Shown one piece after another: positions 1 through 64,000 of a DNA stretch of 64,000 nucleotides. The DNA is taken from NCBI RefSeq assembly GCF_001677475.2, contig NZ_CP015229.1; one strand, written 5' to 3'. This DNA is from Escherichia coli (GTDB taxonomy: Bacteria > Pseudomonadota > Gammaproteobacteria > Enterobacterales > Enterobacteriaceae). The notes under the pieces are model-generated. The model worked only from the letters and a program-made list of their open reading frames with translations. It was not told the DNA's origin and did no database searches. Positions within the stretch are counted from its first letter, which is position 1; every line of letters begins with the position of its first letter. The translations under genes and the position numbers were made by a program.

Positions 1-190
1 CGGTCATCAGGCCACTTCAGGTAATCCCTGCGAAGGAAAACTCACCGATCAATTTGGCCAAATACATTATTTACTACTGGAGCCTGAAGAAGGAAAAATT
101 TTCACTAAAGGAGACAAAGTGTTAATTATTTGCCGACTTTCTGCAACGCGATATTTGGCGGAAAACAATCCCTGGCCCCAAATATTGTAA
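1..190 (+). CDS. yqiJ: 3' end of inner-membrane protein gene (NfeD-like partner of flotillin); start lies upstream of window
   Basis: Open frame (phase starting at nt 2) runs without stops to TAA at 188-190; sits directly upstream of yqiK as in the E. coli yqiJK operon (synteny recalled, not searched). Confidence 0.6.
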
Positions 191-216
191 TTTATTAATC
201 AAAAGGAAATTTAATA

Positions 217-1878
217 ATGGATGATATTGTTAATTCTGTGCCCTCCTGGATGTTTACCGCAATTATTGCCGTATGCATTCTGTTTATTATTGGAATTATT
301 TTCGCCAGGCTCTATCGTCGCGCTTCGGCAGAGCAAGCTTTTGTTCGTACTGGTTTAGGTGGGCAAAAAGTGGTAATGAGCGGTGGCGCAATCGTGATGC
401 CGATCTTTCATGAAATAATCCCCATCAATATGAATACCCTGAAGCTGGAAGTCAGCCGCTCAACCATTGATAGCCTGATTACGAAAGATCGTATGCGCGT
501 CGATGTAGTAGTCGCTTTCTTTGTGCGGGTAAAACCTTCAGTAGAAGGGATTGCCACCGCCGCCCAGACGCTGGGGCAACGCACCCTGTCGCCTGAAGAC
601 TTACGTATGTTGGTTGAAGATAAATTTGTCGATGCCCTCCGTGCAACAGCTGCGCAAATGACCATGCATGAGTTACAGGATACCCGCGAGAACTTCGTGC
701 AGGGAGTACAAAATACCGTAGCTGAAGATCTGTCGAAAAACGGCCTGGAACTGGAAAGCGTTTCACTTACCAACTTTAACCAGACGTCGAAAGAACATTT
801 CAATCCTAACAACGCCTTTGACGCCGAAGGTTTAACCAAGCTGACGCAGGAGACGGAGCGCCGTCGTCGCGAACGTAACGAAGTTGAACAGGATGTAGAA
901 GTTGCGGTGCGTGAGAAAAACCGTGATGCGCTTTCGCGGAAGCTGGAGATTGAACAACAAGAAGCGTTTATGACGCTTGAACAGGAGCAGCAGGTTAAAA
1001 CCCGTACCGCTGAGCAGAATGCGAAAATTGCAGCTTTTGAGGCCGAGCGTCGTCGGGAAGCAGAGCAGACGCGTATTCTGGCTGAACGACAGATTCAGGA
1101 AACAGAAATCGACCGCGAACAGGCCGTCCGCTCAAGAAAAGTTGAAGCTGAACGTGAAGTTCGCATTAAAGAGATCGAACAGCAGCAGGTCACCGAAATC
1201 GCTAACCAGACGAAATCGATCGCTATTGCCGCCAAATCGGAACAACAGTCCCAGGCAGAAGCGCGTGCTAATCTCGCACTTGCAGAAGCGGTAAGCGCCC
1301 AACAAAACGTAGAAACCACTCGCCAGACTGCCGAAGCCGATCGTGCTAAACAAGTTGCCCTAATCGCTGCCGCGCAGGATGCAGAAACCAAAGCGGTTGA
1401 ACTGACCGTGCGGGCGAAAGCAGAAAAAGAAGCCGCAGAGATGCAGGCGGCGGCTATCGTTGAGTTAGCCGAAGCTACACGTAAAAAGGGTCTGGCGGAA
1501 GCAGAAGCACAACGTGCGCTGAACGATGCTATCAACGTACTTTCTGATGAACAAACCAGCCTTAAATTCAAACTGGCCTTGTTGCAGGCGCTACCTGCGG
1601 TAATAGAGAAATCCGTTGAGCCGATGAAGTCTATCGACGGCATCAAGATTATTCAGGTCGATGGATTAAACCGAGGTGGTGCTGCGGGGAATGCGGCATC
1701 AGGCAGCGTTAGTGGCGGAAACCTGGCAGAACAGGCATTGTCTGCCGCCCTTTCTTACCGCACACAGGCACCACTGATTGACTCCTTGCTCAATGAAATC
1801 GGTGTTTCAGGCGGCTCACTGACGGCATTGACCTCACCCTTAACCTCAACAACTCCCGTCGAAGAAAAAGCAGAGTAA
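217..1878 (+). CDS. yqiK: Flotillin-like SPFH/band-7 protein YqiK
   Basis: 553-aa ORF with N-terminal TM segment and long E/A/Q/R-rich coiled-coil region typical of flotillins; hairpin terminator follows at ~1890-1925. Confidence 0.88.
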   Translation: MDDIVNSVPSWMFTAIIAVCILFIIGIIFARLYRRASAEQAFVRTGLGGQKVVMSGGAIVMPIFHEIIPINMNTLKLEVSRSTIDSLITKDRMRVDVVVAFFVRVKPSVEGIATAAQTLGQRTLSPEDLRMLVEDKFVDALRATAAQMTMHELQDTRENFVQGVQNTVAEDLSKNGLELESVSLTNFNQTSKEHFNPNNAFDAEGLTKLTQETERRRRERNEVEQDVEVAVREKNRDALSRKLEIEQQEAFMTLEQEQQVKTRTAEQNAKIAAFEAERRREAEQTRILAERQIQETEIDREQAVRSRKVEAEREVRIKEIEQQQVTEIANQTKSIAIAAKSEQQSQAEARANLALAEAVSAQQNVETTRQTAEADRAKQVALIAAAQDAETKAVELTVRAKAEKEAAEMQAAAIVELAEATRKKGLAEAEAQRALNDAINVLSDEQTSLKFKLALLQALPAVIEKSVEPMKSIDGIKIIQVDGLNRGGAAGNAASGSVSGGNLAEQALSAALSYRTQAPLIDSLLNEIGVSGGSLTALTSPLTSTTPVEEKAE

Positions 1879-2079
1879 ACCCTCTTCTAGGAATAATCCC
1901 TGGCCCAAAAAGCCGGGGATTTTTTATATCTGCGTTCCGCTAAAAAGTGTAAATGATCAGGTTGTTGCAGCGTTTTGCGTGACTGCTCGGGGAAGGCAAA
2001 ACTGCATCAGAGAAAGCATTGCGCGGGGTCTGGCGCTCATCAACAATCGGGGAGTCAGTAAGGGGCTGAAACGGGAAAG

Positions 2080-2222
2080 CCCCTCCCGAAGAAGGGGCCT
2101 TATAGAAGGAAAGGGTTATGATGAAGTTCGTCATCATACTGATTGTGTTGTTACTGTTAAGTTTCCCGACTTACTAACAACTCATCAGAGGGGGGAGAAA
2201 TCCTCCCTTACCCTTGTTCCTT
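2080..2222 (-). ncRNA. sibE: Sib antisense sRNA (antitoxin) overlapping ibs
   Basis: Inferred from established Sib/Ibs architecture (sRNA ~140 nt, fully antisense to ibs ORF); GC hairpin at ~2075-2100 could be the 3' end. Boundaries approximate. Confidence 0.5.
2118..2177 (+). CDS. ibsE: Ibs-type 19-aa hydrophobic toxin peptide (type I toxin-antitoxin)
   Basis: ATG ATG AAG ... TAC TAA encodes MMKFVIILIVLLLLSFPTY, the Ibs peptide I recognise; located between yqiK and hldE where K-12 carries ibsD/ibsE. Which paralog this is cannot be decided from sequence alone. Confidence 0.75.
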   Translation: MMKFVIILIVLLLLSFPTY

Positions 2223-2296
2223 TACTTTAGGTTGAAAAAAAAACAGCGTCAATAGATCTGCCTGCTACGAAGCGAGATCTGTGAAGCGCTTTCCGG

Positions 2297-3730
2297 TTAG
2301 CCTTTTTTATCCTGTTGGATCTTCTTGATAATATTAGTGGTCGAGCAACCGTCTTCAAAGTTGAGCACCAACACTTCGCCGCCGTTGGCCCAGACTTCTT
2401 TACTCCCGGCAATCTCTTCTGGTTTATAATCGCCGCCTTTCACCAGCAGGTCTGGCAGGATACCGGCGATCAAGCGCTGCGGCGTGTCTTCTTCAAACGA
2501 CACCACCCAGTCGACCGCTTCCAGTGCGCCCAGCACAATCATACGCTGTTCGAGCGGGTTAACGGGGCGGGAATCCCCTTTCAGCCGTTTGGTGGAGGCA
2601 TCGCTGTTGACGGCGACAATCAAACGGTCACCCAGTTTACGGGCATTTGCCAGATAAGAGACGTGTCCGGCGTGCAGGATGTCAAAGACGCCATTGGTCA
2701 TCACCACTTTTTCACCGCGTTTACGCGCTGCCGCTACAGCAAGCTTCAGTTCCTCTTCGGTCATCACGCCAAAGCCGGTATCTGCACGTCCACGTACTGC
2801 GTTTTCCAGCTCGATCGGCGAAACCGTGGATGTCCCCAGTTTGCCGACCACCACACCAGCCGCCGCATTGGCAAAGAAGCAGGCTTCTTCCAGCGAATTA
2901 CCCGCTGCCAGCGTTGCCGCCAGGACACCAATCACCGTGTCGCCCGCACCGGTAACGTCATACACTTCCTGCGCCTGAGTTGGCATATGCAGCGGTGCTT
3001 TACCCGGTTGCAGCAGCGACATACCCTGTTCGGAACGGGTCACTAACAGAGCCGAGAGTTCGTAATCGGCAATCAGTTTCATGCCGCGCTCAACAATCTC
3101 TTCTTCGGTCTTACATTTACCGACAACAGCTTCAAATTCCGAGAGATTCGGCGTTAACAGCGTAGCGCCGCGGTAGCGCTCAAAATCGGTACCTTTTGGA
3201 TCAATCAGCACCGGAACACCCGCTTTACGCGCCAGTTGGATCATCTGCTGTACGCTTGCCAGCGCACCTTTGGCGTAGTCAGAAAGCACCAGCGCGCCAA
3301 TCGAACTCAGTGCCTGATTAATCCGCTCGTGCAGCGGCTGCGGATCAACCCCTTCAAAACCTTCTTCGAAATCCAGGCGGATCAGCTGTTGGTTACGGGA
3401 AAGCACTCGCAGTTTGGTAATAGTCGGATGCGTCGGTACAGAAACGAAGTCGCATTTTACGTTGACGTCCGCCAGTGATTTACTCAGCGCACGCGCCGCA
3501 TCATCAATACCGGTCAACCCGACCAGGCGAGCGTTAGCACCAAGAGAAGCGATGTTCATCGCCACGTTGGCTGCGCCGCCCGGACGTTCTTCAATGGTAT
3601 TAACTTTAACCACGGGCACCGGCGCTTCCGGCGAGATACGGCTGGTGGGACCGTACCAGTAACGATCCAGCATCACATCACCAACCACCATCACTCCTGC
3701 ACGTTCAAACTCTGGCAGCGTTACTTTCAT
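2297..3730 (-). CDS. hldE: Bifunctional D-glycero-beta-D-manno-heptose-7-phosphate kinase / heptose-1-phosphate adenylyltransferase
   Basis: 477-aa ORF; N-terminal ribokinase-like and C-terminal cytidylyltransferase-like regions; conserved position downstream of glnE. Confidence 0.9.
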
Positions 3731-3777
3731 TCCTGTCTCCTGAGAGATTCAAAATTTGCGCGCGATAATATCACACT

Positions 3778-6618
3778 TCATTCTTCCACCAGCCACTTCT
3801 GCCAGCTTGCCCGCACCAGTTCACGCTCTGCGGTGAAGCAATCCTCCGACACATGGCCCGGCAATTCCTGTAATGCCAGATGATGAAGTTCATCGCGCAG
3901 CGTCGTGTAAGCACGGGTCAGCGCCATCGCTTCCTGCTCTTCCATAATGTCGTTTTGCGCCAGTAGTTCCAGAATGCGCACGTTGTCTGACCAGCGCGTT
4001 AACTTCGGTTTTTCATGAGCGTAGCGCAACACCAGATATTGAGTAATAAATTCGATATCGGTAATTCCGCCTTCATCGGCTTTGATATCAAAGCGATCGC
4101 GATGTTTATTGCCGAGATGGGCACGCATTTTCTCGCGCATTTCCCGCACTTCTGTTTGCAGGGTTTTGCCTTCGCGCGGCAGCATCATAATTTCCCGACG
4201 CACCGCGTCAAAGTGCGCAGTGAGCTGTGGATCGCCATACACTACCCGCGCACGCACCAGCGCCTGATGCTCCCACGTCCAGGCCTCGTTTTTCTGATAA
4301 TCAGCAAACGCTTCAGCGGATGTCACGAGCATTCCCGCCGCCCCGGACGGACGCAGCCGCGCATCCACTTCGTACAAAATGCCGGAAGAAGTACGCGTAC
4401 TGAACAGATGCATAATGCGTTGCGCCAGACGCAGATAAAATTGCCGCCCGTCGATTTCCCGCTCGCCGTCGGTCATCACATCCATCGGGCAATCATGGAG
4501 GAAGATCAGGTCAAGATCGGAACTGTAACCTAACTCCCAACCGCCCAGCTTGCCGTAGCCGACCACCGCAAAACCACGGCCTTCGCGTTCGTTCAGGTGA
4601 TTTGGCTTACCGTAGCGGGCAACCATTTGAACCCACGCCTGCTGAACGACGGCGTCAATCATGGCTTCCGCCAGCCAGGTTAAGTGATCGCTCACTTTCA
4701 TCACCGGTAGCGTACCGGCGATATCCGCTGCCGCAATACGTAACAGTTGCGCCTGTTTGAACTGACGCAGCGCCTCAAGCTGTTGTTCTTCGTCATCTTC
4801 CGGCACGCGCAGTAAATACTGGCGCAGTTCATCACGGTAGGCATCCGTCGCCGTCGGCTGGTAGAGAGTGTTTGGATCGAGCAGTTCATCCAGCAATAAC
4901 GGATAACGCGCCAGTTGGCTGGCAATCATCGGCGATGCGGCACACAGAGAAATCAAATGTTTAAGCGCCGCGGGGAATTCACTGAGCAATTCTAAATAGG
5001 TGGTGCGGGTAACAATCCCCACCAGCAAGGCGGTAATGCGCGACAGCGTAACGGCAGCGTCTTCACGCGCACAGACATCACTTAGCAAATGTGGCATCAG
5101 ATGGTCGAGCACCTGACGTCCTCGCGGCCCGATGGTGCGCTTATCCAGCTCTTTGCGGAAATCGGCAATCAGCGTTAGCACCTGTTTGCGATCATCCTCG
5201 CTAAGATGCGCCAGCACTGGCGTGGTGTCATCTTCCTGCAACGCATCCTGCCACAGCTCACGCCACTGTTCCGACAGCGACTCTTCCTGAGTTTCGCTTT
5301 CGTCGTCGCCAATCAATTCGTTAAACACCCGGCGCACATTGGTCATATGTCCGGTCAGCTTCCCTGTTAGTTGCGACCAGTCAGCGAAATCCATTGCCCA
5401 CGCCAGCCGCGCACGATTAAGCTCATCAGAAGGAAGCGTCTGGGTTTGTTCGTCGTTAATGCTTTGCAGCAGGTTTTCCAGACGCCGCAGGAACAGATAC
5501 GCCACTCGCAATTGTTCAGCATCGTTTTCAGAAAGCAGATGCAGCGCGGCAATAGCGCTGAGCGTTGGTAGTAAAGAGCGCGATTGCAGCGACGGTTCAC
5601 GCCCGCCGCGAATAAGCTGGAATACCTGGACGATAAATTCAATTTCTCGAATGCCACCCGCGCCAAGTTTGATGTTGTCGGTCAAACCACGTCGACGCAC
5701 TTCGCGGGCAATCATCCCTTTCATGTTGCGCAGCGACTGGATGACGCTGAAATCGATGTAACGACGGAAAACAAACGGGCGCAGCATCGCACGCAACTCG
5801 TTAGCATAGACGCCTTCGCTATCGCCCATAATCCGCGCCTTGACCATCGCGTAACGCTCCCAGTCGCGCCCCTGCTCCTGGTAATAATCTTCCAGTGCCG
5901 CAAAGCTCAGCACCAGCGGGCCACTTTCGCCAAACGGACGCAGTCGCATATCCACGCGATAGACGAAACCATCCTGCGTTGGTTGATCCAGCACTTTAAT
6001 CAGCCGCTGCCCCATGCGGGTAAAAAACTGCGCGTTATCCATTTCCCGGCGTCCGCCCTGGGTACAACCATGTTCCGGCCAGGCAAAAATCAGATCGATA
6101 TCAGAGGAGAAATTCAGTTCCCCGCCGCCCAGCTTACCCATGCCTAAAATCAGCAGCGGTTGCGCTTCGCCCTGCGCATTGCACGGCGTTCCCCATTCGC
6201 GGCAGCAGGCGTCATACAGCCAGTCACGCGCCGCAACAATCAGCGTCTCCGCCAGATGACTGAGCTGCTGCAAAATGCTCTCTTCAGTAACCAGTGCCAG
6301 CGTTTGCGCCCAGGCGATGCGCACCATAATGCGCCGCCGGAATAGCCGCAGCTCGCGCATTACCCCGGCTTCGTCACTCACATTACTGAGCGCCTCCTGC
6401 AACCAGGCAGCGTAATGCTGCCATTCGTCGGCCTGCGGCGGTTGGCTTTCCAGTTCCGTCAGCCACTCTGGATGCGCAATCACGCTGTCCTGCACAAAAT
6501 CACTGAAAGTAAGTACTGACTTCGCCTGTGCGCTAAGTGATTCCTCGGCTAAAGGCTCTGGCAGCCGCTCAACAACGGTCTGCCAGTACTGCTGTAACGG
6601 TGAAGAGAGCGGCTTCAT
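3778..6618 (-). CDS. glnE: Glutamine synthetase adenylyltransferase/adenylyl-removing enzyme
   Basis: ORF track gives 1014 aa from an upstream alternative start; the recognised GlnE N-terminus [13 protein letters not shown] begins at the ATG whose complement is at 6616-6618, giving 946 aa with two nucleotidyltransferase domains. Confidence 0.9.
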
Positions 6619-6640
6619 TAGCGATTTTATCCTTGCCTGA

Positions 6641-7942
6641 TTAACGTTTTCCGCTGTGCAACCAGAACGGTTCCTGATTGTTTGCCTCATTACGGAAATG
6701 TTCAATTTCAATGCGTTGACCGGTCGCAATAGCGTGATGCAGCCCCTGCCAGTTCTCCAGCCAGGCTTGCGCGACGACAGGATTGTAGTAACCCGCCAGC
6801 AACAATATCGAATCAATATCACGCGTCAGGCGTGGCAACTGGTCATGGTAGCGATCGCCTAACGGCTGGCAGAAAACGCTTTTCAGTTCCGCGGCATGGC
6901 GGGAAAGATGGATATCGGCAAAGCGTTTGAAGGAATCGCTGATTTTGCCCTGCGCTTTGGCATCTAAAAACGGCTGCCAGGCTTTGCTTACCAGCCATTC
7001 GGTCAACGCCAGCTTCGCCATCGCCGTTTCGGTAGAGTAGACCGCCGTTACGGCAGACACCGCAGAAGCGATGGTCGCTTCGCATTGAGTCAGTAAATCA
7101 CGTAAGTGAGTGCTCGCTTTACGCGGCACAATGCCACCGAACAGCATCAGCGTATGGCGAACAAGGCCAATGGCTGCCAGCACCTGCTCTTTCGCCGCAT
7201 CGTTGCCGCGTACCCACAGTTCTTCATGATACTGCCATTGCGCTAACGCCAGCTCGAGCGCCGCTTCCAGCCCCTGTTCCACATCAGCTTTTGCCGCAAC
7301 ATGCAAAATGGTGGTCGGTTTGATTTCACGCGCGGGATTGCCCTGCGCCAGATGATAGCCACGCGCCGCTTTGCTCAGGCTGCCCTGGCGTAATCCGGTT
7401 TGCGATACCAGTTGGTTCGCCAGTTTCAGCACCGCGCGCGTGTCGCCGCTAAGCAGTTCCAGTTCCAGCTCGCAGATAGGTTCAGCAAATTCACCCGCTT
7501 TCACTTCCCCCTGGTCGAGGGCGATTTCAATTTGGCTACCATCAACCTCTACCAGCCACTTTTCGCGATAAAAATCGGTGCTGAACAGCGGTTGTACGCG
7601 GGAAGCAAGATCGGCAGGCAATTCGCCGTTCGGCCAGACTTCCGTCGGTAACTGCGCCAGGTCGAGCGTCGGTTCGCTCAACGCCACGTTATATTCCGGG
7701 CGCTGGTGTAAGCCGCCTGTCACTCTTCCTGCAACTTTCATGGTCATCTCATAGCGACCGTTTTCGCCACGAATACGCAAGCCCATGTCGTGCCCACGCA
7801 GCCAGTTATCCGGCGTTTCGTAGTAAATATTCAGCAACTGCACGGGGTCATGGTGCTCGCCGCCCAGCGTATTGAGATGGTCACGCAACGCCTCAACGGC
7901 ACTGTGATTAACAATAAACTTTAATTCGATTTCCTGAGCCAT
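6641..7942 (-). CDS. ygiF: Inorganic triphosphatase (CYTH domain)
   Basis: 433-aa ORF starting [11 protein letters not shown]; conserved ygiF-glnE-hldE arrangement. Confidence 0.88.
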
Positions 7943-8183
7943 AGCCTTTACTTATCGGTTATGTCACATAAGTGACGATGAACGGCGAACTTAATGCGAT
8001 CTTTTTTGTCAGTAGATAGTATTTTGCGCCAAATTGCCATGCAACGGGCAATTTGACGGGCGTAAAAGTTTGAAGCAGTGGCAAGACCTGACACAGAGGA
8101 TTCCGATTGATGTCGAATGCTTTGCGTAGCGACACTGATGCCACTACTATCGTTCCACTTTCCATGACAATAACGACAGCCTG

Positions 8184-8804
8184 ATGCCAAAATTACGCCT
8201 GATCGGATTAACTTTACTCGCACTTAGCGCCACTGCCGTCTCACACGCTGAAGAAACGCGCTATGTTTCTGATGAACTGAATACCTGGGTCCGTAGCGGT
8301 CCGGGAGATCATTATCGCCTCGTGGGCACGGTTAACGCCGGCGAGGAAGTGACCTTATTACAAACTGACGCCAACACCAATTATGCCCAGGTGAAAGACA
8401 GCTCTGGCCGTACCGCCTGGATCCCGTTGAAACAACTTAGCACAGAGCCAAGCCTGCGCTCCCGTGTGCCAGATCTGGAAAATCAGGTCAAAACCCTGAC
8501 CGATAAGCTCACCAATATCGATAACACCTGGAATCAGCGCACCGCAGAAATGCAGCAAAAAGTGGCGCAGAGCGACAGCGTGATCAACGGGTTAAAAGAA
8601 GAAAATCAGAAACTGAAAAACGAGCTGATTGTCGCGCAGAAAAAGGTCGATGCCGCCAGCGTACAGCTGGATGACAAACAGCGCACCATCATCATGCAGT
8701 GGTTTATGTATGGCGGCGGCGTGCTGGGGCTTGGCTTGCTGCTCGGTCTGGTACTGCCGCACCTGATCCCAAGCCGCAAACGCAAAGATCGCTGGATGAA
8801 CTAA
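8184..8804 (+). CDS. ygiM: SH3-domain protein with signal peptide and C-terminal TM anchor
   Basis: 206-aa ORF; N-terminal signal-like segment and hydrophobic C-terminus. Confidence 0.85.
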   Translation: MPKLRLIGLTLLALSATAVSHAEETRYVSDELNTWVRSGPGDHYRLVGTVNAGEEVTLLQTDANTNYAQVKDSSGRTAWIPLKQLSTEPSLRSRVPDLENQVKTLTDKLTNIDNTWNQRTAEMQQKVAQSDSVINGLKEENQKLKNELIVAQKKVDAASVQLDDKQRTIIMQWFMYGGGVLGLGLLLGLVLPHLIPSRKRKDRWMN

Positions 8805-8867
8805 ATCGCCTTCTTCGTTGCACTGTCTTATTATTAGGAATTGTGTATTTGACGAAGGGATGATGGC

Positions 8868-10106
8868 GTGAAGATTTATCTGGTCGGTGGTGCTGTTCGG
8901 GATGCATTGTTAGGGCTACCGGTCAAAGACAGAGATTGGGTGGTGGTCGGCAGTACGCCACAGGAGATGCTCGACGCGGGCTACCAGCAGGTAGGCCGCG
9001 ATTTTCCTGTTTTTCTGCATCCGCAAACGCATGAAGAGTATGCGCTGGCACGTACTGAACGGAAATCCGGTTCCGGTTACACCGGTTTTACCTGCTATGC
9101 CGCACCGGATGTCACGCTGGAAGATGATCTTAAGCGTCGCGATCTGACCATTAATGCGCTGGCCCAGGACGATAACGGCGAGATTATCGACCCGTACAAC
9201 GGTCTGGGCGATCTGCAAAATCGTCTGTTGCGCCATGTTTCCCCCGCTTTTGGCGAAGATCCGTTACGCGTATTGCGCGTGGCGCGTTTTGCTGCGCGTT
9301 ATGCCCACCTCGGTTTTCGTATTGCCGATGAAACTCTGGCACTGATGCGCGAGATGACCCATGCGGGTGAACTGGAACACCTGACGCCTGAACGGGTATG
9401 GAAAGAGACGGAAAGCGCCCTCACCACCCGCAATCCCCAAGTCTTCTTCCAGGTACTGCGCGATTGTGGTGCACTGCGCGTTTTATTCCCGGAAATTGAC
9501 GCCCTGTTTGGCGTTCCGGCCCCTGCCAAGTGGCATCCGGAAATCGACACGGGTATTCATACCTTAATGACGCTCTCAATGGCGGCGATGCTGAGTCCGC
9601 AGGTCGATGTCCGTTTCGCAACGCTATGCCACGATCTCGGTAAAGGACTGACGCCGCCAGAACTTTGGCCGCGTCATCATGGTCATGGCCCGGCGGGTGT
9701 TAAGTTAGTGGAACAACTCTGCCAGCGTCTGCGTGTGCCAAATGAAATTCGCGATTTAGCCAGACTGGTGGCTGAGTTTCACGATCTCATCCACACCTTC
9801 CCAATGCTGAACCCAAAAACCATCGTCAAATTATTTGATTCCATCGATGCCTGGCGTAAACCGCAGCGTGTCGAGCAACTGGCGCTGACCAGCGAGGCTG
9901 ACGTGCGCGGCAGAACCGGTTTTGAATCGGCGGACTACCCGCAAGGCCGCTGGTTGCGCGAAGCCTGGGAAGTGGCACAGTCAGTGCCGACAAAAGCCGT
10001 CGTTGAAGCGGGATTTAAAGGTGTGGAGATTCGCGAAGAGCTGACCCGACGGAGGATTGCGGCGGTAGCCAGCTGGAAGGAACAACGTTGCCCAAAGCCT
10101 GATTAA
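8868..10106 (+). CDS. cca: tRNA nucleotidyltransferase (CCA-adding enzyme) with HD domain
   Basis: 412-aa ORF from a GTG start, [12 protein letters not shown]...; HD motif (HDLGK) in C-terminal half. Confidence 0.9.
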
Positions 10107-10140
10107 CTTTTTAAATTCAGTATATTGCAGAAATCCTTTA

Positions 10141-10175
10141 GGTCGGATAAGACGCACAAGCGTCATATCCGACAC
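10141..10175. repeat. REP-type palindromic element
   Basis: ggtcggataagacgcacaagcgtcatatccgacac, an imperfect palindrome of the REP family, in the cca-uppP intergenic region. Confidence 0.6.
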
Positions 10176-10185
10176 TATCTCTCAA

Positions 10186-11007
10186 TCAAAAGAACACAAC
10201 GTACACCGCAGCTGCCACAATAAAGCGATAAATGGCGAACGGGATAAACGAAATGCGCTTAATCAGTTGCAGGAAGGTTTTAATCGCTATCAGTGCCACC
10301 ACAAAAGCGGTGATAAACCCAACGGCAAACATCGGGATATCGCCGGTTGTCAGGAAGCCCCAGCTTTTGTAGAGATCGAGCGCCGTTGCGCCCATCATCA
10401 TCGGCACCGCCAGCAGGAACGAGAACTCGGAAGCAGCGTAACGGCTCACGCCCATCAGCATCCCACCTGAAATGGTCGCCCCGGAACGGGAGAAACCCGG
10501 CCACAGCGCCAGACACTGGAAACAGCCAATCATAAACGCCTGACGATAGGTCATATCATCAAGACCCGGCGCACGCGGCTCTTTCGGCTTCAGGCATTCG
10601 GCGGCAATCAGCAACAAACCGCCAACGACCAGTGCATACATCACATTTATCGGGTTAAACAATGACTTAATCGTGTCGTGGAACAACAGCCCCAGTACCA
10701 CCGCCGGAATCATCCCCAGCAAAATGTGGATCAGCGTTAAACGACCTTTGCTTTCTCCTTCGTGCTGCAACGGGCGGCCAAAGTGGATGCCAATCAGGCC
10801 AAACAGACGCCGCCAGAACATCACTACTACCGCCAGAATTGATCCTAACTGGATCACAACTTCAAAGGTTTTCGCCGTGTCGCCCTCAAACCCCAACAAG
10901 TGACCGACAATAATCATATGGCCCGTGCTGGATACCGGCAGAAATTCTGTCAATCCTTCGACCACACCCAATATTGCCGCTATCAGCAGCGAGTGCATAT
11001 CGCTCAT
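10186..11007 (-). CDS. uppP: Undecaprenyl-diphosphate phosphatase
   Basis: Polytopic membrane protein; the recognised N-terminus [14 protein letters not shown] begins at the ATG whose complement is at 11005-11007 (ORF track adds one upstream TTG codon). Confidence 0.88.
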
Positions 11008-11097
11008 CAATAAACCCCTAAATTATTAAAATGTACCGCTTGTCCGAACTACTGCAGTATGACCAGGTTATAACCATTTGGTTTAACAGCTGTAAAA

Positions 11098-11466
11098 TTA
11101 ATTATTTTCTTTCAGATTATTGCCACGCTCAATGATTACGCCAACATTCGCCGCCCGCGCCACTGCGCCTGGCTTGCTGAGTTTGATACGCACCCACGGC
11201 GAGTTGAAGCGTGCTAACAGCAGCTCCGCCACCTCTTCAGCCACGCGCTCCACCAGCGCAAAACGCGCCCCCTCGACGTGGCTGACCACCGTTTCTGCAA
11301 TGTCAGCGTAACTGAGGCAATCCGCCACATCATCACTTTTCGCCGCTTTACGGTTATCCCATGCCATTTCGATATCGAACACTAACTTCTGTTCGATGGT
11401 CTGTTCCCAGTCGTAAACACCAATAGTGGTGATTACCGAAAGTTGCTCTATAAATACAATATCCAT
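11098..11466 (-). CDS. folB: Dihydroneopterin aldolase
   Basis: 122-aa protein MDIVFIEQLSVITTIGVYDWE...; conserved folB-uppP neighbourhood. Confidence 0.88.
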   Translation of the reverse strand: MDIVFIEQLSVITTIGVYDWEQTIEQKLVFDIEMAWDNRKAAKSDDVADCLSYADIAETVVSHVEGARFALVERVAEEVAELLLARFNSPWVRIKLSKPGAVARAANVGVIIERGNNLKENN

Positions 11467-11570
11467 CACGTCCTGCCTGCTTTTTGGCTAACCGGATACC
11501 ACTTCCGGCGAAATGTGCGTATTATCCACAGATTCATCGTTGAACACGAATTTTCAAAACGGAACAGCTT

Positions 11571-12188
11571 ATGAGTGCAATCGCGCCTGGAATGATCCTC
11601 ATCGCGTACCTCTGCGGCTCCATTTCCAGTGCCATTCTGGTTTGCCGCTTGTGTGGGCTGCCCGATCCGCGAACCAGCGGCTCCGGCAATCCAGGCGCAA
11701 CCAATGTGTTACGTATCGGTGGCAAGGGAGCAGCCGTAGCAGTACTGATTTTCGACGTTCTGAAAGGAATGTTGCCCGTCTGGGGCGCGTATGAATTAGG
11801 TGTCAGCCCCTTCTGGCTAGGCTTAATTGCCATCGCCGCCTGTCTTGGACACATCTGGCCCGTTTTCTTCGGATTTAAAGGAGGAAAAGGCGTTGCTACC
11901 GCTTTTGGTGCCATCGCACCAATTGGCTGGGATCTCACCGGAGTAATGGCGGGAACCTGGTTACTGACCGTGCTATTGAGCGGATACTCGTCGCTGGGAG
12001 CGATTGTCAGCGCACTGATTGCTCCGTTTTATGTCTGGTGGTTTAAGCCACAATTCACCTTCCCGGTTTCGATGCTCTCTTGCCTGATCCTGCTGCGTCA
12101 TCATGACAACATCCAGCGTCTGTGGCGTCGTCAGGAGACAAAAATCTGGACGAAATTCAAAAGAAAGCGCGAAAAGGATCCCGAGTGA
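11571..12188 (+). CDS. plsY: Glycerol-3-phosphate acyltransferase PlsY
   Basis: 205-aa polytopic membrane ORF, divergent from folB. Confidence 0.88.
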
Positions 12189-12200
12189 TTTCTGGTGGAT

Positions 12201-13133
12201 CTACATAACCTGATAGCCTTCGTCGGGCTTGCCCAGCCGTTGCTGGCACCATGCCGCCAGAAATTCCACGCAGACACGTAATTTCATGCTGCGATAGAGC
12301 GGCTCCCGGTAAACAGCCCAGATATTGGCGCTTTGTGCATACTCCGGCAATACTCGCACCAGTTTGCCACTCTCCAGAAACGGCAACACATCCCACTCGG
12401 AACGCAACATAATCCCTTTGCCCTCCAGCGCCCATTGCAACACTATCTCGCCGCTATTGGAGGAAAGATGCCCGCTTACCTTCACCGATTTTTTCTCCTG
12501 ACCGTTCCCCAACTCCCATATTCCGTGAGTCATATCGCGCTCTTTGGTCACCAGACAATCATGACGACTTAATTCCTGTAAGGATTGTGGCTGCGGATAT
12601 TTTTGCAGATACTCAGGTGCTGCGCATAATATTCTTTTATTTTTCGTTAACAGATGCGCAATATAATAATCAGGAATTTCGTCATTAATACGAATATCCA
12701 GATCAATATTATCCTGCACTAAATCAATTTGCCGATCGAACAATTCAAAATGCACCTGTAACTCAGGATAATTGCGCATCAGTTCGGTAATGGCTGGCGC
12801 AATATGGCTGCGCCCAAAACCAAAACTGCAACCAATACGAATCATCCCCTCCGGGCGCGTTTTGATTTGCGTGACGTCATCGACCAGTCGCTGATATTGG
12901 GTGAGGATTTCCAACGCATGTTCGTAACAACGTTGGCCACTTTCAGTCAGCGCCACGCCGCGAGCGGATCGGTTCAGCAGCGTTGTTGCCAGCGTATTTT
13001 CAAGGATTTGGATCCGCTTGGTGACAAATGCAGGCGTCTGCCCAAGCGTCGCCGCTGCGGCGCTAAAACTCTCGCTGTGGACGATTTCTACCAGTACCTG
13101 CAAATCTTTGGCTAAAGGCCAGCTATTCAGCAT
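12201..13133 (-). CDS. ttdR: LysR-family transcriptional activator of the tartrate operon
   Basis: 310-aa ORF with N-terminal HTH and LysR substrate-binding domain; divergent from ttdA. Confidence 0.88.
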
Positions 13134-13339
13134 CGTTAATTATCCGCAGTTGTGATAAGCGCAGTGTATTTCGCAAAACATTGCCATTCCCTGCTCTGGC
13201 GCAATATTCATTCTTATTTTCGCGTTGATTCACGAACTGTGAATTACATATTCACGGCGGCAAAAAATATAAAACCACATTTTTAGTGGTAGTTTGTGGC
13301 GGTGAATTTTTCCAGACAAATACATAAACTGGAGTTGCC

Positions 13340-14251
13340 ATGATGAGCGAAAGTAATAAGCAACAGGCAGTGAATAAGTTGACGGAGATTATCGCTAACT
13401 TTACCGCCATGATTTCTACCCGAATGCCCGATGACGTGGTGGACAAACTAAAACAGCTAAAGGATGCCGAAACGTCGTCGATGGGGAAAATCATCTACCA
13501 CACGATGTTCGACAACATGCAAAAAGCAATCGACCTGAATCGCCCGGCCTGCCAGGACACCGGCGAAATCATGTTTTTTGTTAAGGTCGGTTCCCGTTTC
13601 CCACTGCTTGGCGAGCTGCAAAGCATTCTTAAGCAAGCCGTGGAAGAGGCAACCGTCAAAGCGCCACTGCGTCACAATGCGGTAGAAATTTTTGACGAAG
13701 TGAACACCGGCAAAAATACCGGCAGCGGCGTACCGTGGGTCACCTGGGATATCGTCCCCGACGGTGACGATGCGGAAATCGAAGTTTACATGGCAGGCGG
13801 CGGCTGCACGTTGCCTGGTCGTTCGAAAGTGTTAATGCCGTCGGAAGGCTACGAAGGCGTAGTGAAATTCGTCTTCGAAAATATCTCCACCCTCGCCGTA
13901 AACGCCTGTCCACCGGTACTGGTAGGCGTGGGCATCGCCACCTCGGTGGAAACCGCCGCTGTGCTCTCACGTAAAGCCATTTTGCGCCCAATTGGCAGCC
14001 GCCACCCCAATCCGAAAGCGGCAGAGCTGGAGCTACGCCTGGAAGAAGGACTCAACCGTCTGGGGATTGGTCCACAAGGGCTGACTGGCAACAGTTCAGT
14101 GATGGGCGTACATATCGAATCTGCCGCCCGCCATCCGTCAACCATCGGCGTTGCTGTTTCTACAGGCTGCTGGGCGCATCGTCGCGGCACACTGCTGGTT
14201 CATGCCGATCTCACCTTTGAAAATCTGTCTCACACCCGGAGCGCGTTATGA
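13340..14251 (+). CDS. ttdA: L(+)-tartrate dehydratase alpha subunit
   Basis: 303-aa ORF, fumarate-hydratase class I N-terminal-like; overlaps ttdB start by 4 bp. Confidence 0.9.
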
Positions 14252-14853
14252 AAAAGATCCTGACAACCCCGATCAAAGCTGAAGATCTGCAAGATATTCG
14301 CGTCGGCGATGTGATCTACCTGACCGGTACGCTGGTGACCTGTCGTGACGTTTGTCACCGTCGCTTGATCGAACTGAAACGTCCGATCCCTTACGATCTC
14401 AACGGCAAAGCGATTTTCCACGCTGGCCCCATCGTGCGCAAAAACGGCGACAAATGGGAGATGGTATCCGTCGGTCCGACAACCAGTATGCGTATGGAAA
14501 GTTTTGAACGTGAATTTATCGAACAGACCGGCGTGAAACTGGTGGTCGGCAAAGGCGGAATGGGGCCGCTGACCGAAGAAGGCTGCCAGAATTTCAAGGC
14601 GCTGCATGTGATTTTCCCGGCAGGCTGCGCAGTACTGGCGGCAACCCAGGTGGAAGAGATTGAAGAAGTGCACTGGACAGAACTCGGGATGCCGGAGTCG
14701 CTGTGGGTCTGCCGGGTCAAAGAGTTCGGTCCGCTGATTGTTTCTATTGATACCCACGGCAACAACCTGATAGCCGAAAACAAAAAGCTGTTCGCCGAAC
14801 GCCGCGATCCCATCGTGGAAGAGATTTGCGAGCACGTCCACTACATCAAATAA
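14248..14853 (+). CDS. ttdB: L(+)-tartrate dehydratase beta subunit
   Basis: 201-aa ORF, ATGA overlap with ttdA stop. Confidence 0.9.
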
Positions 14854-14901
14854 CCCTCCCGGAGAGGCTCACCCCCTCTCCTTTTTCGCAGGCATAACAC
14901 G

Positions 14902-16365
14902 ATGAAACCTTCCACTGAATGGTGGCGATACCTTGCGCCGCTGGCGGTCATCGCCATTATTGCTCTAATTCCGGTTCCCGCAGGGCTGGAGAGTCATACC
15001 TGGCTCTACTTTGCCGTTTTTACTGGCGTGATCGTTGGGCTGATCCTCGAACCCGTGCCGGGTGCCGTGGTGGCGATGGTGGGTATCTCCATTATCGCCA
15101 TTCTCTCGCCGTGGCTGCTGTTTAGCCCCGATCAACTCGCCCAGCCAGGCTTTAAGTTCACCGCCAAATCCCTCTCCTGGGCAGTTTCTGGTTTTTCTAA
15201 TTCGGTTATCTGGCTGATTTTCGCCGCCTTTATGTTTGGCACAGGCTATGAAAAAACCGGGCTGGGGCGACGTATCGCGCTGATTCTGGTGAAAAAGATG
15301 GGGCATCGCACGCTGTTTCTCGGCTATGCGGTGATGTTCTCCGAGCTGATCCTGGCACCTGTAACACCGTCCAACTCGGCGCGTGGTGCGGGAATTATCT
15401 ATCCCATCATCCGTAACCTGCCACCGCTCTATCAATCACAACCAAATGACAGCAGTTCACGCAGCATTGGCTCGTACATCATGTGGATGGGGATTGTTGC
15501 CGACTGCGTGACCAGCGCCATTTTCCTGACGGCGATGGCACCAAACTTGCTGTTAATTGGACTGATGAAAAGTGCATCTCACGCCACGCTGAGTTGGGGC
15601 GACTGGTTCCTCGGGATGTTGCCGCTCAGTATTTTACTGGTGCTGCTGGTTCCCTGGCTGGCTTACGTGCTGTACCCGCCGGTACTGAAGTCTGGCGATC
15701 AGGTGCCGCGCTGGGCAGAGACGGAACTGCAGGCAATGGGCCCGCTCTGTTCGCGTGAAAAACGGATGCTGGGGCTGATGGTAGGCGCGCTGGTGCTGTG
15801 GATTTTCGGCGGTGATTATATCGATGCCGCGATGGTCGGTTACAGCGTGGTGGCGCTGATGCTGCTTCTGCGCATTATCAGTTGGGACGACATTGTCAGT
15901 AATAAAGCGGCGTGGAACGTTTTCTTCTGGCTGGCCTCGCTTATCACCCTCGCTACCGGACTCAACAACACCGGTTTTATTAGCTGGTTTGGCAAACTGT
16001 TAGCAGGCAGCTTAAGCGGTTATTCGCCGACGATGGTGATGGTGGCGTTGATTGTGGTCTTTTATCTGCTGCGCTACTTTTTTGCCAGCGCCACGGCGTA
16101 TACCTCCGCCCTCGCACCGATGATGATTGCCGCTGCGCTGGCGATGCCGGAAATCCCGCTGCCGGTGTTCTGCCTGATGGTTGGTGCGGCAATTGGTCTG
16201 GGGAGCATTCTTACACCATATGCCACCGGCCCCAGTCCGATTTACTACGGCAGTGATTATCTGCCAACGGCGGATTACTGGCGACTGGGGGCGATTTTTG
16301 GGCTGATATTCCTCGTATTGCTGGTGATTACCGGCTTACTGTGGATGCCCGTGGTGTTGCTTTAA
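14902..16365 (+). CDS. ttdT: Tartrate/succinate antiporter (DASS family)
   Basis: 487-aa polytopic membrane protein downstream of ttdAB. Confidence 0.88.
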   Translation: MKPSTEWWRYLAPLAVIAIIALIPVPAGLESHTWLYFAVFTGVIVGLILEPVPGAVVAMVGISIIAILSPWLLFSPDQLAQPGFKFTAKSLSWAVSGFSNSVIWLIFAAFMFGTGYEKTGLGRRIALILVKKMGHRTLFLGYAVMFSELILAPVTPSNSARGAGIIYPIIRNLPPLYQSQPNDSSSRSIGSYIMWMGIVADCVTSAIFLTAMAPNLLLIGLMKSASHATLSWGDWFLGMLPLSILLVLLVPWLAYVLYPPVLKSGDQVPRWAETELQAMGPLCSREKRMLGLMVGALVLWIFGGDYIDAAMVGYSVVALMLLLRIISWDDIVSNKAAWNVFFWLASLITLATGLNNTGFISWFGKLLAGSLSGYSPTMVMVALIVVFYLLRYFFASATAYTSALAPMMIAAALAMPEIPLPVFCLMVGAAIGLGSILTPYATGPSPIYYGSDYLPTADYWRLGAIFGLIFLVLLVITGLLWMPVVLL

Positions 16366-16407
16366 GTAAGGACGGTGCCGGAAGTAACTCTCCGGCACCC
16401 GATAGTT

Positions 16408-17421
16408 TTACGCAGCCGGTAACTCCGCCAGCGGCCAGCGCGGACGCACGCTAACGCCGAGATCCGCCGTCGCGCCTGCTTTAAACCGCACCATTCCGGC
16501 ATAGGCGATCATCGCACCGTTATCGGTACAAAACTCCGGACGCGCGTAGAACACTTCGCCGCGGCGTTTTTTCATCATTTCAGCCAGCTTCGCCCGTAAC
16601 GTGCGGTTAGCACTCACGCCGCCTGCCATGACCAGTCGCTTAAAGCCAGTCTGATCCAGCGCTCGCTTACACTTAATCATCAACGTATCGACCACCGCAT
16701 CTTCAAAGGCACGGGCGATATCAGCACGCGTCTGGTCGTCGGTGCCGTTGTCACGAATGGTATTTGCCGCGAAGGTTTTCAGGCCGGAGAAGCTGAAATC
16801 CAGCCCCGGACGGTCGGTCATCGGACGCGGGAAGACAAAGCGCCCGGCAGTACCCTGAGCCGCCATTTTCGACAGCAGCGGCCCGCCTGGATAATCCAGC
16901 CCCAGCAGCTTCGCGGTTTTATCAAACGCTTCACCAGCGGCATCATCAATGGACTCGCCGAGCAGCTCATACTGACCAATGCCGGTAACGCTGATTAACT
17001 GCGTATGACCGCCGGAAACCAGCAGCGCGACAAACGGAAATTCCGGTGGGTTATCTTCCAGCATCGGCGCTAACAGATGCCCTTCCATATGGTGTACCGG
17101 GATTGCCGGAACGTCCCAGGCAAATGCCAGAGAACGCCCCACGGTCGCGCCAACCAACAGCGCGCCGACTAATCCAGGGCCTGCGGTATAGGTCACTGCG
17201 TCAATGTCTTTTGCCGTTAAACCAGACTCCTTTAGCGCCGCCTGGATCAACGGTACGGTTTTACGCACATGATCGCGGGAGGCCAGCTCAGGCACTACAC
17301 CGCCGTAGTCAGCGTGCAATTTCACCTGACTATACAATTGGTTGGCTAACAAACCTTTTTCATCGTCGTAAATGGCGATGCCGGTTTCATCGCAGGAAGT
17401 TTCAATACCCAGTACACGCAT
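16408..17421 (-). CDS. tsaD: tRNA N6-adenosine threonylcarbamoyltransferase
   Basis: 337-aa [17 protein letters not shown]... (Kae1/Gcp family); divergent from rpsU. Confidence 0.9.
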
Positions 17422-17619
17422 GACTTGTTTTACCTCGCTTTATTACCGCGCAGTGTAGGACCAATGCGGGTTGATGTAAAACTTTGTTCGCCCCTGGAGA
17501 AAGCCTCGTGTATACTCCTCACCCTTATAAAAGTCCCTTTCAAAAAAGGCCGCGGTGCTTTACAAAGCAGCAGCAATTGCAGTAAAATTCCGCACCATTT
17601 TGAAATAAGCTGGCGTTGA

Positions 17620-17874
<255 letters not shown>

Positions 17875-17984
17875 TTCCCCGAGAGCGTTGCTCTCCGATC
17901 AGACTGAGTTGTAGTTGTAAGGCCGTGCTTCCGAAAGGAATGCGCGGCTTATTTTCGTTTATGAATTGCTAAAAATCGGGGCCT

Positions 17985-19730
17985 ATGGCTGGACGAATCC
18001 CACGCGTATTCATTAATGATCTGCTGGCACGCACCGACATCGTCGATCTGATCGATGCCCGTGTGAAGCTGAAAAAGCAGGGCAAGAATTTCCACGCGTG
18101 TTGTCCATTCCACAACGAGAAAACCCCATCATTCACCGTTAACGGTGAGAAACAGTTTTACCACTGCTTTGGATGTGGCGCGCACGGCAACGCGATCGAC
18201 TTCCTGATGAACTACGACAAGCTTGAGTTCGTCGAAACGGTCGAAGAGCTGGCAGCAATGCACAATCTTGAAGTGCCATTTGAAGCAGGTAGCGGCCCCA
18301 GCCAGATCGAGCGCCATCAGCGGCAAACGCTTTATCAGTTGATGGACGGTCTGAATACGTTTTACCAACAATCTTTACAGCAACCTGTTGCCACGTCTGC
18401 GCGCCAGTATCTGGAAAAACGCGGATTAAGCCACGAGGTTATCGCCCGCTTTGCGATTGGTTTTGCCCCCCCTGGCTGGGACAACGTCCTGAAGCGGTTT
18501 GGCGGCAATCCAGAAAATCGCCAGTCATTGATTGATGCGGGCATGTTGGTCACTAACGATCAGGGGCGCAGTTACGACCGTTTCCGCGAGCGGGTGATGT
18601 TCCCCATTCGCGATAAACGCGGTCGGGTGATTGGTTTTGGCGGGCGTGTGCTGGGCAACGATACCCCCAAATACCTGAACTCGCCGGAAACAGACATTTT
18701 CCATAAAGGCCGCCAGCTTTACGGTCTTTATGAAGCGCAGCAGGATAACGCTGAACCCAATCGTCTGCTTGTGGTCGAAGGCTATATGGACGTGGTGGCG
18801 CTGGCGCAATACGGCATTAATTACGCCGTTGCGTCGTTAGGTACGTCAACCACCGCCGATCACATACAACTGTTGTTCCGCGCGACCAACAATGTCATTT
18901 GCTGTTATGACGGCGACCGTGCAGGCCGCGATGCCGCCTGGCGAGCGCTGGAAACGGCGCTGCCTTACATGACAGACGGTCGTCAGCTACGTTTTATGTT
19001 TTTGCCTGATGGCGAAGACCCTGACACGCTGGTACGAAAAGAAGGTAAAGAAGCGTTTGAAGCGCGGATGGAGCAGGCGATGCCACTCTCCGCATTTCTG
19101 TTTAACAGTCTGATGCCGCAAGTTGATCTGAGTACCCCTGACGGGCGCGCACGTTTAAGTACGCTGGCACTGCCATTGATATCGCAAGTGCCGGGCGAAA
19201 CGCTGCGAATATATCTTCGTCAGGAATTAGGCAACAAATTAGGCATACTTGATGACAGCCAGCTTGAACGATTAATGCCAAAAGCGGCAGAGAGCGGCGT
19301 TTCTCGCCCTGTTCCGCAGCTAAAACGCACGACCATGCGTATACTTATAGGGTTGCTGGTGCAAAATCCAGAATTAGCGACGTTGGTCCCGCCGCTTGAG
19401 AATCTGGATGAAAATAAGCTCCCTGGACTTGGCTTATTCAGAGAACTGGTCAACACTTGTCTCTCCCAGCCAGGTCTGACCACCGGGCAACTTTTAGAGC
19501 ACTATCGTGGTACAAATAATGCTGCCACCCTTGAAAAACTGTCGATGTGGGACGATATAGCAGATAAGAATATTGCTGAGCAAACCTTCACCGACTCACT
19601 CAACCATATGTTTGATTCGCTGCTTGAACTGCGCCAGGAAGAGTTAATCGCTCGTGAGCGCACGCATGGTTTAAGCAACGAAGAACGCCTGGAGCTCTGG
19701 ACATTAAACCAGGAGCTGGCGAAAAAGTGA
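17985..19730 (+). CDS. dnaG: DNA primase
   Basis: 581-aa ORF with zinc-ribbon (CPFHNEKTPSF...CFGCG), TOPRIM region and C-terminal DnaB-interaction domain. Confidence 0.95.
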   Translation: MAGRIPRVFINDLLARTDIVDLIDARVKLKKQGKNFHACCPFHNEKTPSFTVNGEKQFYHCFGCGAHGNAIDFLMNYDKLEFVETVEELAAMHNLEVPFEAGSGPSQIERHQRQTLYQLMDGLNTFYQQSLQQPVATSARQYLEKRGLSHEVIARFAIGFAPPGWDNVLKRFGGNPENRQSLIDAGMLVTNDQGRSYDRFRERVMFPIRDKRGRVIGFGGRVLGNDTPKYLNSPETDIFHKGRQLYGLYEAQQDNAEPNRLLVVEGYMDVVALAQYGINYAVASLGTSTTADHIQLLFRATNNVICCYDGDRAGRDAAWRALETALPYMTDGRQLRFMFLPDGEDPDTLVRKEGKEAFEARMEQAMPLSAFLFNSLMPQVDLSTPDGRARLSTLALPLISQVPGETLRIYLRQELGNKLGILDDSQLERLMPKAAESGVSRPVPQLKRTTMRILIGLLVQNPELATLVPPLENLDENKLPGLGLFRELVNTCLSQPGLTTGQLLEHYRGTNNAATLEKLSMWDDIADKNIAEQTFTDSLNHMFDSLLELRQEELIARERTHGLSNEERLELWTLNQELAKK

Positions 19731-19924
19731 TTTAACGGCTTAAGTGCCGAAGAGCGATCGGGAAGCCCCCGACAGCCGCACTGAGAGGCAGCGGCAAATA
19801 TATAAGTACGCCCTCGTAATTATCGTTGGCGGTAAACAACCGTTGGATTTCAGCGTTAACGGCTGAAGGACATCGGGTCAATCGCCCAACACCAACCTCA
19901 TGAAATAAGTGTGGATACCGTCTT

Positions 19925-21766
<1,842 letters not shown>

Positions 21767-21844
21767 TCGGTAGGCCGGATCAGGTGTTACGCCGCACCCG
21801 GCACTAGTCCCTCCGCACAAACGCTACCTTTTCGGTGGCGTTTT

Positions 21845-22351
21845 TTATCGCCCACGCACTACCAGCGCCTGGTCCAGCTCGCGATACGCTTCAACCAGTT
21901 TCTCCAGTGAAACGCGACTTAAACCGCTGGGATTTGGCAGCACCCAAATCTGCGTCGAACCAATGGTGAGCGTTTGTTTCCCCCACTGTGCACCGCGCTG
22001 GCTGAATCCCTGTTCATATGCTTGTTTGCCCAGAATCGCCAACGCCTGCGGCTGATAATCTTCAATTTTTTCAATCAGCTTACGCCCGCCTGCGTGTAGT
22101 TCTTGCTTTGAAACTTCATTGGCTTGCACCGTTGGACGGTCTACCAGTTTGGTGACGCCACAACGATAATCCAGCAGATGCTGTGCCTCCTGCGGCTTCA
22201 ACTGACGGTCGGTAAACCCGGCCTGATATATCACCTTCCAGAAGCGATTTGCCGGATGAGCAAAGGGAAAACCAGTCCCGGCGGATGAAAGCCCAGGGTT
22301 GATACCGCAAAACACGACCCGTAACCCTGGAGCCAAAATATCCTCAACCAT
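21845..22351 (-). CDS. mug: G/U mismatch-specific uracil DNA glycosylase
   Basis: 168-aa [23 protein letters not shown]... Confidence 0.9.
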
Positions 22352-22475
22352 ATTTACTCCTTTCTAACATCACCAGGAAAAGTATAACGAATTGAAAATA
22401 CATTGTTTATAAAAACAGCAGGCGCGCGGTAATGGCTGGATTGCGACACGGAGTTACTTTATAATCCGCTACCAT

Positions 22476-22551
22476 GGCCCCTTAGCTCAGTGGTTAGAGC
22501 AGGCGACTCATAATCGCTTGGTCGCTGGTTCAAGTCCAGCAGGGGCCACCA
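22476..22551 (+). tRNA. ileX: tRNA-Ile (anticodon CAU, lysidine-modified)
   Basis: 76-nt sequence ggccccttagctcagtggttagagcaggcgactCATaatcgc...gggccacca folds as a canonical cloverleaf with CAT anticodon and encoded CCA; its 3' 46 nt are repeated at 36093-36141. Confidence 0.92.
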
Positions 22552-22554
22552 GAT
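22506..22554 (+). repeat. attL core (3' part of ileX plus 3 nt)
   Basis: Exact 49-bp identity with 36093-36141, read directly from the sequence. Confidence 0.85.
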
Positions 22555-22593
22555 TTCAATGAATTACAGATGTATCCAAACTATCTTGCTTTA

Positions 22594-22627
22594 CCAGGAT
22601 ACTTATAGGATACCTCTGAGAAGTATT
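22594..22627 (+). promoter_or_regulatory. Arm-type repeat near attL (AGGATAC motifs; candidate integrase/accessory-factor binding site)
   Basis: ccaggatacttataggatacctctgagaagtatt closely matches 35964-35997 near attR (29 of 34 positions). Confidence 0.45.
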
Positions 22628-22765
22628 AACAAGTAAGAATTGGCTCATGCCTACAGAACAGTTGGGTCGTAGCAGCCGTTCACCTGCGAACAAGAAAGTG
22701 CTACGGGTCTGAACTTTTGCCCCCAACTCTCCAAGAGACCGGCAAAAACCCTGACGGAGGTATCA

Positions 22766-22909
22766 ATGGATACTTTAAGAAAGGGCTCAGACCTGCTGTC
22801 TGCACGTGTGATTGCCGTTACAGGTTTAATCGCAGCACTTGGCAATTTAGGTCTATGCCCAATAGCCGTAGTGCTAGTATGTATAGCTTTAGTTATCATG
22901 CTGAAGTAA
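22766..22909 (+). CDS. 47-aa small hydrophobic membrane peptide (MDTLRKGSDLLSARVIAVTGLIAALGNLGLCPIAVVLVCIALVIMLK)
   Basis: Strong SD (ggagg) 6 nt upstream of ATG; followed by hairpin gcccagctttcgctgggc; a single predicted TM helix. Too short to be in the ORF track. Confidence 0.5.
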   Translation: MDTLRKGSDLLSARVIAVTGLIAALGNLGLCPIAVVLVCIALVIMLK

Positions 22910-23356
22910 TGACAGCGTAACAAGCTCGGCCCAGCTTTCGCTGGGCCTCCCATTTCTACCTCCCAAAATCTATTAGAAACAATAAGCCACTAAAGAAAGA
23001 GCTTTTGCTGGCTACAATACTCACATACAAACAATTTTTATTTTTCGCGGGCGTAAAAAAACGATGGGGCTGGCAGTCCGGAAGACGTCAGGGTACAGAG
23101 ATTTGTACCCGCCTCTCCCTGTGCATGAGCACAATAAGTAACCGAAGGCGGAATTCCGCCCTCGGTACTCACATATGAGAAACGATATTTCTTCCACCGA
23201 TACCCTTTATTTGGGTATCGCGAGTAAGCCCCAAAATCTGGGTGTTACTCTTACTACCCAAACTACGGGTAGTTTCCGTAGTTTCATGGTCGAGTTGCAG
23301 ATCTGCAACTCACCCACCAGCCAACGCAATTTTGCGTTATCGGGAATATCAGCAAG

Positions 23357-23641
23357 TTACCGCCGCAGTCGTTCCGGCTTCTTCCACTGGTAAGTATTTT
23401 TCGCGCTCTCCCTCCGTTGTTGAGAACGGCGACGGTATGCCAGCAACTCAAGGACTCTGATCCGTATGTCGCGCATATCCACGCCGTTAAGCTCGATACC
23501 GTCACGGCGCATCATCTCTGCCACCACACGCGCGTAATTTTCGGCTATCACGCTGTCCGGCTGCGTGGCCTCCTATTTGCTTGATGGTTGTTTGATTCCG
23601 GTAACGCGGCGGATTAATCCCAGCAATTCAGATTCTGTCAT
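23357..23641 (-). pseudogene. Amber-interrupted ORF downstream of terS (remnant of a packaging-module gene)
   Basis: MTESELLGLIRRVTGIKQPSSK, then in-frame TAG, then the 64-aa ORF 23357..23551 in the same frame; start overlaps terS stop. Confidence 0.35.
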
Positions 23642-23652
23642 AGTGCGCTACG

Positions 23653-23973
23653 TTACTTGTCTTTATTCGGCTGCAACTTATCCGGCACATTTCCGGTAGT
23701 TTCCATCAGGTAATCAGCCAGTATCTGTGGGAGGTTGTCGGCAACTCTGGCACTGGCATTACAGGCTTTAACCACTTCCCTTTTAAGCCCATCCAGCATA
23801 GCGGGGGTAATGTGTGGGAAGCTCCTTTGCATAGTAAGCGGGAGGCTGTCCATGATTGATGAAATCTGACTCGCCAGTTTTGAAAGCGCGTACATGCAAA
23901 ACTCTGTATCAATCACGTCACCGCGATCGCGCTCGTTTTTAAGTTCCTGCGCCTCCGCCTGTGCTGTCAGTAA
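23653..23973 (-). pseudogene. Small terminase subunit (lambda Nu1-like), C-terminal fragment separated from its N-terminus by the IS insertion
   Basis: Translation ...AQAEAQELKNERDRGDVIDTEFCMYALSKLASQISSIMDSLPLTMQRSFP... parallels lambda Nu1 C-terminal region (...AQADAQELKNARD...ETAFCTFVLSRIAGEIASILDGLPLSVQRRFP...) from memory. Confidence 0.7.
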
Positions 23974-24085
23974 TCTGATCCTGACTCGTAAGTATGAGAC
24001 GACAATAACTCAGTCCGCCTGGCGCCGATTATTCTGGCCGGTTTTGTAACCTGAGTGTCATTTACATGATCCAACAGGAAATGGC

Positions 24086-25465
24086 GTGACGCTCAATACT
24101 TCTCAGGTCAGTTACTATATGACTCAGCGTAAGAAAGGTATAACTCAGCATATCTCGGCCATGAAGGCTGGTATCTCAGTCCGTTCTGGTCGTCGGATCG
24201 AAAAAGGAGAGTGGGCAAAAAACAGTGTTCGGCACTGGCGCACACGCAAAGATCCTCTGGAAGCTGTGTGGGACAGCATGCTTGTTCCTCTGTTGAAAGA
24301 GAGGCCGGCTCTGACACCAACAACTCTACTGGAGATGCTACAGGATAAATATCCCGGCCAGTACCCCAACAGCCTTCGAAGAACAATGCAACGGCGGGTT
24401 CGCGAATGGAAACTACAGTATGGTACAGAGCAGGAGGTCATGTTCCGCCAGCAACATCAGCCCGGCCTGCGAGGCCTGTCGGACTTTACTGAACTGAAAG
24501 GTGTAGTTGTCACCATCGCCGGTAAGTTGTTGGCGCATAAGTTGTATCACTTCCGTCTGGAATGGAGCCACTGGAGCTGGATGCGGGTTGTTCTGGGTGG
24601 TGAGAGCTTCTCTGCTCTGGCTGAAGGCCTGCAGGAAGCCCTCGGACAACTGGGCGGAGTGCCGGTAGAACATAAAACGGACAGCCTGAGGGCAGCATGG
24701 AAACAACAGGGCGAAGATGGACGCCGCGAGCTGACTGAGCGTTATGCTACTCTCTGTCAGCACTACGGAATGCAGGGCGTACACAATAATGCCGGTCGGG
24801 GCCACGAAAATGGCTCGGTTGAAAGTGCCCACGGACATCTGAAAAGGCGTATCTGTCAGGCGCTGATACTGCGGGGCAGTAACGACTTCAGCACCATAGA
24901 AGAATATCAGGCCTTCATCACTCAGCAGGTTATGCGGCACAACCGTAACAATCAGGATCTGGTCAAGGAAGAACGTCTTCATCTGAAACCGCTGCCGCTT
25001 CGTCGCAGTGCTGACTATGATGAGCTGACTGTGAGGGTTAGTCGCAGCAGTACCATCAATGTGAAGCACGTCGTCTACAGCGTACCTTCCCGGCTTGTAG
25101 GTCAACTGTTACGGGTCAGGTTATGGGACGATCGTCTGAGCTGTTACGTTGGCAGCAGCGAGGTCATGAGCTGCCCTCGCGTCAGACCAGAAAAAGGGAA
25201 GACGCGGGCCCGTCGTATCGACTTCCGACATGTGATCGACAGTCTGGCAAAAAAGCCCGGTGCGTTCTGCCATGCAACGCTGAGAAATGACATCCTGCCG
25301 GACGATGAATGGCGGAGGCTGTGGCGTCGCTTATGTAATCATCTGGAGCCCGATATGGCAGGAAGGCTGATGGTACATGCCGGGAAACGTGGATCTGCAC
25401 CGGCTGATGCGCTTCCTGGGTATAAAAGAAAAGGCGTTGCCGGTAGTCAATGTGATACAGCATAA
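24086..25465 (+). CDS. istA: IS21-family transposase IstA
   Basis: 459-aa ORF (GTG start) with N-terminal HTH and DDE-type catalytic region; sits immediately upstream of an IstB-like gene. Confidence 0.8.
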   Translation: MTLNTSQVSYYMTQRKKGITQHISAMKAGISVRSGRRIEKGEWAKNSVRHWRTRKDPLEAVWDSMLVPLLKERPALTPTTLLEMLQDKYPGQYPNSLRRTMQRRVREWKLQYGTEQEVMFRQQHQPGLRGLSDFTELKGVVVTIAGKLLAHKLYHFRLEWSHWSWMRVVLGGESFSALAEGLQEALGQLGGVPVEHKTDSLRAAWKQQGEDGRRELTERYATLCQHYGMQGVHNNAGRGHENGSVESAHGHLKRRICQALILRGSNDFSTIEEYQAFITQQVMRHNRNNQDLVKEERLHLKPLPLRRSADYDELTVRVSRSSTINVKHVVYSVPSRLVGQLLRVRLWDDRLSCYVGSSEVMSCPRVRPEKGKTRARRIDFRHVIDSLAKKPGAFCHATLRNDILPDDEWRRLWRRLCNHLEPDMAGRLMVHAGKRGSAPADALPGYKRKGVAGSQCDTA

Positions 25466-25510
25466 CCTGAGCAGTTATGAGCAACTACTGCGTGGCAAGG
25501 GAGGTTCGCA

Positions 25511-26266
25511 GTGAGCAATATCCATCACCTTGAACATAGCCTGCGTAAACTACGCCTGACACGAGTTGGAGCTGAATGGCACGCTCTGGAAAAACGAGCG
25601 CTGGCAGAAGGCTGGACACCATCGCGCTATCTTCTGACGCTATGCAATGAAGAACTCCTGTGGCGCGAGAGTGAAAAACTGCGTCGTTATAAAAAGGAGG
25701 CCCGGTTGCCAGTTGCCAAAACGCTGAGCGAATACGACTTCAGTCAGGTGCCGGAACTGAATGGAGCTCAGTTCCGGCAACTCTGTGAAACGACAGACTG
25801 GGTTGATGCAGGAGAAAACGTTCTGCTGTTCGGAGCCAGCGGGTTGGGGAAAAGCCATCTGGCGGCAGCGATCGTGGATGGCGTAGTAGGTCAGGGCTAC
25901 CGGGCCCGGTTCTACAGCGCAGGAGAGCTGTTGCAGGAACTACGTAAAGCCAGAGCTCAGTTGAAACTGAATGAGCTGCTACTGAAACTGGATCGCTACC
26001 GGGTGATAGTGGTGGATGATCTTGGCTATGTCAAACGCGATAGTGCCGAAACGGGTGTGCTGTTCGAGTTAATAGCGCATCGCTATGAACGTGGGAGCCT
26101 GGTGATAACCAGTAACCATCCGTTCAGCATGTGGGGCAGCATCTTCGTGGATGAGACTATGGCGGTGGCTGCGGCAGACAGGCTGATCCATCACGGATAT
26201 ATGTTCGAACTGAAAGGGGAAAGCTACAGGAAAAAGACAGCGAAGGCAGTAACAAGCGCGACTTGA
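25511..26266 (+). CDS. istB: IS21-family helper ATPase IstB
   Basis: 251-aa ORF with Walker A (GASGLGKSHLA) and Walker B (VIVVDDLGY) motifs; RBS gggagg upstream of GTG start. Confidence 0.85.
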   Translation: MSNIHHLEHSLRKLRLTRVGAEWHALEKRALAEGWTPSRYLLTLCNEELLWRESEKLRRYKKEARLPVAKTLSEYDFSQVPELNGAQFRQLCETTDWVDAGENVLLFGASGLGKSHLAAAIVDGVVGQGYRARFYSAGELLQELRKARAQLKLNELLLKLDRYRVIVVDDLGYVKRDSAETGVLFELIAHRYERGSLVITSNHPFSMWGSIFVDETMAVAAADRLIHHGYMFELKGESYRKKTAKAVTSAT

Positions 26267-26325
26267 TGTCGCCCTGAAGGGTGCGGCCAGTATAGTTGGC
26301 GCGAGTCGGCAAAACTAGTTGACGT

Positions 26326-26526
26326 CTAATATCGTAAGAGTTCATCATCATCAATCTCGCCTTTGTCGTTTGTAAGCTGGCTAATTGCATTGTTAACCCT
26401 ATTGTCTATCACGCTGGCAACATCATAAAACGCCTCACGGCCTTTACGTTCAACGGGAGTCACTCCCCACTTGTCGAATGCTGTAGCACTTACCCGGCAG
26501 CTTTGCGCCATGGTTTTTTTGTTCAT
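26326..26526 (-). pseudogene. Small terminase subunit (lambda Nu1-like), N-terminal fragment truncated at the IS boundary
   Basis: MNKKTMAQSCRVSATAFDKWGVTPVERKGREAFYDVASVIDN... parallels lambda Nu1 N-terminus (MEVNKKQLADIFGASIRTIQNWQEQGMPV...); ORF ends exactly at the IS junction. Confidence 0.7.
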
Positions 26527-26639
26527 CAGGTGCGATTTCATCAATATCCCAACTTGGTCAAGGTTTCAGGTTGGTGTGTTGGTGTTATCTTTCCCTTTTT
26601 ATTCATGGAGATAGAGCAAACAACAAAACCACCACCACC

Positions 26640-26745
26640 CCCCTGAAAAAGCTCATAAATAGCGAAAAACCGCGAGGTCGCCGCCCCGTAACGGGTCCAT
26701 ATGCCGGAAAGGACCCGTAAAAAAAGCCGGATTTCTCCGGCCTTG
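26640..26745 (-). other. Lambda-type cos site (cosN with flanking terminase-binding region)
   Basis: Minus strand reads ACGGGTCCTTTCCGG...CGTTACG-GGGCGGCGACCT-CGCGGTTTTTCGCTATTTATGA, nearly identical to the phage lambda cohesive-end region as I recall it (GGGCGGCGACCTCGCGGGTTTTCGCTATTTATGAAAA); lies ~150 nt upstream of the Nu1-like start. Confidence 0.75.
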
Positions 26746-26747
26746 TC

Positions 26748-27161
26748 TCAGATGGTTTTCAGTATGCGATCGATGTCGCCATCATCGCCCGGGTTTCTGC
26801 CAGCGTATGCCATACCAGCTGATACGGCTTTCGGGCTGTGCATGTCCATAAAGTTTTCAAAGGCTGCGGTAAGCTCTGGTGCAACCTTCTGGCGTTCCTG
26901 CTCTATGGTCATGCTAAGGATGCTTTTAGCCGTACCAACATCGATACAAGGCACGTTTGCCATTGCACGTAACAGCGGCTGATAGTCGCCAGATTCATCA
27001 AGCGCCATAATCGCATCAGAGCGCGGCTTGTCCTTCTCTTCCAGGCTGTTAAGTTGATATACGGCCTCGTAGGTTGATAAACCTCTGTCAGCCATTGCCC
27101 GCGCTTCGGCCTTAAATTTACTCGCCAGCGGTAGCGTCATGATGCTTTCATTCGTTGCCAT
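26748..27161 (-). CDS. Hypothetical protein (137 aa) between decoration-like gene and cos
   Basis: ORF with no motif I recognise; co-oriented with capsid genes. Confidence 0.55.
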   Translation of the reverse strand: MATNESIMTLPLASKFKAEARAMADRGLSTYEAVYQLNSLEEKDKPRSDAIMALDESGDYQPLLRAMANVPCIDVGTAKSILSMTIEQERQKVAPELTAAFENFMDMHSPKAVSAGMAYAGRNPGDDGDIDRILKTI

Positions 27162-27173
27162 CGTTCCCTCTGC

Positions 27174-27509
27174 TTATCGGGCCAGTGGCTGAACGGATAC
27201 GCCAGAACCCGCAAAGGCGGCGCATTTTTTCGCATCGGTGTCGACGCTCTCAGGCCAGTTAACGGCGGCGATATTAAATATCCCCGTCTTATAGCACTGT
27301 GCTGATTTCTGCGTCGACGTGTCAACGGGGTACGAGGTCAGATAAACAGCCTTGCCAGATTCCTGACCATCCCACGGCTTAAACTCGCCATTTTCCGCCA
27401 GCATCAGCGGGGTAAATTCCTGAATAACTCCAGCATCAGCGGCAAAATGTACCAGCGTCGTGGATACCTGCTGACTGCCTGCAAATAACTCAATGTATGG
27501 AGTGTTCAT
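27174..27509 (-). CDS. Head decoration protein (lambda gpD-like)
   Basis: 111-aa ORF, size and position next to an E-like capsid gene match lambda D (110 aa); assignment by context and size, weak sequence recall. Confidence 0.6.
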   Translation of the reverse strand: MNTPYIELFAGSQQVSTTLVHFAADAGVIQEFTPLMLAENGEFKPWDGQESGKAVYLTSYPVDTSTQKSAQCYKTGIFNIAAVNWPESVDTDAKKCAAFAGSGVSVQPLAR

Positions 27510-27520
27510 AGAATCCCCCG

Positions 27521-28576
27521 TTAAGCAATTTTGACGGTAACAAATTTGCGAATATCTGCCGGTACCGGCTGCGGTGCGCTGTGCGTCTGCACGTACTCAA
27601 TCGCCGGATCGCCATCCTCAATCCAGTTTTTCGGGTAGTACATGTTTTGCGTTGCGCCAGTTCTTACCGCTTCCGGATCCATAATCGCACCATAGGCCAC
27701 CAGCCCTTTATTGTTAGTGTTGCCCAGGACAAGCAAATCAGGCTCAAGGAAATATTTTTCGGTGCCATCGCTGTCGGTGTATTTGCCGGAATAGACGATA
27801 AGGGCCAGATCACCCAGATAGCCTTTAAAGCTCACCACTTCGCCCAGGTTTTTACAGGCCAGCTCTGCGGCGGATTCTGAACCACGGGAAAGATCGTACA
27901 GTTCACGGAATTTTTTAAAGCTGCGTAACGTGCGCCATACCTCAGCGCCCATAATCATGACGTTGGCGGGGCAACCAGCCTGATCGGTGTATAGTTCGAT
28001 GTCATAGATTGGATCGTGTGTTTCCTTATCTGCCTCAGACCACTTTTTGCCCGATCCCTGCGTAATGATGTTTTTAGTCGGGATTTTCCAGTCGATTTCG
28101 TATCTATTTATTCCTTCGCCCTCAATGATGTTTTTTCCGGTCGTGACCGCATTCACCGCCAGCCATTCTATGCGAGCTTTAATAGCGTTTACCTGGCGGC
28201 GCATGTTGCCAGTAATCAGGCGCATACGGCGATAAGTTGGATCGTTAAGCTGTGCCGGATCTTCTCCAGCCATGCGCATGATGGTTTTTGATGGATCGAT
28301 TTCGTGTTTTGGTTTCATATAGCCAGGGCGGATAGTGCTTGTTTCGTACCCTTTATCGCGCTGAACCTGACTCCCCACCATAGGCGAACAAAAAGCCGAC
28401 ATGGTGACTTCTTCAATATCCAGGGTATCTAACATGATGTCCTGCGTGTTGAAGGTTGCCACGTTCGGGAAAAACAGCGACGTAAACAGCGGACTGAATT
28501 TAAATTCCGAAATATCCCCACGATTCAGGTACGCGAAAAGCTGGTTAGTGTTAAGTGCCGTTGCTTTGCCTGTCAT
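27521..28576 (-). CDS. Major capsid protein (lambda gpE-like)
   Basis: 351-aa ORF aligning along its length with lambda E from memory: FKFSPLFTSLFF / FKFDPLFLRLFF, PGYMKPKHEIDP / PGYVKPKHEVNP, YSGKY...LVLGNTNN...YPKNW / YSGQY...MVLGNTQA...YPKNW. Confidence 0.8.
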   Translation of the reverse strand: MTGKATALNTNQLFAYLNRGDISEFKFSPLFTSLFFPNVATFNTQDIMLDTLDIEEVTMSAFCSPMVGSQVQRDKGYETSTIRPGYMKPKHEIDPSKTIMRMAGEDPAQLNDPTYRRMRLITGNMRRQVNAIKARIEWLAVNAVTTGKNIIEGEGINRYEIDWKIPTKNIITQGSGKKWSEADKETHDPIYDIELYTDQAGCPANVMIMGAEVWRTLRSFKKFRELYDLSRGSESAAELACKNLGEVVSFKGYLGDLALIVYSGKYTDSDGTEKYFLEPDLLVLGNTNNKGLVAYGAIMDPEAVRTGATQNMYYPKNWIEDGDPAIEYVQTHSAPQPVPADIRKFVTVKIA

Positions 28577-28815
28577 TATTCACCCCCATGAGTCTGATTC
28601 ATGCCCAGCGCCGCGCGTAAATAGGCGCGTACCTGCCAGCCTGTTGACGGCTCAACCATCGCCAGCGGCTCAAGTCCTGCCGCAATGCCTGCTTTTACGT
28701 TCTGCTGGTGGCGTTCCTTGAGCGCCTCCACGATGTCTGGGCTTATGTAAACTGTCACCCCGCCTTTTTTCTCTTCTGCCATAGTCGGAAATTCCTCTTT
28801 GACGTTAAAAATCAC
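28576..28815 (-). CDS. Hypothetical small protein translationally coupled to the capsid gene
   Basis: 79-aa ORF (possibly starting at internal MAEEKK); stop shares one base with the capsid ATG. Confidence 0.5.
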   Translation of the reverse strand: MIFNVKEEFPTMAEEKKGGVTVYISPDIVEALKERHQQNVKAGIAAGLEPLAMVEPSTGWQVRAYLRAALGMNQTHGGE

Positions 28816-28846
28816 AACTGGATGTTCATCCAGTTGTGATTATAAT
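28811..28846. promoter_or_regulatory. Perfect 14-bp inverted repeat plus TATAAT box upstream of the capsid operon
   Basis: atcacaactggatg-tt-catccagttgtgat immediately followed by tataat; read directly. Confidence 0.45.
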
Positions 28847-28951
28847 CATGATTTCATTTTACGCAATAATGTTGAGTTGTGTTGCAAATTGTGAAATGAT
28901 TTCCGGCAACAGTAGTCACCATACTGTTAGATAAAAGCCTCATATGCAAAA

Positions 28952-29028
28952 GCCCGATAAGACCCTCTGACCTTATCGGGCTTTTTTTGGGGCATAAAAA
29001 AGCCGGACTTCTCCGGCTTCTGTTACTC
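28952..29028. terminator. Pair of intrinsic terminator hairpins between the SSB gene and the capsid operon
   Basis: gcccgataag...cttatcgggc followed by T-run; and gccggacttctccggc flanked by A-run / T-run (functional on minus strand). Confidence 0.55.
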
Positions 29029-29033
29029 GTTGC

Positions 29034-29456
29034 TTAAAACGGTATGTTATCCCCGTACGGATCATCGTTACCCGCCTGTTGTTTTGCCCTGTTCAGTGCG
29101 TCAGTAGCCTGCCCTTGCTGGCCTTTTTTGCCGCCCGGTCGCGCCGTTCTCGCACTGATTACGCTGTCTGCGATAACCTGCCAGCCCTGCCGCGTTTCGC
29201 CGTTCTGGCCTGTCCACTGGCTTACCTGCATGTTACCCGCCACGCTCACCAGTTCGCCTTTGTGGTGTTTTGCCAGTGCGTCGGCCTGTCTGCCAAACGC
29301 CAGGACGGATAACCACATCGTCGCCGTTCCGTCATCTGCCTGGCTGCACGGAAGGGGGACCGCCATACTAGCCATCGTCATTTGTGTACCCTTGCTGGTG
29401 GTCTTTAACTGCGGGTCAGCCACCAGCCGCCCGTAAGCCGCTATCTGTGCTGTCAT
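29034..29456 (-). CDS. Single-stranded DNA-binding protein (island-encoded SSB)
   Basis: 140-aa ORF; Gly/Gln-rich linker and acidic C-terminal tip ...DDPYGDNIPF resembling the SSB C-terminal DDDIPF motif. Confidence 0.75.
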   Translation of the reverse strand: MTAQIAAYGRLVADPQLKTTSKGTQMTMASMAVPLPCSQADDGTATMWLSVLAFGRQADALAKHHKGELVSVAGNMQVSQWTGQNGETRQGWQVIADSVISARTARPGGKKGQQGQATDALNRAKQQAGNDDPYGDNIPF

Positions 29457-29698
29457 GCTGTCTGCTCTCCGGTTTTAACGTTGATGGTTGTCACCTGTTC
29501 CGCTTCGGCAATCTCCCGTTCTGTCAGCGTGGCAAAGTTTGCAGCTGCCGTTGTCATGAATGCGCTAATCAGTTCGGGATGTGCTTTCGCATATCCTTCC
29601 CCGGCGTTGCGGTCGATGATTTTTATCGACACCCTTAACCAGTGTTCCGTCAAATCAAGGGCGTGCGATTGTGATTTTTTTGTGTGCTTCGCTGTCAT
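29453..29698 (-). CDS. Hypothetical protein (81 aa), coupled to ssb by ATGA overlap
   Basis: ORF directly downstream of the iteron array; no recognised domain. Confidence 0.5.
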   Translation of the reverse strand: MTAKHTKKSQSHALDLTEHWLRVSIKIIDRNAGEGYAKAHPELISAFMTTAAANFATLTEREIAEAEQVTTINVKTGEQTA

Positions 29699-29742
29699 AG
29701 GCTTTATCTCACAGCAGTAAATTAAAATTTTTGCGTTTTAAC

Positions 29743-29971
29743 CCTTCACCTGTTCACCTTTTGATATTTTCCATTTAAATTCATACTGTTAAGGGGTGAA
29801 CAGTTTCACAAAAACTATTCACCAACTGTTCACCACTGTTCACCCTTGAAGCTCAATAAACAACCAAAAAGGTGAACAGTGAATAGTTTGGTGAATAGTT
29901 CATAAATAACTGTTCACCCTATAATATACTGATATAAAAGATATTTATGACAGGGTGAACAGTGGTGAACA
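29743..29971. repeat. Iteron array (P4 ori/crr-type TGTTCACC octamers)
   Basis: Perfect TGTTCACC at 29751, 29827, 29837, 29911 and its complement GGTGAACA at 29795, 29871, 29954, 29964, plus degenerate copies (tattcacc, ggtgaata), within ~230 bp immediately 3' of the primase gene. Confidence 0.8.
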
Positions 29972-29985
29972 GTTATTCCATAAGT

Positions 29986-31803
29986 TTAATTTTTGCTATC
30001 GTCATTAGTGACTGATACACATGATGGCATCCAGTCTTCTGATTCCTCCGTCAGTGTCACGTTTGAACGTAAACCGTGCTTCGTTTTCCGTTTTATATAC
30101 TCCCTGCCATATTCCGCCATTGCCCCAGGCATATCTTTACCGAAGCGCGTCAGTGTTACAGGTTTACCAAACCCATGAGCCCTCATATAAGCCAGATAGG
30201 CATGATAGAGATACCTGCGCGGGCTGAATGGCACAATTTCAGCATTACCCACTAACAGGCCATCACACATTACCGACGCCATGAGATAGCCGCAGAAGTC
30301 CACCAGCGAATCCCCCTCTCGCTTTATCGCCAGTGCTTCTTCAGATTTCTGCTGCTCATATAACAGGCGTCTGGCTTCGTCCTGGTCAGCAAACCTTGTA
30401 AGCAGATGGCGAATCACTACCGCCAGCTCACCTTCTATTTTTTCCGCCAGCATCGGATCGCGTTCGTTCTCCGGTACAACTTCCGAAAAATTGAATATCA
30501 CCCGACGACGTGAGATCCCCCCGCTGCGGTCACTGAATGACATGGCGTTATTGTTAACCGCCAGCACTACTGCCGGAATACGCGTTGAGTAGGGGGCTTT
30601 GTGTTTCGGGTCAATTGCCACCTTGTCACCGCCTGTAATGGCCTTAATTCCTGCCCCATCACCAGCGTAGCGGGTCATATCCGGCATGATAATCAGCGAA
30701 AAGCCAACCACTAACGCGCGTTCCCTTGCATCTTCCAGCGCCTTCATGCTTGCCGATACTGTGTTGGCCTTACCCGCCAGCATGGTGCAAATCTCCGCCA
30801 TCACGCTTTTACCACTTCCCCCTGGACCTGTTACCTCAATGAATAACTGCCAGTCGTACCGGTTCGCCAGCACCATGAATAATGCAGCCAGTACGCGATC
30901 CGCCTTGCGGTCATTCTCAGCCACCGAACGGCGTAACCACTTCCAGAAATTCGGCGCATGTGTTGCCAGCGTTTCCCCCTCTGCTGGTGGGCTGAAAGGT
31001 AATTCACTGGCAATTAACAACCAGTCGTTTTTGTTATGCTCCCGAAAATTACCTGTTCTGGTATCAAATACCCCGTTACTGAATCCAATCAGGTTACGGG
31101 CTGTATTCCCCATTACAGGCAAACTTAACTTCATGGTATCGACCGCCGATTTAATGGCGTTCTGCGAATAGCTGATCTCCGCATCAATGAAAATCTGCGC
31201 CATAGCACGCTGTAACTCTTTATCCTGAACCGGCTCCCATACAACGCCGTTGTAATGGTGAACAGTGTCAGAGTCAGCATGAATCGCCAGTTCACCGCCA
31301 TAATGTGCCAGGAGAACTTCGCCGCGTTGACTTGCTCCCATCTGGTTAAGCGCCAGTGATGAAGCGTTATCGTCTTTTACCCGCTCTTTTTTCTTTACAG
31401 GCAGTTCAACTACCTTTTTCTTTTCCGCCAGCTCTGCCCGTTCACGTTCCAGATATTCGCGCCAGTTCTCCCGTTTCTGGCTGTGCATTCCTTCAGGATA
31501 ATAATCAGCATCCCTGACACCTGCCGCTGCCAGTTTCTGCCCGATGGTATTAACAAGCCCCGGACGCAATAACCCCGCCTGGTAGAGACGCACACGATAG
31601 CGTCCGTCCGGTACGATTTGCAGGTTGTCCAGTTCGGCAAGTTGTTGCTCTCCAAGCCAGACAGGAGGCACGTTATCGCCAGCCAGTCGCCCGTCCTGTT
31701 CCTGCCACTGCTTCGCATGTGCCCACGCATCACTACCCGCAAAAATGATGACTTCCGTCATTTTGTCACGTGGCTGGTGTTTTAAATTTGGCGCTTTTTT
31801 CAT
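29986..31803 (-). CDS. Satellite replication protein (P4 alpha-like primase-helicase, D5-type NTPase)
   Basis: 605-aa ORF (likely start MKKAP with ATGA overlap to upstream gene); Walker A GPGGSGKS; adjacent to TGTTCACC iterons. Confidence 0.75.
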   Translation of the reverse strand: MKKAPNLKHQPRDKMTEVIIFAGSDAWAHAKQWQEQDGRLAGDNVPPVWLGEQQLAELDNLQIVPDGRYRVRLYQAGLLRPGLVNTIGQKLAAAGVRDADYYPEGMHSQKRENWREYLERERAELAEKKKVVELPVKKKERVKDDNASSLALNQMGASQRGEVLLAHYGGELAIHADSDTVHHYNGVVWEPVQDKELQRAMAQIFIDAEISYSQNAIKSAVDTMKLSLPVMGNTARNLIGFSNGVFDTRTGNFREHNKNDWLLIASELPFSPPAEGETLATHAPNFWKWLRRSVAENDRKADRVLAALFMVLANRYDWQLFIEVTGPGGSGKSVMAEICTMLAGKANTVSASMKALEDARERALVVGFSLIIMPDMTRYAGDGAGIKAITGGDKVAIDPKHKAPYSTRIPAVVLAVNNNAMSFSDRSGGISRRRVIFNFSEVVPENERDPMLAEKIEGELAVVIRHLLTRFADQDEARRLLYEQQKSEEALAIKREGDSLVDFCGYLMASVMCDGLLVGNAEIVPFSPRRYLYHAYLAYMRAHGFGKPVTLTRFGKDMPGAMAEYGREYIKRKTKHGLRSNVTLTEESEDWMPSCVSVTNDDSKN

Positions 31804-32099
31804 TTCTGCTCTCTCCACGCGGCAATCATGTTTTTCAGTTCCTGTAGTTTTTTATCAACATCCATACATGACACATGGTTATTTCTGGAAGGCGGGATTT
31901 CCCGCCGGAATCTGCAAATAAAGATCTCCACGTTCAGCGAGCTATGAAATGAATAGCCATCACGAATAAAATACACACGGTCAAACATTATCGATTTTAC
32001 TGTTACTCTGTTGCCGTTCTTATCCCGATAAATAGCGCCGGGGATAATTTTGGGATGTGCATAACCGCTGGCAGTCAAGCCAGATAAATACGTTCTCAT
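31800..32099 (-). CDS. Hypothetical protein (99 aa)
   Basis: ORF translationally coupled to the primase gene; no recognised domain. Confidence 0.5.
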   Translation of the reverse strand: MRTYLSGLTASGYAHPKIIPGAIYRDKNGNRVTVKSIMFDRVYFIRDGYSFHSSLNVEIFICRFRREIPPSRNNHVSCMDVDKKLQELKNMIAAWREQK

Positions 32100-32105
32100 G
32101 ATTAT

Positions 32106-32426
32106 TTATCCCCGATTTGAATCAGTATTCGCTTTCTTTATGGCATTTAATGCATCTGTGGCATTTTCAATGGTGCACCGTAACGAAATATCAAAATGTC
32201 CAAGCATTGCCAGTAACAAACCGATATTACCCATATCAATGCGCATGGCCTTTTCGTCATAGTCCTCATTTTCTGACGCATGCCACATCAGGCTACCAAT
32301 TGACGCAACGGCCATTGATATATTGTCAGTCGCCCCATCCGCAGCGGAATAAACCTTTTTAGCAATATCATGCTCACAGTTAAAATGCGGATTAATCAGG
32401 TACTGGTAATTTGACATATCAGGCAT
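32106..32426 (-). CDS. Hypothetical protein (106 aa)
   Basis: ORF upstream of the 99-aa gene; lower GC than flanking island DNA. Confidence 0.5.
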   Translation of the reverse strand: MPDMSNYQYLINPHFNCEHDIAKKVYSAADGATDNISMAVASIGSLMWHASENEDYDEKAMRIDMGNIGLLLAMLGHFDISLRCTIENATDALNAIKKANTDSNRG

Positions 32427-32622
32427 GGCACACCCCCTGACGAATACGGGCGGCGAATACCATCACGCAGCCAGCCGGGGAGTGCTGGCGTGCTTCCTGT
32501 TCGCTGGTGGCCACGATGGTAATCACACGCGGTTTTGCGGCGCTCAGGGCGATAAAACGCCAGGCGAATTTATTCAGGTTGTGCGAATCCCGCCCTTGCG
32601 GGTGTATGGTATGATTTCTCAT
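32419..32622 (-). CDS. Small protein, possibly Icd-like (host cell-division inhibitor family of P4-like elements)
   Basis: 67-aa ORF MRNHTIHPQGRDSHNLNKFAWRFIALSAAKPRVITIVATSEQEARQHSPAGCVMVFAARIRQGVCHA; the family assignment is from memory of similar annotations and is tentative. The 334-aa ORF in the track is an upstream stop-free extension that looks non-coding. Confidence 0.45.
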   Translation of the reverse strand: MRNHTIHPQGRDSHNLNKFAWRFIALSAAKPRVITIVATSEQEARQHSPAGCVMVFAARIRQGVCHA

Positions 32623-32717
32623 AGCTACCTCGATACTCTCGTTATCGTTGGTGGTTAGAAGCCCTGCGAGTGGTAACGACACTTGCGGGGCTTTGTTTTT
32701 TGTTGCACTTACTGTTA

Positions 32718-32763
32718 ATGTACGTACGTAATATTGATGATAATAGGAGTTACGTACGTACAT
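32718..32763. promoter_or_regulatory. Twin palindromic operator (two copies of TACGTACGTA, 30 bp apart) in a divergent promoter region
   Basis: atgtacgtacgtaat at 32718-32732 and gttacgtacgtacat at 32749-32763; second copy overlaps the start codon of the RHH-like gene. Confidence 0.55.
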
Positions 32764-32953
32764 GTCAACATTAAAGCGGGATAAATCACCACGCGGCGAG
32801 GGATGGTCGCCGACATTCCAGATACGAATTAGCAAAGAACTACGCCAGCAAGTAAACGAGGCAGCAACCGCCGATGGCCTAACCCTCGGCAATTGGTTTA
32901 AAGAATTAGCTCGTGCCGAACTAAAGCGACGCGGCATTGAACCTAAAGGCTGA
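32762..32953 (+). CDS. Small DNA-binding protein, probable ribbon-helix-helix fold
   Basis: 63-aa ORF; TFQIRISKELRQQVNEAA... resembles a beta-strand plus helix RHH pattern; two short basic ORFs follow at 32957-33082 and 33138-33317. Confidence 0.5.
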   Translation: MSTLKRDKSPRGEGWSPTFQIRISKELRQQVNEAATADGLTLGNWFKELARAELKRRGIEPKG

Positions 32954-33429
32954 TGTATGACTGAAAAGCAGACCGATAACAAACTTTCTCTACCAGAGAA
33001 TAAACCAGCAGGCTTCTTACCAAGAAAAATCCTTGATGAGATCAAACGCCGCCAGCGGCGCAAGGCCAAAGAGCAGGAGTAACCATCACCAGCGCCGTGG
33101 TGCGGTGAACTGTGGCGCACAGGGTTACAGGTATCTACGATGACTGACAAATCATTAAAGAAATTATCCTCATCCAAGAAAAAACAACGCAAAAATGCGG
33201 TAAACGAACATGAACCGGAGAGATTCGCACCATGTGCGTTTATCCTTGAGAAGTACCTTAAAGAGTATTCTAGGAAAATACGCTCATTGCAGGCATGGCA
33301 GCGAATCGAGCCAGACTGATAGCATTGCCCACCAGCCAACAACCTGGTATTCTGGATATGCTCAAGTTTAGTGTTATGCCACTGGCGGCCCTCTGCGGTC
33401 GCCTTTGTTTTATGTGCCATCACTCCCCC

Positions 33430-33648
33430 TTACACCGTCTGCGTTCTGCGAGTGGATGCAAGATAAGCATCGAGATCAGTGCGCATATACAGCACTTTGC
33501 GCCCCAGCTTATGGAAAGGGATTTTTACCTTGCCAGTACAGGCCCAGTTCGCCAGCGTTTGATTGTTAACGCCAAGGTAGGCAGCAGCTTCAGCACGTGT
33601 AAGGCGGTCAGTTGATAAATCAGATTTCTTTAAATTCATATCTATCAC
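33430..33648 (-). CDS. alpA: AlpA/excisionase-family HTH regulator
   Basis: 72-aa ORF with LTRAEAAAYLGVNNQTLANWACTGKVKIPFHKLGRKVLY (MerR-like HTH_17 pattern). Confidence 0.75.
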   Translation of the reverse strand: MIDMNLKKSDLSTDRLTRAEAAAYLGVNNQTLANWACTGKVKIPFHKLGRKVLYMRTDLDAYLASTRRTQTV

Positions 33649-33709
33649 CGTGTACTTCTAAGTAACAACGGTGATAAATATCAATCAATGGGTATTTTGT
33701 TTTTAGCCC

Positions 33710-33786
33710 AATAGCCAGTTGCTGTGGGGAGGTTACCAGTTATTTAGCCTTAATAGCCAGCTATTAAGATACACTAGCCAGCTATT
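33710..33786. promoter_or_regulatory. Three TAGCCAG-containing operator-like repeats upstream of alpA
   Basis: aatagccagttgc (33710), aatagccagctatt (33752), ctagccagctattg (33773); plus inverted repeat atcaccgtg...cacggtgat at 33651-33682. Confidence 0.45.
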
Positions 33787-34507
33787 GGGGGTGAACAAGT
33801 TCAAACGAAGAATATTTATCAGGTCTTGGTGGTTGTGCTCCTGATTCTTTAATCCATTTATCCAGAGTGTTTTTACTTACTTTCCCATGATAGTAAACAG
33901 AAAGCTCGTTCAATAAACCTGTTTTACTGGCTTTAGGGTACTTTTCCCATGTTAGTTTAATTACGTGCATAACTTCATTGTAATAATGATTTCTTGGTTT
34001 GCGCGCTTTTTCTTTCTGTGATAAGGATAAAGCATCTTTTATTTTTTTATCTTTTTCATGGTTCGATATAATTTCTTCAAAAAAGTCATTAAGCAATAAC
34101 TCAACACCAACCCTAGTAAGTTTGTCTGCGTGATTACGCATTCCGACATGGTACAATGCAACTGCTGAATTTAAAGTATCGACAACCTGACAAGATAGTT
34201 TACTATCAAATATTAAAAAACCACATGAATCCATTCTTATAGCTAATTCAATAGGATATTGCTCGATTTCTCTTAATTCTAAACCATAACACAAAAGAAA
34301 TTCTCTTGTTGGATACTTTGATTTATAAAAATAATCTCTTATATCATCAATCAAGCGTTTTATAGCCTCTATGGTGGAGTTTTTCGGGGATAAAGATACA
34401 GGAACGTTTAAAACTGAAGAGTCTCGCCCACCAGTAATTAAATCATTCATAACCGAATAAATAATATATTGTTTGACCGATATATTGTTATCACCCATAT
34501 ATGTCAT
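33782..34507 (-). CDS. AT-rich orphan protein (241 aa) in the integrase-proximal cargo position
   Basis: Long ORF with visibly lower GC than the rest of the island; overlaps the int stop; no motif I can recognise. Confidence 0.6.
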   Translation of the reverse strand: MTYMGDNNISVKQYIIYSVMNDLITGGRDSSVLNVPVSLSPKNSTIEAIKRLIDDIRDYFYKSKYPTREFLLCYGLELREIEQYPIELAIRMDSCGFLIFDSKLSCQVVDTLNSAVALYHVGMRNHADKLTRVGVELLLNDFFEEIISNHEKDKKIKDALSLSQKEKARKPRNHYYNEVMHVIKLTWEKYPKASKTGLLNELSVYYHGKVSKNTLDKWIKESGAQPPRPDKYSSFELVHPQ

Positions 34508-35912
34508 TCTTTTCTTGTACTATAGCAAATAGTAAACGACGTTTTTCATCATCACTCATGCCCTCCAGTGCGGAAAGTAATTGCGCATCGATAGATTTTT
34601 TACTCTCCACCAGCCCGGCATGTTCCAGAATTGCCCGTTCTATCCGTGATGCTGGCTCCAGCAGTTCATCAGCACCGAAATGTAAATACCCCTGCGTTAC
34701 GTCGGCACTTCGCATAGTGCGGTGATTCATCAGGCGCTTGAGGATGTAATTACCCACGCCCACCAGCTCAGCAACCGTTCCGAACGTCCGGCGTGCGTCG
34801 TGCCACTTAAACGGGACAGGGAAGAGCATTTCATCGTTCGCCTCAGGAATGGTAGCCGCGCTTATCCGGTCTATGATGTGCCGTGTCTCCTGAATCACTC
34901 CCTTCACGCCAGGAAACACCAGCACATCATCAGCAGCTTTGTTTTTTAGCCTGCGAAGAAACATTTTCCGCAACGTATCAGTGATCGGCAGTTCAAGCGG
35001 ATCCCCGTTTTTCGTGGTGTCTATCCAGAAAAAGCGACCGCCCATATTCACGCGATCCCACGTAAGGCCAAAAACTTCTGATTTCCTCAGTCCGGTAAAC
35101 AGTGCCATTTCCACGGCATCACATACCGTAACAGCTATATCATCCCTTTCCTGTTCGCCCTGGTCGCGCACAGCAGCTACAGCAGCAAACCAGCGGGGAA
35201 AATCATGCAGGCGGATACGTTCCGTTTTTCTTACCGTTCCGTGCCACTGGCGCTTGGTGCTCAGTACCAGAGTCGGCGGATCCGGTAAAAGAGTATTACC
35301 CGCATCATCACGGTAATGATCATGCGCAAACCGACACACAGCACGTAGCGCACGCGCCCATAAATCGGCCTGTGCCTTGCTTCCTGTACCAACCCCAGCC
35401 CGTAACGTGGTTTTATCAGCACCGAACCATACAGCCCCATCAGTGATGGCCTTATGCCGTTGTTCCACCCGTTCGCGGGAAATACTGGCGAGGGTATGGG
35501 CCATCCAGTCACCGGAATAATTCTGTAATATGCTGCGGTACTGTTTTTCTGTGGAGGGTTTCAGGCGGTGGCCACGATTTTTTACGTAGGCGTCAATCGC
35601 CTCACTCAGCGTTATCATGGCCTTGTTGTTAGTGCGCTTTGCTATGTTCGGATTTATCCCCGTTGTGGCGACTTCGCCAAGGAGTTCCATAGCTTTAGCC
35701 CTGGCATTATCCACGCTCAGATCAGGAAAACGCCCCAGCGTTGCACGAATAAATTTTCCGTTACGCTTACGGGAAATGCAGAAACTTTTCACACCAGACG
35801 AACCTACACGGACACGCAGCCCGTTAACCTCCGTATCACCATATTCGACCTGTCCATGTTCCGGCGTTGGCAGTTCTGCAATTTTTACTTTAGAGAATCT
35901 GAATAATTTCAC
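34491..35912 (-). CDS. int: Tyrosine site-specific integrase
   Basis: 473-aa ORF from a GTG start; catalytic signature region (LRKSE..., WHDARRTFGT, ...QGYLHF) with an N-terminal arm-binding-like domain. Confidence 0.85.
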   Translation of the reverse strand: MKLFRFSKVKIAELPTPEHGQVEYGDTEVNGLRVRVGSSGVKSFCISRKRNGKFIRATLGRFPDLSVDNARAKAMELLGEVATTGINPNIAKRTNNKAMITLSEAIDAYVKNRGHRLKPSTEKQYRSILQNYSGDWMAHTLASISRERVEQRHKAITDGAVWFGADKTTLRAGVGTGSKAQADLWARALRAVCRFAHDHYRDDAGNTLLPDPPTLVLSTKRQWHGTVRKTERIRLHDFPRWFAAVAAVRDQGEQERDDIAVTVCDAVEMALFTGLRKSEVFGLTWDRVNMGGRFFWIDTTKNGDPLELPITDTLRKMFLRRLKNKAADDVLVFPGVKGVIQETRHIIDRISAATIPEANDEMLFPVPFKWHDARRTFGTVAELVGVGNYILKRLMNHRTMRSADVTQGYLHFGADELLEPASRIERAILEHAGLVESKKSIDAQLLSALEGMSDDEKRRLLFAIVQEKNDIYG

Positions 35913-35935
35913 TCATACACCCCACCAAGCGATCT

Positions 35936-35997
35936 GGTATCCTGGAAAATCGCTTGTTCTGCTCCAGGATACCTATAGGATACCGTAAAGAAGTATT
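35936..35997 (+). promoter_or_regulatory. Arm-type repeats near attR, directly upstream of the integrase start
   Basis: ggtatcctgg / ccaggatacc inverted pair plus tandem GGATACC copies and the block shared with 22594-22627. Confidence 0.45.
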
Positions 35998-36092
35998 TTG
36001 GGGTATATACAGGTATTTATACAGTAGTTTTAAAAAATGCTAAGGTATTGAAAAGTATCGCTAAGTATCTGTAAGTAAAGGGTTATCAACCA

Positions 36093-36141
36093 ACTCATAA
36101 TCGCTTGGTCGCTGGTTCAAGTCCAGCAGGGGCCACCAGAT
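36093..36141 (+). repeat. attR core (displaced partial copy of tRNA-Ile 3' end)
   Basis: 49-bp exact copy of 22506-22554; upstream sequence is not tRNA-like, so this is not a functional tRNA. Confidence 0.85.
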
Positions 36142-36191
36142 ATAGCAAAGGCTGACGAGAAATCGTCAGCCTTTTTCTTTTTATATATCAG

Positions 36192-36956
36192 TTACTTTGC
36201 GTGCCAGTAAGCCGCTGCACGTACCCGCTGTGGATCATACTGTTCCGCTTCAAAGCGGCGGCTTAAATTCTTAACGACTTTGCCTTCGCCGGTTATCCAG
36301 ATGAAGTAATCATCGGCAGGGATTTGCATCTGCGCCAGACGCGCATCTACTGCCTGCTCATCATGTGCCAGCCATTCGATATTAAAACCATCAAGGTGCG
36401 CGAGATAATCCTGACAGGCGTTATCCCGCACGCTAACCAGCGCACTAACTTGCGGTTTAACGGCAAGTTTGCTCAACGTTTCCAGGCGGCGGCGCAGTGC
36501 GGGCATTCCGGATTCATCGCAGACATACAGCTGATACGCGTAATCTTCCGGCACCACCAGCGAACCGCGGGGACCTGCCACCGTGAGTTTATCGCCCGGT
36601 TGCGCCTGCATTGCCCAGCTGCTGGCGACGCCACCTTCGTGAATAAAGAAATCAATCGCCAGTACATGGCGTAGTTCGTCATACAGCGGTGTATAGTCAC
36701 GCGACGGTGGGCGTGGTCCTTCCGGCCAGACGATGCCCTCTTCCGTTACTGTTGGCGGCACAAAGTGAGCATCAGATTGAGGAAAGAAGAGTTTGCTGTG
36801 ATCGTCAAAGCCGCGCGATGTAAAACCGTCCAGCGCCTCGCCGCCAAAGACAATGCGCTGAAAACCGGCGCTAATACGCTCAACGCGTAGCACAGTCAGT
36901 TCACGGAAGCGCAGATCATTGCGAACGCGCTGCGGGTAGCGGGGGGAGTTATTCAT
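36192..36956 (-). CDS. yqjH: NADPH-dependent ferric-siderophore reductase (siderophore-interacting protein)
   Basis: 254-aa ORF, FAD-binding/ViuB-like; divergent from yqjI. Confidence 0.88.
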   Translation of the reverse strand: MNNSPRYPQRVRNDLRFRELTVLRVERISAGFQRIVFGGEALDGFTSRGFDDHSKLFFPQSDAHFVPPTVTEEGIVWPEGPRPPSRDYTPLYDELRHVLAIDFFIHEGGVASSWAMQAQPGDKLTVAGPRGSLVVPEDYAYQLYVCDESGMPALRRRLETLSKLAVKPQVSALVSVRDNACQDYLAHLDGFNIEWLAHDEQAVDARLAQMQIPADDYFIWITGEGKVVKNLSRRFEAEQYDPQRVRAAAYWHAK

Positions 36957-37232
36957 TGTTATCGCCTTCGTGATAGTAATAAGATATATCTAAATAAATT
37001 TCGTAAATGATAATGATTGTTAATCATGATAAATGCAAGCGATTTGTAGAACTGATACATCTGAGGTATGAGAAGACATTCAACGTCGTAGAAAGGCTGG
37101 CGGATGCGGCGTGAACGTATTATCCGGCCTGGATGTGAGGTGCATTCACGTTTAAAAATCATTTTTATACTTGCAAGAGCGCTCATGTCAGATATAAATT
37201 AGATATATCTAATTAAGCAAAAGGAGGCTGAT

Positions 37233-37856
37233 ATGAGCCATCATCACGAAGGGTGTTGTAAACATGAAGGCCAGCCACGCCATGAAGGCTGCTGCAAAGG
37301 TGAGAAGTCAGAACATGAGCACTGCGGACACGGTCACCAGCATGAACACGGTCAATGCTGCGGTGGTCGCCACGGTCGCGGCGGCGGTCGTCGGCAGCGT
37401 TTCTTTGGTCACGGTGAATTGCGTCTGGTGATTCTGGATATTCTCTCGCGCGATGACAGCCACGGTTACGAGTTGATTAAAGCGATTGAAAATCTGACCC
37501 AGGGGAATTACACCCCAAGCCCGGGCGTCATCTACCCGACGCTGGATTTTCTCCAGGAGCAGTCGCTGATTACCATCCGCGAAGAGGAAGGTGGTAAGAA
37601 GCAGATTGCGCTGACCGAACAAGGCGCGCAGTGGCTGGAAGAAAACCGCGAACAGGTGGAGATGATCGAAGAACGCATCAAAGCGCGTTGCGTTGGTGCA
37701 GCGCTGCGCCAGAACCCGCAAATGAAGCGGGCGCTGGATAATTTTAAAGCGGTGCTGGATTTACGCGTCAACCAGAGCGATATCACTGATGCACAAATAA
37801 AAAAGATCATTGCGGTGATCGACCGCGCCGCTTTTGATATTACGCAACTGGATTAA
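37233..37856 (+). CDS. yqjI: PadR-family metal-responsive repressor with His/Cys-rich N-terminus
   Basis: 207-aa ORF, MSHHHEGCCKHEGQPRHEGCCKGE... followed by a PadR-type wHTH. Confidence 0.88.
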   Translation: MSHHHEGCCKHEGQPRHEGCCKGEKSEHEHCGHGHQHEHGQCCGGRHGRGGGRRQRFFGHGELRLVILDILSRDDSHGYELIKAIENLTQGNYTPSPGVIYPTLDFLQEQSLITIREEEGGKKQIALTEQGAQWLEENREQVEMIEERIKARCVGAALRQNPQMKRALDNFKAVLDLRVNQSDITDAQIKKIIAVIDRAAFDITQLD

Positions 37857-37863
37857 TCACCGA

Positions 37864-37958
37864 TTGCCGGATGCGGCGTACCCTACACACCCCGTAGGCC
37901 TGATAAGATGCGCCAGCATCGCATCAGGCATTGTGCTCCAACCGCCGGATGCGGCATA
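37864..37958. repeat. BIME (tandem REP elements)
   Basis: gccggatgcggcgtaccc... and ...ccgccggatgcggcatacc repeats between yqjI and aer. Confidence 0.65.
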
Positions 37959-37962
37959 CCGA

Positions 37963-39483
37963 TTAATGCAGCACCGTCACCGCGTCTTCCAGTCGGCTGG
38001 CGCGGTGTTTCACCATCGCCGACACCTGCGCACTCTCTTCCACCAGCTCGGCATTTTTCTGGGTGATCAGGTTAAGCTCATCCACTGCACGGGTCAGGCT
38101 GGAAAGCCCATCGGCCTGTTCCAGCGTTGAGTGGCTAATCTGGGCGATCAACTGGGTGACGTTTTTCACCTGTGCCACAATATCTTCCATCGTCCGTCCG
38201 GCGGCGTGTACCTGCTGCGAACCGGATTGCACCTTATCAGCACTGGCATCAATCAGCTTGCGAATATCGTTGGCAGCATTGGCGCTGCGGCTGGCTAAAT
38301 GACGCACTTCCCCTGCCACCACTGCAAAACCTTTGCCTTGTTCGCCGGCTCGTGCCGCTTCCACCGCCGCATTCAGGGCCAGAATATTGGTCTGAAACGC
38401 AATATCGTTAATCAGCGAAGTAATGGTGCCAATGCGCTGGGTACTGTCGGCGATATCGTCCATTGTCTTGATCACCGTGCTCATCGCCTCCCCGCCCTGC
38501 ACTGCCGCATTACTGGCAGTGATAGAAAGTTTATCGGCAGCCGACGCCGTGGCAGAGTTCTGTTTCACCGACGCCGCCATTTGGTTCATGGTCGCCACCG
38601 TTTGCTGAACGTTATCAACTGTCTGCTGGGTATGTTCGTTCAGTTCATCGGTGCCTTTCGCCAGCGTCTCACTGCCGTTTCTGACACTGGACACCTGGCT
38701 TGAGACATCGTTAATTAGCCAACGGCACATCAGGCCAAGCTGCCCTACCGCGCGTAATGTCAGCCCCAGCTCATCGCTGCGATTCAGATGCTCAACACTA
38801 TTACGCTCTCCGGTCGCCACCTTCAGTGACTGACGGGCGACATTTTCTATCGGGCGGACAATCTGCCATTCAAAACAGGCGCTTGCCAACAATACCACTA
38901 ACGCACAGAGGATATACGTCACCACCGGGGCAGCAACAAACCAAAGCATGACCGCCAGCAAGATAAACATCAGGGTCATCACGCCACGCGCCCGCCAGCG
39001 AAGCGGTAATGAAGGCAGTTTACCCAGCCAGCCTTTACGCACCACCAGGCCTTTATGAATACGCTTACTGGTACGTCCGGCGTTCAACGCTTTGTACAGC
39101 GGCTCCACCGCCGCGATCTCTTCATCCGTCGCCCGGGTACGAATCGACATATAGCCACTGATTTTTCCCTCACGCACCATCGGTACCGCATTGGCCCGCA
39201 CCCAATAATGGTCGCCATTTTTGCGGCGATTTTTCACGATGCCGCTCCAGGGCTCCCCTTTTTTCAGGGTGAACCACATATCCGCAAACGCCGCTTTTGG
39301 CATATCCGGGTGACGCACCATGTTGTGCGGCTGCCCTTGTAACTCTTGCAAGGTATAGCCGCTCACCTGTACAAAAGTGTCATTAGCATGAGTGAGATAG
39401 CTTTTCAGATCGGTAGTGGACATCAGAGTGGTATCGTCCGCCAGCGGGGTATTTTGCTGGGTGACATACGAATGAGAAGACAT
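37963..39483 (-). CDS. aer: Aerotaxis receptor (PAS domain plus MCP signalling domain)
   Basis: 506-aa ORF; N-terminal PAS, central TM hairpin, C-terminal methyl-accepting signalling domain. Confidence 0.9.
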   Translation of the reverse strand: MSSHSYVTQQNTPLADDTTLMSTTDLKSYLTHANDTFVQVSGYTLQELQGQPHNMVRHPDMPKAAFADMWFTLKKGEPWSGIVKNRRKNGDHYWVRANAVPMVREGKISGYMSIRTRATDEEIAAVEPLYKALNAGRTSKRIHKGLVVRKGWLGKLPSLPLRWRARGVMTLMFILLAVMLWFVAAPVVTYILCALVVLLASACFEWQIVRPIENVARQSLKVATGERNSVEHLNRSDELGLTLRAVGQLGLMCRWLINDVSSQVSSVRNGSETLAKGTDELNEHTQQTVDNVQQTVATMNQMAASVKQNSATASAADKLSITASNAAVQGGEAMSTVIKTMDDIADSTQRIGTITSLINDIAFQTNILALNAAVEAARAGEQGKGFAVVAGEVRHLASRSANAANDIRKLIDASADKVQSGSQQVHAAGRTMEDIVAQVKNVTQLIAQISHSTLEQADGLSSLTRAVDELNLITQKNAELVEESAQVSAMVKHRASRLEDAVTVLH

Positions 39484-39765
39484 GTTCGCGTCCTGTGCAG
39501 GTTATATGGTTGTTAACTTCTTGTCAGAGTTTATGTCGGCCCCGCTGCGGTTATCTTTAACCGATTAATTTGATTTAGATCGCAATTTGCGATTAAAGCA
39601 CAAATCTAATTCCTTGATTTAAAATACTTTCACTCTGTTACTATACGAAAACGTTAATTATCTTGCCCAAAAATCAGGCAGTTAATGCCCTGAAAGCGTG
39701 CATTTGCGCAGCAATCATCAAATCCATACCCGACAAAAACCGTGCAAAATAACAGCAAATATTAA

Positions 39766-41280
<1,515 letters not shown>

Positions 41281-41321
41281 TATCAAATCGGATGGCGATA
41301 CGACGTCGCCATCCGATCTTT

Positions 41322-41751
<430 letters not shown>

Positions 41752-41753
41752 CA

Positions 41754-51883
<10,130 letters not shown>

Positions 51884-51909
51884 GCCAGTGAGCAAACACG
51901 GCACTATCT

Positions 51910-53479
<1,570 letters not shown>

Positions 53480-53482
53480 AAT

Positions 53483-53591
<109 letters not shown>

Positions 53592-53592
53592 C

Positions 53593-53639
<47 letters not shown>

Positions 53640-53756
53640 GCGTCGTATCCGGCATTTCCAATGGGCGTATTCTTTTTGAATCCCATCACAAACCCCGCAC
53701 TCCCCTTTTCCCTTTTCTCTGGCGACGGCTAAATTAGAACTCATCCGACCACATAA

Positions 53757-55802
<2,046 letters not shown>

Positions 55803-55816
55803 ATCGTGCATTGAAG

Positions 55817-55910
<94 letters not shown>

Positions 55911-55919
55911 CTGCCAATC

Positions 55920-57056
55920 TTAACGACGACGCCCCAATTTCACCGCTTTCAGCACCACAAATTTATTATTCGTGGCAATAGTGGTGCAGTTGCCGAAAAT
56001 TTTCTTCAGTTTGTGGAAGTAATCCAGATGGCGGTTGGCAACGATATACAGCTCACCATTGATTTTCAGGCAGCGGCGGGCGTGGTGGAACATCTCCCAG
56101 GCGACGTTATCGGTCAGCGCATGTTGTTGATGAAACGGCGGGTTGCAGAGCACAGCATTAAAGCGAAAAGGCTCCACGCCGGAGAGCGCGTTGTTGATCA
56201 TAAACTCGCAGCGATCCAACGCCTCTGGCATGTTGGTTTCAACGTTCAAACGGCTGGAAGCAACCGCCATCGGTGATTCATCGACAAACACCACTTTCGC
56301 CTGCGGGTTTTTATCAAGCAATGTCAGGCCAATTACACCATTACCACAGCCGAGATCGACAATCTCACCTTCGAGATTCTCTGGCAGATGTTGCATAAAG
56401 AAGCGCGCGCCAATATCCAGCCCGGTGCGGGAGAAGACATTCGCATGGTTGTGGATAGTCCAGTCAGTACCTTCCAGTTTCCAGCTAACGGTCTGCGGCG
56501 CATCGGCCAGCGGCGGTTCATTGAATGTACAGTTAATCAGGCGCGCTTTTTTCCATGCCAGCGTGGTGGTGGTCGGGCCGAGTACTTTTTCGAACAGTTC
56601 CAGCGTGGAAGTGTGAATGTCACGGGCTTTGGCACCGGCAATAATACGTGTATCCGACGTGACCACTTTGCGCAGCGCACGCAGTTGCTGTTCCAGCAAT
56701 GCCAGTGTTTTCGGCACTTTGATCAGCACCACACCCGGCTGTTGCGGGTAGTCGGCGGTGCTGTCGAGAAACTTCACGCTCGACTCATCAATCCCGTTGA
56801 GGCGTAAATTCTCGCGCGTCGCCAGTTCACTGATGTATGAGTCGCCAATGCTGTACGGCTTATGTTCCGCCAGCGCACAACTTAACGCACCAAAGGCATC
56901 ATTCAGGATCAACACCGGGCCGCGGATTTCTGTGTCGTCCAACTGTTGCAGCAAATATTCATCCGCCGCTTCCCACGCCTGTAGCGGGTTAACGTCATCC
57001 GTCGCCGGAAAACGTTGTAGTGTCAGTGAACGGAAACCGTTGTCTAAGTGGCTCAT
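55920..57056 (-). CDS. rlmG: 23S rRNA (guanine1835-N2)-methyltransferase
   Basis: 378-aa ORF with two Rossmann-type methyltransferase halves (motif VDLGCGNG). Confidence 0.88.
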
Positions 57057-57140
57057 CGGCCCTCCTGAATGATAAAATTTCGACGTTGCCCCTGAAAAGG
57101 GTGCGTGAGTATACCCTTTTTCTCTTTTTCGTGGGCGGTT

Positions 57141-57644
57141 ATGAGCAATCTTACTTATCTTCAGGGTTACCCCGAGCAGCTACTTTCCCAAGTGCGCACG
57201 CTGATTAATGAACAACGTCTGGGCGATGTGCTGGCAAAACGCTATCCGGGAACGCACGACTACGCCACCGATAAAGCCCTCTGGCAATATACCCAGGATC
57301 TGAAAAATCAGTTTCTGCGCAATGCCCCGCCGATCAATAAAGTGATGTATGACAACAAGATCCATGTGCTAAAAAACGCGCTCGGGTTACATACCGCTGT
57401 TTCTCGTGTGCAGGGCGGCAAGCTGAAAGCGAAAGCAGAGATCCGCGTCGCTACCGTGTTTCGCAACGCGCCGGAACCGTTTTTACGTATGATCGTCGTC
57501 CATGAACTGGCGCATCTGAAAGAGAAAGAGCACAACAAAGCGTTCTATCAATTGTGTTGCCATATGGAACCGCAGTACCACCAGCTTGAGTTTGACACCC
57601 GGCTGTGGCTAACGCAGTTGTCGCTTGAGCAGGACAAAATCTGA
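57141..57644 (+). CDS. ygjP: Putative metal-dependent hydrolase (HExxH motif)
   Basis: Recognised N-terminus [10 protein letters not shown] begins at 57141 (ORF track starts at an upstream GTG); [12 protein letters not shown] motif. Confidence 0.82.
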
Positions 57645-57710
57645 AAATGATGCCAGGCGTTATATTTTCAACCATTAACGCCTAAAATCGACGCCCCCTC
57701 TTTTCGGACC

Positions 57711-58403
57711 ATGCTGCGCGCATTTGCTCGCCTTCTTCGCCGCGTTTGTTTTTCTCGCCGGACTCTTAAAATTGCCTGTTTATTGTTGCTTGTGGCAGGA
57801 GCGACCATTTTTATCGCCGATCGCGCAATGGTCACCGCCAGCAAGCAGCTGACCTGGAGCGATATCAACGCCGTTCCGGCGCGTAACGTGGGTTTATTGC
57901 TGGGGGCGCGACCGGGTAATCGCTACTTTACCCGACGCATTGATACCGCAGCAGCGTTGTACCATGCCGGAAAAGTGAAATGGCTGCTGGTAAGTGGCGA
58001 TAACGGACGTAAAAATTACGATGAAGCATCAGGCATGCAGCAGGCTTTGATCGCTAAAGGCGTACCGGCGAAAGTGATCTTCTGCGACTATGCCGGATTC
58101 TCAACGCTTGATTCGGTAGTGCGTGCCAAAAAGGTGTTTGGGGAAAACCATATCACCATTATTTCGCAAGAATTTCATAACCAACGCGCCATCTGGCTGG
58201 CAAAGCAATACGGCATTGATGCCATCGGGTTTAACGCGCCAGACCTGAATATGAAGCACGGCTTTTATACTCAGCTACGGGAAAAACTCGCCAGAGTCAG
58301 TGCGGTGATTGACGCGAAAATCCTCCATCGCCAGCCGAAATATCTTGGGTCATCGGTCATGATTGGTCCGTTTAGTGAGCATGGCTGCCCGGCGAAAGAA
58401 TAA
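57711..58403 (+). CDS. ygjQ: DUF218-family membrane-anchored protein
   Basis: 230-aa ORF with N-terminal TM segment. Confidence 0.82.
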
Positions 58404-58481
58404 TGCGTATCTGCGCACGTCGAAGATGAAAAAGGCGTGCTACATTGACGACAGAATCCCTTTATGGAGTATCCACGCGTT

Positions 58482-59468
58482 ATGATACGTTTCGCTGTGA
58501 TTGGCACGAACTGGATCACTCGTCAGTTCGTCGAGGCCGCCCATGAGAGCGGTAAATACAAGTTAACCGCCGTTTATTCCCGCAGCCTTGAACAGGCTCA
58601 GCACTTCGCCAATGATTTTTCTGTCGAGCATCTGTTTACATCGCTGGAAGCGATGACGGAAAGCGATGCCATTGACGCGGTGTATATTGCCAGCCCGAAT
58701 GCCCTGCACTTTTCCCAGACACAACTTTTCCTTAGCCATAAAATTCATGTGATTTGCGAGAAGCCGCTGGCGTCGAATCTGGCGGAAGTGGATGCCGCCA
58801 TTGCCTGCGCACGAGAAAATCAGGTGGTGCTGTTTGAGGCATTTAAAACCGCCAGCCTGCCGAACTTTCATCTGTTACGCCAGGTGCTGCCGAAAGTCGG
58901 CAAATTGCGTAAAGTCTTTTTCAACTACTGCCAGTATTCCTCGCGGTATCAGCGTTATCTGGACGGCGAGAATCCCAACACCTTTAACCCGGCGTTCTCT
59001 AACGGTTCAATCATGGATATCGGCTTTTACTGCCTGGCGTCGGCGGTGGCGTTATTTGGTGAACCGAAAAGCGTGCAGGCAACCGCCAGTTTGCTGGCAA
59101 GCGGCGTGGATGCCCACGGCGTGGTAGTGATGGATTACGGTGATTTCAGCGTTACGTTGCAGCACTCAAAGGTCAGCGATTCTGTGCTGGCAAGCGAGAT
59201 TCAAGGCGAAGCGGGATCGCTGGTGATTGAAAAACTTTCTGAATGCCAGAAAGTCTGCTTTGTGCCACGCGGCAGCCAGATGCAGGATCTCACCCAACCG
59301 CAGCATATTAATACCATGCTCTACGAAGCAGAGCTGTTCGCTACCCTGGTGGATGAGCATCTGGTGGATCATCCAGGGCTGGCGGTCAGTCGCATCACCG
59401 CCAAACTGCTGACCGAGATTCGCCGCCAGACTGGGGTGATTTTTCCGGCAGATAGCGTAAAACTATAA
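58482..59468 (+). CDS. ygjR: Gfo/Idh/MocA-family oxidoreductase
   Basis: Recognised N-terminus MIRFAVIGTNWITRQF (NAD-binding Rossmann start) at 58482; 328 aa. Confidence 0.82.
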   Translation: MIRFAVIGTNWITRQFVEAAHESGKYKLTAVYSRSLEQAQHFANDFSVEHLFTSLEAMTESDAIDAVYIASPNALHFSQTQLFLSHKIHVICEKPLASNLAEVDAAIACARENQVVLFEAFKTASLPNFHLLRQVLPKVGKLRKVFFNYCQYSSRYQRYLDGENPNTFNPAFSNGSIMDIGFYCLASAVALFGEPKSVQATASLLASGVDAHGVVVMDYGDFSVTLQHSKVSDSVLASEIQGEAGSLVIEKLSECQKVCFVPRGSQMQDLTQPQHINTMLYEAELFATLVDEHLVDHPGLAVSRITAKLLTEIRRQTGVIFPADSVKL

Positions 59469-59519
59469 TTGCCAAAGTAAAACAGTGTAAAAGGTATGTA
59501 ACAGACCATTGACTGGCTG

Positions 59520-59751
59520 AATGGTCTGTCATACTTTGTTACCTGCAAAGGGGAGTAACTTCATTGCCGGTCGATCGTCATTACGATGTGTGAAAAACCA
59601 CATCCGGTCACCGGGCAACCCGAAAGGAATACGCAGACGTATTCCTTTTTTGTTGTAAGTGAGACCTTGCCGGAAGGCGAGGTCTATGCATAAAAAGCAG
59701 CGGCTGACGTCTTCCGACGTTGGCCGTTTTTTTTATGTGTAAGGAACTTCT
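59520..59751 (+). ncRNA. alx 5' leader: pH-responsive element / yybP-ykoY-type Mn2+ riboswitch
   Basis: Long structured untranslated leader before alx with a terminator-like hairpin and U-tract (gcggctgacgtcttccgacgttggccgtttttttt) just before the ATG; assignment from established knowledge of the alx locus. Boundaries approximate. Confidence 0.55.
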
Positions 59752-60717
59752 ATGAATACTGTCGGCACGCCGTTGCTATGGGGCGGATTCGCTGTTGTTG
59801 TCGCCATTATGCTGGCTATCGACCTGTTGTTGCAGGGGCGTCGTGGGGCACATGCCATGACCATGAAACAGGCTGCGGCCTGGTCGCTGGTCTGGGTGAC
59901 GCTGTCGTTACTGTTTAACGCCGCTTTCTGGTGGTATCTGGTGCAGACACAGGGGCGCGAAGTCGCTGACCCGCAGGCGCTGGCCTTCCTCACGGGTTAT
60001 CTGATTGAGAAATCGCTGGCGGTCGATAACGTCTTCGTCTGGTTAATGTTGTTCAGCTATTTCTCTGTTCCGGCGGCATTACAGCGCCGCGTGCTGGTGT
60101 ATGGCGTGCTCGGGGCGATTGTTCTGCGTACCGTCATGATCTTCACCGGTAGCTGGCTGATTTCGCAGTTCGACTGGATCCTGTATATCTTCGGTGCCTT
60201 CCTGCTGTTTACCGGCGTGAAAATGGCGCTGGCCCATGAAGATGAATCAGGCATTGGCGACAAGCCGCTGGTGCGTTGGCTGCGCGGTCATTTGCGCATG
60301 ACCGACACCATAGACAACGAGCATTTCTTTGTGCGTAAGAATGGCTTGCTGTATGCCACGCCGCTGATGCTGGTGCTGATTCTGGTGGAATTGAGCGACG
60401 TGATTTTCGCCGTGGATAGCATCCCGGCTATCTTCGCCGTGACCACTGACCCGTTCATTGTGCTGACCTCAAACCTGTTTGCGATCCTCGGCCTGCGTGC
60501 GATGTATTTCCTGCTGGCGGGCGTAGCAGAGCGTTTCTCGATGCTCAAATATGGCCTGGCGGTGATTCTGGTGTTTATCGGTATCAAGATGCTGATTGTC
60601 GACTTCTACCATATTCCGATCGCCGTTTCGCTGGGCGTGGTGTTTGGCATTCTGGTGATGACATTTATTATCAACGCCTGGGTGAATTATCGGCATGATA
60701 AGCAGCGGGGAGAATGA
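59752..60717 (+). CDS. alx: TerC-family membrane protein (putative Mn2+ exporter)
   Basis: 321-aa polytopic membrane ORF. Confidence 0.88.
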
Positions 60718-60815
60718 TTCGCTGTATATTAAGCCATTACTAGAGATAACTCATTCCAGACAAAGGTGAGCTATTAATTATGTAATCGGCTTATAGCTCT
60801 TTACAAAAAGACCGC

Positions 60816-61070
60816 ACTGGTGTTGGTGGCGTCAAAATCGCCGAAGCGTTCCCTGGAGGCCGGGGCGACGCGCATGGATGCGCGGCGAGGGCGCATCTTA
60901 CAGGGACGTTCCCTTGCGCCCGACCCGGTAGCCGCAAGGGATAAGCTGAGGGAACCGCGCAGCGGCGATTTTGTTCGCCAGAGCCTGGGGGTGCAGGGGG
61001 CGGCGGCGATTGGCCGCCCCCTGCGCGCTCCCTGCGCCAGTGACTTTATATGGCATAGCACATTAAAGGA
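60816..61070. repeat. GC-rich palindromic intergenic element
   Basis: Dense imperfect palindromes (e.g. gggggcggcggcgattggccgccccc, agggacgttccct) between alx and sstT; both overlapping ORFs in the track look non-coding. Confidence 0.4.
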
Positions 61071-61332
61071 GCGCAACCGTTCTCATATTCCAAATAGTTT
61101 TGCCCATATGTTATCTAATCAGCCTTAGTAGCCAGTCCTTCCCTCTGTTTATGTCAAATAAATGTAACCATTAAGTTGCAAAATATGACCTCTCTTTAAA
61201 ATCCAGCATTTTTCGCTTCCCGAAGCTGTAACTTTCCTTATACTCGACCTTGCAAACACTTTGTTACATCCTGAAAGATGCGTCGACAGAACGCACCAGG
61301 GATGTGCGACAACACAATGAAAGGATCGAAAA

Positions 61333-62577
61333 ATGACTACGCAACGTTCACCGGGGCTATTCCGGCGTCTGGCTCATGGCAGCCTGGTAAAACAAATCCT
61401 GGTCGGCCTTGTTCTGGGGATTCTTCTGGCATGGATCTCAAAACCCGCGGCGGAAGCTGTTGGTCTGTTAGGTACTTTGTTCGTCGGCGCACTGAAAGCC
61501 GTTGCCCCCATCCTGGTGTTGATGCTGGTGATGGCATCTATTGCTAACCACCAGCACGGGCAGAAAACCAATATCCGCCCTATTTTGTTCCTCTATCTGC
61601 TGGGTACCTTCTCTGCTGCTCTGGCCGCAGTCGTTTTCAGCTTCGCCTTCCCTTCTACCCTGCACTTGTCCAGTAGCGCGGGTGATATTTCGCCGCCGTC
61701 AGGCATTGTCGAAGTGATGCGCGGGCTGGTAATGAGCATGGTTTCCAACCCCATCGACGCGCTGCTGAAAGGTAACTACATCGGGATCCTGGTGTGGGCA
61801 ATTGGCCTCGGTTTCGCACTGCGTCACGGTAACGAGACCACCAAAAACCTGGTCAACGATATGTCGAATGCCGTCACCTTTATGGTGAAACTGGTCATTC
61901 GCTTCGCACCGATCGGTATTTTTGGGCTGGTATCTTCTACCCTGGCAACCACCGGTTTCTCCACACTGTGGGGCTACGCGCAACTGTTGGTCGTGCTGGT
62001 TGGCTGTATGTTACTGGTGGCGCTGGTGGTTAACCCATTGCTGGTGTGGTGGAAAATTCGTCGTAACCCGTTCCCGCTGGTGCTGCTGTGCCTGCGCGAA
62101 AGCGGCGTGTACTCCTTCTTCACCCGCAGCTCTGCGGCGAACATTCCGGTGAATATGGCGCTGTGCGAAAAGCTGAATCTGGATCGCGATACCTATTCCG
62201 TTTCTATTCCGCTGGGAGCCACCATCAATATGGCGGGCGCAGCAATCACCATTACGGTGTTGACGCTTGCTGCGGTTAATACGCTGGGTATTCCGGTCGA
62301 TCTGCCTACGGCGCTGCTGTTGAGCGTAGTGGCTTCCCTGTGTGCCTGTGGTGCCTCCGGCGTGGCGGGGGGGTCTCTGCTGCTGATCCCACTGGCCTGT
62401 AATATGTTCGGTATTTCGAACGATATCGCCATGCAGGTGGTTGCCGTCGGCTTTATCATCGGCGTATTGCAGGACTCTTGCGAAACCGCGCTGAACTCTT
62501 CAACTGACGTGCTATTCACTGCGGCAGCTTGCCAGGCAGAAGACGATCGTCTGGCAAATAGCGCCCTGCGTAATTAA
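61333..62577 (+). CDS. sstT: Serine/threonine:Na+ symporter
   Basis: 414-aa polytopic membrane [24 protein letters not shown]... Confidence 0.9.
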
Positions 62578-62581
62578 TTGT

Positions 62582-63133
62582 TTAACCCCTTTCGTCTACG
62601 GCGGAAGGGGTTTTCTCCACTTTAAACGGATCAATTCCCCTTTTCTGCATCCGCCAGAAACGAATGATATTCAGGCCATTCATTAGCAGAAAACTGCCCT
62701 CAATCATCGTGCCGCCAATCGACCCCGCCCAGAAGTTGTGAATCACCCAGCAACACGTTGAAAACCACATCACGCAGCGCATGGTCAGCCCTTTACAGCG
62801 GAACAGCGCCCAGGTACTGACAATCGTGCCAATAACCGGCAATAGTTCAACAGGATGATGGAACTTCGCCAGGCCGATTCCGCCAGTCAGCACAATAAAT
62901 ATCGCCATTACCCATAAGCTGCGCGTGCGTAAGGTAATCAACGTACGAATAGCATTAAGGATGGCACTGGCACCGGCAGGATAAGTGCCCAGGAGGAAAA
63001 AATGCACGCCAATAACGGCGCTATAGACCGAAAGCTGCTTTTTGAAGCGACGTTCGTCACGGTTAAAAAATGTAGTGATACCAATCAGAAAGGCGATGAC
63101 ACCCACGCCCTGGGCCAGCCAATACGCGGTCAT
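62582..63133 (-). CDS. ygjV: Inner-membrane protein YgjV
   Basis: 183-aa hydrophobic ORF. Confidence 0.85.
   Translation of the reverse strand: MTAYWLAQGVGVIAFLIGITTFFNRDERRFKKQLSVYSAVIGVHFFLLGTYPAGASAILNAIRTLITLRTRSLWVMAIFIVLTGGIGLAKFHHPVELLPVIGTIVSTWALFRCKGLTMRCVMWFSTCCWVIHNFWAGSIGGTMIEGSFLLMNGLNIIRFWRMQKRGIDPFKVEKTPSAVDERG
62583..62615. terminator. Bidirectional intrinsic terminator between sstT and ygjV
   Basis: aaccccttt-cgtctacggcgg-aaggggtt hairpin flanked by T/A runs. Confidence 0.55.
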
Positions 63134-63215
63134 GATAAATCCTTAACAGGTATGGAAAAGCAAACGGCGCTTCACATTATGAAACGCCGTTTTTTATTAA
63201 CAACTCATTTCGACT

Positions 63216-64000
63216 TTATAGCGTTACGCCGCTTTTGAAGATCGCCAGTTCGCGGAAGTCGTTACGCTCGTTACAGGTTTGCTTACCGTTGGCAAACTCA
63301 ACGATGGTATCGATAAATTCTTCCAGCAACTGCGGCATCGCTTTACCGTGGATCAGCTGACCTGCGTCAAAGTCGATCCAGTGTTTTTTCTTCGCCGCCA
63401 GTTCACTGTTGGTGGCGATTTTCACCGTCGGCACAAATCCACCATACGGCGTGCCACGACCAGTACTGAACAGCACCATATGGCAGCCCGCACCCGCCAG
63501 GGCGCTGGTCGCTACGGCATCGTTACCCGGTGCACTTAACAAGTTCAGCCCCGGCGTTTTCAGACGCTCGCCGTAACGCAGCACGTCAACCACGACACTG
63601 GAACCCGCTTTCTGGGTACAGCCAAGTGATTTGTCTTCCAGCGTGGTGATACCGCCCGCTTTGTTCCCCGGCGATGGGTTTTCGTAGATCGGCTGGTCAT
63701 GGGCAATAAAGTACTGTTTGAAGTCGTTGACCATAGTGACCAGTTTTTCAAACGTTGCTTCGTCGCGGCAATGATCCATCAGCAACTGCTCTGCGCCAAA
63801 CATCTCCGGCACTTCGGTCAGTACGGTAGTACCGCCGTTAGCAATCACGTAGTCAGAGAAACGCCCCAGCATCGGGTTAGCAGTAATACCAGAAAGACCG
63901 TCAGAACCACCGCACTCCAGACCAAACTTCAGTTCGCTGAGTTTGCCTGGCTCGCGTTTATCGTTGCGCATCACGTTATACAGCTGATGCAAATGCTCGA
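63216..64000 (-). CDS. uxaA: Altronate dehydratase, C-terminal part (gene start lies beyond window end)
   Basis: Open frame runs to the window edge; C-terminal sequence ...GKAMPQLLEEFIDTIVEFANGKQTCNERNDFRELAIFKSGVTL; preceded by a terminator hairpin at ~63165-63197. Confidence 0.85.
   Translation of the reverse strand, partial: EHLHQLYNVMRNDKREPGKLSELKFGLECGGSDGLSGITANPMLGRFSDYVIANGGTTVLTEVPEMFGAEQLLMDHCRDEATFEKLVTMVNDFKQYFIAHDQPIYENPSPGNKAGGITTLEDKSLGCTQKAGSSVVVDVLRYGERLKTPGLNLLSAPGNDAVATSALAGAGCHMVLFSTGRGTPYGGFVPTVKIATNSELAAKKKHWIDFDAGQLIHGKAMPQLLEEFIDTIVEFANGKQTCNERNDFRELAIFKSGVTL

Follow-up and report, generated by a model that had tools for sequence, protein, structure and literature searches.

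A single Ibs/Sib type I toxin-antitoxin unit between yqiK and hldE in Escherichia coli, compared with the tandem units of K-12

The Ibs peptides of Escherichia coli K-12 are toxic when overproduced and each is repressed by its cognate Sib RNA alone, as has been shown for the K-12 copies (Han et al., 2010; PMC2943612). Repression is confined to the cognate pair and is exerted through two independent recognition domains, TRD1 and TRD2. The site of pairing is inside the toxin ORF for TRD1 and at the translation start region for TRD2; the duplex that forms as pairing extends is cleaved by RNase III (Han et al., 2010; PMC2943612). Strains and species differ in how many type I loci they have, ibs among them, as a result of tandem duplication and loss (Fozo et al., 2010; PMC2887945). 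In K-12 MG1655, sibD/ibsD and sibE/ibsE are both annotated between yqiK and hldE, so that the two tandem copies attributed to K-12 in an earlier, sequence-only reading of the present locus are indeed found there. The two repeat units of K-12, each of ~357 nt, are 90.8% identical in a self-comparison and are separated by a 19-nt filler, GAAGGTTTCATTAACACAT.

Here, the corresponding locus is described from a 64,000-nucleotide stretch of E. coli DNA (referred to as the window; contig NZ_CP015229.1 of assembly GCF_001677475.2). The locus is very probably one intact Ibs/Sib type I toxin-antitoxin module that is orthologous to the ibsD/sibD-ibsE/sibE region of K-12 and that probably lost one unit later by recombination between repeats.

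Identity and boundaries of the module

The locus is flanked on the left by yqiK (217-1878, plus strand), which encodes a flotillin-family protein of 553 aa and is identical at 95.4% of nucleotides to the K-12 gene and at 96.8% to yqiK of E. coli E7-1N7. On the right is hldE (2297-3730, minus strand), with an ORF of 477 aa and 95.6% nucleotide identity to K-12 hldE. In the spacer between them, the Rfam family SIB_RNA (RF00113) matches positions 2252 to 2103 on the minus strand with 144.8 bits, against a gathering score of 56, and with an E value of 4.5e-31; the match takes in the full model (positions 1-147). No other SIB_RNA match reaches the gathering threshold in the 64-kb window, where the one other Rfam match is a tRNA. 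This single tRNA, with a CAT anticodon, is at 22476-22551 on the plus strand. A degenerate 29-base pattern describing the core of the ibs start region likewise occurs once in the 64 kb, against 0 occurrences expected by chance.

On the strand opposite to the small RNA, a hydrophobic 19-aa ORF, MMKFVIILIVLLLLSFPTY, is present at 2119-2178. It has the features by which ibs genes of 18-19 aa can be recognized, namely a start of the form MM.., an end of the form ..SF..Y and a ribosome-binding site. Sib covers both the ibs ORF and its translation start region, and is provided with a promoter, a terminator and a stable multi-hairpin fold. The module also occupies the expected position in the yqiK-hldE spacer, where the PGAP annotation in single-unit E. 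coli reads 'type I toxin-antitoxin system Ibs family toxin'. From its Rfam score and synteny, together with the 19-aa ORF and the antisense arrangement, the locus is identified as an ibs/sib type I module, as the sequence-only reading had proposed. The peptide quoted in that reading agrees exactly with the translation of 2119-2178, and its span of 2080-2222 nearly coincides with the Sib RNA gene as placed here (2073-2218). The IbsD and IbsE peptides of K-12 both differ from that of the window, a detail absent from that reading.

The single repeat unit of ~357 nt extends from 1896 to 2252 and aligns over its full length with both K-12 units, with 94.4% identity to each. At its start is a terminator-like hairpin and T-run of yqiK (1895-1931, plus strand), which consists of a 10-bp stem (hairpin 1895-1921) followed by TTTTTATATCT in the terminator scan and is invariant in all aligned units. 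Similarity to other genera starts at ~2033-2042 and extends to 2252. The conserved module therefore runs roughly from the inferred ibs -10 to the sib -35, and the Escherichia repeat unit further includes the yqiK terminator hairpin (1895-1921) and ~110 nt more.

The tandem arrangement of K-12, in which two ~357-nt units are joined by the filler, is replaced in the window by one unit with no filler. The yqiK-hldE spacer is 418 nt long, compared with 794 nt in K-12 MG1655, and the difference of 376 nt is exactly one unit plus filler (357+19). The 19-aa ORF had been described as present once, and this is confirmed by one pattern match, one Rfam match and one unit in the alignment. A second ibs ORF was looked for at 1879-2296 by alignment to K-12 and none was found; the 418-nt spacer corresponds to exactly one unit from end to end.

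Three other candidates in the spacer were rejected as genes. A SIB_RNA match on the plus strand (2077-2225), with a sub-threshold score of 32.5 bits, mirrors the quasi-symmetric hairpins of the minus-strand match and corresponds to the ibs mRNA. The others are mechanical ORFs over the spacer, one of 83 aa (1979-2230, plus strand) and one of 65 aa (1940-2137, minus strand). The frames of these long ORFs are not conserved, because K-12 units D and E each have a 1-nt indel in that span.

In the sib promoter, the -35 hexamer is where the Rfam SIB_RNA model begins, and the model ends short of the terminator hairpin. Because it spans the promoter and not the terminator, the match at 2252-2103 is shifted by ~30 nt relative to the RNA ends defined from K-12 (2218-2073). 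Overall, the system is an established one and its copy-number state is both common and already described; the module appears intact in every sequence feature tested, and its function may be presumed from the work on K-12.

Toxin mRNA, antisense RNA and predicted mode of action

The ibs ORF (2119-2178, plus strand), with the nucleotide sequence ATGATGAAGTTCGTCATCATACTGATTGTGTTGTTACTGTTAAGTTTCCCGACTTACTAA, is read as ATG ATG AAG TTC GTC ATC ATA CTG ATT GTG TTG TTA CTG TTA AGT TTC CCG ACT TAC TAA. Its length of 19 codons is the same in all 27 units compared, which come from Escherichia, Citrobacter, Kluyvera, Phytobacter, Salmonella and one Enterobacteriaceae genome, and it aligns column for column with K-12 IbsD, K-12 IbsE and 24 other units. 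The purine-rich Shine-Dalgarno region read from the sequence, GAAGGAAAGGG (2104-2114, plus strand), ends 4 nt 5' of the ATG and is invariant among Escherichia units. Short ORFs such as the 19-aa ibs are easily missed by gene callers, and flagging them is useful for annotation.

The ends of the two RNAs were placed with the in vitro transcription primers for K-12 ibsD and SibD (Han et al., 2010; PMC2943612), which could be positioned unambiguously on the window. By this homology, the ibs mRNA is a plus-strand transcript of 163 nt, from G2054 (GTCAGTAAGGGGCTG) to 2216. It is predicted to be strongly structured (-62.5 kcal/mol, z = -4.0), and its minimum-free-energy fold includes a 3' hairpin, AGGGGGGA-GAAA-UCCUCCCU, at 2190-2209. 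A putative weak ibs promoter (2019-2047, plus strand), with the hexamers TTGCGC (-35, 2019-2024) and AACAAT (-10, 2042-2047), was located by its position relative to the start site of K-12 ibsD. These hexamers are below consensus, and the promoter was not picked up in the promoter scan.

The gene for the Sib antisense RNA (2073-2218, minus strand; ~146 nt) was placed from the SibD 5' and 3' primers of Han and colleagues (2010), the K-12 sibE annotation and the Rfam match of 144.8 bits. By K-12 homology the RNA starts at A2218 (ACAAGGGTAAGGG) and ends at 2073 (...GGGAGGGGCUUUCCC), and the RefSeq ends of sibE map to 2217 and 2074, one base inside the primer-defined ends. With the ends carried over from K-12, Sib (2218-2073) and the ibs mRNA (2054-2216) are complementary over 144 nt. 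The predicted Sib fold (-53.7 kcal/mol, z = -4.45) consists of a closing stem, three internal hairpins and a terminator, and its shape agrees with the Rfam consensus. The terminator hairpin, with an 11-bp stem and a UUCG loop, is predicted at 2076-2101 on the minus strand.

Upstream of Sib, the promoter scan found a promoter with 9 of 12 matches (2224-2252, minus strand), in which the -35 hexamer TTGACG (2252-2247) and the -10 hexamer TAAAGT (2229-2224) are separated by a 17-nt spacer and precede the start at A2218. In the alignment, the 35 nt upstream of the Sib +1 (2219-2253, minus strand) have one mismatch to the minimal promoter of K-12 sibD. This minimal promoter was reported in a 2026 study to be sufficient for NAD capping of an A-initiated transcript (PMC12956327). 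As the promoter in the window is of a near-identical sibD type and transcription would start at an A, NAD capping of the window Sib is a reasonable prediction.

The recognition domains were transferred by position from SibC (Han et al., 2010). The TRD1 equivalent (SibC +46 to +68), which would pair inside the ORF, falls at 2151-2173 on the minus strand with ~3 nt uncertainty and is of the K-12 SibE type; the variable sites at 2156-2183 all match K-12 unit E. The TRD2 equivalent (SibC +99 to +115), which would pair at the translation start region, falls at 2104-2120 on the minus strand. It reads ATAGAAGG in the window, ACAGAAGG in K-12 unit D and GTATAAGG in K-12 unit E, and is therefore intermediate but closer to SibD. 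Since ibs and Sib are encoded in cis, their complementarity is perfect whatever the allele.

A mode of action can be proposed by homology to K-12. The weak promoter would direct synthesis of the ~163-nt ibs mRNA (2054-2216, plus strand), from which the hydrophobic 19-aa peptide would be translated; when over-made, this peptide would be toxic to the membrane. On the opposite strand, the near-consensus sigma-70 promoter would direct synthesis of the structured ~146-nt Sib RNA (2218-2073, minus strand), perfectly complementary to nearly the whole ibs mRNA. Sib would nucleate at two regions, the ORF interior and the ribosome-binding site. The pairing would block translation and expose the duplex to cleavage, and the toxin would normally not be made.

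Copy number and history of the locus

The one-unit layout is present in 1,325 of 5,425 complete E. coli genomes (24%), as determined with an 801-nt query spanning both flanks, a genome being called one-unit when one place covered at least 80% of the query. The remaining complete genomes show two overlapping places with this query, as expected for two units. A second estimate was taken from 60 evenly spaced rows of the ranking obtained with the two-unit query from K-12, 14 of which are one-unit; coverage of that query does not discriminate, as pieces are joined on one-unit genomes, so that the state was read from the span and piece columns and the 801-nt query provides the main count. The type strain ATCC 11775 is one-unit, as are many extraintestinal isolates. 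Copy number here had been put forward as a known strain difference, and both these counts and the literature agree with that view (Fozo et al., 2010; PMC2887945). A rare zero-copy state is also found, in E. coli EC0900 (NZ_CP158187.1, 1169-3066), which has no ibs/sib unit and lacks yqiK and yqiJ. There, hldE is separated from a truncated fimbrial usher gene by an IS903B transposase gene, the mark of an IS-bounded deletion.

Across species, 57 loci were recovered when one genome of each was scanned for the pattern. One unit lies between yqiK and hldE in five of these, from Citrobacter youngae, Kluyvera sichuanensis, two Phytobacter species and one Enterobacteriaceae genome. In Citrobacter sp. 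FP75, one unit is found between hldE and the 3' part of yqiK, which is the extent of the locus examined. The loci of Salmonella arizonae and diarizonae have one unit adjoining hldE, and yqiK has no match there. Two units are found in E. albertii, Escherichia sp. E1V33, K-12, O157:H7, ECA64 and most E. coli. Copy-number scoring left out E. whittamii and Escherichia sp. MOD1-EC7003, whose loci end inside the spacer. A further one-unit locus, with an F4/PTY peptide, is that of NZ_JAATUR010000001.1 (1-2525), which is labelled E. coli SCPM-O-B-8794 and is a separate species representative in the genome collection; identity to the window is only 89.8% for its yqiK and 93.4% for its hldE.

The 19-nt filler and close variants of it are homologous in K-12, O157:H7, ECA64, E. 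albertii and Escherichia sp. E1V33. A shared, homologous filler joining the units implies that the units were duplicated once, before E. coli and E. albertii diverged, and the sequences thus indicate one old duplication at yqiK-hldE. Identity to the window is 95-98% for E. coli, compared with 88-93% for E. albertii and E1V33, so that by identity the window nests inside the group that these species form with E. coli. Given the old duplication and this nesting, the one-unit state of the window is most simply a later loss. It is probably the product of recombination between direct repeats. The two-unit arrangement would have arisen once, before E. coli and E. albertii separated. The lineage of the window would later have lost one unit and the 19-nt filler by homologous recombination between the ~357-nt direct repeats, and the same outcome would have been reached in about a quarter of E. 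coli.

Loss may also have occurred more than once. E. coli JNEC-KY177 (1182-1539) has one unit of the D-position type, with L4 and a ...VSFQAY end; its peptide, MMKLVIILIVLLLVSFQAY, is that of the yqiK-proximal unit of ECA64. This different one-unit allele suggests that the deletions recur. Since the duplication junction is old and common to E. albertii, recurrent loss by repeat recombination is the most likely origin of the one-unit genomes.

The main competing explanation is that the single unit is ancestral and was never duplicated, being retained here and in the one-unit E. coli, and that the two-unit alleles are of later origin or were later spread, through recombination among lineages of Escherichia. 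The one-unit loci of Citrobacter, Kluyvera, Phytobacter and the Enterobacteriaceae genome between yqiK and hldE are in its favour, as are those of Salmonella by hldE, although yqiK has no match in the latter. In the 19.7-kb core, it is one-unit strains of E. coli, AR_0077 for example, that most resemble the window. The units are also heavily mosaic, which points to frequent recombination at yqiK-hldE. The F4/...PTY allele is common to one-unit E. coli, SCPM-O-B-8794 and the E copy of E. albertii, and this sharing, together with the one-unit state of the outgroup genera, is why a long-lived one-unit haplotype is given some weight. An ancestral single unit is nevertheless unlikely. The same filler in E. 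albertii, E1V33 and E. coli places the duplication before their split, with the window nested inside by identity; the allele of KY177 points to repeated loss; and the size difference amounts to precisely one unit with its filler. Secondary loss is therefore preferred.

The history is blurred by gene conversion among the units, which are mosaic between strains. Neighbour-joining trees of the units have no clean D and E clades and show mosaicism only. In ECA64 (1182-1915), a peptide of the K-12 IbsD type is found in the hldE-proximal (E) position. With units shuffled or converted from one position to the other, the names 'ibsD' and 'ibsE' denote positions and not clean orthology groups. Compared with the two K-12 units, the window is D-like to the left of 2150 (14 sites to 5) and E-like to the right (2 to 11; Fisher p = 0.003), a pattern that fits loss through a crossover between two such units. 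The same left/right polarity is not significant against the unit pairs of O157, E. albertii, E1V33 and ECA64 (p 0.35-1). It can be suggested, tentatively, that the single unit is a natural recombinant of a D-type and an E-type unit, its Sib combining an E-type domain 1 with a D-like promoter and domain 2, and that the one- and two-unit states coexist as deletions recur. If true, such a unit would be a small natural experiment in which the specificity domains of Sib were reshuffled without killing the cell.

It might also be asked whether the window copy is a decaying, non-functional relic that has kept its similarity and lost expression of toxin or antitoxin. To our knowledge, no physiological role has been firmly established for chromosomal Ibs/Sib, and the hexamers of the ibs promoter are poor enough to be missed by the scan. 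A relic is nevertheless very improbable. Start codon, stop codon and ribosome-binding site of the ORF are all preserved; its product has the same sequence as the E copy in E. albertii, and none of the 27 units from the genera compared departs from a length of 19 codons; the SIB_RNA match scores far over the threshold; and the Sib promoter is off the active K-12 sibD minimal promoter at one of 35 positions (PMC12956327). Least credible of all is an assembly artefact in which two ~357-nt units about 90% alike were collapsed into one chimera, as this could produce the D-like left and E-like right pattern against K-12 but is made unnecessary by the 1,325 finished E. coli genomes with the same layout, ATCC 11775 included, while the window unit is closest (96.4%) to those real one-unit alleles and units differing by 9-10% are normally resolved by assemblers.

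Relation to known alleles and systems

Over the 19.7 kb of core genes from hldE to rpoD (within 2297-22000), the best identity to the window is 97.9%, the 5,425 matching genomes all being within a band of 95-99%. Around the ibs/sib locus the best E. coli identity is 95.8%, and no finished E. coli genome is close to the window. The lineage of the window is probably a deep-branching E. coli or a cryptic-clade Escherichia. An identical copy of the 220-nt core module is absent from complete E. coli genomes, the best match being 98.2%, and this fits the overall divergence of the window. Elsewhere in the window, downstream of the tRNA, the stretch at 30000-50000 contains genes for a tyrosine recombinase/integrase and a DNA primase family protein among aer, ygjI and ebgA. 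It is covered to at least 80% in only 72 of 5,425 genomes and is probably an integrated island.

The significance of the locus is small beyond its correct annotation, as this is a textbook chromosomal type I pair whose copy-number variation was already known. The finding of a duplication junction common across Escherichia species, together with mosaic units, is mildly new.

Among described alleles, ibsE/sibE of K-12 (b4666/b4611) resembles the window in adjoining hldE, in having the same antisense layout and in being identical over the second half of the ORF and the domain-1 region of Sib. The IbsE peptide, MMKLVIILVVLLLLSFPTY, is changed in the window at 2 of 19 residues, L4F and V9I. K-12 differs further in having a second unit, ibsD/sibD, upstream. 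In contrast to ibsE/sibE, the window is D-like in its left half, in the Sib -10 hexamer (TAAAGT, compared with TAGAGT) and at 2 of 3 variable sites of domain 2. From the K-12 IbsD peptide, MMKLVIILIVLLLVSFAAY, the window peptide differs at four positions.

The E. coli alleles nearest to the window are those that PGAP names ibsE. The single-unit allele of E41-1, E7-1N7 and ATCC 11775 (WP_001387082.1) likewise lies as one unit between yqiK and hldE, with identities to the window of 96.4% over the unit and 98.2% over the 220-nt core. F4 and the ...LSFPTY end are common to both, and the peptide of the common one-unit E. coli, MMKFVIILVVLLLLSFPTY (WP_001387082.1), has V9 where the window has I9. 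A patch at 2006-2011 is like K-12 D in the window but E-like in strains of the E41-1, E7-1N7 and ATCC 11775 type. In E. albertii NBRC 107761, the hldE-proximal ibs copy encodes a 19-aa peptide identical to that of the window, although this species has two units and the nucleotide identity of the unit is 93.6%.

Among other type I systems of E. coli, ldr/rdl and zor/orz are like ibs/sib in pairing a small hydrophobic toxin with an antisense RNA that represses it, and in that copy number varies between strains by tandem duplication and loss (Fozo et al., 2010; PMC2887945). Their sequences are unrelated to those of ibs/sib. The ldr/rdl and zor/orz antitoxins overlap the 5' region of the toxin mRNA only. 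Sib, in contrast, overlaps nearly the whole ibs mRNA (Han et al., 2010; PMC2943612).

Follow-up and report, generated by a model that had tools for sequence, protein, structure and literature searches.

In the 64-kb window of Escherichia coli DNA that we analyzed, we identified an island that is very probably a Gram-negative cos-type PICI of the EcCICFT073/EcCIIHE3034 family, inserted by a tyrosine integrase into the 3' end of ileX (Table 1). Its gene order (int, HTH, icd, DUF4222, pri, ori, SSB, 68 aa, MCP, Dec, 137 aa, cos, TerS/Rpp, 93 aa) is the same in the reference PICIs EcCICFT073 and EcCIIHE3034, and all 5 core components of the SatelliteFinder PICI model (PMC10085698) were present, in agreement with that model. 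The sequence-only reading had proposed a helper-dependent PICI-type satellite, neither a degraded prophage nor a textbook P4, and this was supported. Its suggestion that the "composite" architecture might be new was not, since this architecture is already catalogued and the capsid-module proteins (orf137, MCP, and Dec) were 93-96% identical to those of both reference PICIs. The island is thus an ordinary member of a well-described E. coli phage-satellite family, with an already published architecture.

The 49-bp direct repeat said to bound 13.6 kb was borne out, both copies being exact and spaced 13,587 bp apart. The block is flanked to one side by rpoD-mug and to the other by nfeF(yqjH)-nfeR-aer, an arrangement that excludes a prophage continuing into contiguous portal, TerL, and tail genes. 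The empty-site comparison proposed for the mug-ileX-yqjH junction found K-12 unoccupied, with the attR flank matching the K-12 empty site base for base and the insertion precise at ileX, between mug and nfeF. ARAGORN labeled ileX as tRNA-Met because of its CAT anticodon. Strain TUM1886 carries an IS-free island at the same ileX site that is 99% identical to the present one, apart from positions 22552-23035, which have no counterpart there.

Table 1. Coordinates of the island features within the 64-kb window
Feature	Position	Strand	Comment
ileX tRNA-Ile(CAU), integration target	22476..22551	+	anticodon CAT; sequence identical to K-12 ileX
attL core, repeat copy 1	22506..22554	+	3' 46 nt of ileX plus 3 nt
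Variable left-end segment	22555..23359	.	no recognisable gene
93-aa conserved PICI gene	23360..23641	-	last gene of EcCICFT073 and EcCIIHE3034; in-frame stop here
terS, C-terminal part	23653..23992	-	TerL-binding/oligomerisation, Nu1-family small terminase; phrog_1790/57; junction mapped against IS-free island
ISEc10-family (IS21-like) insertion sequence	23993..26331	+	2,339 bp
istA	24086-25465		inside ISEc10-family element
istB	25511-26266		inside ISEc10-family element
terS, N-terminal part	26332..26541	-	winged-HTH DNA-binding domain; start ATG at 26541; phrog_57
cos site as a whole	26545..26718	-	near-identical to EcCIIHE3034 cos/cosB
Island-specific cosB	26545-26674	-	unlike phage 21 or lambda cosB
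cosN GGGCGGCGACCT, exact match	26675-26686	-	identical to lambda/21 cosN
cosQ-like box	26705-26718	-	shared with phage 21
Intrinsic-terminator-like hairpin GCCGGAGAAATCCGGC, then T7	26720..26741	-	end of capsid operon
orf137, truncated scaffold-like protein	26748..27161	-	
Dec, head-decoration homolog	27174..27509	-	lambda D/phage 21 SHP family; phrog_49, 2e-27
MCP, major-capsid homolog	27521..28576	-	lambda E/phage 21 gp7 family; phrog_29, 5e-110
orf68, conserved first gene of capsid operon	28576..28782	-	phrog_3255
Capsid-operon control region	28783..29033	-	conserved in four islands
SSB, single-stranded-DNA-binding protein	29034..29456	-	TIGR00621, phrog_44
orf81, conserved PICI protein	29453..29698	-	phrog_1231; 88% identical to CFT073/IHE3034 homologs
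Replication origin, AT-rich, immediately 3' of pri	29747..29977	.	8 exact TGTTCACC iterons plus TATTCACC variants, both orientations
Pri/Rep, P4-alpha-like SF3 helicase/initiator	29986..31818	-	D5_N, DUF5906, Pox_D5 domains
DUF4222 protein	31800..32099	-	
orf106	32106..32426	-	phrog_15327
Icd-like (host cell-division-inhibitor-like) protein	32419..32622	-	NF033153; TUM1886 annotation; 88% to CFT073 homolog
Strongest promoter-like site in island, TTGACA-17-TATTAT	32718..32768	-	
orf63, small YlcI/YnfO-like protein	32762..32953	+	divergently transcribed; weak Arc-like repressor match
HTH_17/excisionase-family DNA-binding protein	33430..33648	-	
orf241, cargo gene	33782..34507	-	low GC (about 33%)
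Tyrosine integrase	34491..35912	-	phrog_1, 9e-40; PGAP annotation in relatives
attR core, repeat copy 2	36093..36141	+	followed by sequence found after ileX in K-12

Related satellites

EcCICFT073, the experimentally characterised E. coli cos-PICI prototype, matched the island in layout, unidirectional gene order, and identical cosQ/cosN, as well as in orf137 (95%), Dec (c1500, 95%), MCP (c1499, 94%), and orf68 (93%). It differs in cosB, Int/att site, and AlpA, has a Pri only 49% identical, carries an extra PerC gene, and encodes a 144-aa RppA (c1503) where the present island has a 180-aa full-length TerS, with no blastp similarity between the two. EcCIIHE3034 (E. coli IHE3034; Fillol-Salom et al. 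2018, ISME J), the nearest published relative of TerS type, located between cspD/yljB and clpS, shares the order from icd through the 93-aa gene, a nearly identical cos and cosB, and TerS (96%), Dec (96%), orf137 (94%), MCP (93%), SSB (91%), and, at only 68%, orf68. It differs in having its own integrase (23% identity) and att site, a canonical AlpA in place of the HTH_17 protein, another Pri allele (48%) without TGTTCACC iterons of the present type, no orf241, and an intact terS. The IHE3034 PICI is known to encode TerS, and the resident prophages of its strain did not mobilise it (PMC6092414). The cf-PICI at ileX in E. coli A41 has the att site and the left arm (int, orf241, HTH_17, icd, DUF4222, pri, and SSB) in common with the present island, whereas the genes typical of cf-PICIs (EcCIEDL933 type and A41), namely those for the HK97-type MCP, protease, portal, head-tail connector, HNH, P27-type TerS, and TerL, are all absent from it. 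Of 5,426 complete E. coli genomes, 758 contain the terS+cos segment and 597 the capsid module.

Packaging signals and the interrupted terS gene

The lambda-like cos site reported earlier was confirmed by an exact cosN with cosQ-like and I2-like flanks, the I2-like segment beside cosN being common to the island and phage 21. The cosB showed no likeness to that of phage 21 over its whole length. In EcCICFT073, cosB recognition is PICI-specific, and transfer falls strongly without RppA, the cosB-reading protein (PMC6739421). The Nu1-like terS was correctly assigned to its family (phrog_57/1790); the gene is not intact, however, being split by a 2,339-bp ISEc10-family element that had been overlooked. 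A 7-bp target duplication (TCGTAAG) lies beside the element at 23986-23992 and 26332-26338, and the element itself has lost 70 bp internally near 25380, leaving an IstA of 459 aa, compared with 499 aa in full copies. In-silico removal of the IS restored a 180-aa ORF, 96% identical to EcCIIHE3034 TerS. Its N-terminal domain was 28-33% identical to Nu1/gp1, which are 54% identical to each other there, whereas the C-terminal part reached 42-45%, against 46% between Nu1 and gp1; such domain conservation suggests that the island TerS pairs with helper TerL. The adjoining 93-aa gene, 76-77% identical to its CFT073/IHE3034 homologs, was recovered by tblastn (81% identity), interrupted by a stop near codon 22.

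With terS split by the IS and a stop in the downstream 93-aa gene, self-directed packaging is probably impaired in this copy, although the functions for integration, excision, and replication look intact. Transfer may survive the IS, since helper terminase/TerS alone moved plasmids with PICI cos sites, at low frequency (PMC6092414). Full mobilisation in trans, with the TerS of a helper or of a co-resident PICI acting on cos, strikes us as rather doubtful: cosN and cosQ are intact, the terS+cos segment matches as many as 6 times in some genomes, and a trimer of the 13.6-kb unit would fit a lambda-sized head (by arithmetic only), but the island's cosB is unlike that of phage 21, the loss of RppA is costly to EcCICFT073, and no second island or helper lies within the 64-kb window.

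Capsid-protein homologs

The E-like and D-like capsid genes named by the sequence-only reading were confirmed by HMM scan. The MCP homolog is full-length, with an HK97 fold, and is 46% identical to gp7 and 43% to E; Dec is 47% identical to SHP and 37% to D. The scanned ORFs held no portal, TerL, protease, or tail gene, as had been claimed, but the accompanying statement on protease needs qualification, as the protease/scaffold-related orf137 is present. This protein shows homology with the C-terminal ~120 aa of both phage 21 gp6 and lambda Nu3 (blastp 36%, E 5e-9), matches phrog_53 at its C-terminus (E 1e-8), and corresponds to the C-terminal domain that gp5 and gp6 of phage 21 (the counterparts of lambda C/Nu3) have in common. 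The product of orf68 is possibly ribbon-helix-helix-like; its AF2 model had a pLDDT of only 66, and a Foldseek search of it gave no match. The control region comprises two terminator-like hairpins after ssb followed by a perfect -10 TATAAT (28838-28843), and a 13-bp perfect palindrome followed by T5 at 28811-28840 (dG -19.6 kcal/mol, z -6.2), and the hairpin closing the operon has a twin at 28996-29017. With dN/dS values against EcCICFT073 of 0.10 for MCP, 0.14 for Dec, and 0.21 for orf137, the orf68-MCP-Dec-scaffold-fragment operon is, as judged by sequence comparison, conserved and under purifying selection.

These data effectively refute a degraded lambdoid prophage remnant in which cos and the E, D, Nu3-like, and Nu1-like genes happened to survive. 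Lambdoid homology is indeed seen in cos and the head genes, and this copy has an IS and a nonsense mutation, but the head genes are only 36-47% identical to their lambda/21 homologs, the order E-D-Nu3'-cos-Nu1 is unlike that of phages, and a compact 11-kb architecture with intact ORFs recurs in hundreds of genomes at different att sites. The dN/dS of 0.1-0.2 and the P4-like rather than lambdoid replication also argue against a remnant, and the scanned ORFs showed no trace of lambdoid immunity, lysis, or tail genes.

The 2018 paper (PMC6092414) reported homologs for the capsid (c1499) and for head decoration (c1500), and in a later survey 21 of 29 reference Gram-negative PICIs had capsid genes (PMC10111431). 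The operon could build satellite-specific shells on the helper portal, and therefore only the portal, protease, TerL, connectors, and tails would be stolen. Such a partly capsid-forming satellite would be consistent with purifying selection on a full-length HK97-fold MCP, a decoration protein, and the C-terminal domain of a scaffold, and with a discrete unit, bounded by twin terminators, that has a conserved control element of its own; moreover, every marked EcCICFT073 derivative had its marker within this module, at c1501 (by gene numbering, presumably the orf137 homolog) or replacing c1499 (PMC6092414). We nevertheless consider it unlikely, as deletion of c1499 or c1500 altered neither transfer nor lambda interference and the DNA that was packaged was of phage size (PMC6092414), none of these genes inhibited lambda when expressed singly, and portal, protease, and connector genes are absent, unlike in true cf-PICIs. 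SaPIbov5-type cos SaPIs likewise combine a helper-type cos site with a capsid-protein homolog (Ccm), and no small capsids were observed for EcCICFT073 (PMC6092414). CpmB of SaPI1 is a conceptual parallel to the short scaffold-related orf137; neither SaPI type has any sequence relationship to the present island.

Replication, predicted life cycle, and regulation

The HMM scan also recovered the integrase, the SSB, and, in keeping with the P4-type replication proposed earlier, a P4-family replicase. Pri was 51% identical to residues 320-771 of P4 alpha, its helicase/ori-binding part, and 49% identical to EcCICFT073 Pri, with no recognisable primase domain in the domain search. Exact TGTTCACC occurred 10 times in the window against a chance expectation of 1.8 copies per 64 kb, with 8 copies within 29751-29971 and single copies at 31257 and 33790; the iterons therefore cluster only 3' of the replicase gene, contrary to the earlier statement that they flank it. 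The same octamer is annotated as the "ori type 1 repeat" of P4 crr/ori, where it also lies 3' of the gene. Together with the similar size (about 11 kb), tRNA integration, and Icd-like gene, these features recall a satellite of the P4 kind, activated through Delta/Epsilon and using Sid/Psu to remodel helper capsids. We regard this as highly improbable, because the island lacks sid, psu, delta, epsilon, a P4-type int or vis, and the alpha primase domain (no blastp match to P4 Sid, Psu, Delta, Epsilon, Int, cI, or Vis), because its packaging relies on a lambda/21-type cos and not on that of P2/P4, because lambdoid head-gene homologs and a Nu1-type TerS are absent from P4, and because Rfam found no C4/CI-type RNA.

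For the cos-type PICI that we favor, life-cycle steps can be proposed by homology with the experimentally studied EcCICFT073, in which AlpA expression is helper-induced, int and pri are required, and cos packaging is performed by lambda and phi80 (PMC6092414). A lambdoid helper phage would turn on the island's HTH activator, and Int would then excise the element. The P4-alpha-like helicase/initiator would bind the iterons just 3' of its own gene and, with the island SSB, generate concatemers. The Nu1-family TerS would bind the island-specific cosB through its diverged N-terminal DNA-binding domain and recruit the helper large terminase through its better conserved C-terminal part; the helper terminase would then cut cosN, and the DNA would enter helper-made heads and tails. 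Induction is the weakest step of this model because the HTH protein lacks homology to the tested AlpA and the relative in strain A41 carries both the HTH_17 protein and a canonical AlpA, the latter absent from the present island. The earlier call of an AlpA-like regulator thus held for an HTH regulator and failed for AlpA homology: blastp found no similarity to characterised AlpA proteins, and the protein belongs to the HTH_17/excisionase family.

No match to orf241 was found in Pfam, PHROGs, NCBIfam, or PADLOC, and its only 13 homologs are all "hypothetical protein" or unnamed. A 334-aa ORF listed mechanically at the position of the Icd-like gene was an artefact. Two TACGTACGTA palindromes bracket the -10 of the strongest promoter-like site, from which the icd-pri operon would be transcribed, and orf63 occupies the place of the Stl repressor in Gram-positive PICIs.

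Integration site and gene content

The island is bounded by two exact copies of a 49-nt direct repeat, located with a repeat finder, whose starts lie 13,587 bp apart. The window has a single tRNA gene, and the first copy makes up its 3' part. The anticodon, CAT, leads ARAGORN to label this gene tRNA-Met; in sequence it does not differ from ileX, tRNA-Ile(CAU), of E. coli K-12, and the sequence-only reading had both the tRNA-Ile assignment and the delimiting repeat right. In K-12, ATAGCAAAGGCTGACGAG... and nfeF (yqjH) directly follow the 3' end of ileX, and in the window the same ATAGCAAAGGCTGACGAG... follows the second repeat copy. The 13.6 kb are therefore a precise insertion, and the proposed comparison with an empty site finds its counterpart in the K-12 ileX-nfeF junction. 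The surroundings are the otherwise conserved rpoD-mug-ileX-nfeF-nfeR-aer. Without its insertion sequence (IS), the island measures approximately 11.2 kb.

Genes were identified by scanning the island ORFs against PHROGs, NCBIfam, and Pfam (table below), and all lie on the minus strand apart from the IS genes and 1 small ORF. The scans recovered the int, SSB, and lambda E-like and D-like capsid genes claimed from the sequence alone. Among the scanned island ORFs, no portal, large terminase, prohead protease, connector, tail, or lysis gene was found, which agrees with the earlier report that portal, large terminase, and tail genes are absent. A 241-aa ORF, orf241, had no match in Pfam, PHROGs, NCBIfam, or PADLOC, and a search of 5.8 billion proteins yielded only 13 homologs, each named "hypothetical protein" or nameless. 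Its position is that of the accessory genes of PICIs. PADLOC found no defense-system match among 8 small or unknown island proteins, and Pfam returned nothing for orf241 or orf137. Rfam scans of the whole island, with a sensitive scan of the icd leader, returned the tRNA only, and no C4/CI or IsrK-type RNA was detected.

Features of the ileX island and its borders (window coordinates), with identities to EcCICFT073 and EcCIIHE3034, published PICIs of strains CFT073 and IHE3034
Feature	Coordinates	Strand	Identity to EcCICFT073	Identity to EcCIIHE3034	Remarks
tRNA gene (ileX)	22476-22551	+			anticodon CAT
attL, first 49-nt repeat copy	22506-22554
Segment beside attL absent from TUM1886 island	22552-23035				~480 bp
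100-aa ORF	22651-22953				no match to anything
Conserved 93-aa terminal PICI gene, adjoining attL	23360-23641	-			in-frame stop at ~codon 22
Nu1-family small terminase (TerS), two fragments	26326-26544 and 23653-23916	-	no TerS (RppA instead)	96%
IS21-family element	23993-26331				2,339 bp
IstA	24086-25465				NF033546
IstB	25511-26266				NF038214
cosN	26675-26686	-
Terminator-like hairpin at capsid operon end	26720-26741	-			just before cosQ
orf137	26748-27161	-	95%	94%
Head decoration protein (Dec)	27174-27509	-	95%	96%	phrog_49
Major head protein (MCP)	27521-28576	-	94%	93%	phrog_29, 5e-110
orf68	28576-28782	-	93%	68%
Capsid operon control region	28783-29033	-
Palindrome and T5 of control region	28811-28840
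SSB	29034-29456	-	71%	91%
orf81	29453-29698	-	88%	88%
Iteron cluster	29751-29971
Replicase (pri), 610 aa	29986-31818	-			D5_N, SF3 helicase/DUF5906, Pox_D5
DUF4222 protein	31800-32099	-
orf106	32106-32426	-
Icd-like protein	32419-32622	-	88%	85%
Hairpin in icd-pri leader	32658-32694
orf63, YlcI/YnfO-like	32718-32953 region				63 aa, divergent
HTH_17/excisionase-family protein, 72 aa	33430-33648	-
orf241, between int and HTH gene	33782-34507	-			low GC (~33%); no match in any library
Tyrosine integrase, intact	34491-35912	-
attR, second 49-nt repeat copy	36093-36141

Class assignment and relatives

We matched the island components by hand to the PICI model of SatelliteFinder, which comprises an integrase, an AlpA/MerR/Stl regulator, a primase-replicase, capsid morphogenesis, and terS (PMC10085698). 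The island has a tyrosine integrase with a specific att site and flanking direct repeats, a primase/replicase gene with iterons immediately 3' of it, and a capsid homolog as its capsid-morphogenesis component. Where the class calls for a small-terminase homolog (or Rpp) and/or a helper-type cos, both a TerS family member and a cos are present, with the gene inactivated here by the IS. Tail, lysis, portal, and TerL genes are lacking, and both the size (10-20 kb for the class) and the unidirectional genes agree with a PICI. The regulator slot next to int, of AlpA, MerR, or Stl type in PICIs, is occupied by an HTH_17/excisionase-family protein without blastp similarity to the characterized AlpA. 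The island is a damaged copy of a common kind of element, the Gram-negative cos-type PICI; its module for packaging and capsid corresponds to that of EcCIIHE3034, and its replicase allele, of P4-alpha type, and ileX-specific integrase make it a mosaic.

Three other classes were weighed. A P4-like satellite should carry an alpha primase-helicase with type-1 iterons, and here the iterons are identical, identity in the helicase/ori-binding part is 51%, and the primase N-domain is missing; Sid, Psu, Delta, and Epsilon/Ash had no blastp match at E<1e-3 and no such PHROG match, so the class was rejected and the earlier remark that no sid, psu, or delta was recognizable stands. A capsid-forming PICI (cf-PICI) was rejected because TerL, portal, prohead protease, and head-tail adaptor/connector genes are missing among the scanned ORFs, whereas the element of E. 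coli strain A41 has them. A lambdoid prophage would have complete modules for head, tail, lysis, and immunity next to cos; such a complete set is lacking here, and the flanks are core chromosomal genes. A degraded prophage was rejected as well. The choice of a satellite over a prophage in the sequence-only reading was correct.

In EcCICFT073, the order is int - AlpA - (small divergent genes) - icd - ... - DUF4222 - pri - orf - SSB - PerC - 68 aa - MCP(351) - Dec(111) - 137 aa - cos - RppA(144) - 93 aa. EcCIIHE3034 has the same order but encodes a 180-aa TerS instead of RppA, and its cos and cosB are almost base-for-base those of the window island. At ileX of E. coli strain TUM1886, we found an IS-free island that is 99.1-99.5% identical and has an intact annotated "terminase small subunit." Beside attL, approximately 480 bp of the window are absent from this otherwise 99% identical island, which has approximately 220 unrelated bp there, and approximately 250 bp downstream of terS in TUM1886 are missing from the window island.

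The element family is already known and catalogued and is very common in E. coli. At a coverage of at least 80%, the capsid module was identified in 597 and terS with cos in 758 of 5,426 complete E. coli genomes; the IS-bearing version of the island was found in no complete genome of the collection. Capsid genes occur in 21 of 29 reference Gram-negative PICIs (PMC10111431), and 97% of elements that carry all 5 PICI components are in E. coli (PMC10085698). Other satellites also use the ileX att site. The A41 cf-PICI at ileX has its left arm, from int to SSB, in common with the window island and differs in its own HK97-type MCP, protease, portal, connector, HNH, P27-type TerS, and TerL genes; such sharing is the module exchange described for cf-PICIs. 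As found, one more damaged copy of a very common catalogued satellite family carries little weight; its worth is that of a clean annotated example, with an exact att and empty-site match and mapped cos and ori, and of a clear case of IS-mediated inactivation of a satellite packaging gene.

Regulation, replication, and packaging

The regulator had been called AlpA-like. It belongs to the HTH_17/excisionase family and sits at the right place next to int, but likeness to characterized AlpA proteins was not found (E = 0.12 at best, no blastp similarity), whereas EcCICFT073 AlpA, IHE3034 AlpA, and P4 Vis are 43-87% identical to one another. The A41 element (NZ_CP028735, 1577-16300) has a canonical alpA besides an HTH_17-protein gene; exactly this canonical ORF is missing from the window island (33312-33460). 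No master repressor has been identified in Gram-negative PICIs (PMC6092414). We observed that orf63, with a weak match to Arc-like repressors, starts at the -35 of the strongest predicted promoter of the island and holds the position of the Stl repressor in Gram-positive PICIs; the -10 of this promoter lies between two exact TACGTACGTA palindromes, and the 64 kb hold no others. In the icd-pri operon, the leader contains a strong hairpin that occurs in 2 allelic forms among 4 islands, with an invariant outer stem; among these 4 sequences no compensatory pair was found, and Rfam gave no match.

The replicase is 51% identical to P4 alpha over residues 320-771 of the latter (helicase and ori-binding domains) and 49% identical to EcCICFT073 Pri; Pfam identified no primase domain, and the N-terminal primase region of alpha is absent. 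Eight of the 10 exact copies of TGTTCACC in the 64-kb window (1.8 expected) are clustered between the pri stop codon and orf81, with at least 11 sites when TATTCACC variants and both orientations are counted. The identity of these iterons was taken from the P4 GenBank record, in which TGTTCACC and close variants carry the annotation "ori type 1 repeats" both in ori and in crr, immediately 3' of alpha; in the full-text literature, the octamer was found in unrelated primer sequences only. The likeness to P4 alpha and the type-1 iterons therefore support the P4-type replication proposed earlier. The iterons had also been said to flank the replicase gene, and this does not hold: the cluster sits 3' of pri only, which is where the ori of Gram-negative PICIs has been reported to lie (PMC6092414).

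The cosN sequence GGGCGGCGACCT has a single exact occurrence in the window, which contains no second cos and no helper prophage; the unscanned large ORFs outside the island include no phage-sized gene block. Upstream of cosN, ACGGGTCCTTTCCG aligns with the R4/cosQ region of phage 21, and CGCGGTTTTTCGCTATTTATGA downstream corresponds to the I2 region; the remaining stretch up to terS (26545-26674) showed no similarity to the cosB of phage 21 (R3-I1-R2-R1). We reconstructed terS in silico by deleting the IS and one target duplication, which gave a TerS of 180 aa that differs very little from the TUM1886 protein. Full-length comparison of the reconstructed protein gave 36% identity with lambda Nu1 and 34% with gp1 of phage 21. 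Because its N-terminal DNA-binding part has diverged more (28-33% identical to Nu1/gp1) than the remainder (42-45%), against 54% and 46% between Nu1 and gp1 over the same columns, it would fit a TerS with altered DNA specificity that has kept its oligomerization and TerL-binding part.

The Nu1-like terS of the sequence-only reading was thus correctly placed in its family, but the gene is not intact: an IS21-family element, overlooked there, separates its 2 fragments. Alignment with the TUM1886 island places this element between 7-bp target duplications (TCGTAAG), and PGAP assigns it to the ISEc10 family. The IS itself is defective: other genomes have full copies of 2,410 bp, against which 70 bp are missing near 25380. 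IstA is thereby cut from 499 to 459 aa, and istA and istB no longer overlap as they usually do. The in-frame stop in the 93-aa terminal gene is a second sign of decay.

By its sequence, the island is inserted precisely at a tRNA gene and has an integrase that is intact, an initiator and its iteron origin, an SSB, a lambdoid cosN/cosQ with a private cosB, and a TerS family member. By analogy with the EcCICFT073 experiments, a helper would trigger activation via the HTH regulator, Int-dependent excision would follow, and Pri-dependent replication would yield concatemers. Judging by domain conservation, the island TerS would read the island cosB and recruit the helper TerL, and, as in EcCICFT073, cutting at cos by terminase would lead to packaging into helper virions. 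This role of TerS resembles the TerS strategy of pac-type SaPIs; EcCICFT073 differs in using an Rpp-TerS heterocomplex. In the window copy, the IS should abolish TerS-mediated cosB reading and TerL recruitment; residual transfer may occur via a helper TerS or a TerS supplied in trans. The TerS-encoding IHE3034 and 18098 islands were not mobilized (PMC6092414, ISME J 2018), and no helper is known for TerS-type islands, EcCIIHE3034 included.

The capsid operon

The capsid operon consists of orf68, the E-like MCP, the D-like Dec, and orf137, a Nu3-like scaffold fragment. Overlooked in the sequence-only reading, orf137 is by homology a scaffold/protease-related protein: it matches the C-terminal end of a head-maturation-protease family (phrog_53, 1e-8), is 36% identical to residues 115-192 of phage 21 gp6, the Nu3 equivalent (E 5e-9), and can be aligned from end to end with gp6 and lambda Nu3, over their C-terminal ~120 residues. 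A dN/dS of 0.10-0.21 against EcCICFT073 indicates that the operon is under purifying selection.

In EcCICFT073, deletion of the capsid or decoration homolog had no effect on lambda interference or transfer, and the DNA packaged was of phage size (PMC6092414). No capsid-module gene inhibited lambda when expressed alone. The marked EcCICFT073 derivatives always carry their marker at c1501 (tetA) or in place of c1499 (cat), the MCP gene (PMC6092414, Table 1 and text). By gene numbering, we infer that c1501 is the orf137 homolog and that the markers thus lie inside the capsid module, whose function may therefore not have been tested intact; the missing phenotype and the phage-sized DNA may not reflect an intact module. 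We consider it improbable that the operon is a helper-controlled unit building satellite-specific or hybrid shells on the helper portal. Such a role would have gone unseen because of these markers and because the lambda/phi80 head proteins are only 37-43% identical. If true, TerS/Rpp-type E. coli PICIs would be intermediate between classical PICIs and cf-PICIs. Most Gram-negative PICIs have capsid, decoration, and scaffold-like genes, which are under purifying selection, and their role is a gap that the literature acknowledges.

For orf68, a ribbon-helix-helix fold was considered and is unsupported: the AF2 model is of low confidence (pLDDT 66), Foldseek found no PDB match, and the PDB sequence search gave chance matches only. 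Mimicry of a lambdoid late promoter by the control region of the operon was rejected, since distant blastn searches against 50,697 phage records gave chance matches only.

In this control region, 2 hairpins resembling terminators follow ssb, and then come a perfect TATAAT and a 13-bp palindrome, likewise perfect, with T5 after it; the palindrome with T5 (RNA dG -19.6 kcal/mol, z -6.2) precedes the ribosome-binding site of orf68 by approximately 15 nt. The operon closes with a twin of the first of these hairpins. The control element could be a promoter-proximal terminator or an operator, and it is kept in 4 islands (window, TUM1886, EcCIIHE3034, and EcCICFT073), the last of which has a single symmetric change, C.G to T.A.

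Follow-up and report, generated by a model that had tools for sequence, protein, structure and literature searches.

A short reading frame at the attL edge of a mobile element in Escherichia coli is very probably a real gene. It lies on the plus strand at 22766-22909 of the window, by which we mean the whole 64,000-nucleotide stretch of DNA that was analysed, and encodes a hydrophobic peptide of 47 amino acids belonging to a family with members of 47-49 aa. The gene is part of a module of ~320 nt (22631-22952, +), in which ~130 nt upstream and ~40 nt downstream of the reading frame are conserved at least as well as the reading frame itself. This conservation corresponds to a folded mRNA whose architecture is previously undescribed. 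The reading that we consider best, and that we put forward tentatively, is that of a gated membrane peptide resembling the type I toxins.

The host element and its attachment sites

The window shows the E. coli gene order rpoD (19925-21766), mug (21845-22351, -) and a tRNA gene with a CAU anticodon (22476-22551, +). The tRNA gene was identified by ARAGORN (anticodon CAT) and by the tRNA model of Rfam with 73 bits. From synteny and established knowledge we take it to be ileX, which encodes the lysidine-modified tRNA-Ile2; at the syntenic rpoD-mug locus of strain KC-Dl-1, the PGAP call for the corresponding tRNA is tRNA-Ile. This gene is the integration target. The 3' part of the tRNA forms the attL core (22506-22554), a direct repeat of 49 nt which recurs with 100% identity as the attR core at 36093-36141 (repeat search, family D1), and the two repeats flank a 13.6-kb insertion in ileX. 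As a result of the insertion, the native intrinsic terminator of ileX (AAAGGCTGACG...CGTCAGCCTTT followed by a T-run, as read from the sequence at 36147-36183, +) was moved 13.6 kb away from the functional tRNA and now lies beyond attR. The peptide reading frame starts 212 nt inward of attL, and the 49-nt repeat at the 3' part of the tRNA confirms the attL-edge position that the preliminary description had given it.

Between attL and the module there are two AGGATAC repeats, 11 nt apart (22596-22613, +; repeat family D2), which are putative arm-type sites presumably bound by the integrase. They recur near int (35966-35985) and are unchanged in the ileX-type variants; they are missing from a copy in Erwinia that is linked to ssrA. 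The tyrosine-integrase-like gene itself is found at the far, attR end of the insertion (34491-35912, -), and its 92%-identical L001 homologue is annotated by PGAP as 'integrase family protein'. Integrase homologues with 69-97% identity to the window copy are located at the far end of the other module-carrying islands, where contigs extend that far. Since int reads away from the att site, the peptide gene and int would be divergent across attP in the excised circle.

The 13.6-kb insertion contains, in addition to the integrase, a P4-family primase, capsid and head-decoration genes and an IS21 element. The preliminary description had likened the gene to ones often found at prophage ends, but judged by gene content and att repeats the host element is a phage satellite, in the sense of P4-like elements, PICIs or cfPICIs, and not a full prophage. 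It combines a size in the range of ~10-15 kb with att repeats, an integrase, a primase/replication module and a partial capsid/packaging set, and related loci carry the sets of TerL, TerS, HNH, portal, protease and capsid genes that are typical of cfPICIs.

The peptide gene and its conservation

The reading frame runs from the ATG at 22766 to the TAA at 22909, and its translation is MDTLRKGSDLLSARVIAVTGLIAALGNLGLCPIAVVLVCIALVIMLK. As had been noted before, it is preceded by a strong Shine-Dalgarno sequence (GGAGG, 22756-22760, 5 nt before the ATG) and followed by a GC hairpin, GGCCCAGC-TTTC-GCTGGGCC (22928-22947, +). The hairpin has 8 bp (arms 22928-22935 and 22940-22947), and most variants have a GAAA tetraloop where the window copy has TTTC. 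Lacking a U-tract behind it, the hairpin does not qualify as a canonical intrinsic terminator, and it was not called in the terminator scan. The GRAVY value of the peptide is 1.53 for the whole sequence and 2.36 for residues 10-46; basic residues are present at both termini, with K, RR or RK at the C-terminus. With these properties the peptide would be expected to insert into the inner membrane. The earlier designation as a single-TM peptide is borne out with respect to hydrophobicity, whereas the single TM segment is uncertain: an AlphaFold2 model (pLDDT 71) has two helices, comprising residues 4-28 and 31-46, with a kink at a conserved Gly/Pro.

Among 5426 complete E. coli genomes there are 28 carriers, and in all 28 no feature is annotated at this segment, which makes the gene unannotated, as originally stated, for RefSeq E. 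coli. In NCBI and UniRef, the identical protein and its relatives are present under the label 'hypothetical protein'. A word-indexed search yielded the identical protein and four relatives with 72-83% identity and a length of 47-48 aa. The peptide family is compact: an exhaustive profile HMM search, run against 1.84 billion representatives, turned up just two further true clusters, both distant and of 48 aa, and a spurious repeat protein from the same search (P0007) was discarded as a family member. With the invariant 20-nt stretch of the reading frame as probe (see below), 5 species genomes, from Enterobacter, Superficieibacter, Trabulsiella, Yersinia and Citrobacter, and 16 metagenome contigs were recovered. 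A wider profile gave at least 60 clusters at 90% identity, all of them named 'hypothetical' and distributed over Escherichia, Klebsiella, Raoultella, Salmonella, Citrobacter, Pseudocitrobacter, Erwinia, Morganella and Proteus.

The preliminary description had, beforehand, made conservation of the reading frame in related islands the test of the proposal. We found the frame intact at 47-49 aa in 42 of 42 recovered loci, which together encode 23 distinct peptides, and the frame is under purifying selection. The distance from the ATG to a conserved Lys is five codons, and six in one variant that has an in-frame insertion of one codon. Substitutions are concentrated at third codon positions, and residues R14, G20, L21, L25, G29 and L46 (window numbering) are invariant despite the use of 3-4 different third-position bases. 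The median pairwise dN/dS was 0.23 in the peptide frame versus 0.86 and 1.90 for the two alternative frames, as calculated from the same alignment for all frames and with the RNA-constrained block left out. The longer overlapping reading frames of 67 aa (+) and 100 aa (-), already suspected to be artefacts, are not conserved: across the variants, the stop-free spans range from 19 to 95 codons for the former and from 33 to 106 codons for the latter.

The mRNA folds into a four-way junction

RNAalifold consensus structures of 26 and then of 28 variants had an identical junction architecture, all elements of which are on the plus strand. The conserved leader starts with a small 5' hairpin of the form GGC-N4-GCC (22642-22651; MFE fold), which in two of three subfamilies appears as GGCC-GAAA-GGCC or similar. 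The leader core that follows (22664-22711) consists of the 5' arm of helix a, hairpin b and the 5' arm of helix c. In helix a, as given by RNAalifold and pair counts, the leader sequence GGGU (22664-22667) is paired with GCUC in the 3' UTR (22924-22927; consensus of the 3' arm GCYC). Hairpin b is contained within the leader, with CGTAGCA (22668-22674) opposite TGCTACG (22699-22705). Helix c pairs GGUCUG of the leader (22706-22711) with CAGACC in codons 8-10 (22788-22793), and helix d pairs UGCUGU in codons 10-12 (22794-22799) with ACAGCG (22912-22917) just past the stop. The 3' UTR arms thus occupy 22912-22927, in the order helix d 3' arm, linker TAACAA and helix a 3' arm. Arms a and b, b' and c, and c' and d abut without an unpaired nucleotide, which results in a four-way junction linking leader, early codons and 3' UTR.

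Standard pairs were present in 99.6% of 806 cells (26 variants) versus 29-40% when the partners were slid by 1-3 columns, a control that is somewhat flattering because the structure was derived from the same sequences. Double changes accounted for 45 cells, and the observed values were reached by 0 of 500 shuffles. In helix b, compensatory double changes occur at 3 positions and none is broken; for the 3' hairpin, four compensatory positions are seen when 26 variants are counted, and five in the alignment of 28. Variation in helices c and d was, in the 26 variants, confined to the non-coding side and consisted of C-to-U changes opposite G and A-to-G changes opposite U. These changes are tolerated solely as G.U pairs, which on the other strand would be A.C, and the structure is therefore specific to the plus-strand RNA. 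In Erwinia, a G-C pair of helix c is replaced by A-U through a synonymous GAC-to-GAT change in the reading frame and a GGG-to-GGA change in the leader. Helix a is almost invariant and for that reason is untested by covariation. The window sequence alone also folds into the same junction, with -115.1 kcal/mol and z = -4.33, and 0 of 100 shuffles were as stable; the folding z of the reverse complement of the module was -2.2. An alternative pairing of AGUUGGG with CCCAACU, seen in two subfamilies, was set aside as not universal, its partner being deleted in L014-type variants.

The coding-side arms of helices c and d are both contained in an invariant block of 20 nt, AAGGGCTCAGACCTGCTGTC (22781-22800, +), which covers codons K6-S12 and is identical in 26 of 26 DNA variants. 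It is unchanged even between peptides that are ~45% identical, and dS elsewhere is ~1.4. Zero synonymous changes were found in alignment codons 7-12 (K6-L11 of the window peptide) among 24 CDS variants. The block differs in Proteus L042 and in Erwinia L047, the latter being the copy with the compensated pair in helix c. Neither the junction nor this block featured in the preliminary description.

Predicted control of translation

Helix c encloses a domain (22712-22787, +; MFE fold) that comprises an inner hairpin (TTTTGCC/GGCAAAA), the GGAGG, the ATG and codons 2-7. When the variants were folded individually, the 3' half of the Shine-Dalgarno sequence was paired with codons 2-4 in nearly all of the 26, and the AUG was located in the loop. 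Residues 2-5, which are poorly conserved, change together with the nucleotides on either side of the Shine-Dalgarno. Its median unpaired probability was 0.31, with a local hairpin of -3 to -10 kcal/mol. Given that the ribosome-binding site lies inside the helix-c domain and the Shine-Dalgarno is paired, translation would be throttled by folding.

Deletion of the 3' UTR in silico left the accessibility of the Shine-Dalgarno unaltered, and a 3'-processing switch in the style of hok or aapA1 is accordingly unsupported. Since the occlusion is moderate and independent of the 3' UTR, we read the fold as a throttle and not as a processing switch. The folding models thus show a trait of type I toxins, an mRNA fold predicted to impede initiation, with the Shine-Dalgarno partly sequestered.

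Genomic position and source of transcription

The module is always the first gene behind an RNA gene and on the same strand, and 99-125 nt separate the CCA end from the leader. What follows as cargo varies by locus, from a lambda-E-like capsid with a decoration protein, or a ClpP-capsid fusion with DUF1441, to a full cfPICI-type cargo of TerL, TerS, HNH, portal, protease and capsid. Further plus-strand accessory genes stand immediately behind the module in several islands, and the core satellite genes, all on the minus strand, read towards it. In Erwinia aphidicola, one copy is located behind smpB-ssrA (tmRNA) and has unrelated arm sequences. Therefore the module is not strictly tied to one integrase, and the idea that it is strictly a part of the ileX integrase module is weakened by this copy. 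Placement behind a stable-RNA gene recurs at two integration sites, ileX and ssrA.

A promoter scan of the plus strand (sigma-70) returned nothing at threshold for the module. The alignments suggest a weak candidate -10 box, TATTAA (22624-22629, +), with no recognisable -35; it lies behind the putative arm sites and reads TATAAT in L005 and TATTAT in Proteus. Because the tRNA terminator has been displaced to attR, the module is probably transcribed, in most variants, by read-through from the strong tRNA promoter. Such read-through is plausible in view of the spacers between RNA gene and leader, 25 of 30 distinct ones having no terminator-like hairpin; as the other 5 do have one, read-through is not a universal source of transcription. 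A putative weak promoter of the module itself, overlapping the arm sites, may also feed its transcription.

Searches for an antitoxin and for known families

An Rfam 15 scan of 21800-36000 in E-value mode returned the tRNA alone, with chance-level matches elsewhere, and no covariance-model match was obtained for the antitoxin and prophage sRNA families Sok, IstR, OhsC, OrzO, Sib, Rdl and C4/P4 CI. The window contains no second complementary copy of the 20-mer, even at up to 3 mismatches. On the minus strand, a promoter-like TTGACA-18-TAGAGT is present in ~6 of 23 variants; a cis-antisense promoter was rejected as a feature of the family because it is limited to this subset and follows from the codons used there.

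At the protein level, Pfam contained no matching family at E <= 10 for the window peptide or at E <= 0.1 for 5 members, and the Pfam toxin families Hok/Gef (PF01848), Ldr, TisB, Ibs and ShoB were not matched. NCBIfam gave no match at E <= 10, and the best E-values in PHROGs v4, which includes holins and spanins, were 0.08-1.6 and belonged to unrelated families without known function. The defence HMMs of PADLOC-DB 2.0 returned 0 families at E <= 10 for 4 members, a sequence search of the PDB gave no credible match, and a literature search on the peptide motif, on ileX satellites and on type I toxins in satellites produced nothing on this system. By all of these sequence and covariance-model tests, the module is outside every described family. 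The likeness to type I toxins that had been suggested is therefore upheld in part: it extends to the small hydrophobic peptide, the structured leader, the 5'-3' pairing and the partly sequestered Shine-Dalgarno, but neither an antisense RNA nor a known toxin family was found.

Interpretation and alternative explanations

In its size, hydrophobicity, basic C-terminal residues and Gly/Pro kink, the peptide agrees with the features described for type I toxins, and the C-terminal Lys/Arg of AapA1 is required for toxicity (PMC8309996). Long-range mRNA pairing is typical of messages whose product must stay off (PMC5416894, PMC6733600). Our preferred, tentative reading of a gated, toxin-like membrane peptide is consistent with both, and with residence on a mobile element. 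Very little peptide would be made before the mRNA is remodelled or processed, and the peptide might stabilise the island or interfere with phages. A more specific version, which we consider improbable, is a device that responds to the integration state, that is, a killer or signal without antitoxin that is gated by RNA structure and coupled to the physical state of the satellite. With no strong promoter of its own and a seat 99-125 nt behind an RNA gene whose terminator has been displaced, such a device would be transcribed mainly from the promoter of the host RNA gene, and only while integrated. The four-way junction would keep the message inert and protected from nucleases, and excision, helper-phage infection or RNA processing would shift supply or fold and free the membrane-active peptide.

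The same coding and RNA evidence would also fit a harmless small membrane protein that the lysogen expresses (a 'moron'), with an RNA structure that sets low expression and stabilises the transcript. Such a protein might modulate a host membrane protein or act in superinfection exclusion or lysis timing; it would not be toxic and would not belong to a toxin-antitoxin pair. We regard this explanation as rather unlikely, while acknowledging that several observations speak for it: an antitoxin RNA was not found by Rfam, by complementarity within the window or by promoter conservation, occlusion of the Shine-Dalgarno is only partial, and other plus-strand accessory genes stand directly behind the module in several islands. 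A seat just inside att and behind a constitutive host promoter is, moreover, typical for accessory genes expressed in lysogens. However, ordinary accessory genes do not usually have so elaborate and conserved a pairing between leader, codons 8-12 and 3' UTR, and no match to a characterised small membrane regulator was obtained in NCBIfam, Pfam or PHROGs. We assign a low probability to a further explanation, in which the RNA is the main product and the peptide secondary. The RNA could be a satellite regulatory RNA, or a structured trailer replacing the displaced tRNA/tmRNA terminator, which would provide defined processing and a 3'-end barrier and shield the minus-strand satellite genes from read-through. 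The displaced native terminator and the minus-strand core genes converging on the module agree with this, as do the constant spacing of 99-125 nt and orientation behind an RNA gene at two integration sites, and the conservation of leader, junction and 3' hairpin beyond synonymous sites, with the 20-nt block kept at the nucleotide level. Yet it leaves unexplained the amino-acid purifying selection outside the RNA-constrained block, and the conserved Shine-Dalgarno, ATG and stop position indicate translation. The 3' hairpin lacks a U-tract and hence is not an efficient intrinsic terminator, and five variants already carry a terminator-like hairpin upstream of the module.

The segment is located within ~450 bp of the att core and adjoins the AGGATAC repeats, from which one might suppose that it is no gene at all and is conserved as attP-arm DNA, for example as integrase, excisionase or IHF sites. 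This is very improbable, given the third-position bias and the frame-specific dN/dS, and given that changes tolerated only as G.U pairs are strand-specific and point to RNA and not to DNA. The Erwinia module, in addition, is kept with entirely different arms at ssrA, and to our knowledge typical attP arms do not reach 200-450 bp.

Significance

An uncharacterised family of small proteins, present in many clinically relevant Enterobacterales and skipped by the RefSeq annotation of E. coli, is now backed by comparative gene evidence. Its seven codons that are frozen at the nucleotide level provide a clean model of overlapping protein and RNA constraint, and the invariant 20-mer can serve as a marker for ileX-targeting satellites. 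Should the peptide prove to be a gated toxin, it would represent a new type I-like family, the first to be tied to the integration end of a phage satellite, and would be relevant to island stability, to the conflict between satellite and helper, and to phage defence. A non-toxic peptide would still be a membrane factor expressed in lysogens and common to otherwise unrelated satellites.

Comparison with known systems

In the lambda sib retroregulator and in P4 Pint, which overlaps attP, integration or excision changes the upstream sequence. The module resembles them as a regulatory nucleic-acid element whose upstream changes in this way, but differs in being divergent from int in the excised circle. 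A sib-like retroregulation of int is excluded, because int is transcribed away from the att site. Morons are normally simple promoter-gene-terminator cassettes. The module shares with att-adjacent moron membrane proteins its att-proximal position, an orientation that would allow expression independent of lytic operons, and variable neighbouring cargo; it differs from them in its conserved mRNA with a four-way junction and in having neither a canonical promoter nor a canonical terminator.

The toxins of tisB/istR-1, zorO/orzO, dinQ/agrB and shoB/ohsC are inner-membrane peptides whose primary transcripts are inert through 5' UTR structure. Small size, hydrophobicity and a structured 5' UTR are common to these peptides and the one described here. 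Unlike the latter, they have 26-29 aa, a nearby divergent small-RNA gene and no link to att sites, and none of their Pfam, NCBIfam or Rfam models matches the module. The hok mRNA is several hundred nt long and has 5'-3' pairing, a buried ribosome-binding site and a stable 3' stem-loop. Hok/sok of plasmid R1 and chromosomal E. coli therefore presents a counterpart to the module in all of these respects, and it likewise encodes a hydrophobic peptide of ~50 aa on mobile DNA. In contrast to hok/sok, the module has no match to the Hok_Gef family of Pfam, no overlapping leader reading frame like mok, no Sok-like RNA and no conserved antisense promoter, and the hairpin at its Shine-Dalgarno forms locally, without involvement of the 3' end.

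The aapA1/IsoA1 system of Helicobacter pylori encodes a peptide of 30 aa, as opposed to 47-49 aa here, and resides on Helicobacter chromosomes instead of enterobacterial satellites; the module also differs from it in having no detected antisense gene and no predicted activation by 3' trimming. What the two have in common is a fold that impedes (in the module, is predicted to impede) translation, a C-terminal Lys/Arg and conservation of structure over sequence. The fold of the full-length aapA1 mRNA impedes translation of the small membrane toxin, and homologues of aapA1 are recognisable by mRNA structure more than by peptide sequence (PMC5416894).

Genomic settings of the peptide module and its neighbours

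The module encoding the 47-aa hydrophobic peptide was not found at ileX alone, as in Erwinia aphidicola (locus L047; 127-489 and 588-886) the same peptide/RNA module was located behind smpB-ssrA (tmRNA). At this locus a canonical terminator came right after the tmRNA, and the arm sequences differed from those at ileX. In one module subfamily, a plus-strand gene for a 262-aa protein started ~60-90 nt past the peptide module (L014, 452-1240; L047, 929 onward; L048, 933 onward; L049, 449 onward). Neither PADLOC nor NCBIfam gave a match for this protein, and no Pfam hit is recorded for it; it may be cargo transcribed together with the module, or else its functional partner.

At two module-bearing loci, L011 (around 1050-1300 on the minus strand) and L048 (455-515), the only part of the tRNA found ahead of the module was its 3' half, an internal att repeat. 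We therefore conclude that satellites or islands are tandemly stacked at ileX. The upstream element in L048 bears an AIPR abortive-infection gene.

Promoter-like sites and att-flanking motifs

Opposite codons 1-13 of the peptide gene, a good sigma-70-like promoter was present on the minus strand in L032, L034, L038, L042 (Proteus), L045 and L024, and consisted of TTGACA or CTGACA, an 18-nt spacer, and TAGAGT or TAGATT. This promoter-like site would produce an RNA antisense to the Shine-Dalgarno/AUG region. The subfamily to which the window's module belongs had no minus-strand sigma-70-like promoter opposite these codons. Upstream of ileX (22441-22465) we observed a perfect TATAAT at 22460-22465, and the -35 is uncertain because the obvious candidate, TTGCGA, lies just 13 nt upstream of it; the promoter scan called no site in this region.

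The att core was flanked on both sides by AGGATAC motifs, which are presumed to be arm-type sites of the integrase. Those of the left arm (22596-22613) immediately adjoin the peptide module's candidate -10, and the int side (35937-35985) carries two direct copies (35966-35985) as well as an inverted GGTATCC (35937-35946).

Replication region and composition of the satellite

Direct and inverted GGTGAACAGT-type repeats were densely clustered at 29774-29987 (repeat families D5, D8, I1, I2, I13, I20 and I21), immediately upstream of the minus-strand gene for the P4-family primase (29986-31818). By its appearance, this cluster looks like the iteron-type replication origin of the satellite.

Segment 23035-23200 was common to ~418 E. 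coli genomes at 80-100% identity, compared to 28 with the peptide module. It contains a strong palindromic hairpin (23141-23166) that the terminator scan scored as a minus-strand terminator, and that probably terminates the satellite's leftward operon. The satellite also harbours an IS21-family element (24086-26266; IstA 24086-25465, IstB 25511-26266). When we compared the island with its counterpart at the syntenic ileX locus of E. coli strain KC-Dl-1, the two had 22555-23616, 29034-32694, 33049-34013 and 34579 onward in common, whereas the stretches between these segments differed. The window's island is thus a mosaic relative to that of KC-Dl-1.

What the first reader, a model, noticed from the sequence alone, without database searches (positions are those of the whole stretch)
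22920..23641. Palindrome-rich, apparently non-coding left arm with an amber-interrupted ORF
Downstream of terS the expected next gene is replaced by a 95-codon frame containing an in-frame TAG, followed by ~430 bp without credible ORFs but with several perfect palindromes (ggcggaattccgcc, aaactacgg...ccgtagttt, ttgcagatctgcaa). This is either decayed packaging genes or a structured RNA or regulatory region.
Basis: seen in the sequence. Interest (0 to 1): 0.4.

Follow-up and report, generated by a model that had tools for sequence, protein, structure and literature searches.

The report
Phage-satellite end carrying a cos site
The interval is the tail end of a known type of phage-parasitising island (an EcCICFT073-family PICI): its last small gene is knocked out here by a stop codon, and the hairpin-rich DNA that follows ends in a packaging (cos) site copied from SfV/ST64B-type phages.

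Summary
A 94-codon frame (23357-23641, minus strand) carries an in-frame TAG, and the ~320 bp after it have no credible ORF and fold far better than shuffled sequence (z about -8).

The window holds a 13.6-kb EcCICFT073-family PICI (a phage-inducible chromosomal island, i.e. a phage satellite) inserted at the ileX tRNA. Such islands have no terL after terS. The frame is the conserved last gene of their packaging operon (PHROG 1561, function unknown), and is intact in hundreds of relatives. Here a single CAG>TAG change breaks it.

The downstream DNA is non-coding in every relative and is modular:
- a 48-nt unit, made of an IHF-consensus-like site plus a hairpin whose arms covary;
- a palindromic core shared with capsid-forming PICIs (cf-PICIs);
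- a terminator-like hairpin;
- an 87-bp block (23033-23119) homologous to the HNH-terS intergenic cos site of phages SfV, SfII, SfI and ST64B. It includes their mapped 10-nt cohesive end (TGCCCGCCCC; island TGCCAGCCCC).

The island also has an exact lambda cosN upstream of its own Nu1-type terS, which an IS21-family element has split.

Most likely function: a second packaging entry for SfV-type helper phages, unproven. The hairpin modules remain unexplained. This is a new variant of a known kind, of moderate interest.

The parts
23357..23641 (-). Last gene of the PICI packaging operon ('orf94', PHROG 1561, function unknown). Pseudogene in this copy.
   Evidence: Translation. Intact 94-aa homologues in L001 and L002. 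PHROG 1561 at 8.8e-49, no Pfam or NCBIfam match. 907 homologous clusters, all named 'hypothetical'.
23573..23575 (-). Amber codon 23 (TAG). Homologues have CAG (Gln). Plus strand reads cctcctAtttg here and cctcctGtttg in relatives.
   Evidence: Alignment; translations.
23357..23551 (-). Internal GTG-initiated 64-codon frame covering the conserved C-terminal core. It begins where the natural ~62-aa short family members begin. Re-initiation is possible but unproven, because the AGGAGG lies 17 nt upstream.
   Evidence: ORF list; family alignment.
23314..23361 (-). One copy of a 48-nt PICI-specific unit: GGTAAC-N4-TGATATTCCCGA plus a hairpin. It starts at the orf94 stop codon.
   Evidence: Covariance-model hit of 50.9 bits, E 1.9e-9. 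Units occur only downstream of orf94-family genes, always in operon orientation, in 1 to ~8 copies per island, and are absent from phages and from the rest of the window.
23347..23359 (+). IHF-core-consensus-like 13-mer TATCAGCAAGTTA (12 of 13 matches to WATCAANNNNTTR). It overlaps the orf94 stop codon.
   Evidence: 13 of 24 distinct units from related islands match the consensus perfectly, while the NNNN positions vary. The consensus itself is from established knowledge. Binding was not tested.
23323..23338 (.). Unit hairpin AACGCA-aaat-TGCGTT (written on the minus strand).
   Evidence: Across 24 units all 6 pairs show changes on both sides, and 0 of 500 shuffles reach the observed covariation. 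At least 8 different stems were seen.
23194..23318 (.). Palindromic core module: a 20-bp perfect palindrome (23292-23311), four ACTAC/GTAGT repeats at 9-bp spacing (23253-23284), and the hairpin GATACCC-N7-GGGTATC (23199-23219).
   Evidence: Shared at 92-95% identity with cf-PICI (L008), the ClpP-capsid-fusion island (L007), L009 and 70 IMG/VR contigs, but absent from EcCICFT073 itself. No promoter-like site.
23131..23166 (-). Intrinsic-terminator-like site: 11-bp stem ACCGAGGGCGG-AATT-CCGCCTTCGGT followed by the tail TACTTATTGT. Probable 3' end of the terS-orf94 transcript.
   Evidence: The only terminator-like site found in 22400-24100. The U-tract is weak.
23033..23119 (-). cos block homologous to the HNH-terS intergenic cos site of SfV, SfII, SfI, SfIV, ST64B, vB_EcoM-720R4 and 118970_sal3.
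   Evidence: blastn 84-90% identity, E down to 3e-22. The match abuts or spans the ends of linear phage records. In the phages it lies between the HNH and terS genes. Alignment.
23066..23075 (-). Predicted 10-nt cohesive-end sequence TGCCAGCCCC (plus strand GGGGCTGGCA).
   Evidence: The SfI cohesive end was mapped experimentally as 5'-TGCCCGCCCC-3' (PMC3636060). Of 24 island cos copies across 23 loci, 15 read TGCCAGCCCC, 7 TGCCCGCCCC and 2 TGCCCGCTCC.
22555..23032 (.). Integrase-type-specific end segment (P' side of attP), not shared by islands at other loci. It contains a 47-aa hydrophobic ORF (22766-22909, plus strand, GGAGG Shine-Dalgarno), the hairpin GGCCCAGC-tttc-GCTGGGCC (22928-22947) and an arm-type repeat (22594-22627).
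   Evidence: Alignment breakpoint at ~23033. Repeat D2 pairs 22594-22627 with 35964-35997. The ORF is recorded only as 'hypothetical'.
22506..22554 (+). attL: a 49-bp direct repeat covering the 3' part of tRNA-Ile2 (ileX, CAT anticodon). Its partner attR is at 36093-36141.
   Evidence: RefSeq names this tRNA tRNA-Ile in L002.
23653..23992 (-). C-terminal part of the island's Nu1-family terS. The N-terminal part is at 26332-26544.
   Evidence: Pfam Phage_Nu1 at 1e-24 for the intact L001 homologue. 35% identity over the full length to a lambda-like prophage TerS, E 8e-29, and no similarity to RppA.
23993..26331 (+). IS21-family element (istA 24086-25465, istB 25511-26266) inserted in terS, with a 7-bp target duplication TCGTAAG (23986-23992 and 26332-26338).
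   Evidence: compared with the intact terS in L077.
26675..26686 (-). Exact lambda cosN 12-mer GGGCGGCGACCT with lambda-like flanking sequence, ~130 bp upstream of terS. This is the island's first cos.
   Evidence: EcCICFT073 has the same arrangement upstream of rppA.

Best explanation
The interval is the distal end of an EcCICFT073-family phage-inducible chromosomal island (PICI) integrated at ileX.

Reading the minus strand, it contains in order:
1. the last gene of the packaging operon (orf94), inactivated here by a CAG>TAG mutation;
2. a conserved non-coding tail: one 48-nt unit (IHF-like site plus hairpin), a palindromic core, and a terminator-like hairpin that probably ends the operon transcript;
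3. an 87-bp cos site taken from SfV/ST64B-type phages, whose HK97-like packaging uses TerS, TerL and an HNH endonuclease.

Proposed mechanism (inferred, not shown). After induction the island excises at its 49-bp att repeats and replicates from its P4-like ori into concatemers. It can then be cut and packaged by either of two unrelated helper terminases:
- lambda-type helpers act at the lambda-type cos upstream of the island's own Nu1-type terS;
- SfV-type helpers act at this terminal cos, cutting at TGCCAGCCCC and packaging leftwards across att towards int.

In this copy terS is split by an IS21-family element and orf94 carries an amber codon. The lambda-type route is therefore probably crippled. 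The SfV-type cos needs no island-encoded terminase and is intact.
For: **The element is an EcCICFT073-family PICI**
- 49-bp att repeats and an integrase.
- D5-type primase, SSB, a lambda E-like capsid protein and a D-like decoration protein.
- A 137-aa protein 95% identical to its CFT073 counterpart, with the same gene order as CFT073.
- RppA in CFT073 was confirmed by its match to the RppC structure 6HLK.

**orf94 is a conserved gene, damaged here**
- It is intact in related islands.

**The 87-bp block is a cos site**
- It matches only the HNH-terS intergenic region of the phages. Homology starts just after the HNH gene and stops just before the terS ribosome-binding site.
- It contains the cohesive end mapped experimentally for SfI (PMC3636060).
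- It sits at the same place in islands that use at least three different integration modules, so it belongs to the island and is not a neighbouring prophage remnant.
- cos plus palindromes together are found in 348 of 5426 complete E. coli genomes.

**Precedent**
- EcCICFT073 carries two functional cos sites and is packaged by helper terminase (PMC6092414 and PMC6739421).

**Second cos**
- An exact lambda cosN upstream of a genuine Nu1-family TerS.
- Both cos motifs occur together in 7 of 76 related loci.
Against: - No cleavage or transfer data exist for this cos in any island.
- The island lacks HNH, TerL and an SfV-type TerS, so everything would depend on a helper phage that is not in the window.
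- This copy differs from the phage consensus in the cohesive-end 10-mer (C>A, as in 15 of 24 island copies sampled) and in the upstream GGGGCGGG arm (GAGGCGGG).
- Where the SfV-type terminase binds (its cosB equivalent) is unknown, so the 87 bp may not be sufficient.
- Extra matches in island-bearing genomes (22 of 60) show no clear enrichment of SfV-type prophages.
- 237 bp of conserved hairpins (23120-23356) are not explained by the cos assignment. They also occur in islands without this cos (L007, L008, L009).
Confidence: 0.7

Rival explanations
1. The hairpin-rich stretch 23125-23356 acts mainly as RNA. It would be a structured 3' UTR of the terS-orf94 transcript that ends at the 23141-23166 terminator, stabilises the mRNA, or is processed into a 3'-UTR-derived small RNA. 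This could coexist with the cos function.
For: - It lies directly downstream of the orf94 stop and upstream of the only terminator-like site, on the same strand.
- The minus strand folds 12 kcal/mol better than the plus strand, with z -8.1.
- The unit hairpin keeps its pairing through changes on both sides of all 6 pairs.
- Several stems contain internal G-T pairs that would be G-U only on the minus strand, for example GGCCCA/TGGGTT and AGCGCA/TGCGTT.
Against: - No Rfam match at E <= 1.
- The G-U versus A-C asymmetry rests on about 3 independent events against 1 counter-example.
- The core palindromes are almost invariant in sequence, so they say nothing about structure.
- The long 33-nt hairpin in the minimum-energy fold is broken by natural variants in L007 and L009.
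- Perfect zero-spacer palindromes and an IHF-type consensus point to double-stranded DNA recognition.
- No expression data are available.
Confidence: 0.3
2. The modules are DNA-level protein-binding architecture. IHF sites and palindromic operators would bend and organise the island end, as cosB-I1 does in lambda or as in a centromere-like array. They would serve packaging or regulation by an island-encoded protein, possibly orf94 with its basic tail.
For: - 13 of 24 units match WATCAANNNNTTR perfectly, with variable N positions (chance is ~1 in 65,000 per position).
- Units form tandem 48-bp arrays of up to ~8 copies.
- There is a 20-bp perfect palindrome and four ACTAC repeats at 9-bp spacing.
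- The module is always linked to the orf94-family gene, apart from one natural deletion in L026.
Against: - The unit stems vary in sequence, which does not fit a single sequence-specific binder.
- The modules occur with three different terminase systems (Nu1-type, P27-type plus HNH, and Rpp), so they cannot be a terminase-specific cosB.
- The core is absent from EcCICFT073, which transfers well (PMC6092414).
- The orf94 model has no recognisable DNA-binding fold.
Confidence: 0.3
3. The interval is decayed packaging genes, i.e. remnants of terL or other head genes.
For: - terS is disrupted by an IS element and orf94 carries a nonsense codon, so this copy is decaying.
Against: - No ORF in 22654-23505 matches Pfam or PHROGs at E <= 0.1.
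- Intact relatives have the same non-coding stretch at 94-100% identity and no terL.
- The stretch is more conserved than the neighbouring coding sequence.
Confidence: 0.03
4. The cos-like block is an inert scar from past recombination with an SfV-type prophage and is not used for packaging.
For: - No functional data exist.
- This copy has two substitutions in the inverted repeat around the cut site.
- Satellite ends are recombination and cargo hotspots (citing 10.1101/2025.02.11.637232).
Against: - The block is trimmed exactly to the intergenic cos, with no flanking phage gene fragments.
- It is kept in hundreds of genomes and with several integrase modules.
- The positions invariant among the phages are largely invariant in the islands too.
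Confidence: 0.2

Closest known systems
EcCICFT073, the prototype E. coli cos-type PICI (Fillol-Salom 2018 PMC6092414; 2019 PMC6739421)
   Same: - Same gene order: capsid E-like, decoration D-like, a 137-aa protein (95% identical), then a lambda-type cos, then a packaging-specificity gene, then the orf93/94 gene, then a non-coding tail containing the 48-nt units.
- Both carry two cos sites.
- Both depend on a helper terminase.
   Different: - The window island has a full Nu1-family TerS where EcCICFT073 has RppA.
- Its second cos is SfV/HNH-type and lies at the island end. In EcCICFT073 the second cos is another lambda cosN, inverted, between rppA and orf93.
- It has the palindromic core that EcCICFT073 lacks.
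- It uses a different integrase and att site (ileX rather than the site next to phoQ).
cos sites of SfV/SfI/SfII/ST64B-type phages (HK97-like TerS-TerL-HNH packaging)
   Same: - 87 bp at 84-90% identity, covering both sides of the mapped 10-nt cohesive end.
   Different: - The island has no HNH, terS or terL of that type next to it.
- There is one substitution in the cohesive end.
- The flanks are island-specific.
SaPIbov5 and related cos SaPIs (Quiles-Puchalt 2014, as cited in 10.1101/2022.09.08.507074); also the P4 satellite cos
   Same: - A satellite carries the helper's cos and is packaged by the helper's HNH-dependent terminase.
- SaPIbov4 is also reported to have two putative cos sites.
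   Different: - Different host phylum and unrelated sequences.
- Here the two cos sites belong to two unrelated terminase systems.
Capsid-forming PICIs (cf-PICI, e.g. EcCIEDL933; 10.1101/2022.09.08.507074)
   Same: - They share the orf93/94 gene as the last gene after terL, the 48-nt units and the palindromic core (L008).
   Different: - cf-PICIs encode a full HK97-type head module with their own HNH, TerS and TerL.
- The window island encodes only capsid, decoration and TerS homologues.
- The sequence after the core differs (type C rather than the SfV-type cos).
Lambda cosB with its IHF site I1; the F-plasmid sopC tandem 43-bp inverted-repeat array (from established knowledge)
   Same: - IHF-consensus sites near a cos.
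- Tandem units of ~45 bp, each with an inverted repeat.
   Different: - The stems differ between units.
- The array is more than 230 bp from the cos and occurs in islands without that cos.
- No partition or terminase partner has been identified.

Membership tests
PICI (EcCICFT073 family) | Integrase at one end and flanking att direct repeats at a specific site | tested here: met
   49-bp repeats at 22506-22554 and 36093-36141. Integrase at 34491-35912 with Arm-DNA-bind_3 and Phage_integrase domains.
PICI (EcCICFT073 family) | Own replication module (primase/helicase plus ori) and a phage-satellite size of about 10-15 kb | tested here: met
   D5_N/Pox_D5 primase at 29986-31818 and SSB. GGTGAACA iterons. 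Size is 13.6 kb, including the 2.3-kb IS element.
PICI (EcCICFT073 family) | Lacks the lysis, tail, portal and terL genes of a complete phage | tested here: met
   ORF list and family scans of the island and RefSeq annotation of relatives show none.
PICI (EcCICFT073 family) | Synteny and sequence similarity with EcCICFT073 itself | tested here: met
   The 137-aa protein is 95% identical. Capsid, decoration, lambda cos, orf93 and the 48-nt units come in the same order.
PICI (EcCICFT073 family) | Induction, excision and high-frequency transfer by a helper phage | not testable with these tools
   Requires experiments.
Rpp-type packaging redirection | Presence of an rpp gene (RppA/B/C homologue) | tested here: not met
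   No window protein matches RppC 6HLK, whereas the CFT073 144-aa protein does at 5e-31. The island TerS shows no similarity to RppA.
SfV/ST64B-type cos site | Sequence homology across the mapped cleavage site, including the 10-nt cohesive end | tested here: met
   87 bp at 84-90% identity. 9 of 10 cohesive-end positions match in the window and 10 of 10 in L001.
SfV/ST64B-type cos site | Staggered cleavage by TerS-TerL-HNH and packaging from the site | not testable with these tools
   Needs sequencing of virion DNA ends or a cos-plasmid transduction assay.
Lambda-type cos site | cosN 12-mer GGGCGGCGACCT with cosQ-like flank, upstream of a Nu1-family terS | tested here: met
   Exact 12-mer at 26675-26686 with lambda-like flanks (the lambda sequence is recalled from knowledge). 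TerS hits Pfam Phage_Nu1 at 1e-24. It lies outside the finding's coordinates.
Known structured RNA family (Rfam 15) | Covariance-model match | tested here: not met
   No match in 22552-23700 at E <= 1.
Intrinsic (Rho-independent) terminator | GC-rich stem-loop followed by a U-tract | tested here: inconclusive
   An 11-bp stem with 8 GC pairs at 23166-23141 passes the scan, but the tail TACTTATTGT is weak. One site was found against 1.5 expected in shuffles.
IHF binding site | Core consensus WATCAANNNNTTR | tested here: inconclusive
   The window copy matches 12 of 13 positions. 13 of 24 related units match perfectly. Binding was not tested.
Lambda N / nut-type antitermination (considered for orf94 plus the hairpins) | Arginine-rich motif homologous to N, and boxA-boxB RNA elements | tested here: not met
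   BLASTP of orf94 against lambda N (sequence recalled from memory) gives no alignment. No boxA-like sequence is present. Only a loose resemblance remains: A-rich loops and an RRR..RR..QWK tail.

The most novel reading that the evidence does not exclude
The 48-nt unit (IHF-like site plus a covarying hairpin, in 1 to ~8 tandem copies) and the invariant palindromic core form a previously undescribed cis-acting cassette. It is shared by EcCICFT073-type PICIs and capsid-forming PICIs and is always coupled to the orf93/94 gene. The orf94 protein, with its conserved basic YQWKKPERLRR tail, may be its nucleic-acid-binding partner. The cassette could mark satellite DNA or RNA for packaging, readthrough or protection independently of which terminase is used. 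Together with two cos sites of unrelated types, this would let one satellite exploit both lambda-like and SfV/HK97-like helpers.
Probability: 0.15. Interest if true: 0.65.

Novelty: new variant of a known kind. Interest (0 to 1): 0.45.

Why it matters
PICIs move virulence, resistance and defence genes between enterobacteria, and their host range depends on which helper phages can package them.

An EcCICFT073-type island that carries both a lambda-type cos with its own Nu1-type TerS and an SfV/ST64B-type, HNH-dependent cos would have two unrelated helper families available. SfV-type cos sequences are common: matches to the cos block alone make up the bulk of the hits spread over 2294 of 5426 complete E. 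coli genomes. Such an island would also stay mobilisable after losing its own terS, as has happened in this copy.

The conserved hairpin cassette shared with capsid-forming PICIs is an unannotated element present in hundreds of genomes. It is cheap to test by deletion in the existing EcCIEDL933 and EcCICFT073 systems.

For genome annotation, the practical lesson is that this 'odd' interval is an ordinary satellite end, not decayed phage genes.

Tried and rejected
- **Rfam.** A scan of 20000-30000 at E <= 1 found nothing in the interval.
- **ORFs in the non-coding part.** Six were tested against Pfam and PHROGs with no hit, which rejects 'decayed genes'.
- **orf94 function.** No Pfam or NCBIfam family. 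PHROG 1561 is of unknown function. PDB sequence search found only a chance hit at E 0.36. The AlphaFold model has three helices plus a basic tail, at pLDDT 75, and Foldseek against the PDB found nothing below E 1.8. The family is narrow, with 52 clusters at 50% identity.
- **orf94 as a lambda N-like arginine-rich-motif protein.** BLASTP gave no alignment, so the idea is kept only as a loose resemblance.
- **Is the island TerS or the 137-aa protein an Rpp?** No. CFT073's 144-aa protein is.
- **Wider species sampling.** A peptide-pattern scan and a DNA-pattern scan of the species-representative genomes both found nothing. Diversity therefore came from IMG/VR and E. coli genomes.
- **Strand and RNA test by G-U versus A-C asymmetry in the unit stems.** Too few independent events.
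- **The long 33-nt inverted repeat and the long-range closing helix of the minimum-energy fold.** Natural variants do not support them.
- **Promoter scan of 22400-24100.** No sigma-70-like site, so there is no evidence for an independent sRNA gene or an antisense promoter.
- **Co-occurrence of cos-bearing islands with SfV-type prophages.** 22 of 60 island genomes have extra matches, against ~42% of all genomes with any match. This is uninformative.
- **The cf-PICI papers.** 'Hypothetical gene 1792', whose loss severely reduces transfer, could be the orf93 homologue, but the text does not say which gene it is.
Full report
**Context**

The window is E. coli chromosome. dnaG, rpoD and mug are followed by a tRNA with a CAT anticodon at 22476-22551, which RefSeq names tRNA-Ile (ileX) in a syntenic genome. 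A 49-bp direct repeat of the tRNA 3' part (22506-22554 and 36093-36141) brackets a 13.6-kb insert. Read on the minus strand, the insert contains:
- an integrase (34491-35912) and an Icd-like region;
- a D5-type primase (29986-31818) and SSB;
- a lambda E-like major capsid protein (27521-28576) and a D-like decoration protein (27174-27509);
- a 137-aa protein;
- a Nu1-family small terminase, split in two;
- the finding's frame.

CFT073 carries the same series: capsid, decoration, a 137-aa protein 95% identical to the window's, an exact lambda cosN, a packaging-specificity gene, a 93-aa gene and a non-coding tail. In the literature these CFT073 genes are c1499 and c1500 of EcCICFT073, the prototype E. 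coli PICI (PMC6092414). The window therefore holds an EcCICFT073-family phage satellite, and the finding covers its distal end.

**The observation**

The minus-strand frame 23641->23357 is 94 codons plus the stop, with TAG at codon 23. They are part of a much denser set of inverted repeats. The stretch 23125-23360 folds to -101.6 kcal/mol on the minus strand and -89.8 kcal/mol on the plus strand, with z-scores of -8.1 and -7.6. No shuffle out of 200 does as well on either strand.

**The ORF**

In islands at ileX (strain KC-Dl-1) and between clpS and cspD (strain 51489), the same frame is an intact 94-aa gene with CAG where the window has TAG.
- It matches PHROG 1561 (unknown function) at 8.8e-49. 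It has no Pfam, NCBIfam or PDB relative.
- It has 907 close clusters, all labelled 'hypothetical', but only 52 clusters at 50% identity. The family is narrow.
- It is always the last gene of the packaging operon: after terS in this island type, after rppA and an inverted cos in EcCICFT073, after terL in a capsid-forming PICI, and after a ClpP-capsid fusion gene in another type.
- The conserved part is the C-terminal two-thirds, ending in ...YQWKKPERLRR. Natural short forms of ~62 aa start where the window's internal GTG frame (23551) starts, so residual function of the amber allele cannot be excluded.
- An AlphaFold model (pLDDT 75) shows three helices and a disordered basic tail, and Foldseek finds nothing.

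So nothing 'expected' has been replaced. This is a point-mutated copy of the normal gene.

**The non-coding part is modular**

A three-way alignment shows near-identity from ~23033 to 23356 between islands that use different integrases. Everything from 22555 to 23032 is specific to the ileX type. Spread sampling of E. coli genomes, five annotated relatives and 70 IMG/VR contigs resolve four modules on the minus strand.

*Module (a): the 48-nt unit.* Starting at the orf94 stop codon, the unit reads GGTAAC-N4-TGATATTCCCGA followed by a 5-7-bp hairpin with an A-rich loop.
- A covariance model built from 24 distinct units finds them only in this position and orientation. There is 1 copy in the window, 3 in EcCICFT073 and up to about 8 elsewhere, often exactly 48 nt apart. 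It finds none in the phages searched or in the rest of the 64-kb window.
- The stems differ (CGCA/TGCG, GCCCA/TGGGT, CCTCA/TGAGG, GTGCA/TGCAC, CAGCC/GGCTG, CCCCC/GGGGG and others). All six pairs show changes on both sides, and 0 of 500 shuffles reach the observed covariation.
- On the plus strand, the conserved leader reads as the IHF core consensus WATCAANNNNTTR. The match is perfect in 13 of 24 units, with the N positions varying. The window copy has one mismatch.

*Module (b): the palindromic core (23194-23318).* It comprises the 20-bp perfect palindrome, four ACTAC/GTAGT repeats at 9-bp spacing, and GATACCC-N7-GGGTATC.
- It is 92-95% identical between island types whose neighbouring orf94-family proteins are only 62-76% identical.
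- It is missing from EcCICFT073.

*Module (c): a terminator-like hairpin (23166-23141 plus tail).* This is the only such site in 22400-24100.

*Module (d): a type-specific distal piece.* In the window this is the cos block.

**The cos block**

Window 23033-23119 matches, at 84-90% identity (E down to 3e-22), the extreme ends of the linear records of SfV, SfIV, SfII and SfI, and internal sites of ST64B, 118970_sal3, vB_EcoM-720R4 and SKA5.
- In every phage examined, the matched sequence is the intergenic region between the HNH endonuclease gene and terS.
- Joining the right and left ends of SfV reproduces the island sequence across the junction.
- The alignment shows that homology starts just after the HNH gene and stops just before the terS ribosome-binding site.
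- The SfI paper mapped the cohesive end experimentally as 5'-TGCCCGCCCC-3' (PMC3636060). The window has TGCCAGCCCC at 23066-23075. Of 24 island cos copies across 23 loci, 15 carry TGCCAGCCCC, 7 carry the phage sequence and 2 carry TGCCCGCTCC.
- The block sits at the same junction in islands whose sequence beyond it follows at least three different courses. It is therefore part of the island and not an adjacent prophage remnant.
- cos plus palindromes together occur in 348 of 5426 complete E. coli genomes.

**A second cos**

An exact lambda cosN (GGGCGGCGACCT), with flanks that resemble lambda as I recall the lambda sequence, lies at 26675-26686, about 130 bp upstream of terS. EcCICFT073 has the same arrangement upstream of rppA, plus a second inverted lambda cosN. 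This agrees with its two published functional cos sites. The window's TerS is a true full-length Nu1 homologue: 35% identical to a lambda-like prophage TerS at E 8e-29. It is unrelated to RppA. Both cos types occur together in 7 of 76 related loci.

**State of this copy**

An IS21-family element (23993-26331, with a 7-bp duplication TCGTAAG) splits terS, and orf94 carries the amber codon. The island is decaying, but the terminal cos is intact.

**Mechanism**

*Shown:*
- the interval is the end of an EcCICFT073-family PICI;
- the ORF is a nonsense allele of a conserved gene;
- the 87-bp block is homologous to a mapped phage cos;
- the hairpin modules are conserved and satellite-specific.

*Inferred:*
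- SfV/ST64B-type helpers cut island concatemers at this cos and package them, in parallel with lambda-type helpers acting at the other cos through the island's own TerS. The precedent is EcCICFT073, and SaPIbov5 for HNH-dependent cos phages.

*Not explained:*
- the 48-nt unit and the palindromic core. Two readings remain open: a structured 3' UTR, or DNA-level IHF and operator architecture. The G-U asymmetry is too thin to decide. The hairpin covariation fits both readings. No Rfam family matches and no promoter was found.
- An N/nut-like idea, based on the basic QWK tail and the A-rich-loop hairpins, got no statistical support.

**Verdict**

This is a real, non-random feature, and most of it is an ordinary satellite end. 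What is new relative to published EcCICFT073 work is:
- the combination of a PICI-encoded Nu1-type TerS with lambda-type and SfV-type cos sites in one island;
- an undescribed hairpin cassette shared with capsid-forming PICIs.

It is a new variant of a known kind, of moderate interest.

Noticed in passing
window 23993-26331: An IS21-family element (istA 24086-25465, istB 25511-26266) is inserted in the island's terS. It has a 7-bp target duplication TCGTAAG and terminal inverted repeats TATGAGACGACAA and TATTAGACGTCAA.
   Followed up: yes
window 26545-26747 and terS at 26332-26544 plus 23653-23992: An exact lambda cosN lies upstream of a PICI-encoded full-length Nu1-family TerS, at the position where EcCICFT073 has rppA. 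This would be a cos-type counterpart of the SaPI-encoded TerS strategy. I did not find it described in the papers read.
   Followed up: partly
window 22766-22909 (+), hairpin 22928-22947: A 47-aa very hydrophobic ORF (MDTLRKGSDLLSARVIAVTGLIAALGNLGLCPIAVVLVCIALVIMLK) has a GGAGG Shine-Dalgarno sequence and a strong downstream hairpin. It lies between the cos and attL, where satellites often carry cargo. It has no family match and is recorded only as 'hypothetical'. It could be a small membrane toxin or effector.
   Followed up: partly
window 22594-22627 and 35964-35997: A 34-nt repeat at 85% identity containing GGATAC motifs flanks the att core on both sides. These are probably arm-type integrase binding sites of attP.
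   Followed up: no
window 29793-29808, 29868-29881, 29951-29964, 31254-31270: GGTGAACA(GT) iterons flank and lie within the primase gene. This is the reverse complement of the P4 type I iteron TGTTCACC (recalled from knowledge), so they are the likely island ori.
   Followed up: no
L007 7743-9242; L009 7203-9320: Related PICIs sit directly against truncated prophage morphogenesis genes: a terminase gpA fragment in strain 155 and a major capsid fragment in AF206. This suggests insertion into resident lambda-like prophages. The AF206 island also carries an Abi-family gene and a TIR-domain gene.
   Followed up: no
L011 4576-5241; L027 and L065 (two core copies about 434 bp apart); L058: Some islands have the palindromic core duplicated. 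Between the two copies lies a block with three TTGCGGGTTA iterons and three inverted copies around an AT-rich centre. It looks like an origin or a protein-binding array.
   Followed up: no
L054 5069-5430; L014 864-1324; L008 9186-9377: The 48-nt unit (IHF-like site plus hairpin) forms head-to-tail arrays of up to about 8 copies in some islands. Each unit repeats the last bases of the orf94 reading frame (..CGGTAAC).
   Followed up: partly
L080 3298 (minus strand), CFT073: The second lambda cosN of EcCICFT073 lies inverted between rppA and the orf93 gene. This fixes where the published cos1 and cos2 lie relative to the genes.
   Followed up: partly
window 26720-26741 and 28996-29017: A nearly identical GC hairpin with an A/T run (AAAAAAGCCGGATTTCTCCGGC) occurs twice, once after the 137-aa gene and once after the SSB gene. 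These are probable bidirectional terminators that punctuate the island operons.
   Followed up: no

Follow-up and report, generated by a model that had tools for sequence, protein, structure and literature searches.

The reading that best accounts for the observations as a whole, and one we hold with high confidence, is that a copy of the IS21-family element ISEc10 has split terS, the small terminase gene of an EcCICFT073-family PICI, and that specific packaging of this island should have been lost or strongly reduced as a consequence. The 64-kb stretch of Escherichia coli DNA that was analysed (the window) contains a single ISEc10 copy, located at 23993..26331 on the plus strand (2,339 bp) and antisense to terS, as placed by nucleotide matches, by its termini and by the corresponding empty site of E. 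coli TUM1886. The original prediction of an IS21-family istA-istB element on the plus strand between two minus-strand Nu1-like ORFs (26326-26544 and 23653-23916) was confirmed. The event is an ordinary gene knockout, caused by a known insertion sequence in a known type of satellite.

ISEc10 and its target site

ISEc10 copies in E. coli genomes matched positions 23993-26331 over 2.3 kb with 98.4-99.7% nucleotide identity (E = 0), and the name was taken from the RefSeq annotation of these near-identical copies ('IS21-like element ISEc10 family'). The element has the IS21 layout, with two consecutive genes on the plus strand. The first, istA (24086..25465), encodes a DDE transposase of 459 aa (NCBIfam NF033546, 226.7 bits, cut-off 160 bits) and the second, istB (25511..26266), an intact AAA+ helper ATPase of 251 aa (NF038214, 266.7 bits, cut-off 200 bits). 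Terminal inverted-repeat regions with arms of 48 nt are present at the left (23993..24040, plus strand) and right (26284..26331, plus strand) ends, the left arm being 71% complementary to the right one. The majority of 1,452 ISEc10-matching E. coli records shared exactly the same ends, corresponding to positions 54..2392 of a query spanning 23940-26360, and the termini in the window are those of the ISEc10 copy in strain RM9088. The ends had previously been considered ambiguous (from about 23965/26324 to 23974/26333); the ISEc10 matches and the TUM1886 empty site now fix them at 23993 and 26331.

Compared with the copies in CFT073 and RM9088, the istA-istB organisation and the termini are the same, but the copy in the window differs from the canonical element of 2,410 bp by an internal deletion of 71 bp after position 25379, near the 3' end of istA. 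IstA is native through residue 431 and frameshifted beyond (canonical length 499 aa), and the deletion has uncoupled the istA stop from the istB start. The frameshifted protein retains the HTH, the DDE and the beta-barrel (residues 313-366) regions, and the extreme C-terminus of IstA has no defined role (PMC11208146). This deletion was not seen in the best-matching ISEc10 copies of complete genomes, each of which aligns to the window in two pieces.

A perfect 7-bp target-site duplication, TCGTAAG, flanks the element at 23986..23992 and 26332..26338, both copies matching the empty site at 7/7 positions. Target-site duplications of the IS21 family measure 4-8 bp, and the independent ISEc10 copy in RM9088 is likewise flanked by 7 bp (GGTCACC). 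A 4-bp duplication (GTAA) had been proposed for the window, which the flanks and the TUM1886 sequence replace with the 7-bp one. In TUM1886 the corresponding tRNA site is occupied by an IS-free version of this island, whose empty site contains TCGTAAG once. In the empty-site alignment, window positions 23652-23992 correspond to 14597-14937 of the TUM1886 locus (L001) and 26332-27300 to 14931-15899, with an overlap of 7 bp. An ISEc10 identity of this order (E = 0), together with a 7/7 duplication agreeing with the empty site base for base, is far beyond chance.

Removal of the IS together with one TCGTAAG copy restores a single open frame with the junction ...GEIDDDELLRVRIRLLTAQAEAQELKNERD..., equal to the intact TUM1886 protein, a single 180-aa 'terminase small subunit' with the junction ...DDDELLRVRIRLLTAQAEAQ.... 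The original prediction that the two pieces rejoin in frame held in this respect, while the junction it gave (...DDDELLLTAQ...) lacked six residues (RVRIRL) because the left IS end had been set 19-28 bp too far to the left; since this error was a multiple of three bases, the frame was nevertheless preserved. The comparison with IS-free islands recovered the intact 180-aa terS and showed that a single Nu1-like gene accounts for both ORFs, one being its N-terminal and the other its C-terminal part; the pieces were not separate genes in these islands, and the corrected ends did allow in-frame rejoining. We consider it scarcely credible that the pieces are naturally separate genes or that the IS was placed here by an assembly error involving a misplaced repeat. 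The sole hint in that direction is that draft assemblies break at the IS, while the single gene in homologous islands already refutes the separate-gene version, the duplication exactly matches the empty site, and an independent assembly crosses the junction: draft GCA_018682865.1 contains the IS-terS junction with 100% identity at a contig end, reaching 105 nt into the IS.

The interrupted terS gene

The gene is physically split, codons 1-70 being parted from codons 71-180, and the proposed inactivation of terS is upheld in this sense. ISEc10 transposed into terS at codon 70/71, generating the TCGTAAG duplication in the process. The 5' part (26326..26541, minus strand) consists of codons 1-70 followed by a tyrosine codon and a stop supplied by the IS end, and is 100% identical to residues 1-70 of TUM1886 TerS. 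Its predicted product of 71 aa ends in ...ELLRY* and comprises the N-terminal DNA-binding region only; the fragment keeps its own start codon, the upstream region and the whole N-terminal domain. The 3' part (23653..23992, minus strand) consists of codons 71-180 and the stop codon, and matches TUM1886 TerS at 98% identity across residues 69-174. It contains the oligomerisation and presumed TerL-binding regions as well as the part matched by the Pfam Phage_Nu1 model, and is cut off from promoter and start codon.

The restored TerS belongs to the Nu1 type by several measures. A BLASTP comparison with lambda Nu1 gave 36% identity across residues 6-166 (E = 1e-33), and the protein matched Pfam PF07471 (Phage_Nu1) with E = 9.4e-22 and phrog_57 over residues 1-176 (profile positions 8-195 of 199) with E = 7e-52. 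Its closest phage relative is N15 gp1 (46% identity, with homology beginning at residue 5), and none of 50,697 records contained a phage relative above 60% identity. The protein is homologous to lambda gpNu1 and N15 gp1 over its full length, is of about the same size (180 vs 181 aa) and, like them, is encoded directly 3' of cosN/cosB, but unlike in these phages no large terminase gene adjoins. The island had no terL, either in the window or in TUM1886, and portal, protease, tail and lysis genes were absent as well. The missing adjacent terL is expected for a TerS carried by a satellite and is no argument against Nu1 homology.

By region, identity to Nu1 was 27% in the first 70 residues, 51% in the centre and 22% in the last 40 residues. 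Given this low value in the C-terminal 40 residues, TerL binding by the island TerS is assumed; by analogy with lambda, cosB would be bound by the N-terminal winged-HTH and TerL by the C-terminal tail. When the restored TerS was compared with PDB sequences, neither lambda TerS(1-98) nor RppC came up, the only match being a spurious one to an ankyrin protein (E = 0.06), and no NCBIfam model matched TerS or the 94-aa, 137-aa and 241-aa proteins of the island.

The island at ileX and its relatives

The island occupies 22506..36140 (minus strand) at the tRNA gene ileX and was assigned to the EcCICFT073 family by its att repeats, gene order and gene families. Its length is 13,587 bp including the IS and 11,241 bp when the IS is left out, and it is bounded by 48-bp att direct repeats at 22506-22553 and 36093-36140. 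It encodes a tyrosine integrase (phrog_1, 9e-40), a 69-aa AlpA-like HTH protein (TIGR01764, 9e-10) and a primase (phrog_864, 6e-192), and an Rfam scan of the island detected a tRNA only. The TUM1886 island is 99.5% identical across 11.5 kb, and apart from TerS the proteins of the two islands share 98.5-100% identity. Neither terL nor a lambdoid prophage was found in the 64-kb window.

EcCICFT073 is the prototype of the Gram-negative cos-type PICIs (Fillol-Salom et al. 2018, PMC6092414; 2019, PMC6739421). The two islands share the order integrase, AlpA-like HTH, Icd-like, DUF4222, primase, SSB, 68-aa gene, gpE-like, gpD-like, 137-aa protein, cos1, packaging-specificity gene and 93/94-aa gene, as well as a lambda-type cosN and a capsid protein with 94% identity. 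The capsid module (26748..28782, minus strand) lies upstream of cos1 and all its genes are intact, including the 68-aa gene, the gpE-like major capsid protein (27521-28576, minus strand), the gpD-like decoration protein (27174-27509, minus strand) and the 137-aa Nu3/scaffold-like protein (26748-27161, minus strand). Capsid protein, decoration protein, scaffold-like protein and TerS are the only ones of their kind in the island, which thereby differs from cf-PICIs with their full capsid and packaging set including terL, portal, protease and connectors.

In contrast to EcCICFT073, which uses another integration site, the island in the window is integrated at ileX, lacks the inverted second cos site (cos2) that is present in relatives, and carries a slot gene broken by the IS. 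A further difference concerns the packaging slot itself, which holds the 144-aa RppA in EcCICFT073 and a 180-aa Nu1-type TerS in the window island. There was no detectable similarity between TerS and RppA (E = 1.3), and RppA matches phrog_57 across its first ~50 residues only. Judged by sequence, the island is a TerS-carrying variant of the EcCICFT073 family, its slot gene not being of the Rpp type, which forms a heterodimer with helper TerS. In islands of this family the packaging slot is occupied by Rpp in some cases and by a full-length TerS of the Nu1 type in others; the PICI literature cited here shows the Rpp type only.

Of the complete E. coli genomes searched (5,426), 590 had the IS-free locus as one stretch over at least 80% of its length. 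The conclusion that the rppA slot is an exchangeable cassette, with about 11% of these genomes carrying a full-length, satellite-specific Nu1-type TerS, stands. Such a TerS implies a hijacking mode other than that of Rpp, namely direct recruitment of the helper TerL. In Staphylococcus aureus, SaPI1 and SaPIbov1 supply a TerS that works with the helper TerL, so that packaging is diverted towards the DNA of the satellite. The logic of a satellite-supplied TerS is the same in both cases, a likeness that is functional only; SaPIs differ in using headful (pac) packaging and a TerS of another family, whereas the present island is cos-type and Nu1-like.

Packaging, transfer and age of the insertion

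Directly upstream of terS lies cos1 of the island (26542..26720, minus strand), whose cosN (26675-26686) is identical to that of lambda at 12/12 positions. A lambda-identical cosQ block (TTTACGGGTCCTTTCCGG) is located upstream of cosN and ~35 nt of flanking sequence are conserved, while the cosB side diverges from lambda. Numbered from the cohesive end, the ATG of terS (26541) falls at bp 146. Judging by how the lambda and N15 terminases work and by this arrangement of cos and terS, intact TerS would be expected to bind the island's own cosB beside the lambda-type cosN and then to recruit the helper TerL, so that concatemers of the island rather than helper DNA would be cut and packaged. Without TerS, island-specific packaging would be expected to disappear or to drop strongly, and a polar effect of the insertion on the gene downstream of terS is likewise to be expected. 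The island has kept an intact integrase, primase and SSB, and its att repeats, cos1 and capsid genes are undamaged, so that excision and replication should remain possible.

The insertion probably cripples the spread of the island. It had been described as immobilising the satellite, which was a reasonable inference, but reduced transfer appears more likely than none. Deletion of rppA in EcCICFT073 significantly reduced but did not abolish transfer, and plasmids with cloned PICI cos sites but without Rpp were still transferred at a lower frequency (PMC6739421); on the strength of these results 'crippled' describes the island better than 'immobilised'. It is possible, although in our estimation rather unlikely, that the island is still mobile in spite of the disrupted terS because a lambdoid helper terminase makes use of its cosN and cosQ at a lower but real packaging frequency. 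The lambda-identical cosN, the conserved cosQ with its flank, the intact integrase, att repeats, primase and SSB, and the two EcCICFT073 results just mentioned are all consistent with such a route. On the other hand, helper TerS should bind poorly to a cosB that is unlike that of lambda, and the 71-aa fragment, if made, could sit on cosB without recruiting TerL.

Two other ways in which packaging or transfer might be affected were considered. A packaging block by the added 2.35 kb was set aside: if the island uses a lambda-sized head, three 13.6-kb copies (40.8 kb) would still fit. Immobilisation by the missing cos2 was rejected, since cos1 and not cos2 is essential for EcCICFT073 transfer (PMC6739421).

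The terS split by ISEc10 is not the only lesion in this part of the island. The conserved 94-codon gene downstream of terS (phrog_1561; 23357..23641, minus strand) contains an in-frame TAG at codon 23 (23573-23575), where the intact KC-Dl-1 allele has CAG. With this nonsense codon and with cos2 missing, the island may have been impaired before the insertion took place. The IS-terS junction was absent from the 5,426 complete RefSeq E. coli genomes, and the insertion looks recent and lineage-restricted. The exact 71-aa product is also encoded in draft GCA_018682865.1.

A further reading is that the insertion is retained for the benefit of the host, with the TerS fragment acting like an Rpp or as a dominant-negative against lambdoid terminases and the locked satellite serving as a fixed anti-phage locus. 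The completeness of the 5' fragment described above (start codon, upstream region and N-terminal domain) is in keeping with this idea, as are the intact remainder of the island, the location, within residues 11-51, of the contacts through which the DNA-binding domain of lambda TerS dimerises (PMC9026076) and the action of Rpp proteins via a TerS-like DNA-binding domain (PMC6739421). We nevertheless regard it as quite improbable. The protein bears no similarity to RppA, Rpp also depends on dimerisation helices in its C-terminal part (PMC6739421), the absence from all complete genomes is what a recent event with a neutral or mildly deleterious effect would give, and the second lesion in the module, in the 94-codon gene, fits decay better than selection. 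Were it true, the satellite would be a non-transmissible locus kept by the host and still able to excise and replicate.

In an annotation, the two pieces of terS and the gene downstream of them are best marked as pseudogenes, and the island as probably transfer-defective. Together with the near-isogenic IS-free island of TUM1886, this clean natural terS knockout provides a pair for addressing whether TerS-type cos PICIs depend on a TerS of their own.

An ISEc10 copy within the small terminase gene

The original prediction that an IS21-family element interrupts the Nu1-like small terminase gene of the island (terS, minus strand) was confirmed by the scores of IstA and IstB, the homology to Nu1 and an empty site in strain TUM1886. 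The ORFs istA (24086-25465, plus strand, 459 aa) and istB (25511-26266, plus strand, 251 aa) are flanked within 23653-26544 by two minus-strand terS-fragment ORFs (26326-26544 and 23653-23916), and their products belong to the IS21 family: IstA scored 226.7 bits with NF033546 (cut-off 160), and for IstB the score with NF038214 was 266.7 bits (cut-off 200). The DNA of the element was 98.4-99.7% identical to RefSeq-annotated ISEc10 elements; an ISEc10 match was present in 1,384 of the 5,426 complete E. coli genomes, and no second copy occurred in the window. With 23940-26360 as the query, nearly all matches began at base 54 and finished at base 2392. These shared limits place the element at 23993-26331, with imperfect terminal inverted repeats (23993-24040 and 26284-26331) and the heptamer TCGTAAG directly outside both ends (23986-23992 and 26332-26338).

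The decisive test was provided by TUM1886 (NZ_CP128970), where this island occupies the same ileX site but lacks the IS. Window positions 23652-23992 aligned to 14597-14937 of the TUM1886 locus and 26332-27300 to 14931-15899, the two alignments overlapping by exactly 7 bp. The left end (23965-23974), the 4-bp GTAA duplication and the junction peptide originally proposed were therefore wrong: the element begins at 23993, as the shared ISEc10 match limits also show, and the duplication is the 7-bp TCGTAAG. The right end, put at 26324 or 26333, was not exact but lay within a few bases of 26331. A 7-bp duplication (GGTCACC) likewise flanks the ISEc10 copy of strain RM9088, an independent insertion. 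Removal of 23993-26331 and one heptamer restored one ORF of 180 codons whose junction, ...GEIDDDELLRVRIRLLTAQAEAQELKNERD..., is identical to that of the intact terminase small subunit encoded by TUM1886 (WP_063081125.1). Of the 5,426 complete genomes, 590 had 80% or more of the IS-free locus (1,255 bp) as one stretch, with the annotation terminase small subunit. The IS-free locus is thus common as one gene, and the two fragments are halves of it rather than naturally separate genes.

A deletion of 71 bp after 25379 distinguishes this ISEc10 copy from the 2,410-bp element found in RM9088 and CFT073; it shifts the IstA reading frame after residue 431 of 499 and removes the overlap between the istA stop and the istB start. 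The deletion falls beyond the IstA beta-barrel (residues 313-366), and the autonomy of the copy is uncertain because the role of the region past the beta-barrel is undefined (PMC11208146). At 25379/25380 the lost segment opens with CCCTGAAAC and the kept sequence restarts with CCGGGAAAC, which suggests that the deletion arose by slippage.

The restored terminase, its cos site and the packaging slot

Restored TerS (180 aa) was 36% identical to lambda gpNu1 (181 aa) over essentially the whole length (E = 1e-33) and matched Pfam Phage_Nu1 (E = 9.4e-22) as well as, with residues 1-176, the small-terminase family phrog_57 (E = 6.8e-52). Identity to Nu1 was uneven, with 27% for residues 1-70, 51% for residues 71-140 and 22% for residues 141-180. 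Among 50,697 phage records the nearest relative was N15 gp1 (46%) and none exceeded 60% identity. A cos site lies directly upstream of terS, so that the island has the same layout of cos followed by terS as lambda and N15 (PMC9026076). Its cosN (GGGCGGCGACCT, 26675-26686, minus strand) matches lambda at 12 of 12 positions; near-identity to lambda also holds for a cosQ block of 18 nt and for some 35 nt on the right of cosN, beyond which the cosB side diverges, and the terS start codon is bp 146 counted from the cohesive end. Between cosN and terS, the diverged cosB contains a 13-nt inverted repeat (TTTCAGGTTGGTG at 26564-26576 and CACCCCCCTGAAA at 26636-26648; 85% complementary, 59 nt apart), a weak candidate for the TerS recognition (R) elements.

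The gene order of the island matches that of EcCICFT073, the prototype Gram-negative PICI (CFT073 locus, 31931-42655), and its capsid protein is 94% identical to that of EcCICFT073 compared with 43% for lambda gpE. The one clear difference was observed after cos1, where EcCICFT073 encodes rppA (c1503, 144 aa; 41660-42094 of the CFT073 locus) and the island full-length TerS (26326-26541 plus 23653-23992). Only the first ~50 residues of RppA align with the terminase profile, and RppA had no detectable sequence similarity to TerS (E = 1.3). A third variant, at ileX in KC-Dl-1, carries a 127-aa HTH protein in this slot (7632-8015 of that locus). The slot is therefore polymorphic in the EcCICFT073 family, with the island as a TerS-type member. 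Full-length Nu1-type TerS occupies it here and in the 590 complete genomes; that TerS-type EcCICFT073-like islands are common is the sole wider point, and the PICI papers PMC6092414, PMC6739421 and PMC9026076 describe the Rpp-type mechanism only. The event itself involves a known IS and an already known satellite family, and yields an ordinary loss-of-function terS allele.

Effect of the insertion and further lesions

The IS separates terS codons 1-70 from codons 71-180, and the upstream piece reads ...ELLRY before a stop at the IS end (71 aa). In lambda TerS the N-terminal ~65 residues make up a winged-HTH dimer that binds DNA, the central part oligomerises and the last ~40 residues bind TerL (PMC9026076). 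By analogy with lambda terminase, intact island TerS would bind the island-specific cosB and carry the TerL of a helper to the lambda-type cosN, a task the truncated product would presumably fail to perform, and the IS should be polar on the gene downstream. Efficient transfer of EcCICFT073 depends on rppA: loss of this gene "significantly reduced" transfer, and cos-bearing plasmids without rppA were still transferred at lower frequency (PMC6739421). Because loss of the gene in the same slot reduced rather than abolished transfer, we expect island transfer to be strongly reduced, not necessarily abolished.

Downstream of terS, a conserved 94-codon gene (23357-23641, minus strand; phrog_1561, function unassigned, named a head-tail connector in some RefSeq records) contains an in-frame TAG at codon 23 (23573-23575, minus strand); the KC-Dl-1 allele, 98% similar, has CAG at this codon. 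This stop codon is the second lesion that inactivates a gene in the packaging end of the island. In TUM1886 and EcCICFT073 the slot gene is separated from the 93/94-aa gene by a second, inverted cos site that has cosB-like repeats of its own (14347-14597 and 42095-42373 of the respective loci). It is not present in the window, where only 11 bp (23642-23652) separate the terS stop from the next start codon and a single cosN occurs in 64 kb. In EcCICFT073 cos2 is not the essential cos site (PMC6739421).

Lineage and chromosomal setting

None of 1,545 records matching the left IS junction covered at least 80% of the query, and the junction was absent from complete RefSeq E. coli genomes. The draft GCA_018682865.1 encodes the exact 71-aa product on contig JAGEVW010000009.1 (222 kb). 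This contig stops 105 nt past the IS boundary and shares 100% identity with the window over the terS::ISEc10 junction. Based on this identical junction and its absence from complete genomes, the insertion can be regarded as real and lineage-restricted; the draft likely comes from the strain of the window or from a close relative of it.

The window is E. coli chromosome with the gene order rpoD (19925-21766), mug, tRNA ileX (22476-22551, anticodon CAT), island, nfeF, nfeR and aer. Perfect 48-bp att direct repeats (22506-22553 and 36093-36140) bound the island, which measures 13,587 bp with the IS and 11,241 bp without it. Its minus-strand genes encode a tyrosine integrase, a 241-aa protein, an AlpA/excisionase-like HTH protein, an Icd-like protein, DUF4222, a D5-type primase, SSB, a 68-aa protein, a gpE-like major capsid protein, a gpD-like decoration protein and a 137-aa protein, followed by cos, terS and the 94-codon gene; terL, portal, protease, tail and lysis genes were all absent from the island. 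The remaining proteins showed 98.5-100% identity to their counterparts in the TUM1886 island and the two att repeats match perfectly, so excision and replication functions look intact. The 137-aa protein, whose gene (26748-27161, minus strand) sits between cos and the gene of the decoration protein, aligned with the C-terminal portion of head maturation proteases of the lambda type (phrog_53 positions 494-568, E = 1.3e-8), corresponding to the Nu3/scaffold region. Capsid, decoration and scaffold-like proteins are thus encoded by the island, but portal and protease are not. At the tRNA-proximal end, ~480 bp (22554-23035) had no convincing ORF and no Rfam match. This stretch is missing from the TUM1886 island, but other ileX islands, that of KC-Dl-1 among them, share it with 98% conservation. 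The ends of the island are thus mosaic and differ from strain to strain.

Follow-up and report, generated by a model that had tools for sequence, protein, structure and literature searches.

We found that a lambda-like cos site in the E. coli chromosome is very probably the packaging site of a PICI of the EcCICFT073/EcCIIHE3034 family. The site lies in a 64-kb window (the whole stretch of DNA that was analysed, which carries the chromosomal genes dnaG, rpoD and mug). It joins a cosQ–cosN core of lambda type to a different cosB-equivalent region and to a Nu1-family TerS gene, which in this copy has been split by an insertion sequence (IS). Our results are best explained by a model in which a lambda-like helper terminase would cut and terminate at the island's core, and the island's own TerS would direct packaging to island DNA through sequence blocks right of cosN. 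Taken as a whole, we consider this explanation likely, a compromise between our high confidence that the feature is a PICI cos site and our evenly divided view of whether TerS recruits TerL directly.

A lambda-like cosQ–cosN core

Positions within cos are given as bp n, where bp n is window position 26687 - n and bp 1 is the first G of the cohesive end. The lambda reference was the authentic ends of NC_001416, and the circularised junction was aligned to the window. The minus-strand string that a sequence-only reading of this DNA had quoted from 26640-26745 is present letter for letter, and its statement that the lambda cohesive end and both immediate flanks are matched here was borne out by the alignment. 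On the minus strand, TTTACGGGTCCTTTCCGG, which contains the cosQ heptamer GGGTCCT, is identical to lambda at 18/18 positions, and the 39-mer composed of TTACG, the cohesive end and the right flank is identical at 38/39 (5/5, 12/12 and 21/22, respectively). The single difference lies in the right flank, at CGCGG(T/G)TTTTCGCTATTTATGA (26674-26653). Allowing up to three mismatches, we found a single copy of the 39-mer in the window, whereas 100 shuffles that preserve dinucleotides gave none; the match is beyond chance. The 12-mer of the cohesive end is not significant by itself because, with up to one mismatch, it is matched in 35/100 shuffles; significance attaches only to the extended match.

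Both hallmarks of a lambda-like cos, the cohesive end with its flanks and the cosQ heptamer at its proper distance, are present. The island cosQ is identical in sequence and distance to that of lambda (48473-48479, ~17 bp upstream of cosN), and the diverged spacer CATATGGACCCG pairs with ACGGGTCC as an 8-bp inverted repeat. By analogy with lambda, the predicted nicks fall at 26687/26686 on the minus strand and at 26675/26674 on the plus strand, and the likeness of the sequences suggests that a helper terminase could cleave the island cosN. Similarity to lambda fades from ~bp 35, in agreement with the earlier statement that the sequence right of cosN diverges before the Nu1-like gene.

To the left of cosQ lies a hairpin with a T-run (Table 1), a near-identical 22-nt copy of which is found at 28996-29017. 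A simple terminator scan made no call on the hairpin at 26719-26745. A terminator-like match inside cosN was rejected: it arises from the symmetric, GC-rich core and the run of T that comes next in the flank.

Table 1. Features of the island and its cos site, with window positions; invariance was counted over 37 distinct, indel-free island cos segments.
Feature	Position	Strand	Remarks
cosQ heptamer GGGTCCT, bp -30 to -24	26710..26716	-	At lambda's distance from the nick; 7/7 invariant across the 37 segments
cosQ–cosN spacer CATATGGACCCG (lambda: TGATCCGACAGG)	26692..26703	-	12 nt as in lambda, sequence diverged; 0/12 invariant
cosN cohesive end GGGCGGCGACCT	26675..26686	-	Identical to lambda
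cosN right flank CGCGGTTTTTCGCTATTTATGA	26653..26674	-	21/22 identical to lambda bp 13-34; bp 13-36 21/24 invariant
Hairpin and T-run (GGCCGGAGAAATCCGGC TTTTTTTT), terminator-like	26719..26745	-	Inverted repeat I6; 3' of the 137-aa ORF, abuts cosQ
Candidate R3 core TGGTGGTGGTTTTGTT (predicted TerS-binding), bp 50-65	26622..26637	-	14/16 invariant; positioned as lambda R3 (bp 50-65) and N15 R3 (bp 48-59)
A-rich conserved spacer between R-like blocks, bp 71-96	26591..26616	-	Possible bend/IHF region; 17/26 invariant
Candidate R2 core ACACCAACCTGAA, bp 110-122	26565..26577	-	Inverted relative to R3; 13/13 invariant; in inverted repeat I3; lines up with the inverted R2 in the prophage of ST866
TerS 5' fragment	26326..26541	-	70 TerS codons, one foreign codon, then stop
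TerS 3' fragment, residues ~69-180	23653..23992	-	Includes the presumed TerL-binding end
IS21-family (ISEc10-like) element	23993..26331	+	IstA 24086-25465, IstB 25511-26266; terminal inverted repeats
Conserved 93-aa ORF (phrog_1561)	23357..23641	-	In-frame TAG at codon 23; sense codon in relatives
137-aa ORF	26748-27161	-	
Decoration-protein homolog	27174-27509	-	
Capsid-protein homolog	27521-28576	-	
Morphogenesis module, including the 79-aa ORF	26748..28815	-	PHROG matches; 92% identical to the EcCICFT073 c1499/c1500 region
Tyrosine integrase	34491-35912	-	
att repeat, 3' part of tRNA gene, one island end	22506..22554	+	49-nt perfect direct repeat
att repeat, integrase end	36093..36141	+	49-nt perfect direct repeat; start-to-start distance 13,587

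An island of the EcCICFT073/EcCIIHE3034 family

The cos site sits inside an island bounded by att repeats, and an excised circle would be 13,587 bp, or 13.6 kb with the IS and 11.2 kb without it. The tRNA gene at one end (22476-22551, anticodon CAT by ARAGORN and Rfam) is annotated as tRNA-Ile in strain TUM1886; the site is the tRNA-Ile2 gene beside mug, where PICIs have been reported (PMC10111431). The island genes follow one another on the minus strand: the tyrosine integrase, a 241-aa ORF that matches no family, an HTH protein of AlpA/excisionase type (an assignment based solely on phrog_66, E 5e-9), an Icd-like protein, DUF4222, a 610-aa primase, an SSB, the 79-aa ORF, the capsid and decoration homologs, the 137-aa ORF, cos, the Nu1-like gene and the 93-aa ORF. 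Neither the ORF list nor the annotations of intact relatives hold a TerL, portal, tail or lysis gene for the island; the 64-kb window, searched for a helper, has no phage-size structural genes; and none of the six island proteins tested with PADLOC is a defence gene product.

The island therefore has the make-up of a Gram-negative PICI: an integrase, an AlpA-type regulator, a primase, unidirectional genes, a length of ~10-15 kb and att repeats, while phage genes for lysis, tail, portal and TerL are lacking. It is not a cf-PICI, which would have its own TerL, portal, protease and head–tail connectors, and it holds only the capsid and decoration homologs and the 137-aa ORF. Nor, by its lambda-type cos, is it a P4-like satellite, which would have a P2-type cos.

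Over 29018-26645, a stretch that takes in the capsid genes, cosQ and cosN, the window has 92% identity to EcCICFT073, the experimental model of the family (Fillol-Salom 2018/2019). This homology ends at ~bp 42 and resumes in the 93-aa ORF; between these points EcCICFT073 has its cos1 cosB and rppA (144 aa), whereas the window type has another cosB-equivalent and a 180-aa TerS. Lambda and phi80 transfer plasmids that carry the cloned EcCICFT073 cos (PMC6092414, PMC6739421), and RppA binds phage TerS to give a complex that favours the island's cos1 cosB, such that cosB and the PICI protein set specificity (PMC6739421). Murialdo and Feiss (2022) stressed the conserved cosQ–cosN spacing and proposed an R3-PICI at bp 55-63 (PMC9026076). 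A lambda-like cosQ and cosN with a non-phage cosB is thus already published for this PICI family, and members that encode TerS have been catalogued. The islands of strains IHE3034 and 18098 (EcCIIHE3034 and EcCI18098) were described as those that "encode TerS" (ISME J 2018, PMC6092414), with EcCIIHE3034 placed at NC_017628:920272-930825 (Table S1 of that paper), and neither was transferred after mitomycin C induction of the resident prophages (PMC6092414). We found no later characterisation of TerS-type E. coli PICIs in the literature since 2018.

Damage to the packaging end of this copy

The sequence-only reading had predicted packaging by a lambdoid helper terminase, possibly with a specificity altered by the island's own TerS. 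As a general account this fits the published EcCICFT073 work (PMC6092414, PMC6739421, PMC9026076) and our comparative data, but the idea is not new, and in this copy TerS is broken. The IS is a 2339-bp insertion that is absent from the 99.5%-identical island of TUM1886 and that has duplicated 7 bp of its target, TCGTAAG, now found at 23986-23992 and 26332-26338. Its junction with TerS was found in 0/5,426 complete E. coli genomes, and the insertion is private to this genome. Because the gene is cut after residue 70 and the winged helix lies within residues 5-58, the 5' fragment amounts to the DNA-binding domain without the oligomerisation and TerL-binding parts. With TerS truncated in this way, the change of specificity that was proposed could take effect in this copy only if help came in trans.

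These observations bear on the possibility that the island is a relic, decaying and no longer mobilised in this genome, with its cos conserved only since the damage is recent. In addition to the private IS in TerS, the 93-aa ORF has a nonsense codon and a second cos (cos2) is absent, the window having a single cosN; intact relatives and EcCICFT073 have an inverted cos2 between the packaging gene and the 93-aa ORF. The 70-aa DNA-binding fragment, lacking the TerL-recruiting half, could on the structural model even occupy R3 unproductively. Against this, intact relatives have the same cosQ, cosN and R-like blocks as this copy, and the integrase, primase and att repeats look intact. Plasmids with the EcCICFT073 cos are still transferred without Rpp, at a reduced level, and the further islands that many genomes carry could provide TerS in trans. 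We regard the relic as a real possibility, though one we would not favour. We propose instead that the cutting site of this copy is intact in appearance and that its self-directed packaging has probably been lost, leaving inefficient packaging, or packaging with the TerS of a sister island, as the most that could be expected. Because its targeting gene is lost, this copy is unlikely to be an active mobile element.

A Nu1-family TerS without an adjacent TerL gene

The Nu1-like gene named in the earlier reading starts with an ATG at 26541, 146 bp after the nick, and its assignment holds. An intact homolog (locus L003) has 36% full-length identity to lambda Nu1 (E 7e-34), matches phrog_57 over residues 1-174 (E 8e-52) and matches the Pfam family Phage_Nu1; intact 180-aa homologs, annotated "terminase small subunit", occur in L003, L004 and L092. 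The intact protein has the N-terminal winged HTH, the Phage_Nu1 domain and the length of ~180 aa expected of the Nu1 family, the window gene being split by the IS. In an AlphaFold model of TerS, which is of moderate confidence only (pLDDT 74), the winged helix falls within residues 5-58. A fold search with this model gave no match at E <= 0.001 and did not retrieve Nu1, its best weak matches being MerR-type winged helices; a profile-search match to Nu1 chains was given no weight, because the profile contains Nu1. We also considered whether the gene beside cos is an Rpp (139-154 aa) and rejected this, as sequence searches against RppA, the RppC chain and other solved structures were negative: island TerS has no similarity to RppA beyond the HTH (E 1.3), and a comparison of both cos-flanking proteins with solved structures gave nothing relevant and no match to the solved RppC chain.

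Scanning IMG/VR with a TerS profile, we obtained 80 loci. In 59 of these, TerS is 81-100% identical to that of the island, and all 59 share SCRVSATAFDKW over the predicted recognition helix. None of the 59 (0/59) has a TerL-size ORF downstream, the largest downstream ORF being <=130 aa. The 20 loci with an N15-like helix (GISVQAFDKW or GISPQAF[DE]KW) are followed in every case (20/20) by an ORF of at least 400 aa that runs off the locus, and these are therefore phages. The island type thus departs from the Nu1-family habit of lying immediately upstream of a partner TerL (0/59 vs 20/20 for the phage type), and within the IMG/VR sample the island TerS is a satellite-only lineage.

The closest phage TerS is N15 gp1, with 45% identity overall and 29/49 in the DNA-binding domain; the recognition helix reads SATAFDKW in the island and SVQAFDKW in the N15 type. 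For the C-terminal half, no sampled phage TerS comes closer than 38-41% identity. We are evenly divided on whether TerS works by direct recruitment of TerL. The other route to be weighed resembles that of Rpp: island TerS would co-assemble with the helper TerS, the mixed complex would turn from phage cosB to island cosB, and TerL would arrive by way of the helper TerS, so that helper terS would be needed. Rpp acts by binding helper TerS in the sister island EcCICFT073, and the island C-terminal half has diverged from every sampled phage TerS. Moreover, island and phage proteins share a highly conserved central helix, RLLTAQAEAQELKNER (R72, R74, L75, A78, A80, A82, E84 and N87 are invariant), and its Nu1 counterpart RLTRAQADAQE (~87-97) falls inside the TerS 1-98 fragment crystallised with RppC, although the published contact of Rpp is with the extended alpha3 helix of TerS. 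Unlike Rpp, however, island TerS retains the entire C-terminal region, including P156, L159 and Y162, which are conserved near its end, and Murialdo and Feiss attribute Rpp's need for TerS to the lack of a TerL-binding end in Rpp (PMC9026076). An island-size contig (L071) encodes a chimeric TerS in which an island-type DNA-binding domain is joined to a lambda-type C-terminal half, suggesting selection on direct fit to TerL. We consider the Rpp-like route unlikely, if by no wide measure.

The cosB-equivalent region and candidate TerS sites

The R3-I1-R2-R1 elements of lambda are absent from the island cosB region, and R-like blocks that differ from lambda's occupy the equivalent positions. Across the 37 segments, invariance is high in cosQ (7/7) and absent from the spacer (0/12); within the cohesive end, it is 5/6 for bp 1-6 and 1/6 for bp 7-12. 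It is high again in the right flank (21/24 for bp 13-36) and in TGGTGGTGGTTTTGTT at bp 50-65 (14/16). Further right, ACACCAACCTGAA at bp 110-122 (13/13) is bordered by bp 97-109 (3/13) and bp 123-131 (2/9). These R3- and R2-position blocks are candidate TerS sites, and the conservation pattern suggests that TerS may bind them. At the R1 position (bp 132-141) only 5/10 positions are invariant, for which reason we regard an R1 candidate as weak. Inspection by eye of the stretch between the R-like blocks found no convincing IHF consensus. A 13-nt inverted repeat (I1, pairing bp 56-68 with the TerS codons for NKK) was considered as an N15-style rR2 and dropped because it is low-complexity coding sequence.

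Position by position, the island cosB region lines up with the cos of a lambdoid prophage of strain ST866 (L010), which has N15-type R sequences, a Monarch-like layout and an N15-like TerS. An N15/Monarch-type cosB would have an R3 of GGTTGTTGT(T) at bp 48-60 and the SVQAFDKW helix; the island has GGTGGTGGT and SATAFDKW. Phages with N15-type TerS have TGGTTGTTGTTT or AGGTTGTTGTTT at R3, and islands have TGGTGGTGGTTT, so that the R3 core differs by two T-to-G changes (TGGTGGTGGTTT vs TGGTTGTTGTTT). These changes accompany changes in the TerS recognition helix (V to A, Q to T), in a sample of about two island lineages and about four phage lineages and hence of few independent events. This covariation resembles the specificity divergence of lambda and 21. 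An earlier version of this idea, in which R3 and R2 were both island-specific by T-to-G changes, was dropped: a phage group (L075) has the island-type R2 core, which is therefore not island-specific, and only R3 tracks the helix.

The same comparison bears on the suggestion that helper terminase alone uses cos and that island TerS mainly interferes with helper packaging. The cos2 of TerS-type relatives has a phage-type tripartite cosB, 71% identical to the cosB region of a 21-like prophage, which helper TerS could recognise unaided, and interference is the other half of Rpp's role. However, the position-specific conservation of R3 and R2 beside cos1, together with a single co-occurring TerS helix type, points to a cognate DNA–protein pair, and the window has no cos2. 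We therefore hold this suggestion to be improbable and retain the model in which TerS would choose the DNA through the R-like blocks.

A probable lambda-like helper and the spread of the island type

One natural configuration offers a clue to the helper. In WP8-S17-ESBL-12, capsid gene E of a complete lambdoid prophage contains a TerS-type island, a helper-embedded configuration that has been described (PMC10111431). The TerS of this prophage is identical to Nu1 at 179/181 residues, and its cos is that of lambda, with R3, R2 and R1. The embedded island has kept cosQ and both cosN flanks and has the island cosB and TerS, with another cohesive end, GGGCGTCAGGCG. Island cosN variants include this sequence and GGGCGGCAGACG, and the variation at bp 7-12 of the cohesive end among islands mirrors the tolerance seen among lambda-like phages. 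These observations suggest a lambda-like helper phage.

The cos-plus-TerS module is present in 762/5,426 complete E. coli genomes and the RppA/B module in 97, the latter being an underestimate because RppC-like genes are too diverged for the DNA search used. The 11-kb layout recurs at several chromosomal sites, and many genomes have several such islands (a median of two matching places per genome). A degraded lambdoid prophage cos or a chance match can be regarded as refuted: E. coli prophages do commonly carry cosN-type sequences (4,658/5,426 genomes have the cos core), but here att repeats lie 13.6 kb apart around a PICI gene set without TerL, portal, tail or lysis genes, the layout recurs in 762 genomes, and the shuffles give zero chance expectation for the 39-mer.

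A model for TerS-directed cos packaging

In the model that we favour, a lambda-like helper phage would induce the island, which would excise and replicate into concatemers. Helper TerL would nick cosN 12 bp apart, and cosQ would permit termination at the downstream cos; the helper enzyme should be able to cut and terminate at the island cos, since its cosQ and cosN have lambda-like sequences and spacing. The choice of DNA would be set right of cosN, by the cosB-equivalent and the island's full-length Nu1-family TerS, whose DNA-binding domain would bind the R3- and R2-position blocks and whose C-terminal half would bring helper TerL. The 11-13.6 kb unit would be packaged as three to four copies per lambda-sized head. 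Lambda heads take roughly 38-51 kb. Three units of 13.6 kb make 40.8 kb and four of 11.2 kb (without the IS) make 45.0 kb, sizes that fit the packaging of multimers into phage-sized heads reported for EcCICFT073 (PMC6092414, PMC6739421). The TerS route would thus be a cos-type counterpart of the small-terminase strategy of SaPIs, in the place where EcCICFT073 uses Rpp.

More broadly, we put forward, tentatively and at somewhat less than even confidence, that TerS-type PICIs represent a second way to hijack lambda-like cos packaging, in which the islands would have derived their own cosB from an N15/Monarch-type cosB by a specificity switch and their TerS would bypass helper TerS and itself recruit helper TerL. 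The sequence-only reading was right in its observation and broadly right in its interpretation; the phenomenon is known for the family, and what we add is a modest, testable extension. New here are the full-length Nu1-family TerS in the place where EcCICFT073 has Rpp, the lack of an adjacent TerL gene (59 loci), and a cosB-equivalent collinear with N15/Monarch-type cosB that has two conserved blocks and R3 T-to-G changes tracking the TerS helix.

PICIs carry virulence and anti-phage defence genes among enterobacteria, and the packaging route decides which phages spread them. The packaging mechanism has been solved for Rpp-type islands only, and the TerS type is commoner, outnumbering the RppA/B type about eight times in complete E. 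coli genomes (762 vs 97). From the comparative data come two candidate TerS-binding blocks and a predicted specificity switch of two bases that would separate the islands from N15/Monarch-type phages, together with two natural examples, a chimeric TerS and a satellite lodged in a helper that is essentially lambda.

Comparison with known systems

The island cos is like that of lambda in its cosQ heptamer, spacing, 12-nt cohesive end and right flank, and the arrangement beyond these is also lambda-like, with an R-like block at bp 50-65, an inverted block ~60 bp further on and the TerS gene directly after. It differs in that R3, R2, R1 and I1 of lambda are not found in the island, TerS is 36% identical and no TerL gene follows it. 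With N15 and Monarch the island shares a T/G-rich R3 at the same position and a cosB collinear with that of the ST866 prophage, including the inverted R2 (PMC4669245). In contrast, the helix is SATAF in the island and SVQAF in N15, and the C-terminal half of N15 gp1 is lambda-like, whereas that of the island differs.

The nearest relatives are other PICIs. EcCICFT073 shares cosQ, the cosQ–cosN spacer, the cohesive end and the downstream 93-aa ORF; its cos, too, is flanked by the 137-aa ORF and the packaging gene, and both islands have a non-phage cosB right of cosN. However, RppA lacks a TerL-binding end, whereas the window type encodes a full-length Nu1 homolog; the R3-PICI proposed for EcCICFT073 is ACCACCACC at bp 55-63, and the window has GGTGGTGGT on the other strand at bp 51-59; and EcCICFT073 has a second cos, which the window island does not. 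EcCIIHE3034 is alike in gene order, in TerS (96% identical) and in the sequence of cos and the cosB-equivalent, but it is integrated at cspD-clpS rather than tRNA-Ile2, its TerS and 93-aa ORF are intact and an inverted cos2 is present.

A more distant parallel is provided by the SaPIs, pac-type staphylococcal islands that encode a TerS homolog of their own, TerS-S (PMC6092414). SaPIs use headful pac packaging in Gram-positive hosts with a TerS of an unrelated family, whereas the island would use cos packaging with a TerS of the Nu1 family. By analogy of mechanism only, the satellite TerS would in both cases redirect the helper's TerL to satellite DNA.

A second cos site in TerS-type islands

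Intact islands of the TerS type, those with a full-length Nu1-family TerS where EcCICFT073 has Rpp, carry a second, inverted cos (cos2), as does EcCICFT073 itself, and cos2 is absent from the window. The cosB of the TerS-type cos2 is phage-like and tripartite, consisting of CATGTCGGTACTTCTCG, an inverted GAAACGACACGG and CATGTCGTTTCTC, and is 71% identical to the cosB region of a 21-like prophage. This resemblance at the sequence level suggests that TerS-type islands may hold two cos sites, one of their own specificity and one of helper specificity.

Features of the island in the window

The junction between the TerS gene and the IS21-family element that interrupts it was found in none of the 5,426 complete E. 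coli genomes searched; the insertion is therefore a private event, and probably a recent one. The 93-aa ORF 3' of TerS is conserved and matches phrog_1561 (function unknown); its codon 23 is a sense codon in relatives and TAG in the window. The accessory-gene position is the site of a 241-aa ORF, for which PHROG and PADLOC gave no match.

Coordinates of features in the window and in related loci (bp counted from the first G of the cohesive end)
Feature	Location	Strand	Remark
IS21-family (ISEc10-like) element, IstA + IstB	window 23993-26331		interrupts island TerS gene
Target duplication of this element	window 23986-23992 and 26332-26338		
In-frame TAG, codon 23 of 93-aa ORF	window 23573-23575	minus	within ORF 23357-23641
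241-aa ORF	window 33782-34507	minus	adjoins integrase
22-nt terminator-like hairpins, AAAAAAGCCGGAYTTCTCCGGC	window 26720-26741 and 28996-29017		
cosQ-cosN spacer inverted repeat	window 26691-26718		
TerS-type GGTGGTGGT	window 26629-26637		
R3-PICI ACCACCACC, EcCICFT073 cos1	L005 (EcCICFT073 locus) about 2612-2620		bp 55-63
cos2	L003 (intact TerS-type island) about 15060-15200		
cos2	L092 (locus with an intact TerS homolog) about 9950-10100		
cos2	L005 3230-3340		
ClpP-like protease/capsid fusion gene	L008 (NZ_CP041304) 585-2498		

Two near-identical terminator-like hairpins bound the capsid module. Homology to EcCICFT073 begins at 29018, where the second of them sits, and the hairpins may be module-junction sequences. 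In many islands, GGACCCGT in the cosQ-cosN spacer is the inverted complement of ACGGGTCC (cosQ and its flank), forming an 8-bp inverted repeat that was found in neither lambda, N15 nor the prophages examined. The repeat is not universal among islands, which have three spacer types.

Island variants and comparison with known systems

In some TerS-type islands one gene, a ClpP-like protease/capsid fusion, stands in place of the capsid/decoration/137-aa module, with cosB and TerS unchanged and GGGCGGCAGACG as the cohesive end. A further TerS-type island (cohesive end GGGCGTCAGGCG), at about 5240-16275 of L093 (NZ_AP022222 3530000-3566000; strain WP8-S17-ESBL-12), lies within a complete prophage, in its capsid gene E; the TerS and cos of this prophage are essentially those of lambda. 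The island carries an Abi gene as well as one for a TIR-domain protein. The TerS of a 9.8-kb contig (IMGVR_UViG_3300011484_000005) is a natural chimera, its DNA-binding domain island-like (SCKVGVTAFDKW) and its C-terminal half nearly identical to that of lambda Nu1; R3 and R2, the candidate TerS-binding blocks, are island-like variants there.

Reverse-complementing the R3-PICI proposed for the Rpp-type EcCICFT073, ACCACCACC, gives the GGTGGTGGT of the TerS type, and the two lie at nearly equal spacing from cosN. This relation could be a coincidence in a low-complexity motif, or it could reflect common ancestry plus inversion.

Follow-up and report, generated by a model that had tools for sequence, protein, structure and literature searches.

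The stretch of DNA analysed here (64,000 nt, hereafter the window) is part of an E. coli chromosome, recognizable from dnaG, rpoD and mug, and carries an island of ~13.5 kb between a tRNA(CAT) gene (22476-22551) and a tyrosine integrase gene (34491-35912). The minus strand is the sense strand for all island genes. Read in that direction, the integrase gene is followed by regulators, a DUF4222 protein, a D5-type primase, an 81-aa ORF and ssb, with primase, 81-aa ORF and ssb making up the replication block. A short hairpin (T2) stands after ssb, and beyond it come a second hairpin, a promoter-like region, and a capsid-like operon consisting of a 79-aa ORF, a capsid gene, a decoration gene and a 137-aa ORF. 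A second copy of the short hairpin (T1) follows the 137-aa ORF, and is itself followed by a cos site and a "terminase small subunit" gene (Table 1).

Table 1. Genes and sequence elements of the island around the two short hairpins, in window positions
Feature	Position	Strand	Details
ISEc10-like IS21-family insertion	23993-26331		98-99% identity to ISEc10 of CFT073; 7-bp target duplication TCGTAAG
Lambda-type cos core	26675-26716	-	cosQ GGGTCCT, 26710-26716; cosN GGGCGGCGACCT, 26675-26686
T1 U7 tract	26719-26725	-	A-run of 7 on plus strand
T1 hairpin	26726-26741	-	plus strand GCCGGATTTCTCCGGC; minus-strand RNA GCCGGA-GAAA-UCCGGC
Capsid-like operon	26748-28815	-	from Pfam, PHROGs and RefSeq annotation of relatives
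137-aa ORF	26748-27161	-	without Pfam match
gpD-like decoration protein	27174-27509	-	Pfam HDPD, E=5e-18
Lambda gpE-like major capsid protein	27521-28576	-	Pfam Phage_cap_E, E=3e-52
79-aa ORF, capsid operon	start of operon	-	68 aa from 28782 in relatives' annotation
Perfect 15+15 palindrome	28810-28841		AATCACAACTGGATG tt CATCCAGTTGTGATT; overlaps promoter candidate
Candidate capsid-operon promoter	28810-28866	-	-35 TTGCGT, 28866-28861; 16-nt spacer; -10 TATAAT, 28844-28839
Second, longer hairpin past T2	28952-28981		stem GCCCGATAAG/CTTATCGGGC; sense: A7 on one side, T4 on the other; antisense T7
T2 U6 tract	28996-29001	-	A-run of 6 on plus strand
T2 hairpin	29002-29017	-	plus strand GCCGGACTTCTCCGGC; minus-strand RNA GCCGGA-GAAG-UCCGGC
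ssb, last gene of replication block	29034-29456	-	Pfam SSB, E=4e-16
Primase	29986-31818	-	Pfam D5_N, Pox_D5 and DUF5906 domains

Integrase, a primase-type replication module, a lambda-like cos, a c1499-like capsid gene and a c1500-like decoration gene are all present, and by this gene content the island is a phage-inducible chromosomal island (PICI) of the EcCICFT073 family. EcCICFT073 is the model Gram-negative PICI: it encodes homologues of a capsid protein (c1499) and of a decoration protein (c1500), has two cos sites that are both functional, and carries the gene for Rpp beside cos1 (PMC6092414, PMC6739421); its induction by helper phage and its high-frequency transfer have been shown (PMC6092414). 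The two islands share the order int, regulators, DUF4222, primase, ssb, (perC), c1499-like, c1500-like, 137-aa ORF, cos1, rpp-like, and are 92% identical in DNA over 26645-29018. Moreover, EcCICFT073 (L194) has both hairpins at the same junctions, one with a GCAA loop after perC and one with a GAAA loop after the 137-aa ORF, abutting cos1. In contrast to EcCICFT073, the window island has neither perC nor a second cos, is integrated beside the tRNA(CAT) gene and not at the site used in CFT073, and has an rpp-like gene split by an insertion sequence. This ISEc10-like element (istA, 24086-25465; istB, 25511-26266) interrupts the Rpp/"terminase small subunit"-like gene downstream of cos, leaving flanks at 23652-23992 and 26332-26541; the gene is uninterrupted in a related island (L001). 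Given this insertion, the packaging-redirection gene of the window island is probably inactive. In the two publications on EcCICFT073 (PMC6092414, PMC6739421) the word "terminator" occurs 0 times in each, and these hairpins go unmentioned.

RefSeq names the 137-aa ORF that closes the capsid-like operon "phage head-tail connector protein" or leaves it hypothetical. In PHROGs the ORF matches the C-terminal part of a head maturation protease (phrog_53, residues 494-568 of 583, E=1e-8), a match that suggests a Nu3-like scaffold domain. Its homologues all come from E. coli (38/38), and every full-length one is at least 82% identical, so that no deep comparison is possible.

A sequence-only reading of the window had described two nearly identical hairpins flanked by A/T runs, one beside cos and one beside the ssb stop codon. 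Both are present at exactly the positions in Table 1, with the A-runs preceding them on the plus strand; T1 is adjoined by a lambda-type cosN and cosQ, and T2 lies next to an ORF that Pfam identifies as ssb. T1 and T2 are the only matches to GCCGGAYTTCTCCGGC with up to two mismatches in the 64 kb window, where 0.10 would be expected, and none of 100 shuffles contained two or more matches. The looser pattern GCCGGA-N3-6-TCCGGC also matches only T1 and T2 in the window, against an expectation of 0.00. Outside the hairpin and the T-run, T1 and T2 have nothing in common. The same reading had placed them at "island junctions". This holds in the sense that both lie where one module meets another inside the island, but neither marks a junction between island and chromosome.

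The anatomy of both hairpins is that of an intrinsic terminator of minus-strand transcription. On that strand, both U-tracts lie 3' of the stem: T1 reads GACAAG-GCCGGA-GAAA-UCCGGC-UUUUUUU-AC and then runs into cosQ, and T2 reads ACAGAA-GCCGGA-GAAG-UCCGGC-UUUUUU-AUG. Each stem has 6 bp, five of them G-C pairs, closed by a 4-nt loop (GAAA in T1, GAAG in T2). The predicted folding energy of T1 is -10.4 kcal/mol for the core and -14.1 kcal/mol with an A:U extension; the corresponding values for T2 are -10.3 and -15.3 kcal/mol, the extension being formed by upstream A residues pairing with the first U residues. T1 lies 6 nt past the stop codon of the co-oriented 137-aa ORF, the last gene of the capsid operon, and T2 lies 16 nt past that of the co-oriented ssb. 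In the plus-strand direction, the tails CTTGTCTC and TTCTGTTA are poor, with no usable T-tract.

A strict scan of the window, requiring a perfect GC-rich stem of at least 6 bp followed by at least 6 T in 8 positions, listed three terminators in 64 kb, and T1 and T2 are two of them. A consensus terminator scan of the window listed neither. Because the strict scan and the folding both find the two hairpins, this omission is probably due to greedy extension of the stem into the U-tract through pairing between the A-tract and the U-tract. A search of Rfam 15 over 26300-29800 gave only sub-threshold chance matches, the best scoring 26.7 bits against a gathering score of 60. Like Rho-independent terminators, T1 and T2 have a short GC-rich stem lengthened by an A-tract on its upstream side, a tetraloop that is of the GNRA type in most copies, a U-tract that follows at once, and a location just past a co-oriented stop codon. 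They differ from them in nothing structural; the oddity is that one exact stem is reused two to three times per island in many gene contexts. By these features, T1 and T2 are ordinary terminators of a known island family, termination itself being what we infer from them.

The region downstream of T2 contains further candidate signals. The longer hairpin that lies directly past T2 has a predicted folding energy of -23.1 kcal/mol in the sense orientation and -20.1 kcal/mol in the antisense orientation, and the region spanning T2 and this hairpin has a folding z-score of -5.5. Relatives share the outer stem GCCCGATAAG/CTTATCGGGC without change, whereas the 8-12 nt inside it differ from island to island. 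This hairpin may be a tandem, bidirectional terminator. Given that T2 stands directly before a hairpin with an antisense T7, the replication block would be closed by a tandem, partly bidirectional stop. The candidate promoter of the capsid operon follows. The perfect palindrome that overlaps it is kept with small changes in IHE3034 (L002) and CFT073, and may be the operator for a regulator of the capsid operon.

Taken together, these features probably reflect intrinsic terminators that split the island into insulated units, with T2 working together with the second hairpin. In the proposed arrangement, T1 and T2 would act as Rho-independent terminators of the minus-strand transcripts of an EcCICFT073-family PICI. 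T2 would end the replication block (primase to ssb), and T2 and the longer hairpin would insulate the capsid-like operon, which would have its own promoter. T1 would end the capsid-like operon 2 nt before cosQ, so that transcription would not cross cos1 into the downstream rpp-like gene. Three units would result: first the replication block, then the capsid-like operon under a promoter and an operator of its own, and finally cos1 together with rpp.

The position of T1 raises a different possibility, that it is part of the packaging signal (an extension of cosQ/cos1, recognized by Rpp-TerS or serving to end packaging) and not primarily a terminator. The gap between the U-tract of T1 and cosQ is only 2 nt. 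Moreover, among the fetched loci, the hairpin abuts 71 of 122 distinct cos-like sites. The remaining cos-like sites are mostly of the inverted cos2 type of EcCICFT073, and the published cos2, which is inverted and lies between rppA and the last gene, has no hairpin beside it although it is functional (PMC6092414). The cos core of the window is the counterpart of EcCICFT073 cos1, as established by comparison with the right end of lambda, phage PhiR5_1 and the CFT073 island (PMC6092414, PMC6739421). Homology between the island and the cos regions of lambda, PhiR5_1 and an Stx2 phage starts at the T-run and cosQ, and these phages have ATCATTATCAYTTT in the place of the hairpin. No hairpin was found upstream of cosQ in lambda, PhiR5_1, the Stx2 phage or mEp460. 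Its absence from these helper-phage cos regions, which function without it, speaks against the hairpin as a cos subsite (cosQ, cosN or cosB). Nor does the hairpin derive from helper phages, as none of these four phages carries it.

Other cos sites point in the same direction. In five loci, representing three distinct hairpin sequences (L120 at 5435, L126, L141 at 10121, L170 and L192), cos is abutted by GGCGGC-N4-GCCGCC and T6-7, following a different last gene. The arrangement of last gene, predicted terminator and cosQ is therefore conserved even where the stem is non-homologous. Since a different hairpin occupies the equivalent site before cos, it is the architecture and not the sequence that is conserved, which argues for a terminator function as opposed to a sequence-specific role of GCCGGA. 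In addition, T2 and many other copies of the hairpin are not beside any cos. A primary role of T1 in packaging is thus very unlikely, and termination is the preferred reading of T1 at this site. In lambda, late transcription must cross cos, passing from the lysis genes into Nu1. Helper phages consequently cannot place a terminator before cosQ. A satellite needs no transcription across cos, and it is in keeping with this that PICIs have the hairpin and phages lack it.

Some relatives place T2 beside a cos as well. In ~17 of them (e.g., IHE3034 [L002], L120 and L131), a second complete cos region, of another phage type, comes directly after the T2 hairpin; in IHE3034 it lies ~170 bp past the ssb terminator. 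This second cos is 88-92% identical to the cos of the Stx/VT1-Sakai phage (and to that of Stx2) and is related to the genome end of mEp460. In phages, the Stx/VT1-Sakai-type cos is flanked by Rz on one side and the small terminase gene on the other, with no hairpin. No second cos was found in the window island.

To place T1 and T2 in a wider context, related islands were collected by scanning IMG/VR with the capsid protein, yielding 80 islands at 92-100% protein identity, to which 2-3 RefSeq islands were added. The stem GCCGGA/TCCGGC occurs in ~170 copies across the 80 IMG/VR loci and the RefSeq islands, with two to three copies per island, and the same stem is found two to three times in each of >100 related islands. 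Every copy past the end of an island gene points in the sense direction and has T5-T9 behind it; for T1-type copies, the run in relatives has 6 to 9 T. The copy after the 137-aa ORF has a GAAA loop in 76/76 cases. Between ssb and the capsid operon there are 93 copies, with loops of GCAA, GTAA, GAAA, GAAG or GAAAA. The stem is almost invariant, and divergence is too shallow for covariation since the family is nearly confined to E. coli. Three single-base variants of the stem occur, of which two (C to U) keep G.U pairing in the sense RNA only and one is disruptive. In many copies, a CA-rich run (ACACACA or ACACATA) lies just upstream.

The gene neighborhoods of these copies vary. In a capsid-forming PICI of O157:H7, the hairpin follows perC at the junction between replication and morphogenesis genes; in the capsid-forming PICI of O157:H7 strain 611 (L195), a frameshifted "trigger factor" pseudogene annotated by RefSeq at 6963-7078 overlaps the hairpin after perC, and is almost certainly an annotation artefact over a putative terminator. 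Relatives of the replication module without a capsid gene have the order ssb, hairpin, cos among the matches listed in a pattern scan. In L014, the hairpin at the T2 position is degenerate or a hybrid, and similarity breaks off partway through its stem. Islands with three copies (L007, L025, L109, L113 and others) have an extra ORF between ssb/perC and the capsid operon, and two hairpins 363-364 bp apart, each closing one small gene. Phage morons are cassettes of promoter, gene and terminator inserted between phage genes. The accessory genes of the islands, such as perC-like ORFs in the interval between ssb and the capsid operon, resemble morons in that each is followed by its own copy of the hairpin. 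They differ in that one terminator stem is common to all of the island cassettes, which is not a described property of morons.

As a perfect inverted repeat, the 16-bp palindrome of the hairpin could also be taken for the operator of a dimeric regulator or for a REP-like repeat, the latter because the E. coli REP consensus also opens with the hexamer GCCGGA. However, the loop varies from 4 to 5 nt, which would shift the spacing of half-sites. In addition, the T-run is always present on the sense strand, and stem variants are compatible with G.U pairing. REP and BIME elements are imperfect palindromes of ~35 nt that every E. coli carries by the hundreds in its core genome. In contrast, the hairpin is only 16 nt long and is absent from most E. 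coli genomes. With 16 nt, two copies in 64 kb, both within the island, and absence from 77-83% of genomes, REP identity is rejected. The operator reading of the hairpin is rejected on loop-length variation and distribution. Either role is extremely improbable.

The distribution of the hairpin bears on whether it is a terminator of the host. Among 5426 complete E. coli genomes, BLAST counts of the GAAA and GCAA forms only, each counted as hairpin plus at least about 4 T, found the GAAA form in 912 genomes, at a median of 1 and at most 5 places in each, and the GCAA form in 1249 (median 2, maximum 10). These forms are thus absent from 77-83% of complete E. coli genomes. Every E. coli copy inspected sits in a PICI. 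In ~130 kb of flanking chromosome and prophage DNA, there is one further match to the stem, within a tail gene, and none of 50,697 phage records yielded a lambdoid phage with the hairpin. On these counts, the hairpin does not serve E. coli as a generic terminator of the host. The sequence-only reading had named a hairpin common throughout the genome as a finding that would speak against its proposal, and in E. coli this is not what is seen.

In a wider sense, the design itself is generic. The matches listed from IMG/VR include at least 47 loci that have the 16-mer with its T-run but show no match to PICI proteins; these represent at least 27 contexts with a median GC content of 38%, and the loops are of the GNRA type at 47/48 of the non-PICI IMG/VR sites listed. 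At least 120 stretches of DNA from a wide variety of bacteria also contain one such hairpin and T-run each, where ~2 would be expected by chance. Convergence on this exact hairpin design is, on this evidence, demonstrably possible in unrelated bacteria and phages, and identical stems alone are therefore no proof of duplication. These occurrences are consistent with T1 and T2 being independent, convergent generic terminators of optimal design, with no common ancestry and no link to module boundaries. This explanation is nonetheless unlikely, since ~80% of E. coli genomes and the lambdoid phages lack the hairpin, and the ~130 kb of flanking DNA inspected contained a single extra stem match, whereas PICIs carry two to three copies per ~10-13 kb, after 11 kinds of upstream gene end. 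Shared ancestry within the family is favored by three things in combination, namely the number of copies per 10-13 kb, the confinement of the E. coli copies to PICIs, and the variety of gene contexts, and we infer common descent of the T1 and T2 copies. On this view, T1 and T2 would both stem from a single junction hairpin used throughout the family: its stem GCCGGA/UCCGGC does not vary, its loops are mostly of the GNRA type, and a U-tract follows.

Module junctions were compared across related islands by clustering the 40-nt flanks, left and right, of all unique PICI copies. These 118 unique contexts fall into 11 upstream clusters and 19 downstream clusters, joined through the hairpin in 38 combinations. 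The ends of ssb, perC and another ORF reach the same downstream block exactly at the hairpin, and the ssb end leads via the hairpin to several unrelated downstream blocks, including the tandem terminator and two types of cos. The sequence-only reading had proposed that the hairpins are duplicated terminators or recombination scars at module boundaries, and had suggested a comparison of this kind; the outcome supports that proposal, given that the hairpins have all the sequence features of intrinsic terminators and that the stem recurs two to three times per island where unrelated blocks join. The PICIs of this family would carry the junction hairpin at each module boundary, with modules and cos sites shuffled on either side.

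There are parallels with lambdoid phages, for which Susskind and Botstein are said to have put forward the idea of modular evolution. Mosaic lambdoid phages have conserved boundary or "linker" sequences at module junctions. As with these linkers, the island hairpin is a short conserved sequence exactly between interchangeable modules that occur in many combinations. One difference is that the island element is itself terminator-like and is specific to PICIs and not to their helper phages; recombination at the hairpin is hypothetical.

It is possible, though doubtful, that the hairpin is a terminator and also the actual crossover site, acting through linker homology or as a template-switch structure, at which accessory genes, capsid modules and cos sites are swapped. 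The hairpin is the exact meeting point of upstream and downstream blocks that are unrelated, and the lambda-type and the Stx/VT1-Sakai/mEp460-type cos regions both begin right past a copy. The similarity break in L014 falls inside the hairpin, and the capsid module is bracketed by two copies, with capsid-less relatives reading ssb, hairpin, cos. However, a conserved functional element between variable modules would yield the same pattern without any crossover there, and 16-25 nt is short for homologous recombination. Loop identity follows the upstream and the downstream flank to the same degree (H(loop|up)=0.78, H(loop|down)=0.72; permutation, 780/2000), and the position of a crossover could therefore not be located. 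That the hairpin is a dedicated junction, at which E. coli PICIs of the EcCICFT073 type and the capsid-forming type swap accessory and morphogenesis modules and capture helper cos sites, seems rather unlikely. If it were true, modular evolution and helper range across a whole satellite family would be under the control of a 16-nt element.

Current views are unchanged by the presence of the hairpins. What the analysis offers is a concrete annotation of operon boundaries for a well-studied PICI family, with three apparent insulated units and a putative terminator 2 nt from cosQ. This annotation may be of use in engineering such islands as delivery vehicles and in interpreting island expression. 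The occurrence of one hairpin at every junction of modules and cos is, in addition, a small, testable pointer to the shuffling of modules and cos sites in these satellites.
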